From Rhizaria sp. SCN 62-66 (lineage: Eukaryota): a stretch of DNA of 64,000 nucleotides. Positions within the stretch are counted from its first letter, which is position 1. Each line of letters begins with the position of its first letter. The position numbers and the translations under genes were made by a program. This document shows positions 1-64,000 of the stretch, piece after piece. Location of the stretch: contig MEDY01000027.1 of the NCBI GenBank assembly GCA_001724265.1, positions 62,001-126,000 on the forward strand, in the 5' to 3' direction. The notes below the pieces were generated by a model that was given only the letters and a program-made list of their open reading frames with translations, was not told the DNA's origin and ran no database searches.

Positions 1-3000
1 CGCCTGAACATGCCTCCCGGTGGACACGCCAACGCAGCCGCCAGTGCAGCTGCCGCCTTTGCCTACTCTCAGGGTGCGGTTGCAGCGCGCGACGCAGCGG
101 CGCAGCGCCCCGCTGCGCTCCCTGGTGCGACTGGCACGGCGCTTGCGGTTGGCGGCGGGGCCTCTATGGCCGCGCGCGGGTTGAGTGTGAACCCCGCGCA
201 CAACGAAGGCGACGGGGCAGGTAGCGACAGCGACTCCATGGGTCCCGGCGCACTGCCGGTTCGCGTAGTGCATGTCGCGGGCGAGCATGGCCGCGTGGCG
301 GGCTACGTCGCAAAGGCTAACCACTACGCTGCACTTGCCACGCCGACTGCAGCCTCCGCGGGTACGGCGGCTGCTGCGGCGGCTGCGGCAGCTGCGACTG
401 CCGCGGTCGTTGCTGGCCATCAGAACGCTGCTTCTCGTCGCGTCAGTGGCGCAACCTCAACTGGTGCGGACGAGGCCAAGACAGACGGTGTTGCTGCTGC
501 TCGCCGCAGTGGACGTTCGCTTGTGCCCGCGGCTCCGTCGACAACGGTGGTGGTTTCCACTGGAACTGCGGCACCTACAGTGAACCCCTGGGCTCCTGTG
601 CGCACGGGGCTGACGACGTGGGTGGGCTGGCCCGAGCCCGGCTTCTCCCTGCCCGTGGGCCACAGCATCGACGTGCCCGTGGAGCTCGCGCCGGAGCAGG
701 AGGCGGCGTATGCGGGCCGCGTCATGATTGAGGCGGCGCTCTTCTCCACCTCGGTCGATCTCGCGGGTGTGGGCAAGGAGTCTCTGCTGCTGTGTGAGCC
801 CCCCGTGCTGGACTTCAGCGAGTGCCGTGTTGGCGGCCGCTACACTGCGCAGCTCACACTTGTCAATCTCGGCGATGCTGAGTATTCCGTGCGTGTGCTA
901 CGTGACGATGACGCGCATCTTGTGGCACTTCGTAACCCTGACGGAACGCTTATCTACGCTCCCGCCAAGGATGTCCCTGGAGCATCGGCTGCACTAACGC
1001 CTGCCACACTCACGGTCACGCCTGAGCTTGTGCACTTATCACCGTTTGAAAAGGCGAAGGTTACAGTAACATTCACGCCGCGTGCGCCTGTGACGTGCCT
1101 AACGGCGTTGCTGCTCTCATCGACATACTCGGCTGCACCTGTCTCGATTGCGCTTGACGCAGGCACTGTCGAGCTGGCGCTGCGGCCTGAGACGTTAGAC
1201 TTAGGGCTAGTGCAGGCACACGCCCGCGTCGCCTCTGCAATCACTCTCGAGAATCGCGGTTCGCTTACACTGCGCTACCGCATCCGCCCGCTTGCCTCGC
1301 CCGCGCAGTATCAGCGTCTTGCCGCCGCGGCTGCCTCGGCGGCCGGCCATGGCGCTGCCACTGCGGCTGCAGGCGGAGGCGTGAGTGCTGCCGCAGGCGC
1401 CGCGCTGGTGCCGTGGGTGCCCGCATCCGTTGCCGGTGGCGATTTTGCGCTTGATGACTCAGCCGCAGCGGCGCTGGCGCTGAGCCTGCCCTTCTCGCTC
1501 TCGCGGTGGACTGGTACCATTCCCGCACGTGGAACGGCAACAATTGCGCTCAAGGGTCGTTTTGCAGACACGGGTGCTATGCTGCAGCGGCTCTCGGTTG
1601 AGACGCTCGGTGTCGGTGCCGCCGCCGCTGTGAGCGCAGGTGACGTACCTGACGTCAAAACACTTGTGGTCAGGGCGCATGCGGAGGAGCCGAGCCTTGC
1701 GGCCGCGCGTTTGCGCCCCGTGGCCTTTGGTACGTGCCTCATCGGCGAGGAGGCCACGCGCACCGTAATGCTGGAGAACACTGGTGGCTTCCCTCTCGAA
1801 GTCGAAGTCAAGCCCGCGTACCCGTTGCGTGCGAGTGCGGAGCGCCTGACTGTGCCGCCGCACGCACAGGCCCCGCTGCAGGTGCACTGGACGCCCTCCA
1901 CCAAGCAGGAAGTAAAATCTCTTCTGCGGCTCCACACAAACATCATTGCTCCTGAGTCACTTGCGCTGCTTCAGCTGGCGGGCCCCACTGCCAGTGCTGT
2001 TAACGGTTTTATTGTCCACAGTGTACAGTGCACGGGCCGTGGTACGTATCCCGTCTTCTCGCTGTCGGCGCCTCACCTCGACTTCGGTGTCTGTGCGCTG
2101 CGCAAGACGTACACCAAGGAGCTGGTAGTGCGCAACGTGGGCCGCGTCGTGATGGACTGGCAGCTGCAGCTCCGCGCCGCGCCCGCGCTCCAGGCCGCGC
2201 TTGCGCCGCCTGCTGTGGACGTGCTGACTGTGGCAGCCCCCCCTGTTTCAACATCGCCTTCGTCATCGGTTGCCGACAATGCTGTCGCTCCTGCTACTCC
2301 GAGTGGCGGTGCGAAGACACCCGCGAAGCCGCGAGGCGCGCGGCCGCCTGTAGCTGCAGCCGCAGGTGCGGCGCCCAACTCGGCGCGCAAATTGACGCGT
2401 GCGCCAGCAGCTGCTGTCTCTGCTGGTGCTGTCTCCGCCGGGACTGAACCCTCATTCAGCATGTTCCCGGCCGCCGGACAGCTGCAGCCGGGCGAGGCGT
2501 GCGTGGTGGCTGTACGTTTTACCCCGCAACGCGCAGGCTCTTGTGCCGACACGATTGCGCTTGTCACTCGCGGCCACGGCGCCGAAATTGGCATCACTGG
2601 CTCGTGTGGTGCTGTGAAGCTTAAGCTGCCCGCGATGATTGCTCTTACCCCCGCACCTTCGCCATTGCTTCCCGCGCCTGCACTGGGTGCAGCAGCTGTG
2701 CCAGCAGGCCAGTGGACGCCCTTCATGGTGCCGATGCGCAACACTGGCCAGGTCCCCCTCACGGTCACGCTCAGTCTTGCCGCGGAACAGGGTGGCGCAG
2801 CGCCCGCCGCACGCGGTGCTGACGAAACGCCGCTGCAAACGCAGTGGGGCAGTGACGTGCATGGCGTGGCTTCGGCTCTCTCCTTCTCGCCCACTGCCGT
2901 TACTGGTCCGTGGCAGCTGCGTCCCTCAGCGCCCGCTGCGCTCGCGCTCGCGCCGACGCTGCCTGCGCTGCGCAACAGCGCGCTCGCCGCGTCTGCGCTT

Positions 3001-5790
3001 GCCACAACCGCAGCCGCCGCCGACCAGGCCGCCGCCAGCGCCTTGCTGGGGCTTGGCCCCGCTGCGGGTGGGCTCAACAACCACGCCACCCTGCTCGCGC
3101 TTGCGGGCGCCGCCACCTCTGTCTCTCTGCCTCCCGTCACGGGTGCCACCGCGTCGCAGCAGCATCAGCAGCAGCATCCTGTGTACGAGCTGGCGTGGGC
3201 CACTGACTCGCCCGATGCTGCGGCTGCGCTCTCCGCCAAGCATAGCGACGCAGAGGGCCGCTCATGGGCCGCTCTCTGGGCGCCGTCGCACGGCCAGGGC
3301 TCGCTCCTGCAGCCGCTGCCAGTGCGCGCTGATGGCGCTGCCCGCAGCACCGACGGCGGGTCCTTTGCGGCCGCGCGCGTGGGTCTGTGGGTCGAGCTCG
3401 AGGCGCGCACGGTCACGGTGCCCGCGGGCGCGACGGTGATGCTGCAGGGCGCGCTGTTCCCGTCGCCGCTGATGCGCGGGCCCTTCACGCTTTCGCTGCA
3501 CGCCCGCTGCCCCGAGCTGGCTGTCGTTACTACGCTCTGTGGCCGCGCGGACTCGCTGCAGCTGTCGCCGCTCGCGCTCGCGCTCTGCGCCGCCGACTCG
3601 TGGCGCATGGCCGTGCTGCTCGCCGCGCCGGCGCCGCTCTCGGGCGTCTTGACTGCCGCCATGGCGCCGCTGCTCATGCCCCCTGCGCCCACCCCCGTGG
3701 CGAACGACGACGAGGAAGAGCTCTTTGCAACCGTGGGCGCTGTACTTGACGGGCTCGTCACTGCGGTCGACACCGTCACTTCGCTTGCGCACGCCGGCAC
3801 GCTGCCCTGTGCAGGGCTCGAACTCGCACTCCCGACTGGCGCCAATGAAGGCAGTGTGGGCGCCGTCGCTCTTGCGCTGCCGCCGGGCCCCTCCACCACG
3901 GCTGTTGTGCGCGCCCTCGTGGGCGCTCCTGCAACAATGCCTGGGGCTGCGGGCTACACATCTACATTTGCGCTTACTTCTTTGCAGACGCACTCGCGCA
4001 GCTACGGTGACGAGAATGACGATGTCGACGGGACGTTATTCCTGCCGCTACTTCCCGTGGGCGCCGCCGACGCCGTCGCAGCCGCTGCACGCGGGCCGCA
4101 GCCGCTGTCTGCCCTGCAGCAGTGGACGGACCCATTGCTTCCCGCAGGCGTGACCGCGGTCGCTGTGGCCAACGCCAATACCGCGGCCGCCGCGCGCCGC
4201 CGCCTCCGCCGTACACTTGCCGCTGTCGCCGCCGAGCACGCTGCCGGCGCCGACGCTCTCATGGGCCTCGACGCGAGCGCGTCCAGCTCAAGGGCCGACG
4301 CCGAAGTCGCGATGCTGCGTGCGCTGCGCGCGCTGCCGCCCGGGCTGCTCGCGCACGCCTTCACTGTCGCCGACCTACCCGCGCCGGCGTGGGGCGCGCG
4401 CCTCGTGCCCGTGCGCGTGCCGCGCGCGCCCGCGAGCGACTGGCGGCGCCCGCTGGCCGACTACTGCTTAATGCTGGCCGCCGGCGCGCACTCCGCGGCG
4501 GGCGCGCACAACGTGGCGTGGCGCTTCAGCGCCGAGGCGCGCGTGGCGGCCGCACTGGCGACCGCGGCGGCTCTGCTGGCGCCCGTGCGCGGACACAGTG
4601 GCGCGGCCTCCGCGCCCGTGGCCGCGGTCTGGGGCTCCGCCTTCGAGGCTGTCGCCTCGCCGTTCCACGCCGCCGCGCTCGCGCCGCGCGTTTCCGCCGC
4701 GCTCGCCGGACCTGCTTGCGTCACGGGGGCTGGTCCGCTGCCGCCCCCGCCGCTGCTCGCGCTGGCTGCGCTCGCGCTCACCGCAGCGCGCCTGCCTGCT
4801 GACGGCGACTCGTTCGAGTCTGTTGGCCCCCGCCCGTCGTCCTCCGTGCCGTCGCGCGCGGGCCCGCTGGCCGTGGCGGGAGCGACCGTGGGCGCAGACG
4901 TCGTCGACGCGCTGCGCCGCACGCTCGCACCGCTGCCGAGCCGCCCGCGCCCCGCGCTCGCATACATGCGCGAGCCCGACGCGAGCGCGCCTTCCGCGGC
5001 GCTGCCCGTCGCGGCCGCCGGGGCGAGCTCGCGCGCGCGGGCCGCCGCCACCGCTGCTGCCGCGGCCGCGCTGGGCCGGTCCCCACAATGGCAGGCCATC
5101 AAGGCGCGCTTCCTCGCGCCCGCTGCCGCCGCGGTGGCCGCGGGGCTGAGTGGGGCCGCCGCCGCGCGCGTCGCCACCGCACACGCGCACTGGGTCGGCG
5201 TCACCGGCGTGCTCCCCGAGCCCGCTGTGAGCGTGTGCACCCAGTCCCCGAGTGCAGTTGCTGCTGCTAGCGCGCCGGCGACGGTGCGCACCGCGATGCC
5301 GGGCGCTGTGGCGGCGCTGTTGGCGGTTGTTGACCCCGCCGTGACGGCCTCGCTTGCGGGCGCCGTGGTCCTTGATCCCGACAACGCGGGCGCGGACGTG
5401 GACGCGAACAGCCTGGACATGGACATCAACCAGGCTGTGGCGGCCGCCAAGGCCGCAGCGGACGGCGCGGGCGGCGGCGCGACCGTGCGCGGGCATCTGG
5501 CGGAGCTGACGGTGCTCGCGGCCGTGGAGCCGAGCGCGGCGGCGGCGGGCGCGGCGCTGTGGGCGAGCGTGTCGCGGCACGACGAACACATCGTGTGCGA
5601 CCGTGTCGTGCTAGCGGGCGCGGAGCCGCTGGGCGACATTGTTGCCGCCGACGCCGCGGCGCTTGCCAAGGCTACTGCGCGCAAGCAGCCCGGGACGGGG
5701 AGAGCCGGCCGCAAGGCTCTTCGCAGGCTGCTGGCCGCCGCGCCGGCGATCCTCGAGCCCGTTGACTTAAGCGACCCGAACGACTGGTGA
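1..5790 (+). CDS. Large protein with tandem ASH (ASPM-SPD2-Hydin)/Ig-like domains, HYDIN/CFAP47/CFAP65-like ciliary type; probably 5'-truncated by the window
   Basis: Frame is open from base 1 to TGA at 5788-5790, followed by an abrupt switch to AT-rich sequence. Repeated ASH-type starts: LDFSECRVG..LTLVNLG, LDLGLV..ITLENRG, VAFGTCLIG..VMLENTG, LDFGVC..LVVRNVG, and FSMFPAAGQLQPGEACVVAVRFTP. The exact orthologue cannot be assigned. Confidence 0.75.
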   Translation, partial: RLNMPPGGHANAAASAAAAFAYSQGAVAARDAAAQRPAALPGATGTALAVGGGASMAARGLSVNPAHNEGDGAGSDSDSMGPGALPVRVVHVAGEHGRVAGYVAKANHYAALATPTAASAGTAAAAAAAAAATAAVVAGHQNAASRRVSGATSTGADEAKTDGVAAARRSGRSLVPAAPSTTVVVSTGTAAPTVNPWAPVRTGLTTWVGWPEPGFSLPVGHSIDVPVELAPEQEAAYAGRVMIEAALFSTSVDLAGVGKESLLLCEPPVLDFSECRVGGRYTAQLTLVNLGDAEYSVRVLRDDDAHLVALRNPDGTLIYAPAKDVPGASAALTPATLTVTPELVHLSPFEKAKVTVTFTPRAPVTCLTALLLSSTYSAAPVSIALDAGTVELALRPETLDLGLVQAHARVASAITLENRGSLTLRYRIRPLASPAQYQRLAAAAASAAGHGAATAAAGGGVSAAAGAALVPWVPASVAGGDFALDDSAAAALALSLPFSLSRWTGTIPARGTATIALKGRFADTGAMLQRLSVETLGVGAAAAVSAGDVPDVKTLVVRAHAEEPSLAAARLRPVAFGTCLIGEEATRTVMLENTGGFPLEVEVKPAYPLRASAERLTVPPHAQAPLQVHWTPSTKQEVKSLLRLHTNIIAPESLALLQLAGPTASAVNGFIVHSVQCTGRGTYPVFSLSAPHLDFGVCALRKTYTKELVVRNVGRVVMDWQLQLRAAPALQAALAPPAVDVLTVAAPPVSTSPSSSVADNAVAPATPSGGAKTPAKPRGARPPVAAAAGAAPNSARKLTRAPAAAVSAGAVSAGTEPSFSMFPAAGQLQPGEACVVAVRFTPQRAGSCADTIALVTRGHGAEIGITGSCGAVKLKLPAMIALTPAPSPLLPAPALGAAAVPAGQWTPFMVPMRNTGQVPLTVTLSLAAEQGGAAPAARGADETPLQTQWGSDVHGVASALSFSPTAVTGPWQLRPSAPAALALAPTLPALRNSALAASALATTAAAADQAAASALLGLGPAAGGLNNHATLLALAGAATSVSLPPVTGATASQQHQQQHPVYELAWATDSPDAAAALSAKHSDAEGRSWAALWAPSHGQGSLLQPLPVRADGAARSTDGGSFAAARVGLWVELEARTVTVPAGATVMLQGALFPSPLMRGPFTLSLHARCPELAVVTTLCGRADSLQLSPLALALCAADSWRMAVLLAAPAPLSGVLTAAMAPLLMPPAPTPVANDDEEELFATVGAVLDGLVTAVDTVTSLAHAGTLPCAGLELALPTGANEGSVGAVALALPPGPSTTAVVRALVGAPATMPGAAGYTSTFALTSLQTHSRSYGDENDDVDGTLFLPLLPVGAADAVAAAARGPQPLSALQQWTDPLLPAGVTAVAVANANTAAAARRRLRRTLAAVAAEHAAGADALMGLDASASSSRADAEVAMLRALRALPPGLLAHAFTVADLPAPAWGARLVPVRVPRAPASDWRRPLADYCLMLAAGAHSAAGAHNVAWRFSAEARVAAALATAAALLAPVRGHSGAASAPVAAVWGSAFEAVASPFHAAALAPRVSAALAGPACVTGAGPLPPPPLLALAALALTAARLPADGDSFESVGPRPSSSVPSRAGPLAVAGATVGADVVDALRRTLAPLPSRPRPALAYMREPDASAPSAALPVAAAGASSRARAAATAAAAAALGRSPQWQAIKARFLAPAAAAVAAGLSGAAAARVATAHAHWVGVTGVLPEPAVSVCTQSPSAVAAASAPATVRTAMPGAVAALLAVVDPAVTASLAGAVVLDPDNAGADVDANSLDMDINQAVAAAKAAADGAGGGATVRGHLAELTVLAAVEPSAAAAGAALWASVSRHDEHIVCDRVVLAGAEPLGDIVAADAAALAKATARKQPGTGRAGRKALRRLLAAAPAILEPVDLSDPNDW

Positions 5791-5844
5791 ACAAATGTGT
5801 AGATATATTTTATTATATTGACTAAATAACTCGACCTCCTCTTT

Positions 5845-5853
5845 ACCCTAATT
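5845..5853 (+). promoter_or_regulatory. ACCCTAATT telo-box-like motif
   Basis: The same 9-mer recurs at 9994-10002 and 60954-60962 (minus strand), each time upstream of a gene on the same strand. Confidence 0.3.
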
Positions 5854-6116
5854 AATTACATTTGAATACATAGTTTTCTCACATTCATGACTCGACTTGT
5901 CTCCTTGATCTCTGATTGTTTCATTTTATCCGGACAGCTTATGTTACGCTCGAGTTTGTCGTTGCAGTGCTGACGACGTTCGCCGAGTTTAGAAACGTCT
6001 GCCATCGGTTCCTACGACCGTTAACAAGGGTTTTGTTATTACCCCAAATAATTATTTGGTGTACTCCACACGTTTCTTTAATTAAACAGCATAAGTCTCC
6101 AATTCGACTTCATACA

Positions 6117-6683
6117 ATGTCTCGCAAGCGTACGTTCCCAACTCCATACCGAAATGCACTTCTCGCTTCGCTCTTCTCCTCGTCCATGCTGCTCACCGAC
6201 TCTGGGTCTGTGTCTTGTTACGTGCCCCTATAGCTCTTCCGTATGCGCCCGCTGTGCGCTTTCCGTTTGACATCTTGGTGACGCACCCGGTGACGAAGCC
6301 GATGCCGCCGCTGTCGGCCATGCTAGGTGGGATCTCTTTCGAACTCAACCCCCGCATCATCGGCCTCTCCTTTCTCGGATGTACGCTCGTCACGAATTAA
6401 TTTACCGCTTTTCATTCACATTGTTGACGGGTGCTTCTTATACTTGACCGGCTTCTATGTTCACTTTTACCTCTTTACTCACTCTCTCATCCTCGCCTAT
6501 TTTTTCTCTGACCCAGGCACCGCGTTTATGATGTACTTCCGCGTGTACAAGGGCTTCTCGCCAGTGAGCGTGGGCGACACGTACGACCGCGCCGTGGAGG
6601 TGGAGAAGCAGTGGCGCGCGGGCCAGCCCATCGACTGGGACCAGATGCCCAAGACCTTCAGCCCCTTCCGCTCGGACGACTGA
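6117..6683 (+). CDS. Small 108-aa single-pass membrane protein of unknown function; exons 6117-6129, 6234-6380, 6517-6683
   Basis: Two GT-AG introns join the pieces with matching phase (1 and 1), giving MSRKPLPYAPAVRFPFDILVTHPVTKPMPPLSAMLGGISFELNPRIIGLSFLGCTAFMMYFRVYKGFSPVSVGDTYDRAVEVEKQWRAGQPIDWDQMPKTFSPFRSDD-TGA. Exon codons are strongly C/G-ending. Confidence 0.8.
6130..6233 (+). other. Spliceosomal intron (104 nt)
   Basis: GTACGT donor, pyrimidine-rich body, TAG acceptor; removal restores the frame. Confidence 0.75.
6381..6516 (+). other. Spliceosomal intron (136 nt)
   Basis: GTACGC donor, T/C-rich body, TTTTTCTCTGACCCAG acceptor; removal restores the frame. Confidence 0.8.
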
Positions 6684-7187
6684 GACAGCGCTGTTCTGAG
6701 CACTGCTCTGATAGCCGCTCTGCAAGTCTGCCAACGCGCCGACGCGTGCCAAACGGCGGCCCTCCGCCGGGCAGTCCCCGTGCGGCGCTGCGCACACGCG
6801 TGCAGTCGCAGGGCATCTCTGTCTCTCGCGGCGCTTGCAGTGCCGCGCTCGGGCCCGTGAACAACCAATGCCCCGAAGTTGTAAGCGAATTGTCGTTGGA
6901 CGACGAGTATTTATGCACATAGACGCTTTATGAGGCAAACCAGCCAAAAATACAGAATTTAATTCATAAATAAATCAAAGAGGTGCGGTCTTTCACGATT
7001 AAAGTTCGTTTTGTATGAAGAATCAGATATACGGCAGACATGAGGGAGTTACTTACAATGCGCAGTTAGTCGTGCGTGGCCGTCGCCAAAGACGGCGCGC
7101 GCTCTGCCTGGCCCCGCGCGGGGGCGGAGCGCGGGGGGCTCGACTCAAAAACGGGACAGGAGCTAACTACTGGCGACAGGCGTGCGC

Positions 7188-7223
7188 CAGCGGCAGCGGC
7201 AGCGGCAGCGGCAGCGACAGCGG
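7188..7223. repeat. (CAGCGG)6 hexamer microsatellite with one variant unit
   Basis: Read directly from the sequence; lies between two convergent genes. Confidence 0.8.
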
Positions 7224-7380
7224 CGGCTGCGGGGGCGCTCGGTGGGGGGCTAGGGAACGAGCGCGCCCATTCATTCAACGACTACAACAAGAACAACAAG
7301 AATGAGAGACAGCTGTTGCTGCTGCAGTCTCATATTCACGGGTTAACGGGTCACATGCGACAGGTTTCACGCGACAACGC

Positions 7381-9615
7381 TCAAGCCATGGGCGACAGGT
7401 CCGGCACACTGCCTGGCGCAGCGCCAGGAGCGGCGGCGGCCGGGGCAGCGGCTGCCGCGGGCACGAAGCCACTCGGCGAGCCCATCGCGTGGCCCTGACC
7501 CTGCACCTGCGCCTGCACGCGCGCGGAGCCAGGGTTGCTGTGGCCCTGGCCGTGGTTGTAGACGACTGCGCGCTCGGCCTGTGCGGCCACGGCGGCCTGA
7601 TAGGCCGCCGTCGCTGCCGCGTCGCTGCCCATGCCCGCGGCGCCGGGGCCGGGGCCGGGGCCGTACGGGGGCTGCGCCTGTGTGGAGCGGAAGTCGCCCG
7701 CGCCGCCGCCGCCGTAAATGGTGTCGGGCGGCGGCGGCGTGGGGGACGACTGCACGCCCTGCGACTGCGAGGGCATCTGCTGCAGCTGCTGCGCCTACAC
7801 CTGCTGCGGCTGCGGCTGTGCCTGCACCGCGGCGGGCTGCGGGCGCGGCGGGAGCGCCGACTGCGGCGGGAGCTGCGCGTAGGGCGCAGCCGCGGGGCCG
7901 GGACCGGCGGGCGCGGCAGGCGGCGCAGCGGCCAGGTTCGCAGACACGCTGAACCCACGCGTCGGCGACGACACGAACCCGTGGTTGTTGCCGCCGCTGC
8001 CGCCGCTGCCGCCGCTGGCGGGGCGCTGCGGCGACTGCGGGCCCGCGGCGGCCGCGAACGCGCTGGGCCCAACCGAGTAGGCGCGCGGAGGCATACCGCC
8101 CGGCGCGCCGCCGCCGTAGCCAGGCACGGCGTACGAGACCTGGGGCGCGGCGCCCGGCGCGCCCGCCGGGGCGCCGTGCGCGAGCACGGGCCGCGGCGTG
8201 ATGGGCTGCGGCGGTGGCACGGCCCCGCGGCCCGCGGCGACCATCTGCGCGTGGATCGACTGGAACTCGGCGTCGACGCCGCGCGTGCGCGCGCGCTCGG
8301 CGTCGCGCGCGCGCTCGATCTGGTCCGCACGCACGTCCAGGCAGTGCTTCTTGGCCTCGTGCGCTGCCGTCTGCGCCAGCTCCACCGCGGCCGCGAGCTT
8401 TCCGCTGGGCGTGTAGTGGTTCTTGATGATGGTCTCGGTGGTGCCCGCCAGCGCGGCGCGGGGGAAGCCCATCTTCTGCGACTCCTGCAACATCGTCGTC
8501 AGCGTCTCGGGCGTGTGCTTGAGCGCGACCTGCTGCAGCGTCTTGAGCGTCTTCATCAGCACGCCCGGCGGCGGTGCGGGGTAACGCGCGAGCAGGAACG
8601 GCATGTTCTTGAACCACACGTACTTAGGCTGGCGCTCCAGCGGGTGCACCGCCGCGGGCTCCGGCTTCGAGGGCACGAACACGGGCGCGGGCGCGGGCGC
8701 GGGGCGGCCCGAGAGCTCGCGGATAATGCGGTCCGCCTCGAGCGTGACGTGGAGCTTGATCTGCGCGACGGCGTCGCCGGTGACGCCCTCGACGTTGAGC
8801 TCCAGGTCTGCCATGCGCTGCAGCTCCTTGAGGCTCGTGCTGTCGATCTGCGCGCGGATCGCGGCCAGCTCCTTCATCAGCGGGCCCATGTCCGCCTGTT
8901 GCTGCCCGCGGTGGCGCCGCTGCACGTGGCGCTCGAGGAATTCCGGCGAGGAGAAGGCGGCGTTGCACTCGCCGCAGCGGTGCGCCTGCTGCGCCTTGCC
9001 GCGGCGCAGCTCCTCCAGCTCCTTGCGCAGCTTCGCGTTGCGGTGCTGGTGCGCATCGATCCACTCCTTCTGGCTGCGGATCGTGTCCATGAGCTGCGTC
9101 TGCACGTGCAGCTGGTATTCCATCGTGAGCTGCATCAAGCGGAAGAGCTGCACCACGTTGGCCGGCTCAGTGAACATCGGGAAGTCCGCCTCGTTGATGT
9201 CCGCGAAGCAGATGTTGTCGAAGTTGCGCTGCAACGCCGCGCCGTCGCGGTACTCCACTACGCGCTCCAGGTCCACGTTGTTGACGCTGCCCCAGTCTGT
9301 GGTGGGTGCAGGTGTGCGCAAGCGTGGAGTTCGAAAATGAAGCGGACGGGTTTGTATGGCACGCGAGAGTCGGGAAAATGATGGCAGGACAGTCATAAAG
9401 AAGAAGGGTGAATGCATATGGGTGAGATAGAGTCGCATAACGGAAGAGTGCATAAGATAGTTGAAAATGAGCCAGCTTAAAGCATATACAGGTTGTAGAA
9501 CGAGGACTGTAAAGAGAAGGGGATGTCGAGCAGACGTACCAAGAGCGTTTCGACGCACGCTGAAGCTGAAGGGGGGCTCATTGTCGCCCTTTGACGACTT
9601 CCCATGACGTGACAT
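7381..9615 (-). CDS. DZIP1: DZIP1/DZIP1L (iguana)-like basal-body protein, ~663 aa; exons 9615-9540 and 9296-7381; one in-frame TAG at 7795-7797
   Basis: Spliced N-terminus FSFSVRRNALDWGSVNNVDLERVV..DGAALQRNFDNICFADI..VVQLFRLMQLTMEYQLHVQ matches the Dzip-like_N pattern, followed by the C2H2 finger CGECNAAFSSPEFLERHVQRRH. ORFs 7795..9627 and 7381..7776 share a frame and are separated only by a TAG. The 3' extension to 7381 depends on UAG being read as sense. Confidence 0.8.
7795..7797 (-). other. In-frame TAG, candidate sense codon
   Basis: Context is QAQPQPQQV*AQQLQQMPSQSQ; the frame stays open to TGA at 7381-7383. Confidence 0.75.
9297..9539 (-). other. Spliceosomal intron (243 nt, multiple of 3, no in-frame stop)
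   Basis: GTACGT donor and CAG acceptor on the minus strand, AT-richer interior; removal rebuilds the R-x-x-L-D-W segment of the Dzip N domain. Confidence 0.85.
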
Positions 9616-9993
9616 GGTAGAAGCCACCTAAAGATGAGTGTTGTAATTCGCAGAAAGGTTCGAGAAGGTGAGAACAGGCGATGAAACCAAAATAATGGAT
9701 GCCTCGACGAACGAGGTGAGAGTGTTGCGACAATTGCAGCTAGAGGCCATTCGAACGTCAAATTCGTATTTTAAAAATACTCAATATAGTTTCCATAGCG
9801 ACAGTATATATTCAATCTGAAACTCCCCGATAGCCATCTTCTACGACGCATACGCCTTCATTTCAGTCCCGTCCCAACTCGCTCAACGGTCAAAAAGTTT
9901 AGTCGTTTTGGGTCCAAGTCCAAGCACTGTGGCAGTCAAATTTTCAAGTTAAATGTCGTCCAAGATCTCCGTTTCAGTTGATAAAATTCCTAC

Positions 9994-10002
9994 AATTAGG
10001 GT
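9994..10002 (-). promoter_or_regulatory. AAACCCTAATT telo-box-like motif in a divergent intergenic region
   Basis: The plus strand reads AATTAGGGTTT, which includes the full AAACCCTA core on the minus strand. Confidence 0.3.
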
Positions 10003-10331
10003 TTATATACATTGTGAGTAACAGTTTTGCTTTTGACAACCCTTATATCTTCTTTTAGTCTGGATATCTCACCTCTATTCGGACGCGCCCCGACTTCGAC
10101 TGACGTCTAAACGTTACTCTACATTGAGCCACAACCTAACGTAACTTCTTCAAAATAGTGTGTGTTAGATGTATTACACTTTTTGATCCCGAACATATCT
10201 CATCTTCATTGCTTGACACAATGTTTCTATCTCGCAGCCGTGTCTCAAAGACACCGAGTTCCATCGTCACCACACACTCATTCCAGCTTCTCTCGCATGG
10301 CCTCGTAACGCAACCGGCCCCTCACTCAGCG

Positions 10332-13300
10332 ATGTCGTATCGACCACGCTTGCACAGCGTCTCGCCTGTGCGGTCTGGCGCGGCGGGACTGCCCCCGGGC
10401 GTTGTGCTGCCGCCCCTCACGCCCTCGAAGCACCCGCTGTCGGCGGGCTCCTCGCCGGCCAAGCCGCCCCGGGTCTCGGCCGCACCGCCGCCGCCGCCGC
10501 TGGCGTCGCTGGCACTGTCCCTGGCGGGCGTCTCCTCCGCGGGCGCCGCGTTGGCGCTGCTCGGCAGCCCCGACCCACGCGACCTGTCCGCCCGCGAGGC
10601 CGCGCGCCGTGTCCGCGCGCTGCCCGTGGGCGCCGGCCCCACCTTCGTGTCCGCGCCCGAACCGCTCCCGCGGCCGCCGCTGCCCACCGCGACTGGCTCA
10701 CCCGTCCCGCTGCTCGGGCTTGCGCGCGCGCTGGGACACGCTGAGGCGGACGGCAGCGCCGGCGTCACTGCGGGCACCTCGGCCCGCGCGGTGCTGCTGG
10801 GGCGCCGAGGGCCGGCCTACGCCTTCGAGGTCGCAACGGCCTCCTCTGCGCCCGCCGGCGCGTCCACGGCGTCAGCCTCTGCTGCTGCCGTTGGCGCTGC
10901 AGCTGGAGCTGTCTCCGCTTATACCGCTGCTGCTACTGCAGCAGCTGGGAGCGCGCATGGGGAGCTCGTCAAAATCGCGTCGGCCGCGCCGCTCACGGCC
11001 CGCGAGCGCCACTCAACCGCTCACAGTTACGGTCACTCAGCCGCTCACAGCCACGGTCATTATGCTGTCTACGGTCATGGCAACGGGGCCACGCCGCCCG
11101 CCCAGCTTGCGCCGCTGCCGCCGTCGCCGGCGCGGCCCCCGCTGCCGCTGCCACACACGCACAACGATGCGCAGTTGTCGCTGCCGCTGCCGCTCTTCTC
11201 GCCTGCGCGGCCTGCGCGGCTGCCCGCGGGGTGGGCGCGCGACCGCAGCCGCCTGCGCCTGCTCGCCGACGAGCCCGCGCACCGGCCGGGCCCGCTCGCG
11301 CAGCCGCAGCTACAACAACGAGGTGGGCGGACGGGCGGAAAGGTGAAAGCGTCTGGACACAGTGTCAACACAACATCAGCGGCTGCCGCTTCTGTTGGGA
11401 CTGCTGCGGCCGAGGGCGCTGCTATAGCCTACCTTAACAATGCCGCCCCAGACGCCGGTGTTGGCGCAGAGCGCGCTCCGCCAGACGCCCCGCCTGACGC
11501 TGTGTCAGATGCTGGCTCCGACAGCGGCTCTGATAGCGCGACCGGCGACGGCGACGGCGTCGGCGTCGGTAGCCGCCTAGGGCTTGGGCTTGGCATGAAC
11601 GTCAACGTGAATGTTGTCACGCTCGCGAGGCAGGCGCTGGCCCCGTCGCCGGTGCCCGCGCTTTCGCCCGTGCCGTCGCCGGCACACGCGCTCGCCGACA
11701 CCCCCCGCAGCGGCAGCCACGGCGGCGCGGGCGGCGCGGCGGCGGCCTATGCAGCAGTGCCGCCGGCGGCCAGTCCGCGGCGCAGCCGGCTCAGCCGCGC
11801 GTTCAGCCGCGCCAACGACGACGACGATGACGACGACGACGCGGAGAACAATAGTCGCGGCCACGGCAATAGGTACTCAAACGGCGTGATCCACGGCAAC
11901 GGCTATGTGGACGACAAGCACGGCAGCGGCAATAAGACGGTTGCTGCGGCGTCCACGGCGCACGCGGCCGGCTGCGCTGCTAGCGACGGCGGCGACGCGG
12001 CGGAGGCGTCCCCGGAGTTCATCTCCAGCTCCGATCCCGACGCTGACGCCTACGTAGACGCAGACACAGAAGCAGTCGCTGGCGCGCATCACGTTACAGA
12101 GTCCGACGTGCAGTCAGACGCCGGGTCGTCGGTAATGTCGGTGATGGAGACTGGGAGCTATGCGCCCTCGCTCATCGGCTGGGGCGAGAGCCTCTCTCCG
12201 GGCCCCGCCGCCGCGGCTACCGCTGCTGTTGCGGAGGTGGCGGAGGCTGGGGCGGGGCACGATGCGCACAGCTCGAGTCCAAGCAACAGCCGCAGCATGA
12301 GCCCCAGTCCGCGGGCCGGCCACGGGCCAGGAGGCGGCGCGCCGCGCCAGCGCCAGCAGCGCAAGAACCCGCAGCAGCAACAGCAGCAGCAGCCGCAGAG
12401 TGGGCAGCCGCCGCTAAGCAAGGTACAGCGGCCTTATGTCAGTCCTGTGCCGGTCCCGCATCAGCAGCAACAGCAACCACAGTTGCCAAGTCCGGCGCAC
12501 GGGGACGGGTCGCGCCGGCACACGTCGAGTTCGGCGTCCGCCTCGATTGCCCACTCGCACGCGCAGTCGCATCTACCCTCGCACGTGGGCTCCGGCTCCG
12601 GCTCCGGCTCCGGCACGGGGCTCCCGCCTCTCGCCGCTGCACCGCCGCTCTCGGCAGGCCCCGCGGCCGCTGGCGCGCCCCCGTCCATCGCCAGCTCCGG
12701 CGGCTCCGGGCTTCCCCATGGCCACGCTCACGCTCACGGTCACGCCTACGGCCACGGCCAGGGCTCCGCAAGGGGGCTTGCGCACAGCGGCAGCAACTCG
12801 GCGCTGGGCCCCAGCCCGAGCCCGATCGTGGGCCTGGGCCTCGGCGCCGGTGCCGCCGTGGTCGGCACGCAGCACTCGCACGCGCTCGCGGCGGCGGCGC
12901 TGTCGCGGTCCGGCGCGGCGACGACCACGCCGCGCGCGTCCAAGGCGCGCCGCCTACTCGGGCGCACGGTGCACATGGCCGCCACGCCCACCTCGCGCCG
13001 CGTGGGCCGCAACCTTGTCGCCGCAGCCGCCGCGACGAGCGGCGCGGGCGGCACGGGCCCCTCGGCCTCGCGCGCGCTCGCACGCGCACTCGCGCACGCC
13101 CGCGGCGCCGGCGACGGCGACGGTGACGGCGGCGCGGGTGCGGCAGACCACGCCGACGACGAAGAGGAGGACATTGACGACGGCGACGACTACGTGTACG
13201 CCGAGGCGGACGCCGACGCCGACGCTGACGCGAGCTTTGGCTCGGGAACCACCAAGCTCAGTCGCCGCGTCTCCCTGGGCTTCCCGTCCGAGCACCGCAA

Positions 13301-16300
13301 TGGCTCGCACTCGTCCTTTCCGCCGCTGCCCATGCCGGCCGCGACGGCCCACGCCACCGCGGCTAGCGCGCGCGGCACCACGCTCGGTGCGAGTGTCGGA
13401 GTTGGCGTTGGCGCTGGCATCGGGGCTGGCGGCGACTCGGGCTCGGGCGCGAGCCTGACTGTGGGCTCGGCGCTGCGCACGAGCGGCAACTGTTCGTCCC
13501 CGTCGAGCGGTGCAGTGCGGCCGCAGTTGCTTGCGGCCGGCTTCTCGCTGCCAGGCGTCGAGCACGAGCGCGGGCGCGCCCCGCCGGACACGGGCGCCGG
13601 CGCCGGCGCGAGCGCGGCGCTGGGTTGCATTATCACGCCGCCGTCGCCGCTCTCTGCCGCGTCCTCCGCCGCCGTGGCCTCTGCCTCAGCAACGGGGACT
13701 GGCCGCCACGTCGGCGCGCCGCGGCCCTTCATGCTGCCGCCCTCGGCCGCGCTCGCCGCGGGCGGGCCCGTGGGCCTGATCGCGCTGGGCGACGCCGCGG
13801 GCCGCGCCACGCCGAGCCGCACGCCGGTGCCGCCGCACGCGCAAGCGCACGCGCTCGGGCACGGGCAGTCTGTGGCGGGCACGCCGCGGCGGCTCACGGG
13901 CCTGAGCAGCGGCCACTCGCATGCGCTGCCGCCGTCGCCGATGCAGGGCCCCTCGCCCGCGCCCACGGCGCCGCCCTCGCACTCGCCAGCCGGCGCGGCG
14001 TCGCTGGCCCTACCGGGCGCGGGCGCCGCGGCGGCGCGGGCGCGCGGGGGCCGCCGGTCGCACCGCGGGGCGCAGCACACGCAGCGTGCGCGGCGCATGA
14101 CGGCGTCGCAGTCGACCGAGGTGCTGTTGCGCGTGCGCTCGCCGACGCCCGCGCCGACGCTATCGCCGGCGCTGTCCCCGGCGATGTCGCCCGCGCTGTC
14201 GCCCGCCCTCTCCGCGCAGCCCTCGACGTCGCCGCACGCGGAGCCCGCCGCGGCAGCCCCGCTGCTCGTCAAGGGTCTTGCCGCCAATGCCAGCGTCGCG
14301 AGTCTGATTTCCGTTGCCAGCCACGCTGCGAGCGGGCCTAGAGCCGCCCTCGCGCGGCTCCGCGGCGTCGGCGCCGACGGCGCGAGAGCTGAACCCGCAT
14401 CTCACGGCGGACAGCCCCACGGCGGTCTCGCGCGCGGCAGTGCGGTGCGCGGCAGCGCGGCAGCGACGCGCGACGGCGTGGTCGCGAGCGTGGGCGTGAG
14501 CGGCAGCCACATCTCGCCCACGCATAGCCCGCGCGGCAGCGCACACAGTAGCAGTCCTCGCGCGAGTCGCCGCGGCAGCCTGGCCCACCCCGGGCCGCGC
14601 GCTGTGGCGGGCCCGATCGAGGTCGACGCGTCGGCACTCTCGTTCATGTCCGCTGACGCGGCCGAGGCTTCGCCGTCTGCCGTGTCGGGACTCCGCTTCG
14701 GCTCCGACTCGGGCGGCCCCGGCGACGACGGCCTCGGCGGCTGCGACACGTACCCCGACACGGACACCGTTGCGGGCGCGCACACTGACGGCGACGGCGA
14801 CGCGGCCGAGCGCGGCGTCACCGTGGGCGGCGCAACGTGCGCGCACAGCCACTGTCCGCCGCACTGCTGCGTGCACGCGCGGTGGGCTACGCCAACGCCG
14901 CACGACGCCGCGGCCGCGCAGTCACCCGGCGGCCGCCGCGAGGGCTCGCACGCGCACTCGCACGCGCTGCCCTACGGCCGCACGACGTCGGTCTTCTCGG
15001 CTGACTTGCCGCTGCCCACTGTCGCGCGCGGCGATGCCAGCGAGGCCGGCAGTGCGTGCGCCGGTCCCACAGCGCCTTCCTCGCCCACCGGATCTCTCAA
15101 GCAGGCGCACTCGCGGACGCCGGCACGCGCGCAGCAACAGCAGCAGCTAAAACTGCAGCACGAGAACACAAAGCCATTGACATTGACGCAGAAGCCGCAG
15201 ACGCGCACGCAGGGTCTCGGCGACGCTGTCATTCACATTCACACGGCACCCATTGTTGAGATTGACGTGGCGCGGCTGATGCACGAAACCACTGCAGTTG
15301 AGATGCACGCTGCCCCGAGCCCGCTGCTCAGCGCTGCCGGCGCCAAGGGCCCCACGCCGCCGGACAGCCGTCCCGTGACGGGCGTTGTGTCGCGGTCCGG
15401 CGCACTGGGCGCGGGCGCGAGCGCGGGCGCCGAGAATCTGGAGCTGGCGCTGGAGCAGCAAGTCGAGGCGCGGCTGCGGCAGATCAACTACGCTGTGGCC
15501 GCGGGCACGCCCGCGCTGGCGCCCGGCAGCCCCGCGCACGCGCTGCGGCTGGGCCCAGGCAGCGCGCTGGGCAGCCGCGCGACCTCAGCGTCGGCGGCGC
15601 CCGTGCCTGGCACGGCGTCGGGCCCGCGCTCTTGGAGCGGCTGGGCGGGCGCGCCGGGCGCCGCGGGGGACCGCTCGCCCGCAGACAGCCGCGTGCCGTC
15701 GGCGATGCGGCGCGCGGGGCTCGCCAGCGGCGGCGCGCCGGCCGCGAGCGGCGCACTGGGCCTGCCGCAGACGCCGCACACGCCCAGCGGCCGCGCCGCG
15801 GGTTGGCACGGGCCGGCCGCCGCCGCGGGGATGCCGCTGGGGCCTGGCCGCGGCGGGCTTATCGCGATGCCCTCAGCCGGCGCCGCGGCCGCTGCTGCTG
15901 CTGCCGCCGCAGCCGCCGCGGCCACAAGTGACTCCTCTGTGGGCGACGCCGTGGGCCGCGACCATCACAAGCGGTTCCCCTCGATCCACAGCATCGCGGA
16001 GGCTGAGGGCGACGCCGACGGCGACGGCGCGCGCGCGGCCAGCGGGGCGCGGCGCCGGCGACGGCGCCGGCGCAAAGATAAGGGCGCCGACTGCAGCAAC
16101 AAGGACACATCTGGCGAGCTGTCCCCGGACATGCTCCCGGTGCCACTGTCGCTGTCGATGCCGGCGGCGGGGCACGAGCTGGACGCGGCGACCGTGATGG
16201 GCGCGAGCGGGTCGCCGGACCCCGCGGCCGTCAACACCGGCTCGCTCAGCCCGTTCATCCGCGAGACACGCTCGCTGCTGCAATCGCGCTTCACCGAGCT

Positions 16301-17444
16301 CTCGGCTGAGGGCGCCGGCGCCGTCGCCCGCGCCGCAGGGGCCGCGCGCGGCGCCGGCGCGCCGTCGGGGCTGCTGCCGACGCACACGCCGCTAGCGCGC
16401 CGGCTCACGGCGGACGGCGAGCCGATCTCCGACTCGACCGACGGCGGAGACTCCGGCTATGACTCGCTCTCCGATGACGACAGCGCAGAACACGCGCGTG
16501 ATCAGGCAGCGGCCGCCGCGGCGGCTGCGGCGGCAGCGCTGGAGAGCAACCCGTACGTGACGCGGTTCGGCGGCGAGGCGTACTACATCTCGCCGCGCAT
16601 GGGCTTCTACGCCGAGTACGACTAGGACGATCAGTGTCTGCGCCCCGACACGGCTCAGTCGACGCGCGCAGACCCCGTCGTTGATGTCGCTCTTGCGCTC
16701 GCGCAGCCAGAGTTGCAGTTGCAGGCACAGGCACAACCAGTTGCGCTTAGACTCATGTCTGAGGTTGACATGAGTACGCTATCGTCGAACGCGCACCCCA
16801 TTGCTGCCGATGCTCCAGCTGCTCCCGCGTCCGCTCGCGCGCAGCAGCGCGAACGCATCCCAGGGCCCGCTGCGCAGCTGGCGGCCGCCGAGGACGCGAT
16901 TGCGGCCATGTACGGCACGCCCCTGAACTCGACAGCTGTGGGCAGTTCCGGACCGATGCTCGCGTACTCGGCTCGCGCTGCTCAAAAGAGCCAGAGCCAG
17001 CCAGCCAAGCGCGGCGCAACTGCGTCCGAGGCTGGCGGACGCGTGATTAAGCTCGGCAAGCCTGCACAGCAGCAGCAGCAGCAGCACGGTGAGCCCGGAG
17101 ACTTGACTGTCGCGACCGACCGTGGGCGCTCACCGCCACGGTCCGCTGCCGCGCCCTCAGTCATGGTCACTGGCGCCGGGTTAGGCGGCATGGGCGCGCA
17201 CACCGCAGCGCACAGTGCCGCGGCCCTGGCAACTGCGAAGCAGGCTGCGCGGCATGTGCTCGTTGTGCCGTCTCCTCAACAACCAGTGCAACAGCAACAG
17301 CAGCAGCAACAACGGTTCTCGCTGATGCCCAAGCGGCGCGTTGGCGAGTCCGGGCTTGAAGTGACCGTGATGGGCACGCATGTCGGCAAACCTCCTGCCT
17401 CCTCCAAATCTGGTGACGCTGGTGCTGCAAACAGTAACAAGTGA
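10332..17444 (+). CDS. Giant low-complexity, probably disordered Ala/Ser/Pro/Gly/His-rich protein, ~2370 aa, with one in-frame TAG at 16623-16625; no recognisable domain
   Basis: ORFs 10158..16625 and 16713..17444 are in the same frame with no other stop between them. GC-rich composition persists to TGA at 17442-17444 and then drops. Many SP/SPR motifs, polyQ and acidic runs, and an RRRRRRRK basic patch. Start is uncertain (ATG 10221 or 10332). Confidence 0.7.
16623..16625 (+). other. In-frame TAG, candidate sense codon
   Basis: Context is GFYAEYD*DDQCLRPD; about 270 further sense codons follow. Confidence 0.65.
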
Positions 17445-17920
17445 AACAAAACTGAAAACGAATGACACACAGCTACTTAATGATCCTTTTTTTGAACTTT
17501 TGAATGTATTGAAGCAGCGAGTCGTCGTGTTAACTCATGAACAATCGAGCGTTGCTGCAAAATAATAACGAAGACAACATACGTACTTTGATAATAATTT
17601 GATTCTTTTGATTCGTGTGCGTGGTGTGCGAGAGATAAACGACTCGTACGAAATAAACTTATTTCATCTTACATTACGGGAACTCACAATCACAACACAC
17701 ACAGACACACATTCCTCCTTTCTAGCTATAAAATAATGCTAATGACCTCCTAATTAAAGTGATAATTAAATTACCTTAGTCGCGCCCCCGCTCAATTGCA
17801 GCCTGCAAGAATAAACCAAGCAGGCAGACACATCACCGACAGCGGGGCTTGGCTTCACTGTCAGTCACTCACGTTGATGTTAGCCGCCGCATTCACTCAC
17901 TTACTCACTCACGGGCAGAC

Positions 17921-20795
17921 TTAGTTGGAGGCGGAGAGCTCCTTGATCTTCCAGCCGCCCTCGCCGTCGCCCATGAACTCGAGCTCGAGCTCGTGGAACT
18001 TGCGCAGCGCGGGGCGGTGCGCGATGGAGAAGACAGTGACGCCCATGTCCACCACGGTCTGGTACAGCCGCACCTCGTCCTCGGGGTGCACGGCCGACGT
18101 CGCCTCGTCGATGACGGCGAACAGCGGCTGGTGGAAGAAGACGCGCGCGAAGCCAAGCTTCTGGCGCTCGCCGCCGGAGAGGCGCTGCTCCCACTCCTCG
18201 CAGACCGTGTCCAGGCCCTGCGGCTGGTTCGCGATGACGTTGTCGAGCCCGGCCAGGTGGCACGCGCGCAGCACGGCCTCGTCGTCGGACGCGTCGAAGC
18301 CAGAGCGCACGGGGTACGTCACCTGATCGCGCAGCGTGCCCAGCACCATGTAGGGGCGCTGCGGCAGCCACATAAGCCCGCCCATGGCGCCCTGGCTCTC
18401 CTCGTTCGAGTTGACCGTGTCGGCGGCGGCCGCGGCGGCCGCGGCGGCGGCGTCCTTCTCCTTCTTGTCGGTGAGCAGCGAGGAACGGCGCGTGCTGTTG
18501 CGCGCGCGCTCAGCCTGCGCGAGCGCGTAGGCGGACGCGAAGCCGTGGCCGAGGCCCGACTCGCTGACGCGCTTGGCGGGGCGCGTGATGCGGCCCGCGT
18601 AGAGCGGCCACAGCCCGGCAAGGACGCGGAACAGCGACGTCTTGCCGGCGCCGTTGGGGCCAGTCACGAGGACGGAGCGGCCGCGGCGGATCGAGAGGTT
18701 GAGGTCCTTGAGCAGCACGCGGTACGTGCCGTCCTTGTTCTGGCCAGAGATGGTGACGTCGCTCGCGCCGTGCGCGTCGATCGCCTGCACGTGCGCATCG
18801 GGCGGCAGCACCGTGACGTGGTTGAATGTGATGGCGGGCACCTTGGTGTTGATGTTGATGCAGCCGTGCGCGTCGCACATGATCGACGGCTCGTCGCTCT
18901 CGACCGAGCTGGCGGCCGCGGCGAGCGCGCGCTCGTCCTTGGACACGATCGTGTCCGCGGTCTCAGTCTCGCCGAAAACCGTCACCAGCGGCGCGCCGGC
19001 CTGTGACACGCCGGGCGTGGAAGAGAAGAGCTTCTGCGCGCGGTGGGACTCCTTGGCGGCGTCCTTTTCGACGGCCTCAAGCGCGTTGACGAGGTCGGTG
19101 ATGCGCGAGGTGTAGCCCGCGAGCTCCTGCAGCTCCTTGCCGAGCAGCAGCAGCTCCGAGAAGGAGTTGCCGCAGCGCAGCATGATCTCTTCCGTCGCGC
19201 GGAACTGCGACATGCGCTGCGAGGCGGAGACGTTGGTGGCGAGCAGGAAAGGCACGTGGACGAAGACGCCGCCCGCGAGCATGCCAGAGAACTTGACGAG
19301 GTTGTCGGCGATGGACTTGCGGACACGCTGCAGCGCGTGGCGCGAGCGAGTGTCCATGAGCGCGTTCATACGCTCGTCAACGATGCGGCGCTCCGTGTCG
19401 GCGCCGCGGAGGAAGGCAATCTCCTCGGCGTTTGCGATGATGCGGTGGTGCGCGCGGTGGAAGTCGCCCTCGAGCGAGGCCTCGCGCGCGACCATGGGGC
19501 CCAGCGGCGGCGCCAGCGAGCGGCACGCGACGTTGATCAGCGCGGAGACGGCAAAGAGCATGAGCGGGCGCTTGAAGCCGAGGTCGCGCGAGGCCTCGAA
19601 GAGCGACATGGTGAACTCGAGCATGGGCTTGAACGAGTGACCGTAGAGGAAAGCCACGTTGTCGGAGAAGGCCTGGATGTCGTTGACGATACGCTGGTCG
19701 ATGTTGTCGAGCGTAACGGCGACGTCCGAGGGCGCGGTGCCCGAGGCGCGCTTGAGCACGGTGGCGCGGTAGAAGTTGAGGCCCTTGAGGTACTTGGAGT
19801 GGGCGTAGGCCGTGAGCGAGCGGCGGATGTTGAGAGCGATGAGCGACTCGCAAAAGCGCAGGCCGGAGTTGACCATGATGCCGCCGCCCATCCACATGGA
19901 GAAGTTGACGAGCCAGCGCACCCAGGCCTCCCATGAGGCGCGCGAGATGGCCTGCGTGATGGTGATGACGGAGGCCTTGACGCACGTGATGGTGAGGAAC
20001 GTGCGCATCACGAGCAGGCAGAACTGCACGGCCATGAGCTGCGCCGTGTAGCACGTCGGCGACGGGATGGCGACCTTGAGCAGGCGGTAGAGCTGGTGGA
20101 ACAGTGCCATGCCCGAAGGCACGCGGGGCTTCTTCTTGCTCTTCTCGCGCTCCTTCTCCATCGACGCCGCGGCCTCCTTGACGCGCTGCGCGGCCTCGGC
20201 GGTCTTGGCCGCAATGTCGGCCTCAGTAGCGCCCTTAACGGCCATCGCCGCTGCGGTCGCGCGCGCGATAGCGTTCTTGGCAATGACCTTGTTCTCGGCC
20301 GACTTCTTCATCGCGACGCTACGCAGACGCAGGTACTCGCGCACGCCCAGCGCGCCGAAGCCGCCGACGCTGAGAATCAGGAAGGTCATCAGGAGCTTAT
20401 CGCGGAAGACGATAGAGGCGACGCTCTTGACGGACGCAACGCCGTGGTTGGTCAGGGCCGAGACGACATGGGACCAGGAGAGGATACCGTGACTGGCATT
20501 GTAAATGCCGGTGGTCGACGTAGCTGCAAAGGGAACACGAGGAAAGCATTGAGCGGATAGACAAGAGAGGGAATTGAAGATAAGTGGCAGAATCAACAGC
20601 GTATGATTGAGATGGAAAGACTGTGTGTAATCTTGATAGAGTATGTTGCGTTGACTAGGCGCTGGAAGTGCGATTGCTGACCAGTTCTCGTCGACGACTG
20701 TGACGAAGCGATGCAAAGCGGATGCATGTGGCGAGTTCTATAGATGACGTACCCGAAGAGGAAGCAGGAGGGACCTGCGGCTTCGACAAAGACAT
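17921..20795 (-). CDS. ABCD-family (PMP70/ALDP-like, peroxisomal-type) ABC half-transporter, ~881 aa; exons 20795-20753 and 20523-17921
   Basis: ABCD hallmarks LDNIDQRIVNDI and EEIAFLRG, Walker A GPNGAGKT, LPQRPYMVLGTLRDQVTYP, signature LSGGE, Walker B FAVIDEATSAV and H-loop SIAHR. Ends in TAA. First exon MSLSKPQVPPASSS joins in phase 1. Confidence 0.93.
20524..20752 (-). other. Spliceosomal intron (229 nt)
   Basis: GTACGT donor and TTCCCTTTGCAG acceptor on the minus strand; phase matches the 43-nt ATG exon. Confidence 0.8.
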
Positions 20796-21346
20796 CTCAC
20801 CGCCTTTGGACAACCTCTAGGTGTGTCTGTGAAAGGAACAAAATGCACAGAATTAATGCATGCACGGAGGATTGAGAGTGGGGAGGGGGGGCGAACCGGG
20901 CGGCGGAGATAGTAGGCATTAAAAGTCACAGACACGATTGCGAAAAGGAAAATCGAGTACAACAAAGCGTGATATAATCTGATTCAAGCAGCCATGCATG
21001 CTTGTGATCGAGGTGTCGCGAAATCGGACTCAATGCGGAATCGTCTAAAGGGGTCACTCGGTCGACGGCTGTCAGTGGCGCGCTTCTTCTCTCCGCTGGT
21101 TCCGAGAAAATCGAGACCACCACGTCGTCCGCCTTGCTTGGAAGGAGGACCCAACTAACGAGGCGCCAGAGAGCTTGGAACTCCAACTATGCAAAGTAGT
21201 GTGATCTCTTTAAAATTGCGTATGAGAAACAAAAAATACTATTTAATTCCGTGCTTGACTGAGCTCTTTGAGAGTCTTAAAAGACTCGCTTTAATCGGCT
21301 TGCTCGTCAAGGTTTGAGTCGTTGCAGGGTTCTCTTAAACCACACC

Positions 21347-21649
21347 GTATGCAACGTCATTGCGCTATCTACGAACAACCGTGAAATATTTGGTTCACTG
21401 TGTAGTACTTCTAGTAATATCCTTCGTAACTGTCTTGCAAAGCTTGTTATAGATGTGTGGCGCCTTGAACCATGATCTGTGATGTCATCATGCGCGTGCG
21501 AATGGCCGCGCCTTTTGCTTCCTGGTGTTTACATCTCTATAGATGGCTTCTGCGACTTGATATGACTGAATTTTACGATAGGCCATTAACTCACGGTCTT
21601 ACTTATCCTTTCTTTTGCTTTCCAACCCTTTGTCTTGTTTTGACTACAG
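21347..21649 (+). other. Putative 5'-UTR intron of the amino-acid transporter
   Basis: GTATGC donor candidate and a long pyrimidine tract ending TTTTGACTACAG. No reading-frame test is possible and the donor is uncertain. Confidence 0.4.
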
Positions 21650-21751
21650 ACTCCCCACTTCCTTTACACTTCCTCCTTTGGAGCGTTCCTTTTGACTGGT
21701 AACCTTTGTGAAGAGACCGCCGAGTCACTCTCTGCTGCGCAACACTTAACC

Positions 21752-23494
21752 ATGGGTTACGTTGGGCCCGCTAGTGCCGAGGGCAGTGGCTCGTTTTCGA
21801 CCGTGCAAAACCTCATCAAGCCTTTCGTCGGCGCCGGTATCCTCGCGCTGCCTAAAGTGTGGTCTGACGGTGGTATCCTCCTCTCGTCCGGTCTGTTGCT
21901 CGTGCTCGCCTACGTTGCGCTCTGGGCCATCTTCTGCCTTGTTCAATGCTCCGATGACATGATGCTCGCCGAGGCGCGCCGCAACGCCCGCCAGCGCCTC
22001 GCCGCGCAGTCTCCGTCCTCGCCCTCGTCTTCCAGCGGCTCACTGAGCTCTGCGCCCGCCCCCACGTCGTACGCGTCCAACGACGAGTTCTCTGCCGCCG
22101 TGGTGCCGCTGTTTGACGCCAATGTGTTTGATGACAGCCTCATCTCCGCCGCGGACCGCGCGGCCGTGCCGCTGCCGACCTTTACCGAGGTCGGCCGCGC
22201 CGCGTTCGGCTACTGGGGCGCCTTCGCCGTCGACGTGTCGATCCTCATCACGCAGATGGGCGCGTGCATCGCCTACATCGTCTTTATGTCCAAGAACTTT
22301 TCTCAGGTCATTGGGCTGGCGGCGCCGATCTGGGTGGGCATAATGTTTATCCCGCTCGCGCTGCTGTCGACGATCCGCAAGATGGAGAAACTGGCGCCCT
22401 TCTCCGCCATGGGCAACATCGTCTACATCTTCACCATCATCGTCATCATGATCCAGGGTGTGCGCGCCAACAACATGGTGCCGCGCGATGACATCGTGTG
22501 GAGCGATTTTTCTTTCCTCCCGCTCATCTTCGGCACCGTGTCATTCGCGCTCGAGGGCATCGCGCTCATCCTGCCGATCAAGAACCGCATGAAGCAACCG
22601 GCCGACTTCCGCAAGCTCATGGTCATCGCCATGATCGTCGTCACGCTGCTCTATCTGGGTTTTTCCATCTTCGGCTACGTGCTCTTCCGCGACGTCAAGT
22701 CGCCCATCATCTCCTCGCTGCCCGACGACTGGCTCACCGACACGGTCAAGATCTCGCTCTCAATCGCCATCTTCTTTACCTTCGTGCTGCAGACCTTCCC
22801 GGCCGCGCTCTTCTTTGATGAGGTCATCGACGCCAAGCTCGGCATCAGCATGGCCGAGCTCAAGGCGGCCAAGATCCGCGAGCGCGAGATGCTCACAGCC
22901 TCCGGCGCCGTGCTGGGCAGCGACGACAACCCGGCCGACGACCTGGACTCGCCCGAAGTGCTCGTGCCGCACCTTGCAGGCCGCCGCTTCGCGCTGCAGA
23001 ACATGGCGCGCTTCCTCTTCGTCGCCTTTGTGTGCATCGTCGGTATTATCTTCCCCGACTTCAAGCTTATCGTCTCGCTCTTTGGCTCGCTGTCCAACGC
23101 CATGCTCGCCTACGTCTTCCCCGCGCTTTTCTGGATCAAGATCTGCTCCTCGGTGCCGCTCTACGGCGTCATCTACTTCCCCTTCTCGCGCACGGGCGAG
23201 CCGGCGCACAACCCGTTCCTGCCCGCCGACGACGGCGAGACGCTGCTGGGCGAGGAGGGCGACTCCGAGTCCGCGAGCGGCGTCTCCGCGCGCGCCGCCG
23301 CACACAACAAGCACCGCCAGATCAACGCCGAGGACGTCCAGGTCGAGAAGCCCGTGGCCGTGATGTCGCCCACCACGGCGCAGAAGGCCAAGTGGATCGT
23401 CTTCCCCATCGTCGTCGCCGTGCTGGGCATCATCGCCTCCATCATCGGTGTCACCGACGCCATCCGTGACCTCGTCAAGGAGTTCTCCTCGTAA
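21752..23494 (+). CDS. Aa_trans (AAAP/SLC36/AVT3-like) amino-acid transporter, ~580 aa
   Basis: N-terminal NLIKPFVGAGILALP motif, FGTVSFALEGIALILPIKNRMKQP motif, and about 11 hydrophobic segments. Ends in TAA. Confidence 0.92.
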   Translation: MGYVGPASAEGSGSFSTVQNLIKPFVGAGILALPKVWSDGGILLSSGLLLVLAYVALWAIFCLVQCSDDMMLAEARRNARQRLAAQSPSSPSSSSGSLSSAPAPTSYASNDEFSAAVVPLFDANVFDDSLISAADRAAVPLPTFTEVGRAAFGYWGAFAVDVSILITQMGACIAYIVFMSKNFSQVIGLAAPIWVGIMFIPLALLSTIRKMEKLAPFSAMGNIVYIFTIIVIMIQGVRANNMVPRDDIVWSDFSFLPLIFGTVSFALEGIALILPIKNRMKQPADFRKLMVIAMIVVTLLYLGFSIFGYVLFRDVKSPIISSLPDDWLTDTVKISLSIAIFFTFVLQTFPAALFFDEVIDAKLGISMAELKAAKIREREMLTASGAVLGSDDNPADDLDSPEVLVPHLAGRRFALQNMARFLFVAFVCIVGIIFPDFKLIVSLFGSLSNAMLAYVFPALFWIKICSSVPLYGVIYFPFSRTGEPAHNPFLPADDGETLLGEEGDSESASGVSARAAAHNKHRQINAEDVQVEKPVAVMSPTTAQKAKWIVFPIVVAVLGIIASIIGVTDAIRDLVKEFSS

Positions 23495-23857
23495 GCTCTG
23501 AAACTCCGACGACTATTTGAAAGCGCCCAGGCGCAATATGTAGTTATTTTCTTCCAGTGATCATGACCATTGTAGCTGTTTATGTTCAAGATCAAGATAC
23601 ACAGTACTTTTCTCTTTATTGTCGTTCTGCTTTTGAAACTATTCAGACAAACTGTATTAAAATCTTGTGAATTGCACACACAATATGTGCAAACATTCTG
23701 CGAAATAAAATAAAAAAAGATGAATTACGAGACAAAAGAAAAATATATTGTTATGACAACTGCAATTGTTTGTAATACAGACACGGAATGTTATATTTTT
23801 GGATTTAACTTTGTGCACTGACGGCGGTTATGTGGTGTTAACTAAAATATTGACTAT

Positions 23858-26800
23858 TTACTGTTGGGACACACTGATTTTGATGCGCTCCTCGTCGCTA
23901 AGCCCGCCAATGGGCACGTTGGCGTGCTGCCCGAAGCGGCGCACCAGCGGCGACAGCAGCATGCCCTGCGTCATCTGCGTGTTGCTCATCTGCGTGCTGC
24001 CGCCCGCCGCAATGGGGCTGGGGCCGCCGCGCGGGGACGGCGCGGGCGACAGACGCTGCTCCAGCGCGGCCGCGCTCGCAGGCACAGGCGCGGGCATCAG
24101 CATGCCGGGGGGCAGCGCCATCGCCGCTCCTGCGGGGGCCTTGGGCGGCAGGCCGCGCTGCGCAACCGCGTGCGCGCTAGCGCTGGCGCGCGTGGGCGTC
24201 TGCTGCGCGGCGCGCTCAGCGGCGCGGGCCTTGGCGGCATTGGCGGCGGCAATGGCCGCGGCGGCGCGCTTGGCGGCGGCCTGTGGCGACGGCGGCACGT
24301 AGCCGACGCGGCCCGGCATTCCCGCGACGTTGCCTGCCGCCGAGGGGTTCTGCGTCACGACGACGACTTGTGCGCGCGGCGACGGCGCGGCGTGGCGCGG
24401 CGACGGAGCGCTCTGGCGAGGGGACATGGCCGCGCTGCCGGGCCGCGAGCCCAGCGGACTGGGGCCCGACGCGCGCGGCGAAGGTACGACACTGCCGCCG
24501 GCACCGCCGATGGCGACGGAAAGCGCGGTGGGGCGCATCATAGTCATCATCGACGGCGCGGCGTCCACGGTGACGTCCAACGCGGCGGGCGCGCGGCGCG
24601 GCGTCGAAGGCCCCGACGCGGCCGGCGCGGCAGACGCATAATTGCCGTGCGCGGAGCCCGCGCTGGGGCTGGAGCGCGCGCTGGGGACGCGGCTGCCGCG
24701 GGGCGACGCGGCAAGGCTGTGGCTAACGCCGTGGCGCACGGTGGGCGGGACGTAGCTCGCGGAGCCGTAGCCGCTGGACGCCACGTAGGCGTTGCGCGGC
24801 GAGCTGGCGGGGCGCGCCGGGTGCGCGGCCTGCGCGGGCGGGCGCGGCGACGACACGACGCCGGTGACGATGCCGGTGTGCGTCATAACGGCCTCGGTTA
24901 CAACGATGCCCGCGGAGCGTGGAGCCAAGTCCTCGTCCCCCGCGGCCGCAAAGGCCGCAGAGCCGCGCAGCGAATTGGTGCCCTTGACGCCGAATGACGT
25001 TGTCACGGGCCCCGGCACGGGCAGGGGGTGCGCGAGAGCGTGCGGCAGGTGGCCCGTGGACGAGGCCACAGACGAAGGCCGGGGCGCCACGTCCGCCGGC
25101 ATCCGCGGCAGGTTCTGCGACAGCGCCGGCGCGCGGAGCCCGTTGAGCCCGTGCAGCGCGCGAAGAGGAATCATCGGCGTGCCCGTGCGCTCGTCGCCGT
25201 AGGGGTCGTGTGGGTACGCCAGCAGCTCGGGCTCGTCGCCGTCGTCGAAGCCCGCCGCCACGGCCGCGGCCGCGTGCGCCGCCTGCGCCGCCGCCTCGCA
25301 TTCAGCCGCCGCGCGCGCCGCCGCGGTATCGTCGGCGGCGTCTGCCTCGGCCTCGGCCACGAGCGCATCAAACGCGCCTTCGCCGTCCAGGTACGACAAC
25401 ACGGCCTGCTGCGCCGCGGCGGCCGCGGCGGCCTGTTCCGCGCGGCGCACCAGCTCGTCCTCGCGCGCGGCCGCAGCCTGCTGCGCCAGCTCAGCCTCGG
25501 CCTCGGCGGCGGCCTGCGCGGCCTCCTCGGCAGCGCGCTCGGCGGCGGCCTGGCGCTGCGCCTCGGCCTCAGCCTCAGCATCAGCCTTGGCCTTGGCCTC
25601 AGCTTCGGCGGCGGCGGCCGCAGCAAGCGCAGCGAGCTCTGCCTGGGCAGCGGCGAGCTCAGCGGCAACCTTTTCGGCGAGCGCTTCGGCGTTAGCAGCA
25701 GCCTTGGCGGCGGCAGCCTCGGCAGCGGCGGCCTCAGCGATAGCAGCCTCCTCGGCAGCAGCCAACTCAGCGGCGGCCTGCTTGATCTCTACCTCGGCTT
25801 CGGCCTCAGCAGCAGCATCGGCATCGACATCGGCATCGGCATCGGCATCGGCATCGGCATCGGCATCGGCATCGGCATCGGCATCGGCATCGGCATCGGC
25901 ATCGGCATCGATGGGCTCGTCGACGACGTAGCCGACCTCCTCACTCTCGTCCTCGGCAGCGGCCACAGCGTCCCCCTCTGCGGTCGCAACAGCGGCGTCG
26001 CCTTCATTGTCGGTAAGGATTATGTCGCCCTCGTCAGCGGCAGGCGCAACGTCACCCTCGGCGGCGAGATCGCCCTCGTCGGCGGCAATCACATCGACCA
26101 TGGCGTCGCCCTCGGCTACAGCGTCCGCAGCGGCGTCGACAACCGCGTCAACAGCCGCGTCGGCAGCCGCATCATCGCACACCACGTACACAGGGTCAGC
26201 GGCGTCCACGGCGTCGCTCTGCTCCTCTTCAGGGATTGTGGCAGGCGCGAAGCTGCGGCGGCGCGCGGCGGCGGCGTCGGCGGCCTCCTCGGAGTCCTCC
26301 TCGTCCTCGCCACCGCTCTCGTCTACGGACTCGAGACCCTGGCCCACCACGGGCGACAGCTGTCGCTCCTCCATGAAGACCTCAAACGCGCGCTGCGCCT
26401 TGGTCGTGTCCTGTACTGGCACGGCCTCGTCCTCGCTCTCGCAGTCCTCGTCCTCGGCCAGAGCCGCGTCGTCCGCGCTCGCGTTGAGCCCGGCGGCGAC
26501 GCGCCGCATGCGCGCCGCGCGTCGCTCGCGCTCGGCGGCCTCGCGCTCCTCTTCCTGCGCGCGCAGCACCTCGGCCGCAGCCTCGGCGTCGGCCACGGTC
26601 GCGTCGGCGGCCTCGAGTCGCGCCATCAGGTCGCGCACAGTCGGCACCACCGCGCTCAGCCCGATCGTTTTCATGCGGCTCTCGCGGGCAGCCACGGCCG
26701 CGGCGGCGCGCGCGGCGTCGCGCTCAGTCAGTAGCGCATCGCGCTCGCGCGTCAGCGCGGCCACTGTCGCACGCGCGTCAGCCAGACGCGCCGAGAGCTC

Positions 26801-29800
26801 CTCCAACTTGGAGCGCATCATCGTCTGCGCGCGCGCCCAGCCCGCCGCGGTCGGCGCGCCGGGCTCTGCCGCCGTGACTACATACGCGGGCGCGGCGCGA
26901 AGAGCGGCCAGCTCTTGCTCGCACTTGGCGAGCGCGGCCGCCGCGGTCTCAGCAGCCTTGGTGGCGGCTGCGGCCTGCTCTTCAGCGGCCACGCGCATGG
27001 CATCAGTCTGGGAAACCTGAATCACGCTCTTGTCATCAGCCGCAGCGGCGTCGGCGACCTGCGCGGTCGATGACGCGGCCCACTCGTCGCGCTCGCGCGC
27101 CGCGCTCTGGGCGGCCTCACGCGCCGCAGCCAGTGCGGCCGCGGCCTCGGTGGCGGCCAGCTCGGCGGCCTCGCGCGTCGCGTCCGCGTGCATCATGGCC
27201 GTCGCAGCGTCAGCACGGGCTTCGGCGGCCTCGAGCCGAGCGGCCTCGGCCAGCGCGGCGAACTCATCCGCACGCGCCTCGGCAGCCGACAGCGCCAGCA
27301 GCGCCGAGGCCGCGTCAGTCTCGGTCGTATGCAGCTGCGCGGAATGGTCCAGCGCGTGAGCCGCGGCCACGACCTCGGCCGTGTCGAGCGCGCCCAGTGC
27401 GGAGCCCGCATCGGCGGCCGCGGCCTCGGCGGCGGCCTGCGCGGCGGCCAGCTCGGCCTCGAGCGCGGGCACGCGCGTGGACTGCAGGTGCTCCAGCTCG
27501 GCCAGCGCGGTCGCGGCGTCGCTCTCGGCCCGGGCCAGCTCGGCGCGCAGCTGCTCCAGGCTCTGCGCCTCGGCCTCGCGCGCCGCGGCGCGGTCCGCAG
27601 CGACGGCTGCCTCGGCGGCGGCGGCGCGCTCGCTCGCGGCCTCGAGCTTGTCAGCGGCCTCGGCGGCGGCCTCCTCGGCGGCGCGCAGCGACTGCTGCAG
27701 CCCGGCGACGGTCTCGTGCAGCGCAGCGACCTCGCGTTCCGCCACCTCCGCGCGGGCGCTCGCGGCGGCGTCGAGCTCGCGCTTCTCCGCGTCTGCCTTA
27801 AAGGCGGCGACGCGCTCCTGCTCGCGCGCGAGCGCGTCGCGCGTCTCGACGAGGTCTGCCTCGGCGGCGACAAACTGCTCCTCGGCCGCGGTCAGCAGCG
27901 CGCGCAGCTCTGCACCCTGAGCAACAGCCTTGTCTGCCTCGCCCGCACCGTCCTGCTCGGTGCGGTCCGCGGCGGCCGTGGCGGCGGCCAGCTCGACCTC
28001 GAGCTCGGCGACGCGCGCGAGTGCGGACTCCAGGTCGGCGGCCTGCTCGTTGCAGAGTGCCTCGTACGCCTCGGCCTCGGCATCGCGCGCCAGTACGGCG
28101 CTCTGCAGCCGCGCGACCTCGTCGGCCACGGCGGCCCACTCCTGCGCCACGACCGCGGGTAGCGCCGCGGACTCGGCAGCAGGCGGCGGCGTCGTGCGCT
28201 GCGGGGGCGTCGCGCGCGGCGGCGTCGAGGGCGGCGAGCCGGCGCCGTTGTAGTCGTCGTCATCGGAATCGTGAGCAGAGGGCGAGGCCGGGCGCATCCG
28301 CTGCGCGCGGAAGTCGTCGACCTGCTGCGTGGCCTGCGCCAGCTCCCAGCGGAGCCGCTCAATCTCGTCCTCGGCGCTCTCGGCGGCGGCCAACTTGGCG
28401 TCGCCCTCGGTCAGCGCCTCCTCGAGCGCCTGTTCGGCCGCCGCGCGCTGCGCCATCACGGTCTCGAGCAGAGCGTCCATCTCGCGCAGCGTGGCCGCCG
28501 CGGCGTCAGCGGCCTCGGCCAGCCGTGCAGACTCCTCCTCAGCTGCGGCGGCGATCAGGTTCGACGTCGTCGCCGCACGCTCCAGCGACGCGATGCGCGC
28601 CGTGGCCCGCGAGAGCTCCGCGTGCAGCGCCTCAGCGCCGCTGGCGGCCGCGTCGTCACCTGCGGGGATGATCTCCGTCGCCGCCAGCGTCGAGTCGTCG
28701 TGCGTGAGGAACGAGAAGTGCGTCGGCTTCGGCGGCGAGAGGGTGATCGACGCCGGCGCCGCGGCCACCTGCGGATGCGGCAGCCCCATTTCGTCGCCGC
28801 CGTCAGTGGCCACCGACCGCACGTCGCCGCTGCGCGCGCGTGTCAGCTTAGTCGACATCGCCGTCGGCGGCGAGCGCGAACTGGGGCCCGCGCTGGCGTA
28901 GAGGTTGACTTCGTCGCCCAGTTCCAGCTCGTCCTCGTCACCGTCTCCCTCACCGCACGCGCCACCGCGCTGCTGCCGCAGCTCCGCCTCGAGCGCGGCC
29001 TCACGCGCGGCCGCGGCGGCGCGCTCGTACTGCCGCTCGACAACCAGCCGTGCGCACTCGCGCTCAGCCTCGCCCAACGCGTTTTCGGCCATCGCAGCGC
29101 GAGCCAAGGCCTCCTCAGCGATGGCGTCAGCAGGTACCGGCGCGGCCTCAAGCTCGGCCAGCGCCGCGCGCAGCATCGCGATCTCGTCCGCAGCGGCCTC
29201 ACGCTCGCAGGCGGCCGCGGCAGCGTCGCCCTCGGCCAGCACGGCCGCACGCCGCAGCGCCTCGCACTCGCTCTCGGCCGCGGCCGCGCGCGCCTCGCTC
29301 TCGGCGAGCGTCGACACGGCCTCCTGTGCATCCGTCTCCGCAGCCGCGGCGTCCATCGCGGCGCTCTCGGCGGCGGCGGCGGCGCGCGCGGCGGCGGCCT
29401 CGGCCTCCTCAGCCAGTTCGGCGCGCGCAGCGTCAAGCGCAGCGCGGGCCAAATCAAGCTCTTGTTCGGCATCGGCGACGCGCGCTGCGAGCTCGGTGGC
29501 TTCGCCACGCGCGGCTTCGGCAGCGGCGGCCAACGCGGCCGTCTCTTCCTCGTGCGCGGCCATAGCGGCCTCAAGCGCGGCCTCTGCTTCGGCACGCGCA
29601 GCTTCGGCGTCAGCTAAGGCGGCCTCTGCAGCGGCGGCGCGCGCGGACCAGGAGTTGGCCTCCTCGCGCGCGGCCAACGCCAGCGCCTCCGCAGCGGCCG
29701 CAGCCTCAGTGGCGGCGACTAGCTCAGCGGTATCGTCGCCGCGCATCGCGGTAGCAACCTCGCGCGCGGCCTCGGCGTCGGCGCACACGGCATGCGCGGC

Positions 29801-32800
29801 AGCGGCGCGGTCCTCAGCATCGGCCAGCGCGGCCTCAGCGACGACGCGCTCAGCCTCAGCCTCAGTGGCGCGCTGCTGCAGCTGCGCGTTCTCCTCGCGG
29901 AGCGCGGCGCACTGTGCCTCGGCGTCGTCGCGGGCCAGCGCAGCCGCGTCGAGCGCCTCGCGGCCCTCGGCGTCAGCGTCCGCGCCCGCGGCCATGGCGG
30001 CGCTCGCCCACTGGTCGCGCTGGGCGCGCGCCGCGGCGAGGTCCTCCTGGCTCTGCTGCAGCGCGGCCGCCAGCTCCGCCAGCGACACCGCGGCCTCCTG
30101 CGCGACGCCCGTGTCAGCCGTCACGCGCGCCAGCTCCGCCAGCACGGCGTCGCGCGTCGCCTCGGCCACCGTGGCCTCCTCCTTGGCAGCCGCGGCCGTC
30201 GCCAGAGCGTCCTGCGCCGCTGCCTCGTGCGCCGAGAGCTGCTCCGCCGCGCGAGCCACCGCGGCCCACGTGTCGGCCTCGCGCGCGGCAGCCTCAGCGG
30301 CCTCTGCGCGCTCGGCGGCCAGCACCGCCGAGCTGGTTTCCTCGGCCGCGGCGGCCGTTGCGGCGGCGGCAGCGGCGGCGAGTGCACAGGCCTCGGCGCT
30401 ATCGTTGACGGCGTCGTCGCGCGCCTGTTCGGCCTCGGCACGCGCGGCCGCGGACTCGGACTGCGCCTGCAACGCCGCCACGAGCGCCGACTCGAGCGCG
30501 GCACGCTCCACCTCGGCCGCGGCGGTCTGCGCGGAGGCGGCGGCGCAGCGCTCTTCAGCCGCGGCCAGCGCGTCGCGCAGCTCGCCGCACTGCGCGTTGG
30601 CGGCGGCGATCTGCTCCGCCGACAGTGCCAGCAGCTCGCGCAGCTCGGCCGCCTCCTCCGCGCTCAGCGCACCAGTCTCGGCCACGGCGCCCGACTCGGC
30701 CGCAACGTTTGCCTGCGCGGCCTGGTAGTCGGACAACGCGGTCTCCACGGCCGCCAGCGCGTCGGCGGCGGCGGCAGCCTTGTTGCGCGCCTCCTCCTCG
30801 GCGTCGTTGGTCTGTTGCACCCACGCCAGAGCGTCCTGCAGCCCCTTCTCGGCCGCCACGGCGCGCGCCTCGGCTGCGTCCGCGCGCTCAGTCTCGCGCT
30901 CCGCCGCGGCCTCGGCCGCCTCGGCGCGGATCACGGTGTGCTTGAGCTCGCGCTGCAGCTCCTCCTGTGCAGCGGCGTCGGGCGCCGCCGCAGTTTGCGT
31001 CTCAGCAACCTCAAGGCGCTGCAGCACGTCGTCGAGCGAGCGCTCAAGCTGTGCGGCGCGCTGCTCCGCGCGCTCGCGGTCTGCCAGCGCGGCCTCGGCG
31101 GCGGCGCGGTCGAGCTGCGCCGCTGCCTCGAGCAACCGTGCCGTCTCGGCCAGCTCCGCCACCTGCTGCAGCGCAACCGAGCGCGCCGCCTCGGCCGCCG
31201 AGGCCTGCGTCGCGGCCCGCAGCGCGGCCTCCTCGAGCTCGTCGGCGCGCGCCTGCAGACGGGCCTCCTCGGCTCCGCGCGCGGCCTGCGCGGCGTCGGC
31301 GCGCTGCTCGGCGTCTTGCGCGCGTGCCACAGCCGCGGCCTTGCCCTCGAGCGCGTCGGCGACGAGCAGCGTCGTCGCGTTCACGTTGTCCTCCAGCGCG
31401 CCCACGGCAGCCTTAAGCTCCTCGTTCTCCCGCGCCGCGCGCGCGCGCTCGGCCCCGACGACGGCGACTTCGCGCTCCGCCGCGGCGCCGCGCGCCGTCA
31501 GCAGCGCATTCTTCTCCTGCAGCGCCGCCAGCGAGGCCCGCAGCGTTTCGGCCGCGGTCTGCACGGCCGGCGCCTGCTCCTCGAACAGACGCACCTTCTC
31601 GCTCAACGCCACGCCGCGGATCGCGGCCTCCTCGGCGCGCGCCTCGGCCGCGGCCAGCGCCTGCGAGAGCGCCTGCTGCTCGGCCGCCGCGCGCGCCTGC
31701 GCCTCGGCGAGCTGGCGCACGGACTCGGCCGCGGCCGCGGCATTCTCGCGCGCCGCCGCGGCCAGCGCGTCGCCGAACTGCGTCTCGGCGGCCTCGGCGG
31801 CGGTTGCGGCAGCGGCCTGCAGCGCGGAGATCTCCTGCGCGTGCTGCTCCAGCAGCCGCTGCGAAAGCGCGCCGATGGCGCGCGCATGCGCGTCCTCGGC
31901 AGCGGTCGCGGCGGCGCGGTGCGCGGCGGCGTCGGCGTCGTGTAGCCCGCTCACCAGCGCCACCTGCGCCTGGCACTGCGCGATCGCCTCGTCGCGCGCG
32001 ACGCGCAGCGCAGCCGCAGCCGTGTCGAAGCGCTCACGCGCGGCCGCCATGGCGGCGTCGTGCTGCGACTGCACGCGCGCAGCGGCGTCGGCAGCGGTGC
32101 GCTTCAGAGCGGCGACGTCGGCCGCAGAGCGTGCCACAGCGGCGCGCGCGCGGGCCTCAGCGGCCTTAGCGCGCTGCTCCAGCTCGGCCGCGGCGGCAGC
32201 GTGCTCGCGCTCCTGCTCCGCCGCGGCGCTCGCGGCGGCAGCGTTGGCGGCGGCAATGGCGGCCCGCGCCTCCTCGGCGGCCGCAGACTGCGCCTCCGCG
32301 GCAGCCTCGTCGGCGTCGACGAGCTCCTTAGCCAGCGCAGCGCGACGGCGCTCGAGCGCGGCAAACTCCTCCGCGTGCGCGGTCTGCGCGGCCTCGAGCG
32401 CAGCCACGGCGCGCGCCACGGCGGCGTCGCGATCGGCGCCCGCGGTCGCGACCGCGCGGTCCGCCACAGCGCGTTCGCGCAGGGCGCGCGCGGACACGCG
32501 CTCGGCGTCCTCGGCGGCGGCCGTGGCGCGGGCCTCGGCGGCGGCCACGCGCGAGCGCAGCGGCAGGGTCGCGGCGACGGCGTGCGCATCGGCCGCGCGC
32601 GCAGTCTGCGCCAGCCCGGTGAAGGCGGCCGAGAGCGCGGCGTGCACGGCGACGTAGGGCGACAGCAGCGTCGACAGCGTGCTCAGCGGCGACACTGATG
32701 CGGATTCGCTAGCGACCACGGCCGCGGCCGTCAGGTGCGGCAGCGCAGGAGTGGTCACGGCGGCGCCATCCGCGGCCGCGGCCACGGCGGCATCGGCCAT

Positions 32801-35302
32801 GGCGGCGGCGGCCGACAGCCCGCTGGTGAGGCGCGCAACGCAGGCCGAGGACGCGAGCCCGGCGCGGGTGAGGCGCGTGGCCGCGGCCGCGGGGTCCGCC
32901 AGCACGTCGCGCGCGTCCACGGCGGCGGCGCCCGAGGCTGCGGTGTGGCCCTCGGCGGCGGGGCTCAGCGCGGCCGCGGCGGGCGCCGTGGCTGTGGCGA
33001 CGGCAATGACGGCCTTGAGCGACGGCAGCAGCGTCTGCTCGCCTGCGGCCAGCGCGCCCGCGGCGCCGGAGCCCGCGCCGGCGTCGGCACAGGCCGTGAG
33101 CTCGGCGACCGGGCCCGCGACGTCGTCGAGCAGCACGTGCACATCCATGCCGGGGGGCAGCCCCGACGGCAGCAGCGCCGCGGCCGAGGCGTCCGCGCGG
33201 CCCAGCACCGCCGCGGCGGCCGCGGCCACTGCAGCGTCGGCGATAGTGCGCTCGTACGCGTCCAGGAAGCGCGGGCCACTCGCGGCGGGCTCACTGCCAC
33301 AGGTGGCAGCGGGCCACAGCGCGCGCGGGTGCAGCGCAGCGGACACGCGCGCCTCGGCGTCAGCGTACACGGCGCGCTCGAACGACGGCGGCGGCGGCAT
33401 GGCAGCACCTGAGTGCGCGTCGGCGGGCGCGGTGGCCGCGGCGGTCGCGGCCGAGATGCCCAGCCCCGTCACGGCCGAGGCCAGCGCGGACACGCCGCGG
33501 CTGGCCATGGCAGCCAGCCGCAGCGTGGCGCGCTCGCGGGCGGCCATGCTCGCGGTCTCCTCGGCGGCCGCGGCCATAATGGTGCCGACCACAGTCTTGA
33601 GCTGCCGAAGGGACTCCACGGCCGCGTCCCCGCGCGCGCTCGCCTGCGCGGCCTCGGTGCGGGCCGCCTTGAGCTCGCCGCCCAGCGCCGCGATCTGCGC
33701 GTCGCGCTCCGCGCCCGCGCGCGTCCAGGCGGCGATGTCGGCGCGCGCGGCGGCCGCGGCGGCGTCGGCTGCGGCCAGCGCAGCCGTTTGCTCGCGGATC
33801 AGCGTCTCCGCGGCCTCCAGCGCCTCCGCGCTCGCGGCGGCGCGCGCCTGTGTGTCAGCCAGCTGCGCCTGCAGCTCCTCGGCACTGCGGCGCTGCGCGG
33901 CGGCGGCAGTGTCGCGCGCGGCCAGCTCCGTCTGCGCGGCCGCCAGAGCGGCCGACAACTCATCGCAGCGCTCCAGCGCCTGCGCGCGCTCACTCTGCGT
34001 GGCCGCCACGACGCCGTCGGCCGCGGTCTTGGCCGCGCTCAGCGCGCGCGCGGCCGTCAGCGCGGCGGGCAGCGAGTCGGCGCCGCCCAGCACCGCAAGC
34101 AGCGCGCGCGCGAGGTCGGCGGGGCGCTCGCCCGCGGCGCCCGGCGCGAGAGACAGCGCCTGCGCAAGTTCGCGCGCGCCCTCAAGCGCGGCCTGCGGCG
34201 AGGCAAGCCCGTGCGCGGCGGCCAGCGGGCGCGCGGCGGTCAGCGAGCGGCCCAGCTCAGCGCACAGCGCGGCCGCGGCGCCGGGGTCCGCCAGCGGGAC
34301 TGCGAGCGCGCGCGGGATCGAGGCCAGCGCGGAGGCGGCGCGCAGGGCGGCGGCCAGGTCGCGTGGGGACGCCGTCTCGGCGAAGGGCGAGCCGGCGGGC
34401 GTGAGCACCGCGTCGCACAGCGCCGCCGTGGCCGTGCGCGAGGCCGCCAGCGCGGTCTGCGAGCGCGCCAGCGCGGCCAGCGCCGCGGGCAGGCGCGTCG
34501 GCCGCGCGGTGACGCCGCTGCCGTCGGCCGCCCCTGCGATGGCGGCATCGCTGTCTTCATCGGCGTCCGAGGCGGCGTCGGCGGCGAAGGAGTCGTCGGC
34601 GGCCGCCGCGTCATCGAGCGCGCCCGTGAGCGCGAGCCCGTGGCACAGCGCAGACGCCGCCGAGGACACCGCGCGGCGCGTCTCGCGCGCCTCGGTCGCG
34701 GCCTGCGCGGCGAACGCAGAGACAAGCTCGCGCAGCGCGGGGTCATGCAGCGCGGGGTCCGCCGGCAGCGCCGAAGACGACGAGGTCGTGGACGAGGACG
34801 CTGCAACTGCGGCACTGGTGGCGGACGAGGGCGGCAGTGCGGGGCCCAGGGGCACGGAGGCGGTGCGGACGCGCGCGTCGACAGGCCGCTGAAGCGCTGC
34901 AAGCTCCTTCTGGTGCTGCTGGTGCTGCTGCTGAAACTGTGCGAGCGCGTGCGCGTAGAGGTGCTCGAGGCGCGCGACGGAGCGGTCGCCGTGCGCAACC
35001 ACGGACTGCAGCAGCGAGCGCGAGATATGCGACGACGCGGCCTCGGAGCGGGCTGCGGAGCGGACCTCGTCAATGCGGTCGTCAAACTCGGCATCCAGCG
35101 CAACGAGGGCGCGCTTGGCGGCGTCCAGGTCATGGTGAAGCGCGTCGCGGTTGGCTGAGAGCTGCAGCTTCTCTTCCTGCAGGATGGTCACAGCGGTCGC
35201 GAGGTGCGAACGGTCAACGCGGAGCGCATTGTTCTCTTCTTCCAGACTCGCCAGGCGAGTCTGGATGTGAAGCAAAGAGACGGAAGTCTGGACGTCCGTC
35301 AT
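23858..35302 (-). CDS. Giant Ala/Glu-rich coiled-coil protein, ~3814 aa, with an acidic region and a basic Pro/Ser-rich tail; possible cytoskeletal or flagellar-apparatus scaffold
   Basis: Uninterrupted 11.4-kb ORF ending in TAA. Heptad-like segments (LASLEEENNALRVDRSHLATAVTILQEEKLQL and many LAAAE/ELA runs). Start is uncertain and an upstream exon is possible. Confidence 0.8.
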   Translation of the reverse strand: MTDVQTSVSLLHIQTRLASLEEENNALRVDRSHLATAVTILQEEKLQLSANRDALHHDLDAAKRALVALDAEFDDRIDEVRSAARSEAASSHISRSLLQSVVAHGDRSVARLEHLYAHALAQFQQQHQQHQKELAALQRPVDARVRTASVPLGPALPPSSATSAAVAASSSTTSSSSALPADPALHDPALRELVSAFAAQAATEARETRRAVSSAASALCHGLALTGALDDAAAADDSFAADAASDADEDSDAAIAGAADGSGVTARPTRLPAALAALARSQTALAASRTATAALCDAVLTPAGSPFAETASPRDLAAALRAASALASIPRALAVPLADPGAAAALCAELGRSLTAARPLAAAHGLASPQAALEGARELAQALSLAPGAAGERPADLARALLAVLGGADSLPAALTAARALSAAKTAADGVVAATQSERAQALERCDELSAALAAAQTELAARDTAAAAQRRSAEELQAQLADTQARAAASAEALEAAETLIREQTAALAAADAAAAAARADIAAWTRAGAERDAQIAALGGELKAARTEAAQASARGDAAVESLRQLKTVVGTIMAAAAEETASMAARERATLRLAAMASRGVSALASAVTGLGISAATAAATAPADAHSGAAMPPPPSFERAVYADAEARVSAALHPRALWPAATCGSEPAASGPRFLDAYERTIADAAVAAAAAAVLGRADASAAALLPSGLPPGMDVHVLLDDVAGPVAELTACADAGAGSGAAGALAAGEQTLLPSLKAVIAVATATAPAAAALSPAAEGHTAASGAAAVDARDVLADPAAAATRLTRAGLASSACVARLTSGLSAAAAMADAAVAAAADGAAVTTPALPHLTAAAVVASESASVSPLSTLSTLLSPYVAVHAALSAAFTGLAQTARAADAHAVAATLPLRSRVAAAEARATAAAEDAERVSARALRERAVADRAVATAGADRDAAVARAVAALEAAQTAHAEEFAALERRRAALAKELVDADEAAAEAQSAAAEEARAAIAAANAAAASAAAEQEREHAAAAAELEQRAKAAEARARAAVARSAADVAALKRTAADAAARVQSQHDAAMAAARERFDTAAAALRVARDEAIAQCQAQVALVSGLHDADAAAHRAAATAAEDAHARAIGALSQRLLEQHAQEISALQAAAATAAEAAETQFGDALAAAARENAAAAAESVRQLAEAQARAAAEQQALSQALAAAEARAEEAAIRGVALSEKVRLFEEQAPAVQTAAETLRASLAALQEKNALLTARGAAAEREVAVVGAERARAARENEELKAAVGALEDNVNATTLLVADALEGKAAAVARAQDAEQRADAAQAARGAEEARLQARADELEEAALRAATQASAAEAARSVALQQVAELAETARLLEAAAQLDRAAAEAALADRERAEQRAAQLERSLDDVLQRLEVAETQTAAAPDAAAQEELQRELKHTVIRAEAAEAAAERETERADAAEARAVAAEKGLQDALAWVQQTNDAEEEARNKAAAAADALAAVETALSDYQAAQANVAAESGAVAETGALSAEEAAELRELLALSAEQIAAANAQCGELRDALAAAEERCAAASAQTAAAEVERAALESALVAALQAQSESAAARAEAEQARDDAVNDSAEACALAAAAAAATAAAAEETSSAVLAAERAEAAEAAAREADTWAAVARAAEQLSAHEAAAQDALATAAAAKEEATVAEATRDAVLAELARVTADTGVAQEAAVSLAELAAALQQSQEDLAAARAQRDQWASAAMAAGADADAEGREALDAAALARDDAEAQCAALREENAQLQQRATEAEAERVVAEAALADAEDRAAAAHAVCADAEAAREVATAMRGDDTAELVAATEAAAAAEALALAAREEANSWSARAAAAEAALADAEAARAEAEAALEAAMAAHEEETAALAAAAEAARGEATELAARVADAEQELDLARAALDAARAELAEEAEAAAARAAAAAESAAMDAAAAETDAQEAVSTLAESEARAAAAESECEALRRAAVLAEGDAAAAACEREAAADEIAMLRAALAELEAAPVPADAIAEEALARAAMAENALGEAERECARLVVERQYERAAAAAREAALEAELRQQRGGACGEGDGDEDELELGDEVNLYASAGPSSRSPPTAMSTKLTRARSGDVRSVATDGGDEMGLPHPQVAAAPASITLSPPKPTHFSFLTHDDSTLAATEIIPAGDDAAASGAEALHAELSRATARIASLERAATTSNLIAAAAEEESARLAEAADAAAATLREMDALLETVMAQRAAAEQALEEALTEGDAKLAAAESAEDEIERLRWELAQATQQVDDFRAQRMRPASPSAHDSDDDDYNGAGSPPSTPPRATPPQRTTPPPAAESAALPAVVAQEWAAVADEVARLQSAVLARDAEAEAYEALCNEQAADLESALARVAELEVELAAATAAADRTEQDGAGEADKAVAQGAELRALLTAAEEQFVAAEADLVETRDALAREQERVAAFKADAEKRELDAAASARAEVAEREVAALHETVAGLQQSLRAAEEAAAEAADKLEAASERAAAAEAAVAADRAAAREAEAQSLEQLRAELARAESDAATALAELEHLQSTRVPALEAELAAAQAAAEAAAADAGSALGALDTAEVVAAAHALDHSAQLHTTETDAASALLALSAAEARADEFAALAEAARLEAAEARADAATAMMHADATREAAELAATEAAAALAAAREAAQSAARERDEWAASSTAQVADAAAADDKSVIQVSQTDAMRVAAEEQAAAATKAAETAAAALAKCEQELAALRAAPAYVVTAAEPGAPTAAGWARAQTMMRSKLEELSARLADARATVAALTRERDALLTERDAARAAAAVAARESRMKTIGLSAVVPTVRDLMARLEAADATVADAEAAAEVLRAQEEEREAAERERRAARMRRVAAGLNASADDAALAEDEDCESEDEAVPVQDTTKAQRAFEVFMEERQLSPVVGQGLESVDESGGEDEEDSEEAADAAAARRRSFAPATIPEEEQSDAVDAADPVYVVCDDAAADAAVDAVVDAAADAVAEGDAMVDVIAADEGDLAAEGDVAPAADEGDIILTDNEGDAAVATAEGDAVAAAEDESEEVGYVVDEPIDADADADADADADADADADADADADADVDADAAAEAEAEVEIKQAAAELAAAEEAAIAEAAAAEAAAAKAAANAEALAEKVAAELAAAQAELAALAAAAAAEAEAKAKADAEAEAEAQRQAAAERAAEEAAQAAAEAEAELAQQAAAAREDELVRRAEQAAAAAAAQQAVLSYLDGEGAFDALVAEAEADAADDTAAARAAAECEAAAQAAHAAAAVAAGFDDGDEPELLAYPHDPYGDERTGTPMIPLRALHGLNGLRAPALSQNLPRMPADVAPRPSSVASSTGHLPHALAHPLPVPGPVTTSFGVKGTNSLRGSAAFAAAGDEDLAPRSAGIVVTEAVMTHTGIVTGVVSSPRPPAQAAHPARPASSPRNAYVASSGYGSASYVPPTVRHGVSHSLAASPRGSRVPSARSSPSAGSAHGNYASAAPAASGPSTPRRAPAALDVTVDAAPSMMTMMRPTALSVAIGGAGGSVVPSPRASGPSPLGSRPGSAAMSPRQSAPSPRHAAPSPRAQVVVVTQNPSAAGNVAGMPGRVGYVPPSPQAAAKRAAAAIAAANAAKARAAERAAQQTPTRASASAHAVAQRGLPPKAPAGAAMALPPGMLMPAPVPASAAALEQRLSPAPSPRGGPSPIAAGGSTQMSNTQMTQGMLLSPLVRRFGQHANVPIGGLSDEERIKISVSQQ
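25815..25910 (-). repeat. Coding hexamer microsatellite, (GCATCG)16 on the plus strand, encoding an (Asp-Ala)n tract
   Basis: 16 tandem units, one of them a variant (ACATCG, giving DV). Confidence 0.95.
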
Positions 35303-36040
35303 GGGGCAAAAGGCGCAACGCGGCCGGCCGTCAGATATGAAGGTACGAACACCAACTTTGTTGAGAGGGGAGGCGGCAATGACTGCTTCCTCAAGCGCTG
35401 TGTGAACGAAGCAAAAAGAGTTCAGAAGAAGTAACAACGGAAGGTAAGAAAATATAGTACTCAGTTTTTAGATAACGTATATTGACGCGATAGGACACAG
35501 TTAAAGGCCTCTAAGTAACATGAAATGAAGTTCGCAGAAGGCAACGGCTCCTCTAGCTCTGAAACAAAGGAAGGCGTAGACGAGAGCATAGAAACTGGCA
35601 CAAGCCACTTTGCAATAACATGATATCTCCGTTACCAAATCTCATCTATTGACGGAAAATAATTCCTTTCATCGAATGCTTTGAAGCTCAAATTTGAATC
35701 CGCCATAGAGCCACCAGCGGGAAGACTTCCCCGAATGCAACTCTTTTCTCTTGCATCTCTATCGCCCGTAGGAAATGCAAAGATTGAAATTACGTGCTCA
35801 GTGATCCGTCAATGAAAAGCATCATAACACATTTGTTATAAATAATGCGCTTCATACTATATGCATTTATAAAATTTTCAAAATATTCGCCTAAGCGGAC
35901 TAACACTGACTGTTTTTTTAACCCTTGACCACTCATGTTTGAAGCTTCCCACAGCCTTTCCTAAAACCTACTCGGACAAGTCCAAGACAAAAACTCAACC
36001 TTCGACTCCCGCCGGCGCTCGACGAGCCACTGCTTGTTCT

Positions 36041-39000
36041 ATGTCGTCTGAAGCGCCCGGCGCGGCTCTTGGCTCTGCCATGCCGCCCAAGCCGGACGCG
36101 CACTGCGACAACTCTTCAGCGCCCACTAGCTCAGTGCCGTCCATCTCGGCGCCCACGGCTTCGCATCCGCGCACACTGACAATGGAGGACCTTGATGCTT
36201 TGCTGGAGGAGGAGGCCGCTGCGATTGCGCGCCTTGAAGCAGCTGACTCAGCGTTCATGATCGCTGGCAAGTCACCCCGTCCGTCCGCAGTTACGCCTGC
36301 GTACCGCATCGCCTCCCCCGCGCCCGTACCTACGCCGACGCCTGCACCTACCGCTGCGACTCCGGCTGCAGCTGTGTCTGTGGCAGTGCGTGCGCCCACC
36401 GCGCAGCCCGCGACCCAGGTGACGTTCTCGTCGTATGAGACGGCGCTGCAGAGCGCTCGTGCGCAGGGCGCGGCCCCGCACGCCAGCTTGCAGCGCGCTC
36501 GGCAGCAGGCGCCCGCGGGCTCGGAGGCGTTGCCGCCGCCTGCGCCTGCCCCGCACGCTTTGCCCGGACCCACCGCTGCGTCGACGCTGTCCGCCCCGGT
36601 CGCCGGCCCGCCGTATGCAGCGCCGGTGCCCTCGGGCGCGGCCGCGGACGTCGCGCGCGTGCTTGCGCTGCGCTCGCTGCTGCACAGCGACTCCACGGTG
36701 CGCGACCGCCTCGGCAGCGCGGCCGACACAGGTGCCGCAGCCAGGTTTGCGCTCACTGTCACCGACGCCGACGCTAGCGCTCCTACTGGCACTGACACTG
36801 GCACTGACACTGGCGCAGGCGCTGCTGGCGCTGGCGCTTGCGTGCAGCGCCCGCTGCAGGCGCATCCAGGACAGCCGCGGCCCGCGGGCGCGGCCGCCAC
36901 GGCGTCGTGCTCTGCCGCCGCCGGCCGCGCCGCGGAGGCCGCATTGCACCAGCTTGCTGGAGACGGTCTTGGAACCAGCAGCAGCAACAGTACTACTGAC
37001 AACGCAGCGGCCGAACACGCGCCTCTGAGCTTTGCTGCAGCGGCGGCGGTGGCTCAACTTGTGCGCAAGCAGGCCTTTCCCGCGCTGCCGCCTGGCCCTG
37101 CGATGCGCGTGCCCGGCGCCGCGCGAAGGCTGGCCGAGGACCCCAACCCGGCCCCGTTGCCGCTCGCGCCGCCAGCGGCGGGAGCCGTCGCGAGCGACGG
37201 GACGCCGCTATTCCTGCCGCCGCAGCGCTCCAACATGCTGTTGCCGCGGCGCCGGCGTGCGTCGCTGCCGTTACTGTCGCCCGCATTGCAGGCGCTGCTC
37301 GCGCACGCCCACACGCCGCTGGCGGGCCGGCCGCTGCTCGCCACGCGTGCGCTGCAGGCGCTTCTGCGCGCCGAGGCGCCCGTGCAGGGCCCTGAGGGCG
37401 CGCTGGCCGCCGGGGGCGGCGGCGGCGTGTACGCCGCGATGACCGCGGCCGTGCACATGGTCGCGCACAGGCACGCGCCCTCGGCGCTGCGCGACGTTGC
37501 TGCGGCCACGGCGGCCGCGACTGCAGCGGCGGGCGCGGGTGGACAGGCGGACGCCGTGCCTGCATCGCTCACGCCGCTTGCTCTGCCGTTCCCGACGGCT
37601 GTGTTGACTGCTCTTGCCGCGGGGCCGCACCTGCGCACGCCGGAGACGACCTTTGCGCTGGCGCGGTTGCTCAAGGCGCGCACGTTTCTCTCCGCCGCAG
37701 AGCCCGTGTACGCGCTGGCGACTGTCGCACGCAGCCTGTTCGTGGTGTTGCACGGCGGCGTGGTGCTCAGCGACGTCATGGGGCGCAAGACGACGCTCGC
37801 GCCCGGCGCCGTTTTTGGCACTGAAGGGCTGGCTGCCAGCGCGGACGCGTTCGACGCCGCTCGCGAGCGCGCGCGCCGTGCCGCCGCTGAGGCGCACCCC
37901 GCGTCGCGCCCGCCCGCTACTGCCATGTACGCCGCGACTGCGTCCACGGCCCCTACAGCTGCACCGGCCCCTGCGGGTGCCGAGCGTGGCGGCGCTCACG
38001 ACGGAGCAGGCGTGCTCAAGTGGGGTGTGGGCCATAACTTCAAGCTGACTGCGCCAACACCTCTACTGCCTGTGCGCTCGCCGCAGGTGTTGCAGCGGCG
38101 TGTCGGCGAGGACACCAATACCGTGGATGGAAACGACGCCGCACCTGGGGCACCCTCAGCGGTGCCCGAGCCCGCGCCCGTGCGCAGCGTGCGCCTACAC
38201 TGGGCCGTGACCGGCGCCGGAACGACTGTGCTCGGCGAGGTGCCGTATGCGCTCTGGCATGCGTTTCATGCGCTCTGGCTGCGCGGTGCGGCCCCGGACC
38301 GCGAGGGCGCGCTGTGGAGCCGCCTCGCCGCGAGTGACGGTGCGGAGTTCTCTTCAGGCACAAGTGCTAGCGTCGGCGACGATGAGGCGCCAGTCGCTGT
38401 CGCTGCGCCAGCGCAGGAGGACTGCTTCTTGGAGCCCGAGCTCAGCGCTGCCACGGAGGCAGAGCTGCTTTGCGACTGTGACCGTGTTAACACGAACGCA
38501 CCGCACAGTCTTTTATGTTCATCGCGCTACTCCCAGTGGCTCTTGCGCCCTACACCTCCACAACGCGCAACAAACAACCCTGCTGCCGCTGTAGCAATGC
38601 AGTCATCAAATGTTAAAGCTCCAGTCCCGGTTCCTGCGGTACCAACAGCAGCTGTGACTGGTAGTCAGACTGGTTTTAAATCTTAGACCGGGACAACACA
38701 AGCTTCTGATCCTAGTGCGCCACTTAGCATCATTGTTGGCGATGATAAGGTGACTTGCCCGCTGCCCAATCTTATTCTCTCGCCCTCACCCTCTGGGTCG
38801 GATGCCTCAACGGACTCCTCTTCGGCTGGTGCTGCTGCACCGGCAGTTATGCGTGCGTTATCTTCGGTCTCGCTGCCAACGCCACCCGTCACAGAGATGC
38901 CGACGGTCTCGCCTGCTCGGCTTGCGGGGCTGCATCTGGCCGCTTTAGCAACGGCTTCTGCCGCGCGCTCGGCGGCTTCCGAAGCTGCCTCTTCGAGTGC

Positions 39001-42000
39001 AACCCATGGTGCAGGCGACAGCGTGCGTTCTGGCGCCTCGAGTGCCGCTGCAGCTGCGGCTGCTCCGCCGGGCTCGCTGCTCTTTAGCGCCGTACCTTGC
39101 GAGCGCACGACACCGCTGCTGCGCCAGGGCCGGCTTCTCGCGCTGCAGAAGGGCGCCGTTGTGCAGACTGCCGGCGCCCGTCTTGACACTGTGTACATTG
39201 TGCTACGTGGCTCCGTATTGCGCGCCGTGCCCGCAAGCACTACGGCGGACGCCAGTGCTGCCTCGAAGGGTGCCAGTGCACTTGGACAGTTTCCTGTGGG
39301 TGTGCGCGGTCCGTCGCAGGCGCAGGTGCGCGCTGTGATGATGCATGCCGTGAACGCTGCGCAGCAACACGTTGTGCGCCGGCGCGCTGAAGCCGCACGC
39401 ATTGCCTCTCGGAGTTCGCGCGTAAGCCCCGCACTGGAAGCCGCTGACGGTGCCGTTCGTGTGCTCCGGCAGACGCTACTGACGGTCACTGCGCCACTCG
39501 CCAACGTCGAGATTGGTACCGGTGCGAAAGCCTTTCCACCAGTCTGGGGTGTGTTGGCTGCGGCAGCCATTCATAAGCCAGACACGCTTGCGAGCCCCAC
39601 ACCTGGCCCCCCCGGCGCTGTTTCCTCCAGAGCAGCCAGCACAAGTGTGCTCTCACGTAGCGCCTTAAGCGCGGGCACTCTGCCTGAGGCGCTTGACTGG
39701 CTTTCGGGTGTATCGCGCATGGCGGCGTCAGCGTCAGCAATGCTTGAGTTTGCCACCATCTACGCTGACCATGAGCGTGAGGCCGCGACCGCTGCTATTC
39801 ACAGTGATTATCTGTCTCACAATTGTGCTGTACAGCTTCCTACATTCTCCGCATCAGGTGGTCCTGCTTCTACCTTGGATACGCAGACACGCACGCTTTC
39901 AGTCAGCGGTGATAACGCTTCTTGGTCTGCTAAAGGCATGGATTTTACGGTTGATGCACTCCGGAGGCTCAAGCGCAACGCGGTTCGCTCGTGGGGCCAC
40001 GGTTCGCCGCCGCCTCCGCGGGACTTTTCTTATGCCGCTGCGATGCGAGCGACGAACGCGACCAAGGGGCGCGTTGGGCCGGGTGCTTTTTCACGCTCTG
40101 TTGCTGTGACGGCCTTGTCCGCGTGGGGCCTTGTGTGTAACCCAGATGCCAGCATCTACGACTTGCTTTCGTTGCTCTTGCCGCTTCCCGAGCCCACAGT
40201 GACTGCTGCACCTGTGGCGGCATCAATGACTGGGGCTGCATCGGCAGCAACAGAACAGTCGCACCAGCGTGAGCCTCCACTGACGCGCGGCAATAGTATG
40301 CCACGTTCTCTGGGGGGGCACGCGCGCAGTCACAGCGGCGTGGCCTTTGCTCCATTGAACCGCTCACCTGGTGGTGACGGGCCGCAATCGACGCCGTTTG
40401 TGGCACAAACGTCTGACCGCAGCTCGCTTCACCTTGCCGAGCGTTTCCAGCTCTCTGTTGCAGGTGCACCTGTGACTACCGCAACTTCTGCTATGACTGC
40501 GACAGAGCCTCCAGTCGGGCTTGCACGTACACCTTCGTATTCACGGCGTGTGAGCTCTATTGCTGGTACTGACGCTGGCGGCGCCAGCGCCGTTAAGTGG
40601 AAGCCGCAGAAGCGGAGTCCCGCGCCGACACTAGGTGTGTCTACGGCTGCTATTTCCGCTGCTGTTGCTGCTGTTGCCGTGCTCAAGCTGCGCGCGACTG
40701 CAGGTGCCAACGCTGAAGCTGAGGCCGCCCTTGGTGGCACTGTGACTGAGCGCGGTGTGGCGGCAGCCAGCACACTCTCGGACGGCGTCAGCGTCCTGCT
40801 CGCGCCCGGTGCACTGCTCGCGACCGAGGTTGCTCACCATGCTGCGCGTGCTGGTACGAGTGGTCGCGGCTATGACGGGCTTACGGAGTCTTTTTCGACC
40901 GCAGCTCTCTCGCACGCCGCACTTTCCGCCGCCGCAACTGTCGCTGCTTTTGCGATTGCGCGTGGCGCGCCGCTGCACTCTACGGCGTTGGCGGCCTCGG
41001 CAGCCGCAGTTGCTGCGCTCGCTCCTGTCATGGTGCCGGGGCTTGCCCCGTCTGTGTCGCATACCCCATCGGAAGCACACCTCAACGTCGCGACGGCGGC
41101 TGGCTCACGCCCAGTGACGATTGCGGACGCTGTCACTTTGCCAGGAAGCCCGAACACATTTGATGCGTCGTCTATGGCAACGCCTACGGCTTCTGGACCT
41201 ATTTCGAGCACAGCGCATGCAGTACCTAGTTTTAACACAACGCATGGAGTGGTAGTGGAAAACGTAAATCAGTCTGCGACTTCACCCGCCTTGGCTACTG
41301 TTGAGTCAGTGCACGCGACTGTGGCTGTGGCCGCACAGAGTGTGACTCCTGCGACTCTGCAGACAGCAAAAACTGTCACCGCGACGGGTGAGACTACCAC
41401 TGTTCAGACTGTAGTTTCGGAGTCCGCTGTTGCCACTGCCGCTCAACAAGCGACGTCACCTGAACTTGCGTCTGTGCCTGCTCAAGCTCTCGATGGCCAT
41501 ACTGTAAGTGCCACTGTGGCGTCTTCAGCTGCGGCCGCACTCGCGGCGATTGACACTACTCTCCAAGTTGAGTTTGCAGATGGACCTTCTACGCCAAGCG
41601 AAACACCGCGCAACACCAGCCCCGCTGTTACGTCGCCGCATGCTCCAGTTGCCACCATCGCAACCGCTGCATCCTTGGAGATTCAAGTTGCCGTGGCCCC
41701 TGAGACTGGTTCTGCTCTTTCTGTCAGCACGCCTCTTACTCAGGCCGCACTGGCTGAAAGTCATGTCACCACACGACCTTTGCAAGTGTTGACATCACCA
41801 AACGTCTCTCTTGCCGCAGTCCCCCCGCGCCCGCCTGTGCGCAATCCTGGTCTGCCGCCACTGGCGCCCGGTGGCGCAACCGCGACTTCATCGTCGATGG
41901 CCGCGACACTGGTACCGCTTGCTTTTTCCTCAGCGCCATCTACGCCTGAGCTTCCGGGTGCGATGCGGAGCATGCCAACTCCTATTGGGGGCGCCGCAAT

Positions 42001-45000
42001 CACCGAGTCGGACTCGGCTGCATCGCTGCATTTAACGGTGCCAACACCGCCTGTCGTGGGCCACGCGTCTTCTACCGGTGCAGAGGTGGCTGCGGTGCCC
42101 GCTTCAGCGCCTTTGCCGGGAAACACGGCGCCTGTAAGTTTACCGTGCGGTGTGCCTCTGATCGCGCTCTTATATGCGCATCGCGCGCGTTTGATGCAAG
42201 GCACATGCGGCAGCGACTTTGCCGCACAGCCCACACAAGCAGCTATTAACGCCGCAAACGCCGAAGAGACACAGCGCCGTCGCCGGTTTCGTCGTAGGGC
42301 CAAGCAAACGCGTGCCGCGGCGGCGGCTGCTGCCGCAGCAGCAGTCGCTGCTACCGCCGCAGCGAATGTAGACGAAGCTGGCGAGGACAATGGTGACAGT
42401 GGTGCGGAGCACAGCGGTAAAGACGGGCGAGTATCGAGAGAAGGCAGCGACTATGGGGACGAGCAGCGCGACGAACTGCCTCCCGGCTTGACTCCGTTGC
42501 TGCCTGCGCGCGTTGGGTCGGTTGGAGCCCCGCGCAGCTCGCCTCATTCAGGGCCCGGGACTCGGGCATTGCCGGCGTTAAGTCGCAGTGTCGCAAGCAG
42601 TCACGGTACCTCTCCCAGCTCTGACTCGGATTCCGTTTCGGGCTCTGAATCAGACGACTCGCATGCCACTGGTTCTGCCTCCAGTCGTCGGCGCTCCAGC
42701 GCATCTCTCTCTGGTCGTGTTAACGTTGTCCGCCGCGGCTCTACCGCTAGCCGCGGTGCAGCCCGCGCTGTGGCAGAAGATACAGCTGACCGCACTATGC
42801 GCGCCTACACAGGTGCGCCCGTATGGAGCCCGTTGTTGGACTCTGCAGCTGCGCGCGCGCCACCCGTTGTCGATCACGGGCTTATTGCTGCTGCGCGCGT
42901 CAGCATGGAGCATCACACGGCATTGCCAACTGTCACGATTACGGCTGGTGGCGTCATTGGCGCGGTTGAGTGGGCTGATTGTGCTCCCACATGCTCCTGT
43001 GCCCTGAGTCTTGCACGTAGTTCACTGCCTCCCGCATCGGCATCCGCACAGTCTCAGCTGCGTCCTTCATCATGTATGTCACCATTTTGTCTGCGTGCAC
43101 TCCCGCTTGCGAATGTTGATGCGCCGACGTACCCGAGCCACTCGCCGTGGGCGGATCCCGCCCTGCGTGCGCTTGTGTCGCCGCCATCCTCTGCACACTT
43201 TATTGTGTCATCGCCGACGGCGCTTGTAATGGCTGTACCTGCTGTCACATATCTTGCATGGCTCGCAAAGCATTCCCTCTCAACTCAATGGCGTCGCAGC
43301 GTGCGTTTGTACCGCGCGCTGCACCTCACTCCGCCTGCGCTGCGAACTTCACACGATCTTCGTCTCATTGACCATGCGCTGGGTCCCGCGCTCGTCCGGT
43401 CCGCCGATCATGTTCCTCGCATTTTTCGTTCATTTAAGCAACGCGCGCGTGTCTATCTGCGGGCGCGTCTTGTTCTTGCACATCAAGGTGAGATTGTTGC
43501 GCTTCATCGCAGCGGCGCACAGCTACAGCTCCCACTTTCTCCGTCTCTCGCACTTGGTGTCCTTGCAACTGACGCAGTGGGCGCTGCTGAAGGTGTGCGC
43601 AAAGGTTGGTGGCTTTCAGCACCAGCGGCCAACGGTGCCTTCTCCCGCCCGCACAGTGTGCTTGACATTGCCGATAACAGCCGCAGTTCGAGTCGCGTGG
43701 GCGGTCACGCTAGTACTGCAGCATCACCTCTGCCTGGTAGTGCTGCGGGCCGCTCGCCTCACCATGCTCGCGCTCACCGTGTTCTGACGCATGCGCTTCG
43801 CCGTCTTGATCAGCGCACGGACCCTGTTGCAGCGGGTACTGAACGCGTTTCTGTAACACGCACGACAGAGCTGCCTGAGACTGCGGCGCCTGTGACAGAA
43901 ATGGTGGCAACCGCGCTGATGTCTTACTTCACCTCGCTTGAGCTGGCCCTGCGCCAGCGCGCGCGCGAACAAGTCCGCGCGCTCGCGAATGGCGTCCTGC
44001 GACCGCAGTGGGCGCAGTATGTACTCATTGACACTATCGCCAAAGCTGGCGACGTTATTGTCGAAGGAGCAGGTCTTGGCGGTCCTGTTACCGGTCGCAA
44101 TACGTCAAGTCGTGCCTCTATGTCGATTGCCGCCCTTGCGGTGAACAATGCTTCAAGTAATATGCCTCGTGAGCAGGTGATGCGTGCGCAAGCCGCGATG
44201 TCAGGAGAATGGCGCCAAGCAGTGCGTTCGCTCATGATGAACCTGTTTGCGCAAGAGAAAGCGCACCGCTGTGACGAGCGCGGTGTGCCACAGCCGAGCT
44301 CGGCTACCACACCGACGGAATCCATGCTTAACCCGCGATGCCTGCTTACAAATGACCTGCTTTGTCTGCGTGGCTCTGTCTCGATGCTATGTCCAAGCGC
44401 ACTTCTTTCAAACGAAGCATCCCTGGCATGGATGCGTGCGTCTGACCGCGTTTCTATGAGCGCAGGTACAAGTCCTGTCAGTGGTGTGGTTTCCTCTGCA
44501 ACAGCAGAGTCGCGTGCACTTATCCGCGCAGTGCTGGCTGAGCGCGCCGGCATTGCGAGTCTTGTTGTTGCCAAGAGTGCTACGACGGCCTCGCCGCTGC
44601 CTGCTTCTGTGGCCCCGCAAACAGTCGCTACTGATGCTGGTCTTGGTGACGCCGTGTTGTGTGCACAGGCCTACGCCCGTTTTCCACAGCCTCTCGGCTA
44701 CTTTACTGGTGACCCTGCTGGTGAGGACGATGCAACTGTGGCCGCTGCGACAGGTGGTGCGCTGTTAACAACTGTTTCACAGTACACATACGCTCTACGC
44801 ACGACCTCGGTTGACGCTGCGCAACCGGGCACGACGGCACGTGTTGCTGCACCTGTCTTGACGCATCCGTTGGTTGCACTCAGGCTGTCAGAGGCTGCGT
44901 TTCACACATCGTTTGACCCGCTACGGCTGTTAGCGGCGTTGGACCCACGTGACCGCGGACCACCGCTGCTTGCGCTGGGCTTTTTACCTTCGCCTGTGCG

Positions 45001-48000
45001 TCCCACTGGCGTATTTACGCATCTGCTTGCTGTGCTGCCTGCTAGTGCGCTGGCAACTGCAGCTGCTGCTTGGACAGCTGTGCAAACAGCAGCTGAGCAG
45101 CGTGCCTTTGGCTCTGGAGTGCGCATTCCTACTAGTTCTGTCTCGCAAGCTGCACGTGCGCACCGCGGCACGCCTACCTCGTCAAATTTGGCCCCCACCC
45201 TAACGCGGCAAAACAGCGGGCACTCACTACATCCGTTGCCTCAAACACATAGTGAAAAAAGGCATGCTTACCGCACTGCTCGACAATCACACGCCTATCG
45301 CAACTCTGTCTCTTCGCTCAGTGGTATTCCCGCGCAGTCGGTACTTGCCCCGCCGTCGGGCCGTGACCTTAGCCCCGTAGCAGCAGGTCCTCATCACTCA
45401 CGCACTTCCTCGATGTCATCGGGCGAGCGCTTGTTGAGCTCGCCTGCAAGCTCCCCACTTGCAGGTCCAGCGGACCCGTGGGGAGTGCAGGCTGACGTGA
45501 CATCCAAGATCAACAGTTATGCACGCAGTGCGGGTGTTGTACCTACGCCGCGCGCCCGCCCTCTTGGCCTTGGAGCTGGAGTTGCTGCGGGCGTGTATGG
45601 AGCAGTTCCTGGTACGGGCTACACTCCCGTTGTTAAATGTGGCATGACTCCCTCAGTTGCGGTCGCCTTCCTTGCTGCTCTTCTTGAAGGTACTGCACGT
45701 GCGCTTCTGCCCGCTGCACGCCGCGGCCCTGACGCGCCACCATTGCCGCCGGCGCCAGTGCGCATTCCAGCGTGGCTGCAACACTTCGTTTCCTCATTGC
45801 TGGCTGTGCAACCCGGTGTTCCACCACCGCCCTTCTACTCCTCGTTTTGGCAGCTTGCGCCATCTGCTGCGGCAACAGCACAGCTTACCTCTGGCCCTGC
45901 CACGGGTTCGCTGCCAGCAGAGCGCCAGCGTCCCTATATGCCCGGACCTGCCCCGCTCGCGCGCTGGGATGTGTTTCGCTCAGCTAACATGTCGCCGCTC
46001 GCTGCTGCACACTCTGGCGTGCGTGCGAACCCGCTGCTCACGACGGCGTTCAACGATCCTGCTGATGCGGCCGCCGCGTGTGACCTACCTGCAGCACCGA
46101 TTCTGACTGCTGCGGCTGTAACACGGCCAAGTGCTCGCGATGGTGAGAAATCCCCACATCTTTCCCCACTCGGTGTATATGTGGCCTGCGGCGTTCCAGC
46201 GCATCTACTGCCCGCGCGTGTCTCCGCACCGACCACAATGTCAAGCGCGCCCGCTAGAGCCTCAAGTCCTATCTCAACCGTGCCAAGCCATTTGCTCGCA
46301 CAGCCGTTTGTGGTTACATCTTTGGCAGATGCGCTTCGGTCAATGGACCCGCGCGAGCGAGCTGCAGCAGGGTCACTGTGGAGTTGGGACACCCAAACGG
46401 GTCTCGTCGCAGCATCAGCGCTGTGCGCAGACTTCTATGTCCATGACACACTCGCTATGGCCGGTGCATTGATTTCCGCGCCCGGGCCAACAACTGGTCG
46501 AACTGTCGAAAAAATTGCATCAGACCCTATGCATAACCCGCGACCGCAGACGGGCACTCCAATGTGGGCCTCTTCTGTTGCTTCTGCGGCGAGTCACGCA
46601 CGTGCTGGAAATGCGTTTAATGACAAAGTTAATGTCGCTGGTGTCACTAATTCGGCAGGATTTCCTGCTCTTTTTGCGTTGCCTCCGCCTTATGTTGCGT
46701 CTCTTGCGCGCGCTCTTATTGCGCGCGTGTACGGCCCATCTGTTCCTGCCGTGCTCACATCCACAAGCGTTTTGAATCCCAATCGCGGCTCCGCGCGCAG
46801 TAGTGCTACAAATGGGGCAACTGAAGTACCTGTAGCCGTGGCCGTTGCTCAAGGCTTTCCCTTGCCAGAGGCAATGTGGGTACGCGTATCCGAAGCGCTT
46901 GTTGGACCCGAATGGTTACAGTTTGCACGCGCTCAGGCCAACGACCTTGTGCATTTGCAACGAAGTGGTGCAGACACAACTATTTTCAGTACTGCTCTTG
47001 ATGATCTGCCGCCGCTCCCTGAGTCTTCGCCAACCGCCGAAAAGCCGCAGCCCGGGCAGCCGCAGGCACAAACAAAGCAACGTCCTGCAGCAACACATTC
47101 GCGCCGCCGTGGTATGCCTGTGGCGGCAGCTGCACCTGCCGGTGTGGGCACGACCGCTGTGAAGCACCGCGCCCTCACCTTTGCCTCACCGCGCGCGCGT
47201 CTTGCGCAGATGGCGGCCAGTACGCAAGGAAGTGAGTTACTAAAGGGTGATACAGACCCGCAATCACCTTTACCGGATCCACGCTTGGCTGATGAAAGTC
47301 ATGCTGACGTTGACGATGAGGACTATGAAGTCACTGCTGCGCTGCGGCATCTAGACTCCTCATTGCCTCCTCCCTCGTCGGAGCCTGTGGAGCAGGCCGC
47401 ATGTGTTGAGCCGCTGTCTTTGTTGCCCACCGCGCAACTTTCGCTACAGAGTCTTGCCCTTGAAGCTATCCCGCTGGTATTCTGGGAGAGCCACGGCGTC
47501 TCTTTTGTTCCAGCGACCGACTTGCGTGGCCCGTCTCCTGCTGGTGCAAACGGAGCAGTAGAGCTTGGCGCGCCCTCCATGTCATCGGCATCGCTGTTGC
47601 GATCGCCGACAGAGGATGATGGAAGTGCTGCACCTGTGTTGTCGCCACAGTCGTCTGCAAGCAGCAGTTCTACAGTCCCACTTGCTCGCAGTCCTCCATT
47701 ACGCTCTATTGTTCCCAGCGTATGGGATCTCAGTTCACGCACCCTCGCGCGCGATGTGCCATCTGTAACTATCAGCGGCTTCTCGTCAGACCCTCGCAGT
47801 AACCGTGTGTTACGCGAGCGCGGAAAGAAGTCGGATATTTCTGTCGCCGCAGATGCGGGTGCTGATATCAAGATTGGAAGCGAAGTTGGCAGTGGGTCTG
47901 GTGTGGACGAAGAAGAAGATAATGATGACCAGAACAGCGATGGGTCTGACTGGTTTTCTGACGCTGAGCTAGGCGCAGCTATTGCCAGCGATGAGCAGAG

Positions 48001-51000
48001 CTCCGAGTCTGGCTCCGACGGTGGCGTCACAACATCATCAGACGACAGCTTTGATGATGACAGCGAGCACGACGAAGGTACACGTGGAGTCGATGACAGC
48101 GAGCGCCAGAAGCTTGGCGCGGAAACGAGCCCGCGATCGCCCGGCGCCCAACGCCGCCACCGCAAACTGCTCCGTGCACAGCGCAAGCGCGCAGCTCGGC
48201 GCCGTGCCGCGCGTAAGGCGATTGAGGATGAAGGTAACCCGGATTCGCCCTCGCGCGTGCGCTCGCCTTTCCAACTGCTTTCTCTGCCTGCAGAGACGAC
48301 CTCTGCGCGCGTGCCATTGCAGCGCGCTGGCTCGCCGGACCCCTCGTTACCGGCAGTCACGGGCGTGCCCTGGAACAACCGTTCATTATCTCCTCCTCTT
48401 TATCCGCCGTCACGTTCCATGTCGCGCTCTCCATTCTCGCAGCACCGCAGTGGTCTTCCCCCCCACGTGTCGCCAGTGATTTCGATGCCACAGAGTATCT
48501 CGCCCATGCCCTCGCATTCGACCGCTGCATTTGTGACAGTGGATGCCCCCTCAGTGGCACACACACTCACTACGGTGCAAGGTCTTCACCGGGTTGCCGT
48601 GCGTCTTGTTACGCCGTCCGTGCGTGCTGCTGTAAATACTTTTTTGACATCTAATCAGCCTGGCGTCGCTGCTGCTGCGCCTGCGAGCACGTCTTTGCCC
48701 ATGACTTCGCTTGACATCCCTGTTAGCGGACAGGTAACGCGGCCGCGTGACCCTTCGTCACCTGGCACACAGCCTGCACTTGGCCGCGTCGGGATCTCTC
48801 TTGCGCGCCCGCCGAGTCGCCAGGCCGCATCCATGGCTGCTTTATCTTCACAGCGCCACCTGGTTTCTGGTTGCCTGCGCGCTCCGGCGCTTAAGGGGGT
48901 GTCACGTTTCATTGTTGCGGCCGGCTCAGTTGTGGCGACGCGCATTGCGGCAAGCAACCGCGCGCTAGCACCCTTTGCGAGCCCAGCGCATGTTGTGCGT
49001 GCGCATGAGCTGCGCTGTTCCGCAATACATAGTGTTGAGGCCGCTGCGCGTAGTCGTGCTGCAGCCGCGGCCGCTGCGGCGCGCATGGTTCAGCAGTCCC
49101 GTGAAGCTAACCAGCGCGTCGTTGAGAGCCTTATTCACCCTCATACCAGCGGTGCTTCTGCAACAGGCAGTGATGTGCGCAGCAAGCTCCGCAAGAACCC
49201 GCGCAGCCTTGGTCAGCATATTCCCCATAACGCTGACCTTGCAGCGGGCGCAGACATTGTGTTCGACGCAGATGACGAGGTGCTGTTTGCAGACGAAGGT
49301 GAGGAAGAAGATATCCACATCAATCGTCCTTCCTCCGCAAATCTCCATCACCAACAAGAAACGGCGAATGTTGCGCACACTGCACCTCAACGCCTTCCTC
49401 ACAAAAAAGACTCGTCAGGCGACAACAAGAACTCCTTTAGCAAGCGCGGTGTAAACATGACTGAAGCTGAAGAGCATTTCCTGAACGCACTGTTTGGCCC
49501 CGATGTGCTTTCCTCACCCCCGTCGCTTCCGCTCCTTTCATTCCCGTTTCCGGTGACTCCAGTTGGTTTCGTCGCCGCTGGTGGCTCAGCGGCCATTGCG
49601 CTTCCAACCTCGGCTGATCCTCCGGCGCGTGTTGGCACCACGGCAAGTCTCGAGCTATCTGTCATGCGTTCAACCTCGCGCTCTGCTCCCGCCGCGGCAG
49701 CCTCCGTTTTACTGCGTGTGCGTGTTCCTGTATTCTCATTGTCTGCACCCGCACCGCAGGTTTTCACTGTTGACTTTGAAGGTTTTTCTCGCACAGCGGC
49801 ACACGCGCTGGCGGCGTGTAAGGCACCTGCTGGCGCAGCCGAGACGCTTGCCGCTCTGACAGCATTTCACCGCCGTGTTGAGACTTTCCGTGCGCAGCAC
49901 CGTACGGCTGCTGCAGACAATGCCGCTGGCGCGATGTCGGATCGCGTGGCTGCCGTGCTGTGGCAGACGTTGCACGGTGCGGCGCTACCGACATGCGACT
50001 CCGAAGCCGACACATGGGCATTACTGGGGACGGCGTATGGTGGCGTCGTGCCACTCGCTGCGGCAGGCTCCTCCTTTGCAACTGACGCGGCTGCGCTTGG
50101 GTCATCGGCGCTGCATGCCACGGCTACTGGGATTAATGCTGGCCTAACAAGCTCTCTGCCGACTTCAGCTACGCCCGCTCGGTATAACGCTTTGTCACTC
50201 ACATCTGCACCTTACGTTGCGCGTGCATTGCTTTTTTCTCCAATCGCGCACCGCACTGCGCCTGCTGCAGGCTTTGCCGCACTTTCTGGTGCTGATGGTT
50301 TATTTACCGCGATGGCTGCTAATGCAGCTGAATTTGAGGCTTCCAGTGATAAATTGCATTCAAGTTCAGCGGCGCGGACCTGGAGCTCGTCGCGCAATGC
50401 AGTCTGGGGTGATCTTCCGTTTCTGTACGCAACATATGGCATCTCAACAGCATCATTTGGCCGTGGTAGTGCGGCGACTGAGTTCCCCACCATTGCTACT
50501 GGCTCAGGTGCACCAATCTCGCTGGTTTTTCCCGCCGCAGACCACGACGCGACTGTGCGCGCTACGGCCGCCACTGTCGCTGAGGGTATTGCCGTGCATG
50601 CTCAGGCTTCGATTTACGGCGCCGCACCGCTGCGCAGTCATGGTTTTGTGAGCGTCGAAGAAGCCCAGTCGCAGCCCTCTCTTAACAAGCAGGTACTGTC
50701 CTGGTATCAGGCAGCTGCAGTGCCGCAGAACAAGACCGCTGGTGCTACTCGCGTACTACAGCGCACCACAAGTTCTGCTTGTGACGCAAATGATCATGCC
50801 TGGCGCACGCTGTCGGCTCTTCGTGTGCCGTCATCTGTGGACGATGTGCTTGAAGCCATCGACAATGAGCGTCTGCTTGTCGTTTCTGCCGCGTTGCAAA
50901 CGCTAGCTGCATCCGGCTACGGTGACCACGTTGTTGCTGTTGCAGAGTCCACAGACACTCCCGCTAGTGGAGCGCTGAACGCGGCTACTGTGTGCGCGAA

Positions 51001-54000
51001 ACACATGGGCGACGTGTCGACCGCAGCGGCTGATAATAATCGCACCTTGGCCGCAGTTTCTGAAGACTGGATTGTTTGGCGTGTCGCTGCGCCAAACACA
51101 TTGATGCTGTGTTTTGATGATCCTTCGGACGAACACGCAATATACTCAAAGGTGGAACACACGAAGAAGCGCTTTTTACTCGATACGGTTCCCGTGTTTA
51201 AGCGCTTTTTTGGTAGAGCTGGTTCCAGTAATGAAGCTGTAGGCGCACTCTCCATCCCTGAAGAAGACAGCGCGGCCGCCGCGGCAGTTATTCCTGGCTC
51301 GCCAACCGCGGCCGCTGCGGCTGCTAACTCGCTTGCCGCTGCAGCTGTTGCGGGCAACACCGCGGCGCAGCTTGCAACGGTAGAGCCTGTTGAGATTGAG
51401 CCTTCACGCTTTAAGCAGGCCCTCGACTCTGTCGCCAACAAAGGACTGGGTTCTGGGTCCAATTTGTACCAGGCACGTACACAGCTTCTCGCTCGCGTTC
51501 CAGACAGTAGGCCGACGACATCAAGCTCTTCCACCAGTGAAAGTGACCGCGCACGCGCGCGGCCACGTGTTGAGATCAACAAAGAAGCTTTGGCGGCTGC
51601 AGAGTCTCAGGGTCTTCTGTTCACGCCCGACACCGATAGCGCTAAATCTTTTACTTTCACGACTAACAACGCAGATGGGCCACGTGTTCCACTTGGCACA
51701 CCTATTGCATCATCATCACTTAGCATTGCAGCGGCGCTTGGTATGAGTAAAGAATCCACCACACCCGTCCCTGGTGGTACTGGTATTGCAACGTACCTGT
51801 ATTACGATAATGCAACGCGTGCTGCCATTTGCAACGCGTTCGGATGGCGTACGGTTGTCAAGCCTGGCACAGTGCTGATTAAGGAGGGTGAGGAATGTGA
51901 CAAGATGTTCATTATTTACCGTGGCGTATGCCGTATTGAAAAGGCTGTCGAACTTGTGGTGCCGCGCTCAGGTACCTCTCTATCTGCCAGCGCATCTGCC
52001 ATCGGCGTTCAAGAGAAAAAGGACTCTGTATTGGCACGTGTGAACTTACGGAACCTTCATTTGGGACTCATCACCTCTGGACAGCTTGCCGGTGACGAGT
52101 CGTGTCTGCTTGCGGGACCCTCGCCTGTAACGGTGTGTACAGTTACTGCTAACACGGAAGTGTTTGTTATTGCGCGTGAAGCCGTTTTAAGGCTGTTTCC
52201 TCCATCACTGCTGCGGCATTTGACGTCAGACGCGCGCGAGCGGCTTATGTGGCACCACCACCGTTTATCGCACATCTTAGAGCGGCTTAACCCTATCACG
52301 GCTGTTGTTGCCGCTGCTGCGCAAAGTGGCATCTTGGCTGATATCCAGCCTGCCGAGCGGAGGTTAGGACCATACGAACTGCCGTCAATTATTGCGCTTG
52401 AGCGTGATGCGCGCGCGCGCGACACAAGCGAGTTGTCACTCTCGGTCGACGTGTTGCAGGTGATGCGCCGCAGTGCCGCTTTTGCGACCACGCGGAACAA
52501 GCTTGTTGCTGCAGGTATGGGCGACATCTCGCTTGCAGGTCGCGGCGGAGGTGTGCTGCCCGCTCTCTCGACACTTACGGCTGCCTTTGGTAGTAACCCC
52601 GCGCTACTCAACTCGGTCGTGCGACCCACAGTACCAATTAACACAAAGGTTAAATCTGCCGCCGCTGTTGCTGCTGCCGCTCCTGGAGTGTTTTCTGCGA
52701 CTCTCTCCCTTAAGAATTCTGTGGGTGGCAACCACGCTGATGGCGCGCTGCGTGACCCGCTGACGGGCCAGCTGATGCCGACAGAGGTGGTTGACCCTAT
52801 GACAGGGATATCGACACCTTTCCAGCCGCGCAGTGGAGCTGCAGCTGATCAAGCGCTGGGTGTCTCATCAAAGTCACGCGCGGACCTGCCGCTCAAGGAT
52901 CTCGTTGAGCGTTCGCGTGCTTTCCTTGCCAAAGAACTTGCTGACGCTGCATTGCAAGACGGAACACGTGAGCATGGGGCGGGCTATCTTACGGGTTCCG
53001 CACTGCTTCACGCCGCTAAACGTTATCTTCATGAGGGTGCACTCACTGGTGTGCCTGCCAGCACCTCTCATCAACAACAACTTAACGGACGTCGCCATGC
53101 ATTCAATGCCACAAGCATGGCAAGCGGCAAGCCAAAACGTCAAGTAACTGTGCGGCGTGTTGCTGGTGGGTTATCAACAATGGTTGCGGGTGTTGAGTCG
53201 TCAGTATCGAGCTCGTTGACGGCAGAGACCAAGGCTACAATTGCAAAGCGCGAAGGTGTGACGCTGAGCACTGATCTTGCAACACGCCTGACACCGATCT
53301 CTTCAGCGAGTCCCGCGACACACTCGCGCGCTGAAGCGTGCTTACAGCTCGCTCAGCGCATTGATGCACAGCGGCTGCGGCGGACACAGCAAGACTTTGC
53401 GCCGCCTGTATGGTATGCTCAGACGACGCTGGGAGCCGACACTGCAGCGACCAGTAAAGTGCACCGTCCACTTGAAGAGCTTGAGACAAAGTCCGTTGCT
53501 GCTCCCACGGCGACAACCGAGATTGATGGCACTGTTTTGCCTGCGCCGTCGCAGTCCGAGCAGCCAGTCATGACTGTCTCAGAACTGGCCGTGTCATCCG
53601 TGGCAGCGCTCTATGCGCAACAACAGGCACGCGCGCGATACCGCCCTGCACTGCCTGTTGCGGCGCTACACAGTGCGATTGCACGCCACATCGATCATGT
53701 GCGTCGTGGTGCGGCTTCGATTACAGCCGACGGACTGGATGCCACAGCCGCGAAGCTGGGCACGCTTACACCTACAGCTGAGCTTCCTGTCTTACCTACG
53801 CTGCCAATGTTTGTTGATGAAAGTGCACCCGCAAGTCTGAGCGATAGTGACCCCGATTTGCGTTCAAGTCGGAGAGACCCTGACAATGAGCGCGATGAGC
53901 GTTTGTGCAAGCCTGCAGCGCAAGCAGCAAGTGCTGAACTCGATCCTGAACTTGTCGCAATGGCATTGGAGCCTACACTTAACTCTGAAAGCGCCTTTCG

Positions 54001-57000
54001 TGTCACTACGCTGTTGGCAGCTGCTGAGGAACGTGAACGGCTCGCCTCCGATTCCACGGCACGTTTGCGCAACGGCGAGTTCGATGCTGACATGGATAAT
54101 GATTTATTGCCCATGCGCGGACCCATTGACGCGGCCATGTTCACACGCTTCCGTGGCACAGAAAGTGGCATCAAGCCCGGTGATGCTGTGAACGTCGCGG
54201 CTGCTGCAGCCGGCTCTAACCCAGCCTCCTCCATTGCCGCATTTGGTTCTGCAGCACTGGCGAGCTCGGCCTCTGCAACGGGTCCGTTGCGGTCGCCAGA
54301 TGATCCTTTGGCACCCGGTACGGGCCCTCACGGTGGCACGGCTGGCAGCGGTTTTGTCAACAGCAGCGAAGAGGTCGCAATGCCTTACTTCAAGTACCAG
54401 GGCTTTGAGTCGCACGCCGCCGTGCTTCTTACCGCTGGTCTGCGCAAAACAGTTGAGAACCAGTATATCCCTTCAGCACACACCCTGCGCGTGGGTAAGC
54501 TTACTTTTTCCTCTCTTGATGGTGGTGTTGACGGTGGCGTTGGCAGCGGACTGTGTCTTGAAGCGTCTGTGCGCCTTCCACCGCGTCCCTTCACACGCGG
54601 TGCTGAGGCGCCTGAACAGGTGGACTTTCTCCATCCAGGCGCAGCTGCCGCCATTGTCGGTGCCGCACACGCACATGCTGCGCGCACAACTGCCAGCAAG
54701 GAAGTGCTGAGCGCTGAGGCCGCATCCGTAGCTGCTGCAAATGTGCGTTCTGCAACGGGTGTTTTAACTGCCGCGGCAAAACCTTCTCGCATTAACAACC
54801 AAAAAGAGATGCGCCGCGGTGCACCGGCAGCTGCGCCAGATGAGGTGCCAGGGCGTTTCTTGTCTTCAACGATGGACCCACTGACTCTGCGTTCGGCATC
54901 ACTGCTCTCGGGCGCGTGGATGGGCGGAGGCGCCACTGGTATCCCGCATCTTGTCCCACCTGATGCGTCGCTAGTGAGCCCCGCTGAGGGCGCGCTCGCG
55001 TCAGCTACTACTATCCTCGGCGAGCTTAGCAGTCTCAGCACTGGCGGCGTCGCATCTCTCACGCGTGGCGAAAATAATGTAGCAGTACCTCCGCTGATGG
55101 CTGTAAGCGGAGTCATGGCTGCTGCGCTTGCGCACGGACCACTCCGGCCCGCAGACCGCGATGTAACGGTTGTATCTGTGAAGACTGGCCGCGTGGTTGC
55201 ATTGGCAGAACTTGTTGCTCCGAAGCATGGTGCTTCAGGTGGCAAAGTTACACTTACATCGACATCCAAAGTCATCGCTGAGAGTAACACTGCATCAGTG
55301 ACGCAGAAACAACAAACCCTAGATATGACGAAACCAGGTGCTGCACTTCTTGAGCAAGACTTGACGCCCGGCTTGCGTGCCGTGCTTTCAAGTGCTGTAG
55401 CGGGTCAAGGCGCACGCACTACTCCAGTCGCGATGCGCGAGTCACAAGCTCAGTATTTGAGTGCGGAGGCTGGCCTGGTAAGTTACGTTGGTATAAACAA
55501 AGCACTCAAAGACTCAGCGTCTGCAGTTCATGCAGCAAGTGGAAGTGAAGCTGCTCCTGATGCGCACGCGAATGATGCTGTCGTTGCAGCAAGCGCTGCG
55601 GACGCAATGCAACGCGCCAACTCTGTTGCTCGTGCTGCGGGTGCCGCGCGCGACACTGCAACGCCCGTGAACGAGTTCATTACTGTGGCTGTTACGAAGC
55701 AACCGACTCTTCCTCGTGCCGTCAAGGTTGACCGCGTTGTAATCGCGCAGGAGCTTGCCATTGCGGCACAAGAATCAAGCCTTGCAGCTGCGGCTGCAGC
55801 CAAATCAGCTGCAGCTGTGGCAAAGCAAGCTGCCGCAACTGTGTCTCAAGCTGAAACTAAGCCTCACTATGCCCAAGCACTTGACCGCGACGCCGGAACT
55901 GCCTTTTCTGTCCGTCAAGACGGTGCTGATGATAATCTGCACAAGAAGAAATCTTCAGCACCTGTGCATGAGTCAGAATTTTTTGTAGAAGCCAAGAACA
56001 AGTACACTGCACCATCGGCGGCTCTTCGCTCGCTCATTACGCGCGGTCCTACGTCGCTGGTCTCGCGCAGCGAACGCGAGGCGCAACTTGACGAGGCTGC
56101 GGCGCGCGTAAGCAAGCTTGCTGAGGCTGATGAAGATGAGGCCTCTCAAGCTCAAGATGATGATGACAACGATTTTGATGCTACAGACGCATGGCTTTTA
56201 GGACTGGACCCCTCTGACTTTTCTGCACGCTCGCAGGCGGGTGCACCACTTACCCTGCGTGAGACGAGTGCACTTGTCTCAAAGGCGCGTCATGCGTTGA
56301 CGGGTTCGCTGTCAGTCAAGTCATCAGCACCCAGTGCTGTGGCTTTTGCATCACAGTACAATTTGCAGGCAGATGCTCTGCGTGCGCTGCCATCAGCGAA
56401 GCCGCTGGCGTCGCATGGACAGGACGATGCGGCGGTTCGATCGGTCTCGCGGTCATCCCGCGCGGCGGCAGAGTTGTCTCGGCAGGAGCGTCTGCGCGTG
56501 GTCAACTGGCTGAGTTCATTCTTAGCCGATGTGGGCGACGTCGACGACGGAGTTGCTGATGATCTATGGATGGTACCCTCACTCGCACCTTCAGCTGCAG
56601 CTGGTGCCGCCGCCGCAACTGTCACCGAAGAAGCCCGATTGCGCGCACGACACGAACGTTTGCGGCGTCTTGCACTGCCAAAGCGGCAGCCGGGCACTGC
56701 GGGACTGTCAACACAGATGATTGCGCACGAAACCAAGGGTGACGCCACAGCCACTGCGGCCCGCTTCTCAGCCTCAACGCTTATTGCACTTGAAGATCCT
56801 TGGGGCAGCCGCCTTCGCAACAAGGGGGAGGCTGCACTGCGCCGCCGTGCTGTTGCTGCGATTGGACTTTACTTGACCCCCGATGATGCCGGAAAGGCCC
56901 TCGCAGCGACGATGGCGCAGACCACCGCTCGTGAGACGTTGCTTCCCTCTCATTCGCTCCCAGCCGCTTTCACCTCCGGTGTGCGGCTGAATCCTAGCAC

Positions 57001-60000
57001 AGCTACCTCTGGTGCAATTTCAGCTACAGTGGTTGCGAACAGTGAGCAAGACGACGAAAATCGCGCGTGGGAAGCGTTGCGCGCGCTAGCTGACGCCATT
57101 TCGCGGCCGATTCCTGGCCCCACAGTCTCTATGGCTGCTGCAGAGGCCGCTGCCTCCGAGGCTTCTGCCATTGTTGCCGAAAAGCACGCCGCCATGACAG
57201 CCACAGGGCTTTGCGATGAAGATAAAATCGTAGAAAACAAATCAAAGACCGTTTACGCACCGTTCACACTGGTATCGATTGAAGGCGTAGCGTACGGTGA
57301 GACTGCGCTGACAGACAGCTTAGCGGGCGCTACTGTGCGGCTGCCAATGCCCGACACGGACGCTACAGTCACAGCGACGAACTTGACTGCACGTGCGCCA
57401 CCATTGCTGTCATTTTCTGATATTACGCCTAACGTGTCACTCCCGCTTCCGTCAACGGCAGCCGCTTTAATCGATCTCAAGAATCAGCGCTACGTCAAGC
57501 ATACGCCGCGCCTGTTTGAAGGCCGGCAGGCTGCCAAGCTGCGCGCAGCGCTGGCGGAGCGGGCGTTCCACACCAGGTTAGCGGCACTTATTAAGCGTGA
57601 GGGTGAGCGGCGTGCGCGAGAGATTGCTCGCGGTGAGGACCTCATGCTTGACGAGTTTACGGTGCCCGCAGAATCTGCGGGGACGTGTGCCAGTGCGCTA
57701 TTGGGCTCTGGTACTGGTGATATCACGCCGCGACTTGATGGTGATGTGTATCAGCAGACTCCCACGCGTGGGCGGTCTAGCAGCCGCGGTGAGTCCAGTG
57801 GCAGCCGCAATGGTTCGCGGTCGCCCTCACGCACAGGTCCGACGCGAAGTCGTACTCTTGCAGCGGTGTCACCGCAGCCTGATCGGGCCAGTGGTGGCGC
57901 TCGCTTTGAGTATGACGCTGCGCAAGATGAGTGGGTTCTTCGGCGCCCAGAAACCATGTCGCCACAGCTGCGCCGCAGGCTCGCGCAAGCTGATAGTGGT
58001 TGTGACTCACATGGGCCAAGAAGCGCAATTGATGGTAGCGGTCCGCCCCAACAAAAGTTTCTCTCCTTCTCTGCTCTTGCGCGTCAAAGCGCACAGATGC
58101 CCTCGACTTCTGTTGTGCCGCAAGTTGGGTCTGAGTCTGCGATGCTCGGGGCCGCAATGTCACGCTCACTTAACGCATCCGCTCGCCTGGCTGATGGTGA
58201 TGCCACAGCTGCGGTGGTGTTGCCCTCCGCCGCACTGACTGCGCGCCGCTTTGTTCACAACGCTGCTCTAAATGCAACCAAGCAGCCAACTTCAGCTGAG
58301 CCGCAGCCTGAGGATGGCGACTTGACGCAGCGTCAGCGCTTGTCACGCTTCGAAGTGCGCCATCACAGTCTTGGTGACCTTAACATGGCGCTTGCCCCCG
58401 AGTCAGCGCAGAATGTTGTATTTGACTCAGGATCTATTGCTGGGACTGCGCCTGTGTCAGTGCCATTGCAGCAAATGAATGAAGTGGAGAACGCTCCGGC
58501 GCGCGTGCAACCTGTGTCTGCGATGCGCCCAGCACAACCCGAGTACCACATGCATCGCGACCTCTGGGAACAAGCTTCTAACGTTGATGCCTCCGCATTG
58601 CCGTCTGCAGACAGTGTTATTCCGGAGGGCATGCTTCGCTACGCCCCCGCCACAGATAAAGCACCCGCACCTCTTGTGCCTGCACCCACTGCGGAAACGC
58701 ACGCGACGCGAGTACTCGGTGGTGATGATGGGGAGCAGGTGTACTCGCTGTTTGACTTTGGTGCGACGTTACCATATGTGCCTTCTAAACTCGTAACGGC
58801 GAGCACAGTGGCTGGCCGTGGCACTGCGACGACGATTGCAGAGGATGAACATTTCCGTTCGATCGTGGTGACGTCACAGCTGGTTGACCTCTACGCCATC
58901 TTCCGTGCGCATCTGGAGGCGCGTGAGCGCTTTATCACTGACGCTGCCCGAGCTTCTGCTGCTGCCACAGCCGCTGCTGCTCGCGAAGGCGACGCGCAGG
59001 CTGCCGCTGCGCCATTGGACGCGCCTGCTGTGCTCTCAACACTGGGCTCTGACGGTGCAGCGCAGTACGTGACACAATGGGTGAGCGGCCGCGTGCAAGG
59101 CATGATGGCGGGCCGGCCTGCGGCGGAGCAGCGTGCAGCTGTGGAACTGTTGGCCGATCTTGTGCGCGGCGCGTCGTGGTCGCACCAAGTTGCACTCTCA
59201 CGGCTCCGCGACCGCGTCTCAGTTGAGGTTGCCCGTTGTGCTGCTCGTGAAGGCTCAGGCCCCGGCGCTAGTGCCGCGCTCGCTGCTGCACTGCGCTCCG
59301 ATGGCCGCGCCAAGGTTGTCCCTCCCCCAGCAGGTCCACGTGCTGGGGCAGATGAGGGCGATTACGCTGACGCGCTGCGCAAGGACGAGCTTCGTCGCAC
59401 GCAGACCGGTGTGACATGGGTCGCCCCTGCCGAAGCTTCTGATGCACTGGATGTCTCCGCGCGACAATGCCAGGAGGACCAGCGTGCAGTGACCAACGAC
59501 GCCGTGGCGCGGCTAATCAAGTCTAGCGCGGTGCCACTGGGTGCGGACAATGCGTTGTCAGCCACCGCGTTGCCGTTGCCATCACCGCCTGCAACTTTGA
59601 GCACTGTGCCGCCCACTGTGGCCCTCAATCTCTCGCACACACCGACCCCAACGTCTGCTGTGTCTACATTGAGCGCACAGCGCATGGGTAGGGCATCACT
59701 GCTGTCGGTGGACATCTCAAGTGACTCGAACCCTTCGTCTGCAGCAGGATCCCCGGCCGCAGGGTCGCGTATTCACTCACCGCCGCTGGCTGCCGCGCTC
59801 GCCACGCCGCTCGCGTTTGCCGGCGCATGGTCTGGTGCCGGTTTTACGCCCCGTAATGGGACTGGCAGCGCAAGAGACCAGCGGCCCGGGTCGATCAAGC
59901 CGCCCTCGCGTCCGCAGTCACGCCCGCCGCCGGACCAGCAGCGCCGCCGCCGCGACGTCGCGCCCGTGGTGAGCCCACGCAGCAGCGCTGCAGCCATGGC

Positions 60001-60439
60001 CGCGATGCAGGAAGAGGTGCAGCGCCAGCGCGCCAAGCAGGGTCTCACGTCTGCAGGTATTTATACGAACACTGCCAGTGGCGGCCTCGCACCGCTCTGG
60101 GGCGCGACTCCTATGCAGGACCGCTCCGCACGTGTGCCAGCCGCTGGTCGGCGCGAGCTTTTCCCCGAGCTTGGCGGCAGCAGCAGCGCTCGTGGTCCTA
60201 CAACAACACTGCACAAGACCAAGAGCAAGAGTACGGTGGCAGACGCGATCGACGGAACAGGTCTGGGTGTGACTGAGCACATGGACCGCTTGCGCGAGCA
60301 TGCGGCCTTTGCAGATGCAGTTGCTACTGGCACAATCGCTCTCTACAATACGCCCCCTGTTGTCGCACCCGTGCCGCAGCAGTTGCGTGCCCCGGGCCAG
60401 GTTCCCGATGCCCTTCCCAACATCACACGGCGTAACTAA
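36041..60439 (+). CDS. Giant ~8130-aa Ala/Ser/Thr/Pro-rich protein with several degenerate cyclic-nucleotide-binding (cNMP)-like domains; one in-frame TAG at 38684-38686
   Basis: ORFs 35939..38686 and 38750..60439 share a frame. cNMP-like motifs occur on both sides of the TAG: LFVVLHGGVV..LAPGAVFG (~37730-37830), LQKGAVVQTAGARLDTVYIVLRGSV (~39140-39220) and VKPGTVLIKEGEECDKMFIIYRGVC..GQLAGDESCL..TEVFVIAREAV (~51850-52190). Ends in TAA before an AT-rich spacer. Start is uncertain. Confidence 0.75.
38684..38686 (+). other. In-frame TAG, candidate sense codon
   Basis: Context is GSQTGFKS*TGTTQ; more than 7200 further sense codons follow. Confidence 0.7.
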
Positions 60440-60460
60440 AAACACATTCACGATACTAAC

Positions 60461-60546
60461 GTACTCCTAGTACTAGCACTAGTACAGTACTAAGTCCGTG
60501 TACTGTACTGATAATACTAGTACAAATGTAAGTACAAAAAAGTACT
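60461..60546. repeat. Cluster of nine GTAC cores forming short palindromes
   Basis: GTAC at 60461, 60470, 60482, 60487, 60500, 60505, 60520, 60532 and 60542; includes the inverted repeat GTACTAG-CA-CTAGTAC (60470-60485). Confidence 0.7.
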
Positions 60547-60844
60547 GTAGTATTAAAAGTATCTCACCACAATTTACAATAGCAATGCAACCTCATTCAA
60601 TTCAACAACCTTATTTTATGTAGCAAAACTTTACTTTATCAAATTCAAATACCAATAAACGACTTTTCCTTTCCCCAACACACATACTCACACACAATGT
60701 CTAACCGTCAACAAAAAAAGTTTGTCCGACTCAGAGAGGAGCGAAGCGGAGCGGAGCAGCAAAAAAGAATGCCGCGCAACGTCCGCGCGGGTGGGAAGTT
60801 GCGCCAGACAGCGGCGAAAGCGTGCGCGGAGGGAGCAAAAAGAC

Positions 60845-60853
60845 AAAAAGAAA
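60845..60853 (-). terminator. RNA polymerase III oligo-T terminator of the tRNA gene
   Basis: The minus strand reads TTTCTTTTT immediately after the discriminator T. Confidence 0.7.
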
Positions 60854-60926
60854 AGGTTCTAACGAGGATTGAACTCGTGACCTCAGCTTTACTAAAGCTG
60901 CGCTACTACCACTGAGCTATAGAACC
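60854..60926 (-). tRNA. tRNA-Thr, anticodon AGU, intronless, no encoded CCA
   Basis: The minus strand folds as acceptor GGTTCTA/TAGAACC, D-arm GCT..AGC with TGG, anticodon arm CAGCT-TTAGTAA-AGCTG, T-arm ACGAG-TTCAATC-CTCGT, discriminator T. Confidence 0.93.
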
Positions 60927-60953
60927 GTACGATTGTTGGGTTCCGCGCTGAAA

Positions 60954-60962
60954 AATTAGGGT
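60954..60962 (-). promoter_or_regulatory. ACCCTAATT telo-box-like motif about 30 nt upstream of the tRNA gene
   Basis: Third exact copy of the 9-mer. Confidence 0.3.
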
Positions 60963-61397
60963 ATTAGTAGTAATTTACAACTCACAATTTTTAGAAGTGT
61001 TGTAATCATCATTAGTCGTTGACCAGACATAAACTGGTCAAAAGTTTTCCTTTCGATCAAAAGCATGAGCAACACATTTTATAAGTGCTTATTATATCAA
61101 AGTCGACACATATGATGAAATGAAAAGGAATTAAAAGTCGCTGTTCGGACGACGGACAGATAAGCCAATAGAATTCTGGGAATAGCGAATAAACATAAGA
61201 GTACATGTATTCTTCGAGAGTTTAAATCATGGAGACTTACAGCGCTACATTTGGTCCATACTAAAGTAAGTAACGTTGCTTAGGTCACCAAAGTGGCCCG
61301 ATTATAACACAAAATATAATTGGAAGTGACAAAAACTGTTGTTTTTCGCTTTCAGAAGCAGCAGTAGCAGTAGCAGCAGGAGCAGTCGGCGACTTGA

Positions 61398-62894
61398 TCA
61401 CTGCGAGATGAAGAGATTAGGCTCCTCGCGCTTGATCCAGTGGAGCACGCGATGGCTGGCCGCAAGCGCAGTTTCCTTGGACGTCAGCGGGAGAAACGTT
61501 GCGTAGAGCTCAAAGTCGCCTGGCCGCACGATCCCGAGCACAACAGCGTCCTGCCCGACTTCGTAGTAGAGCGTGTGGCGCGTGCACGCGGCCGCGGAGG
61601 CCGCCAGCGCCTTGGCCGTCTGCTGTGCGAGCGCGGAGCGGCCCGCGTCGGCGGGCTGCGGGTGCCCGCCGGCGAGCGCGCCGCACGCGCGCTGGTAGCG
61701 CCGCAGCAGTTTCATGCCGCCCGCGTCGGGCGCCGCCGAGTCGACGTACGGCTCCGCGGGCGCCGAAGTGACGAACTGGTTGAGCTGCATAGAGCGGAAG
61801 AGGAAGTGGCGCAGGTCGGGGCTGCCGACGGCGATGTCGTCGACAGTCCACGCCTGCAGCGACATGGCCTCGGCCAGGTCCTGTGTCAGCTCGCGCGAGT
61901 CCAGCACCTTGCACACCTCGCCGCGGGCCTCGCGCAGCGCCTTGACGTCGCTGGGGTCCGTGGTAACAAAGGCAAGGCACACGTCGCGCGCCACGTAGCT
62001 GGAGTAGACGTACACGAACGAGTCGGGCGAGTGGCACGGCAGGCAGAACGGCGCCCACGAGTCGGACGACCGTAGCGACTGAGAGTTGGTGAGGAAGTTG
62101 GTCAGCAGCAGCATGTCGTTGACGTACAGCGGCGCGTCCTTCTCGCGGCTGAAGGCCACCAGGCGGCCGCCGGCGATAAGCACGGAGTACAGCAAACGCT
62201 TGCTCTTGCCCTTGGTGCCCTTCTTGAGCGCGGTGAGGATCTTGGCGCGCGAGGCCTTGTTCAGGCGCAGCGCGGGGACGGCGTCAAGCAGCAGCGCGGG
62301 CGTGCGCTCGGCGTCGTTGATGACGTCGTGCAGCATGAGCTCCGTGCCGGCCATGAGCAGGCGGATGTCGTACGTGGGGTGGTCCTCAAGCACGCGGTGC
62401 ACGCTGCCGCTGAGCACGCTGAGGATCTGCTGGTGCGCGAGCGAGAGCTGCTGCTGCAACTGCGACACCGTCTCAGGCGAGCGTGAGATGCACACCATGT
62501 AGATCGGCCCGCGGAACAGGAAAACAAACTTGTAGTCGCCAGCGTAGATGGCCTGGATGTTGTCTCCCAGCCGTTGGAAGTTGGCGATGAAGGATGACAT
62601 CACGCCCATGAAGTCGGAGATCTCTGTCTCGTCGCCGTAGCGCGAAAAGATGGGACGGCCCGCCCAGCTAAAAATGAAGATGTGCTTCTCGTGCGCGTAC
62701 CACTCCGGCATGCGGTGGTTCTGGTGGATGTACTTCTGCACGCGATGGTGCTTGGCCGCCCAGTATGAGTTCGAGTTGGCGTCATCCTCCGGCGTCGACG
62801 AGGTTGGCGCGTCTACGCTCGACGGAACCGTGGTTGCCAGCGGCGCCACCAACGTTGACGCCGAGGAGGCCCGAGAGCGACTCCCTTGAAGCAT
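61398..62894 (-). CDS. MON1: Vacuolar fusion protein MON1/SAND (Rab7 GEF subunit), 498 aa
   Basis: KHIFIFSWAGRPIFSRYGDE, KFVFLFRGPIYMVCIS, YDIRLLMAG, WAPFCLP and FELYATFLP motifs typical of MON1. Ends in TGA. Confidence 0.93.
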   Translation of the reverse strand: MLQGSRSRASSASTLVAPLATTVPSSVDAPTSSTPEDDANSNSYWAAKHHRVQKYIHQNHRMPEWYAHEKHIFIFSWAGRPIFSRYGDETEISDFMGVMSSFIANFQRLGDNIQAIYAGDYKFVFLFRGPIYMVCISRSPETVSQLQQQLSLAHQQILSVLSGSVHRVLEDHPTYDIRLLMAGTELMLHDVINDAERTPALLLDAVPALRLNKASRAKILTALKKGTKGKSKRLLYSVLIAGGRLVAFSREKDAPLYVNDMLLLTNFLTNSQSLRSSDSWAPFCLPCHSPDSFVYVYSSYVARDVCLAFVTTDPSDVKALREARGEVCKVLDSRELTQDLAEAMSLQAWTVDDIAVGSPDLRHFLFRSMQLNQFVTSAPAEPYVDSAAPDAGGMKLLRRYQRACGALAGGHPQPADAGRSALAQQTAKALAASAAACTRHTLYYEVGQDAVVLGIVRPGDFELYATFLPLTSKETALAASHRVLHWIKREEPNLFISQ

Positions 62895-63218
62895 CGCAAG
62901 AGAGCGTTCGTGTGATGTGCGAGTGGGCTGCTCAAAGGGAGGGCGAAGGAGCCGAAAAGAAGAGAAGGTTTCTATAGCACCGGAGATGTTTCAGAAAGTG
63001 CAAAAAGGAAATGAGTAACATTTCTTCAGGAAGCAGTACAAACAATTACACACAGTGCTATTGATGATTAATCCATGACGTGTTTTGTTCTTTTCTGTCG
63101 GCCTTCGTATCTCCGTCGTCTCGCGCCAGTCGTTCGTTCGCAAAAAAAGATGATGGCCTCTCGACATTTGCGCAAGGTGATACGCCGTGTAAGTTCCGAC
63201 AGGAGAGTGACAACTATT

Positions 63219-63295
63219 GTATGTTGCTTATCTGCTTTAATATTATGCGTTCTATTTTTTAACTTTTCTCCATAGCTTTTCTTCCTGCTCTACAG
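63219..63295 (+). other. Putative 5'-UTR intron of the ERGIC-type gene
   Basis: GTATGT donor (alternative GTAAGT at 63189) and pyrimidine tracts ending CATAG (63275) or TACAG (63295); boundaries are ambiguous. Confidence 0.35.
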
Positions 63296-63386
63296 CACCT
63301 GATTTGACCCTACTCAGACCCACAGAGAACTCTTAAGAACCTGCGACGCGCCGTGCTCGGTGGCCACAGACCCTGACTGACACCAG

Positions 63387-64000
63387 ATGGACTCGCTGCT
63401 GGACGAGCAGCATGGCGTGGAGATGAAGTCCTTGCTGTCTTCGACGCAGGACACGAGCACAGTCCCGCTTGTGAGTGCCGCGTCGACGACTGCTGACGTG
63501 GACGACGATGATGACGATGACCAAACCTCGTCCAAGGCCTTCCTGCGCTCCGACGACAGTGAGATGACCCTCCGCGAGCGCTCCACGGGAGCGAGCAAGT
63601 CTGCCGCGAAACGCTTTACGAAGTTCGTGGCCAAGGCCGACTTCTTCCCTAAGGCCGAGGAGGAGCTGACAGTGCATACAGACTCCGGCGTGGCGCTGTC
63701 CATTGTCACGCTCGTCGTCATCGCACTGCTCTTCGCGAGCAATCTGCTCGCCTACCTCTCGCCCGTCACGCACGAGCACATGACCGTGGACGCGCTGGCG
63801 GGCGAGCGGCTCGACATCCGGCTCGACATTGAGTTCCACGCGCTGCCCTGTTCGCTGGTCAAGCTGGATGTGATGGCCGTCACTGGCGAGCACCACGAGG
63901 CGCTGGCGCAAAACATCGACCTCACCCCGGTCCCGGCCTCGGCGCGCTTTCCGCAGGACGGCTGCCGCCTCGCGGGCTTTGCGCGCGTCACCAAGGTCGC
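63387..64000 (+). CDS. ER-Golgi intermediate compartment protein (ERGIC/Erv41-Erv46 family), 3'-truncated by the window; absent from the ORF track
   Basis: Manual translation gives DFFPKAEEELTVHTDSGVALSIVTLVVIALLF..MTVD..LDIRLDIEFHALPCSLVKLDVMAVTGE..GCRLAGFARVTKV, which matches ERGIC_N plus the start of the COPII-coated ERV domain. Confidence 0.88.
   Translation, partial: MDSLLDEQHGVEMKSLLSSTQDTSTVPLVSAASTTADVDDDDDDDQTSSKAFLRSDDSEMTLRERSTGASKSAAKRFTKFVAKADFFPKAEEELTVHTDSGVALSIVTLVVIALLFASNLLAYLSPVTHEHMTVDALAGERLDIRLDIEFHALPCSLVKLDVMAVTGEHHEALAQNIDLTPVPASARFPQDGCRLAGFARVTKV

Follow-up and report, generated by a model that had tools for sequence, protein, structure and literature searches.

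Three genes in a 64,000-nt stretch of DNA (referred to here as the window, meaning the whole stretch that was analysed) were each found to contain one in-frame TAG codon, and on balance we consider that UAG is translated here instead of acting as an effective terminator, most likely through a UAG-only stop-to-sense reassignment of very low usage that leaves UAA and UGA as stops. The DNA comes from an uncultured, GC-rich eukaryote with flagellar genes that is represented in bioreactor and wastewater metagenomes. We infer translation through the TAGs, and any genome-wide scope of it, from three sites in one 64-kb window. The original prediction, that UAG is sense and that UAA and UGA are stops, agrees with in-frame coding past the TAGs, with tail homology and with the lack of TAG at eight gene ends, but a genome-wide change of the code is not established. 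The features discussed below are collected in Table 1.

Table 1. Features of the 64-kb window that bear on the reading of UAG.
Feature	Position	Strand	Remarks
CFAP65/hydin-like Ig-domain gene	1..5790	+	5' end beyond window; ends TGA 5788-5790; control end
TGA, likely true end of Dzip1-like gene	7381..7383	-	next in-frame stop after TAG1
137 codons after TAG1	7384..7794	-	coding, in frame
TAG1	7795..7797	-	in frame in Dzip1-like / C2H2 zinc-finger gene; codon 526 of spliced 663-codon reading
Spliceosomal intron, Dzip1-like gene	9297..9539	-	243 nt, GTACGT...CACAG, phase 1, without in-frame stop
TAG2	16623..16625	+	in frame in 2,434-codon low-complexity gene 10140..17444
272 codons after TAG2	16626..17441	+	coding, in frame; lower GC3
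TGA, likely true end of 2,434-codon gene	17442..17444	+	next in-frame stop after TAG2
ABCD-type ABC transporter gene	17921..20737	-	ends TAA 17921-17923; control end
Amino-acid transporter gene	21644..23494	+	ends TAA 23492-23494; control end
3,869-codon gene, no Pfam match	23858..35467	-	ends TAA 23858-23860; control end
Giant frame upstream of TAG3	36041..38683	+	881 codons; weak cNMP-binding match; GC3 0.70-0.86
TAG3	38684..38686	+	codon 938 of 8,188-codon open frame 35873..60439
TAG3-to-first-ATG stretch	38687..38848	+	54 codons, coding in frame
Remaining giant frame	38849..60439	+	7,196 codons; weak cNMP-binding matches; ends TAA 60437-60439
MON1/Fuz longin gene	61398..62990	-	ends TGA 61398-61400; control end

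As predicted, the TAGs occur singly in three genes and in the frames of long ORFs. They are the sole internal stops in approximately 18,800 codons, since frame 0 of the eight long genes holds no TAA and no TGA, which bears out the claim that these two codons are absent in frame; each of the other two frames of the same genes holds 3-41 TAG, 0-78 TAA and 2-279 TGA. The next in-frame stop lies 138, 273 and 7,251 codons past TAG1, TAG2 and TAG3, respectively, and 4, 10, 7, 4, 22, 10, 18 and 32 codons past the eight true ends. It had also been claimed that the frame and its coding composition continue beyond the TAGs, and codon-usage scores upstream and downstream of every TAG were indeed those of coding sequence in that frame. 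Log-likelihoods for the first 54 codons past each TAG, and for the 54 codons before TAG3, were coding, with none of 246 intergenic windows reaching both scores; the TAG flanks scored +16 to +20 over 54 codons. Relative to intergenic sequence, the stretches downstream of four of the five tested TGA or TAA stops scored -1.1 to -1.4 per codon, and the fifth (the TGA of gene 3), which has a GC-rich patch downstream, scored +0.03 per codon.

The Dzip1-like gene has a relative (P0002/P0008) that is 54% identical to it. Local alignment of the segment after TAG1 with the tail of P0002 gave a score of 124, compared with 69 +/- 10 for shuffled sequences, none of 1000 of which scored as high, and the other two frames of the segment scored 38 and 39 against the same tail. 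GC3 in this segment was 0.97 and then 0.85, with log-likelihood ratios of +97 and +83 relative to the two alternative frames and +139 relative to intergenic sequence. Once spliced, the 663-residue reading aligns colinearly with the 601-residue relative up to C-termini that fall at approximately the same point; TAG1 itself sits in a gap of this sole available alignment. In a strain of run X4, a 2-base deletion is found at 7370, just beyond the Dzip1-like TGA.

The TAGs would be spliced out if they lay within small introns or removable pieces of exon, which we regard as very improbable. GT-AG introns do exist in this organism: removal of the frame-keeping intron in the Dzip1-like gene gives RRNAL/DWGSV, compared with RRSAL/DWKSV in full-length P0008, and with at least one intron present the genome is intron-poor, not intronless. 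This known intron has a GC content of 0.49, however, and read in frame it scores as non-coding (-2.5 and +6.7 over 80 codons), in contrast to the TAG flanks. A GTACGT is located 70 nt upstream of TAG2, but the 22 codons that separate them have a GC3 of 22/22. The sole GT[AG]NGT upstream of TAG1 is a GTGGGT at -161, and none occurs within 300 nt upstream of TAG3. GC does dip to 0.50 for approximately 240 nt around TAG3, but the giant frame has 12 further dips of this kind, none of them with a stop.

TAG1 lies in the context gtg TAG gcg cag, one base from the gtg cag gcg cag that is present later in the same tail, and a single C-to-T step of this kind is what would be expected of a real nonsense allele under the standard code. 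On that explanation, which we judge improbable, three recent events, C-terminal truncations or a gene split, would have reached fixation in a population that may be clonal. The sequence around each of the three sites is disordered and evolves fast, and truncation there is tolerable. Moreover, 63-66% of random single-base nonsense changes in this sequence would give TAG, so that the finding of TAG at three of three sites, and never TAA or TGA, which the original prediction had used as an argument, is weak evidence; given the codon usage of the window, the probability that three of three random nonsense hits are TAG is 0.25-0.29. Three broken genes of 8-9 would nevertheless have to coexist with a complete absence of frameshifts across the approximately 18,800 codons of the window genes (many of them repeats), an absence indicating that the assembly is neither decaying nor error-rich.

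Downstream of TAG2, frame 0 contains no stop, compared with 8 and 9 stops in the other two frames, and log-likelihood ratios were +146, +102 and +101. The GC content is 0.60-0.78 between TAG2 and the TGA and 0.35-0.42 beyond the TGA. GC3 drops abruptly at TAG2, from 0.83-0.95 before it to 0.65-0.72 after it (22/22 and 26/42 in the adjoining codons). Were TAG2 a nonsense allele, the lower GC3 would require many substitutions, yet all 272 codons are open. The drop fits reduced translation past a leaky stop better than it fits a fully efficient sense codon, although GC3 also varies inside other genes of the window.

A leaky UAG under the standard code, serving as a stop elsewhere and partially read through at these three sites, is another explanation that has to be weighed; we consider it unlikely. 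The Dzip1-like and 2,434-codon proteins would then also exist in forms with a C-terminal extension, and the giant protein would be made at a low level. The very low usage of UAG is consistent with a leaky UAG, as is the GC3 of about 0.5 past TAG3, compared with 0.7-0.86 before, as if the downstream sequence were less translated. Programmed stop-codon readthrough reportedly gives C-terminal extensions, for example in Drosophila, and the genes described here are similar in that a stop is followed by a long in-frame coding extension and that TAG1 and TAG2 lie close to the 3' end, with the final stop 137 and 272 codons further on. Where readthrough is programmed, however, few genes are involved and the stop still ends others, whereas here 3 of 8-9 genes, an extreme share, carry an internal TAG, no TAG was found among the eight secure gene ends, and one TAG precedes 7,250 codons. 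A protein of that size would be hard to maintain from rare readthrough alone. A C directly after the stop codon makes a leaky context, but the contexts here are TAG-G, TAG-G and TAG-A, and neither a common leaky context nor a common downstream structure was present: fold z-scores for the 100 nt downstream of TAG1, TAG2 and TAG3 were -3.8, -0.2 and +0.9, the first of which is due to complementary runs of Pro and Gly codons. In addition, GC3 in the giant frame begins to drop 60-120 codons ahead of TAG3 and not at TAG3. These three sites do not discriminate between full reassignment and a UAG that is leaky in general.

Because it stays open for 7,250 codons past TAG3, the giant frame must be translated there. 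Nonsense alleles would make of it two genes, one of 881 aa ending at TAG3 and one of 7,196 aa starting from ATG 38849, an arrangement that is again improbable in our view. Gene callers do split the genes at the TAGs, and in the database gene models P0003 ends at TAG3 and P0007 begins at ATG 38849, each on four contigs. The 54 codons between TAG3 and this ATG, however, scored as coding, with ratios of +20.0 relative to whichever other frame scored better and +20.4 relative to intergenic sequence; none of the 246 intergenic windows reached either score, and 127 coding windows have a median close to these values. This coding character argues against a fresh start at ATG 38849. The spacer that two separate genes would leave is also short and GC-rich (162 nt, GC 0.50-0.57) compared with the other intergenic regions of the window (363-958 nt, GC 0.33-0.47).

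The eight secure gene ends in the window comprise four TGA, four TAA and no TAG. Two gene ends are visible on the relative L001, one TAA and one TGA, and neither is TAG; the ABCD-type transporter relative on L001, which is 85% identical, is likewise terminated by TAA. Nine ends had originally been counted, but the ninth, TGA 6683, terminates a 119-codon ORF without a Pfam match whose status as a gene is not established. The chance of such end usage, given previously as (2/3)^9 or about 0.03, was therefore corrected to (2/3)^8 = 0.04. At a realistic TAG share of 20-25%, the probability that none of eight ends is TAG is approximately 0.10-0.17, and the sample is small. If the three TAGs are counted as stops, the tally becomes 3 TAG, 4 TAA and 2-3 TGA, which is unremarkable, and this ordinary stop usage favours nonsense alleles; the lack of TAG at the secure ends counts against a leaky UAG.

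In the assemblies, at any rate, the three TAGs are real. That the true codons are sense, for example CAG, and that the TAGs arose by sequencing or assembly error is scarcely credible, even though the window is a metagenome assembly of modest depth (approximately 6-9 in the contigs compared). A contig from runs X2 and X3 covers positions 16220-17212, including TAG2, and has no differences from the window; over 19.9 kb these runs differ from the window at two places (9821 and 9850), although X2 and X3 gave identical contigs and some dependence of the confirming runs on the source sample is possible. In ENA and Logan assemblies, three contigs carry gene models that end at TAG1 and four carry models that end at TAG3, and the absence of frameshifts noted above also speaks against error. 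Among the eight matches listed between the poly(A) RNA run X5 and positions 5500-25400, none covers TAG1 or TAG2.

If UAG is indeed read as sense, ribosomes would insert an amino acid at each of the three in-frame UAGs and terminate only at the later UGA or UAA. The residue may be Gln, inserted by a dedicated tRNA(CUA); alternatively, an abundant tRNA-Gln(CUG) could read UAG as a near-cognate codon, which would go with an eRF1 whose recognition of UAG is poor. The 64-kb window contains no tRNA with anticodon CUA, its single tRNA being Thr-AGU, and the eRF1 gene is not located within it. All three TAGs are in poorly conserved, low-complexity regions: none is inside a Pfam domain or in a conserved alignment column (0/3), and the homologue search found none for the TAG2 and TAG3 regions. 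The amino acid therefore cannot be assigned, and Gln is a guess. UAG was used 3 times in 18,306 codons (0.16 per 1000), compared with 496 CAG and 113 CAA, and would thus account for approximately 0.5% of the codons of the Gln type, with every UAG in an unconstrained part of its protein.

Several eukaryotes are known in which stop codons have acquired meaning. In Amoebophrya sp. ex Karlodinium veneficum, all three stops are reportedly read as sense when in frame. According to PMC12153298, the same is true of all three stops in Blastocrithidia, which has an AT-rich genome. The window resembles both in having standard stop codons in frame, but it differs from them in that only UAG is involved and from Blastocrithidia in that the genome is GC-rich. 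Another parallel is found in Panek et al. 2017 (PMC5304391), where the fornicate Iotanema spirale, an anaerobic gut flagellate known from its transcriptome, uses UAG for Gln and both UAA and UGA as stops, with 204 in-frame UAG in 126 genes and UAA the dominant stop (104/119). As in that account, only UAG is found in frame here, UAA and UGA end genes and UAG ends none of the eight secure ones, and Gln is plausible; unlike Iotanema, the present organism has far lower usage (3 UAG in 8-9 genes) and ends genes equally with TGA and TAA (4 and 4). Its GC3 reaches 0.97, in keeping with a GC-rich genome, it encodes an ABCD transporter of the peroxisomal type, and it occurs in wastewater reactors. UAG is given as Leu in the rhizarian exLh (PMC5304391), and as Leu or Gln, with UAA the preferred stop, in phyllopharyngean ciliates (McGowan et al. 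2024, PMC11687900). There too UAG has changed alone, uncoupled from UAA, but with widespread UAG use and suppressor tRNAs found, whereas usage here is minimal.

It is possible, though doubtful, that the organism is at an early, codon-capture-like stage of nuclear UAG reassignment, in which UAG would have gone from gene ends and be returning as a rare sense codon. If true, such an early-stage reassignment would provide a natural snapshot of a stop codon changing its meaning, and would do so in a genome rich in GC, not AT, whose lineage has no kinship with the known cases.

The GC content of the 64-kb window was 54-80%. Its long open frames alternate between the strands, and the spacers between them, 363-1590 nt in length, are richer in AT (GC 0.33-0.57). 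This alternation sets the gene order apart from that of a kinetoplastid-type genome; a protein atlas returned no useful placement for the ABCD transporter. Besides the genes identified using Pfam, which are listed in the table, the window contained three very long low-complexity genes, and the organism has flagellar genes. DNA of the window was present in bioreactor, wastewater and activated-sludge metagenomes. The 1.6 kb between two genes at 5791-7380 contained GC-rich patches (6540-6900, GC 0.60-0.75; 7080-7260, GC up to 0.85) and overlapping ORFs of 100-180 codons on both strands; Pfam analysis of these ORFs gave no credible match, and the region may conceal a small or intron-containing gene.

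Positions of genes, in-frame TAGs and other features in the window
Feature	Coordinates	Strand	Basis or remark
CFAP65/hydin-like Ig-domain protein	1..5790		Pfam
Dzip1-like protein with C2H2 zinc finger	7381..9627	minus	Pfam
TAG1	7795-7797	minus	in Dzip1-like gene
Intron of Dzip1-like gene	9539..9297	minus	243 nt, GT-AG, GTACGT...CACAG, phase 1; from comparison with relatives
2,434-codon gene	10140..17444	plus	contains TAG2
TAG2	16623-16625	plus	in 2,434-codon gene
Peroxisomal-type ABCD transporter	17921..20737	minus	Pfam
Amino-acid transporter	21644..23494		Pfam
Giant frame	35873..60439	plus	8,188 codons; contains TAG3
TAG3	38684-38686	plus	in giant frame
tRNA-Thr(AGU)	60854-60926	minus	sole RNA gene found in the window, sole Rfam match
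MON1/Fuz longin protein	61398..62990	minus	Pfam
ERGIC protein	from 63381		Pfam

The three in-frame TAGs from which the original prediction had read UAG as a sense codon lie exactly where they had been placed, and the claim that no comparable TAA or TGA occurs was also borne out, since the TAGs are the sole internal stops in the frames of eight long genes. Read in either of their other frames, these genes contain many TAG, TAA and TGA. Eight of the nine gene ends that had been said to avoid TAG are secure (four TGA and four TAA), but the ninth, at 6683, closes a small ORF within the 5791-7380 stretch that is at most a putative gene. Past each of these eight ends, a further stop in the frame was reached within 4-32 codons, and GC fell to 0.28-0.55; beyond TAG1, TAG2 and TAG3 the frame stayed open for 138, 273 and 7,251 codons, with a GC of 0.50-0.73.

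Codon-usage models were trained on the secure coding sequence and the spacers of the window. The 137 codons after TAG1 scored +97 against frame +1, +83 against frame +2 and +139 against intergenic sequence, and the 272 codons after TAG2 scored +146, +102 and +101, respectively. Under the giant-gene model, the 54 codons from TAG3 to the first ATG scored +33, +20 and +20. Against the spacer model, sequence following four of the five TGA or TAA stops tested scored between -1.1 and -1.4 per codon; the exception was a GC-rich patch behind the TGA of gene 3, at +0.03. None of 246 intergenic windows of 54 codons matched the scores after TAG1, TAG2 or TAG3 or before TAG3, and these scores were within the spread seen in 127 windows of real coding sequence. 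In the 272 codons past TAG2 there were no stops in frame 0, and eight and nine in the other frames. These codon scores and the open frame past TAG2 indicate that each TAG is flanked on both sides by in-frame coding sequence. Fresh genes starting at the next ATG (16755 past TAG2, 38849 past TAG3) were considered and do not fit such flanks.

It is distinctly unlikely that the TAGs are nonsense alleles. With the codon usage of the window, a random single-base nonsense change yields TAG in 63-66% of cases, and three of three thus has P = 0.25-0.29, which weakens the reading of a changed code; yet nonsense alleles would need three broken genes out of 8-9 without any frameshift, 272 and 7,250 codons kept long-term behind a stop, and a coding-like 162-nt spacer between two genes.

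The Dzip1-like gene alone yielded relatives: the fragment P0002 and the full-length, 601-aa protein P0008, 54% identical and from another metagenome. The C-terminal tail of these relatives aligned with the segment after TAG1, sharing PPP....GGGG.G.FRS and a C-terminal PG..SPMA, with a local alignment score of 124 against 69 +/- 10 in shuffles (0 of 1000 as high); read in its two remaining frames, the segment scored 38 and 39. When TAG1 is read through, the resulting 663-residue protein is colinear from first to last residue with the 601-residue relative, and a stop at TAG1 would give a protein lacking the conserved tail. TAG1 itself lies inside a 20-residue Gln-rich insertion, and since this insertion is missing in the relative no residue can be assigned at TAG1 by alignment. 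One further database model of this gene, P0006, comes from a 5.6-kb contig and has 417 residues; it matches the protein of the window exactly up to its final eight, unrelated residues, and this ending is probably a contig-end or chimeric artefact. Programmed readthrough specific to these sites is an unlikely explanation of the TAGs, as it would affect an extreme share of genes, at three sites without a leaky context or a common structure.

The intron of the Dzip1-like gene keeps the frame by chance and contains no in-frame stop, so that ORF scans miss it, and the public models P0001, P0005 and P0006 translate through it. In the strain of sequencing run X4 it carries three substitutions (9439, 9470, 9474). 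The genome is thus intron-poor, not intronless, and splicing of the TAGs out of the mRNA therefore needed consideration. We regard this as very unlikely: the known intron scores as non-coding in frame, unlike the TAG flanks, and the sole good 5' splice-site motif near any TAG is a GTACGT 70 nt before TAG2, with no comparable motif in the 300 nt upstream of TAG3 and just a poor GTGGGT upstream of TAG1. An intron candidate at TAG2, GTACGT (16553) to AG (16750), was dropped; the 22 codons after its GTACGT have a GC3 of 22/22.

Contigs of runs X2 and X3 differed from the window at two positions in 19.9 kb (9821, 9850). X2 and the probable source sample share a study, and identical pieces suggest that X2 and X3 may be one data set. 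TAG2 was confirmed, since an X2/X3 contig over 16220-17212 showed no difference, and the pieces listed included none over TAG1; in ENA and Logan assemblies gene models ended at TAG1 on three contigs and at TAG3 on four. Given this confirmation, the recurrence of the models across contigs and the absence of any frameshift in about 18,800 codons, sequencing or assembly error is extremely unlikely. Run depth tables, being mixed with low-complexity contigs of other organisms, were left out. The strain in X4 and X5 (the latter poly(A) RNA) is about 1% divergent, with at least 134 differences. The X4 strain has a 2-base deletion at 7370, 11 nt beyond the Dzip1-like TGA, and, within the 2,434-codon gene, an in-frame 12-base insertion at 12099; the differences listed for the two post-TAG segments, where coverage was thin, included no indel. 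This pattern is compatible with constraint extending to the TGA.

When 1,199 residues with TAG3 at their centre were compared by profile with 1.84 billion representatives, there were two matches, both gene models of the window itself, and a word-indexed search with 601 residues around TAG3 returned the same two. A search with the C-terminal 455 residues encoded by the TAG2 gene gave no match, low-complexity words having swamped the candidates; the TAG2 and TAG3 regions thus had no homologue in the libraries searched, and scans of prokaryotic-genome and viral-contig collections gave no match. A metagenome scan with the ABCD transporter yielded one 3.2-kb contig (L001, 1-3244) at 85% identity, which ends short of the TAG2 region; its 860 aligned codons comprise 538 identical, 198 with synonymous differences and 124 with residue changes. 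L001 represents a sister species with the same convergent layout, the TGA of the neighbouring ORF lying 330 nt from the TAA of the transporter. That 76-codon ORF showed no significant similarity to the tail of the TAG2 gene (721 of 1000 shuffles scored as high) and no GC3 signal. The giant frame has only weak cNMP-binding matches, and no homologue outside the organism among the 1.84 billion representatives. It shows two codon-usage regimes, with a GC3 of 0.70-0.86 for codons 150-900 and of about 0.5 across the remaining 7,250 codons. Its 3' flank (60440-60540) contains many GTAC and ACTAGTAC palindromes and has a better fold than shuffled sequence (z = -2.7, matched by 2 of 200 shuffles).

Several observations count against a changed code. 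UAG usage is very low (3 TAG, against 496 CAG and 113 CAA), GC3 falls exactly at TAG2, and in the giant frame GC3 is about 0.5 behind TAG3 and 0.70-0.86 ahead of it, although this last shift starts 60-120 codons before TAG3 and GC3 varies in other genes too. The lack of TAG among gene ends, offered originally as a statistic, weakens to P ~0.04-0.17 over eight ends, depending on the assumed share of TAG. The reading of UAG as a sense codon is partly supported and is the leading explanation, but it draws on three sites. We favour as moderately probable that UAG is ineffective as a stop, either reassigned on its own or leaky throughout and en route to reassignment, since this accounts for all observations at once. 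Glutamine is a plausible candidate for the residue, as it is the usual outcome elsewhere and as a single C-to-T change separates the TAG1 context from gtg cag gcg cag, present later in that tail.

Before 2017 no nuclear code was known that gave UAG a new meaning and kept UAA as a stop, and the lineages known since are few: one fornicate, one rhizarian and some ciliates. UAG is Gln in Iotanema spirale and Leu in a rhizarian (PMC5304391), phyllopharyngean ciliates have a UAG-only change (PMC11687900), and UAA and UAG are reported to have different meanings in a plagiopylean-type ciliate (PMC10553269). Iotanema has 204 in-frame UAG in 126 genes (PMC5304391), whereas the three TAGs of the window are far rarer. 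A genome rich in GC and a very sparing use of UAG set this organism apart from the known UAG-only cases, and full-text literature searches turned up no account of a GC-rich flagellate that reads UAG as sense.

The public models P0001, P0005 and P0003 are cut at TAGs and P0007 restarts after one. A confirmed code change here would add a further, independent UAG-only code to the few known lineages, and would show that code variants can be sought in metagenome contigs from uncultured eukaryotes. Such a case, in a free-living protist whose GC-rich genome uses UAG very rarely, would be informative on how reassignments begin, and would bear on whether they proceed by codon capture after stop disuse or through an ambiguous, leaky intermediate.
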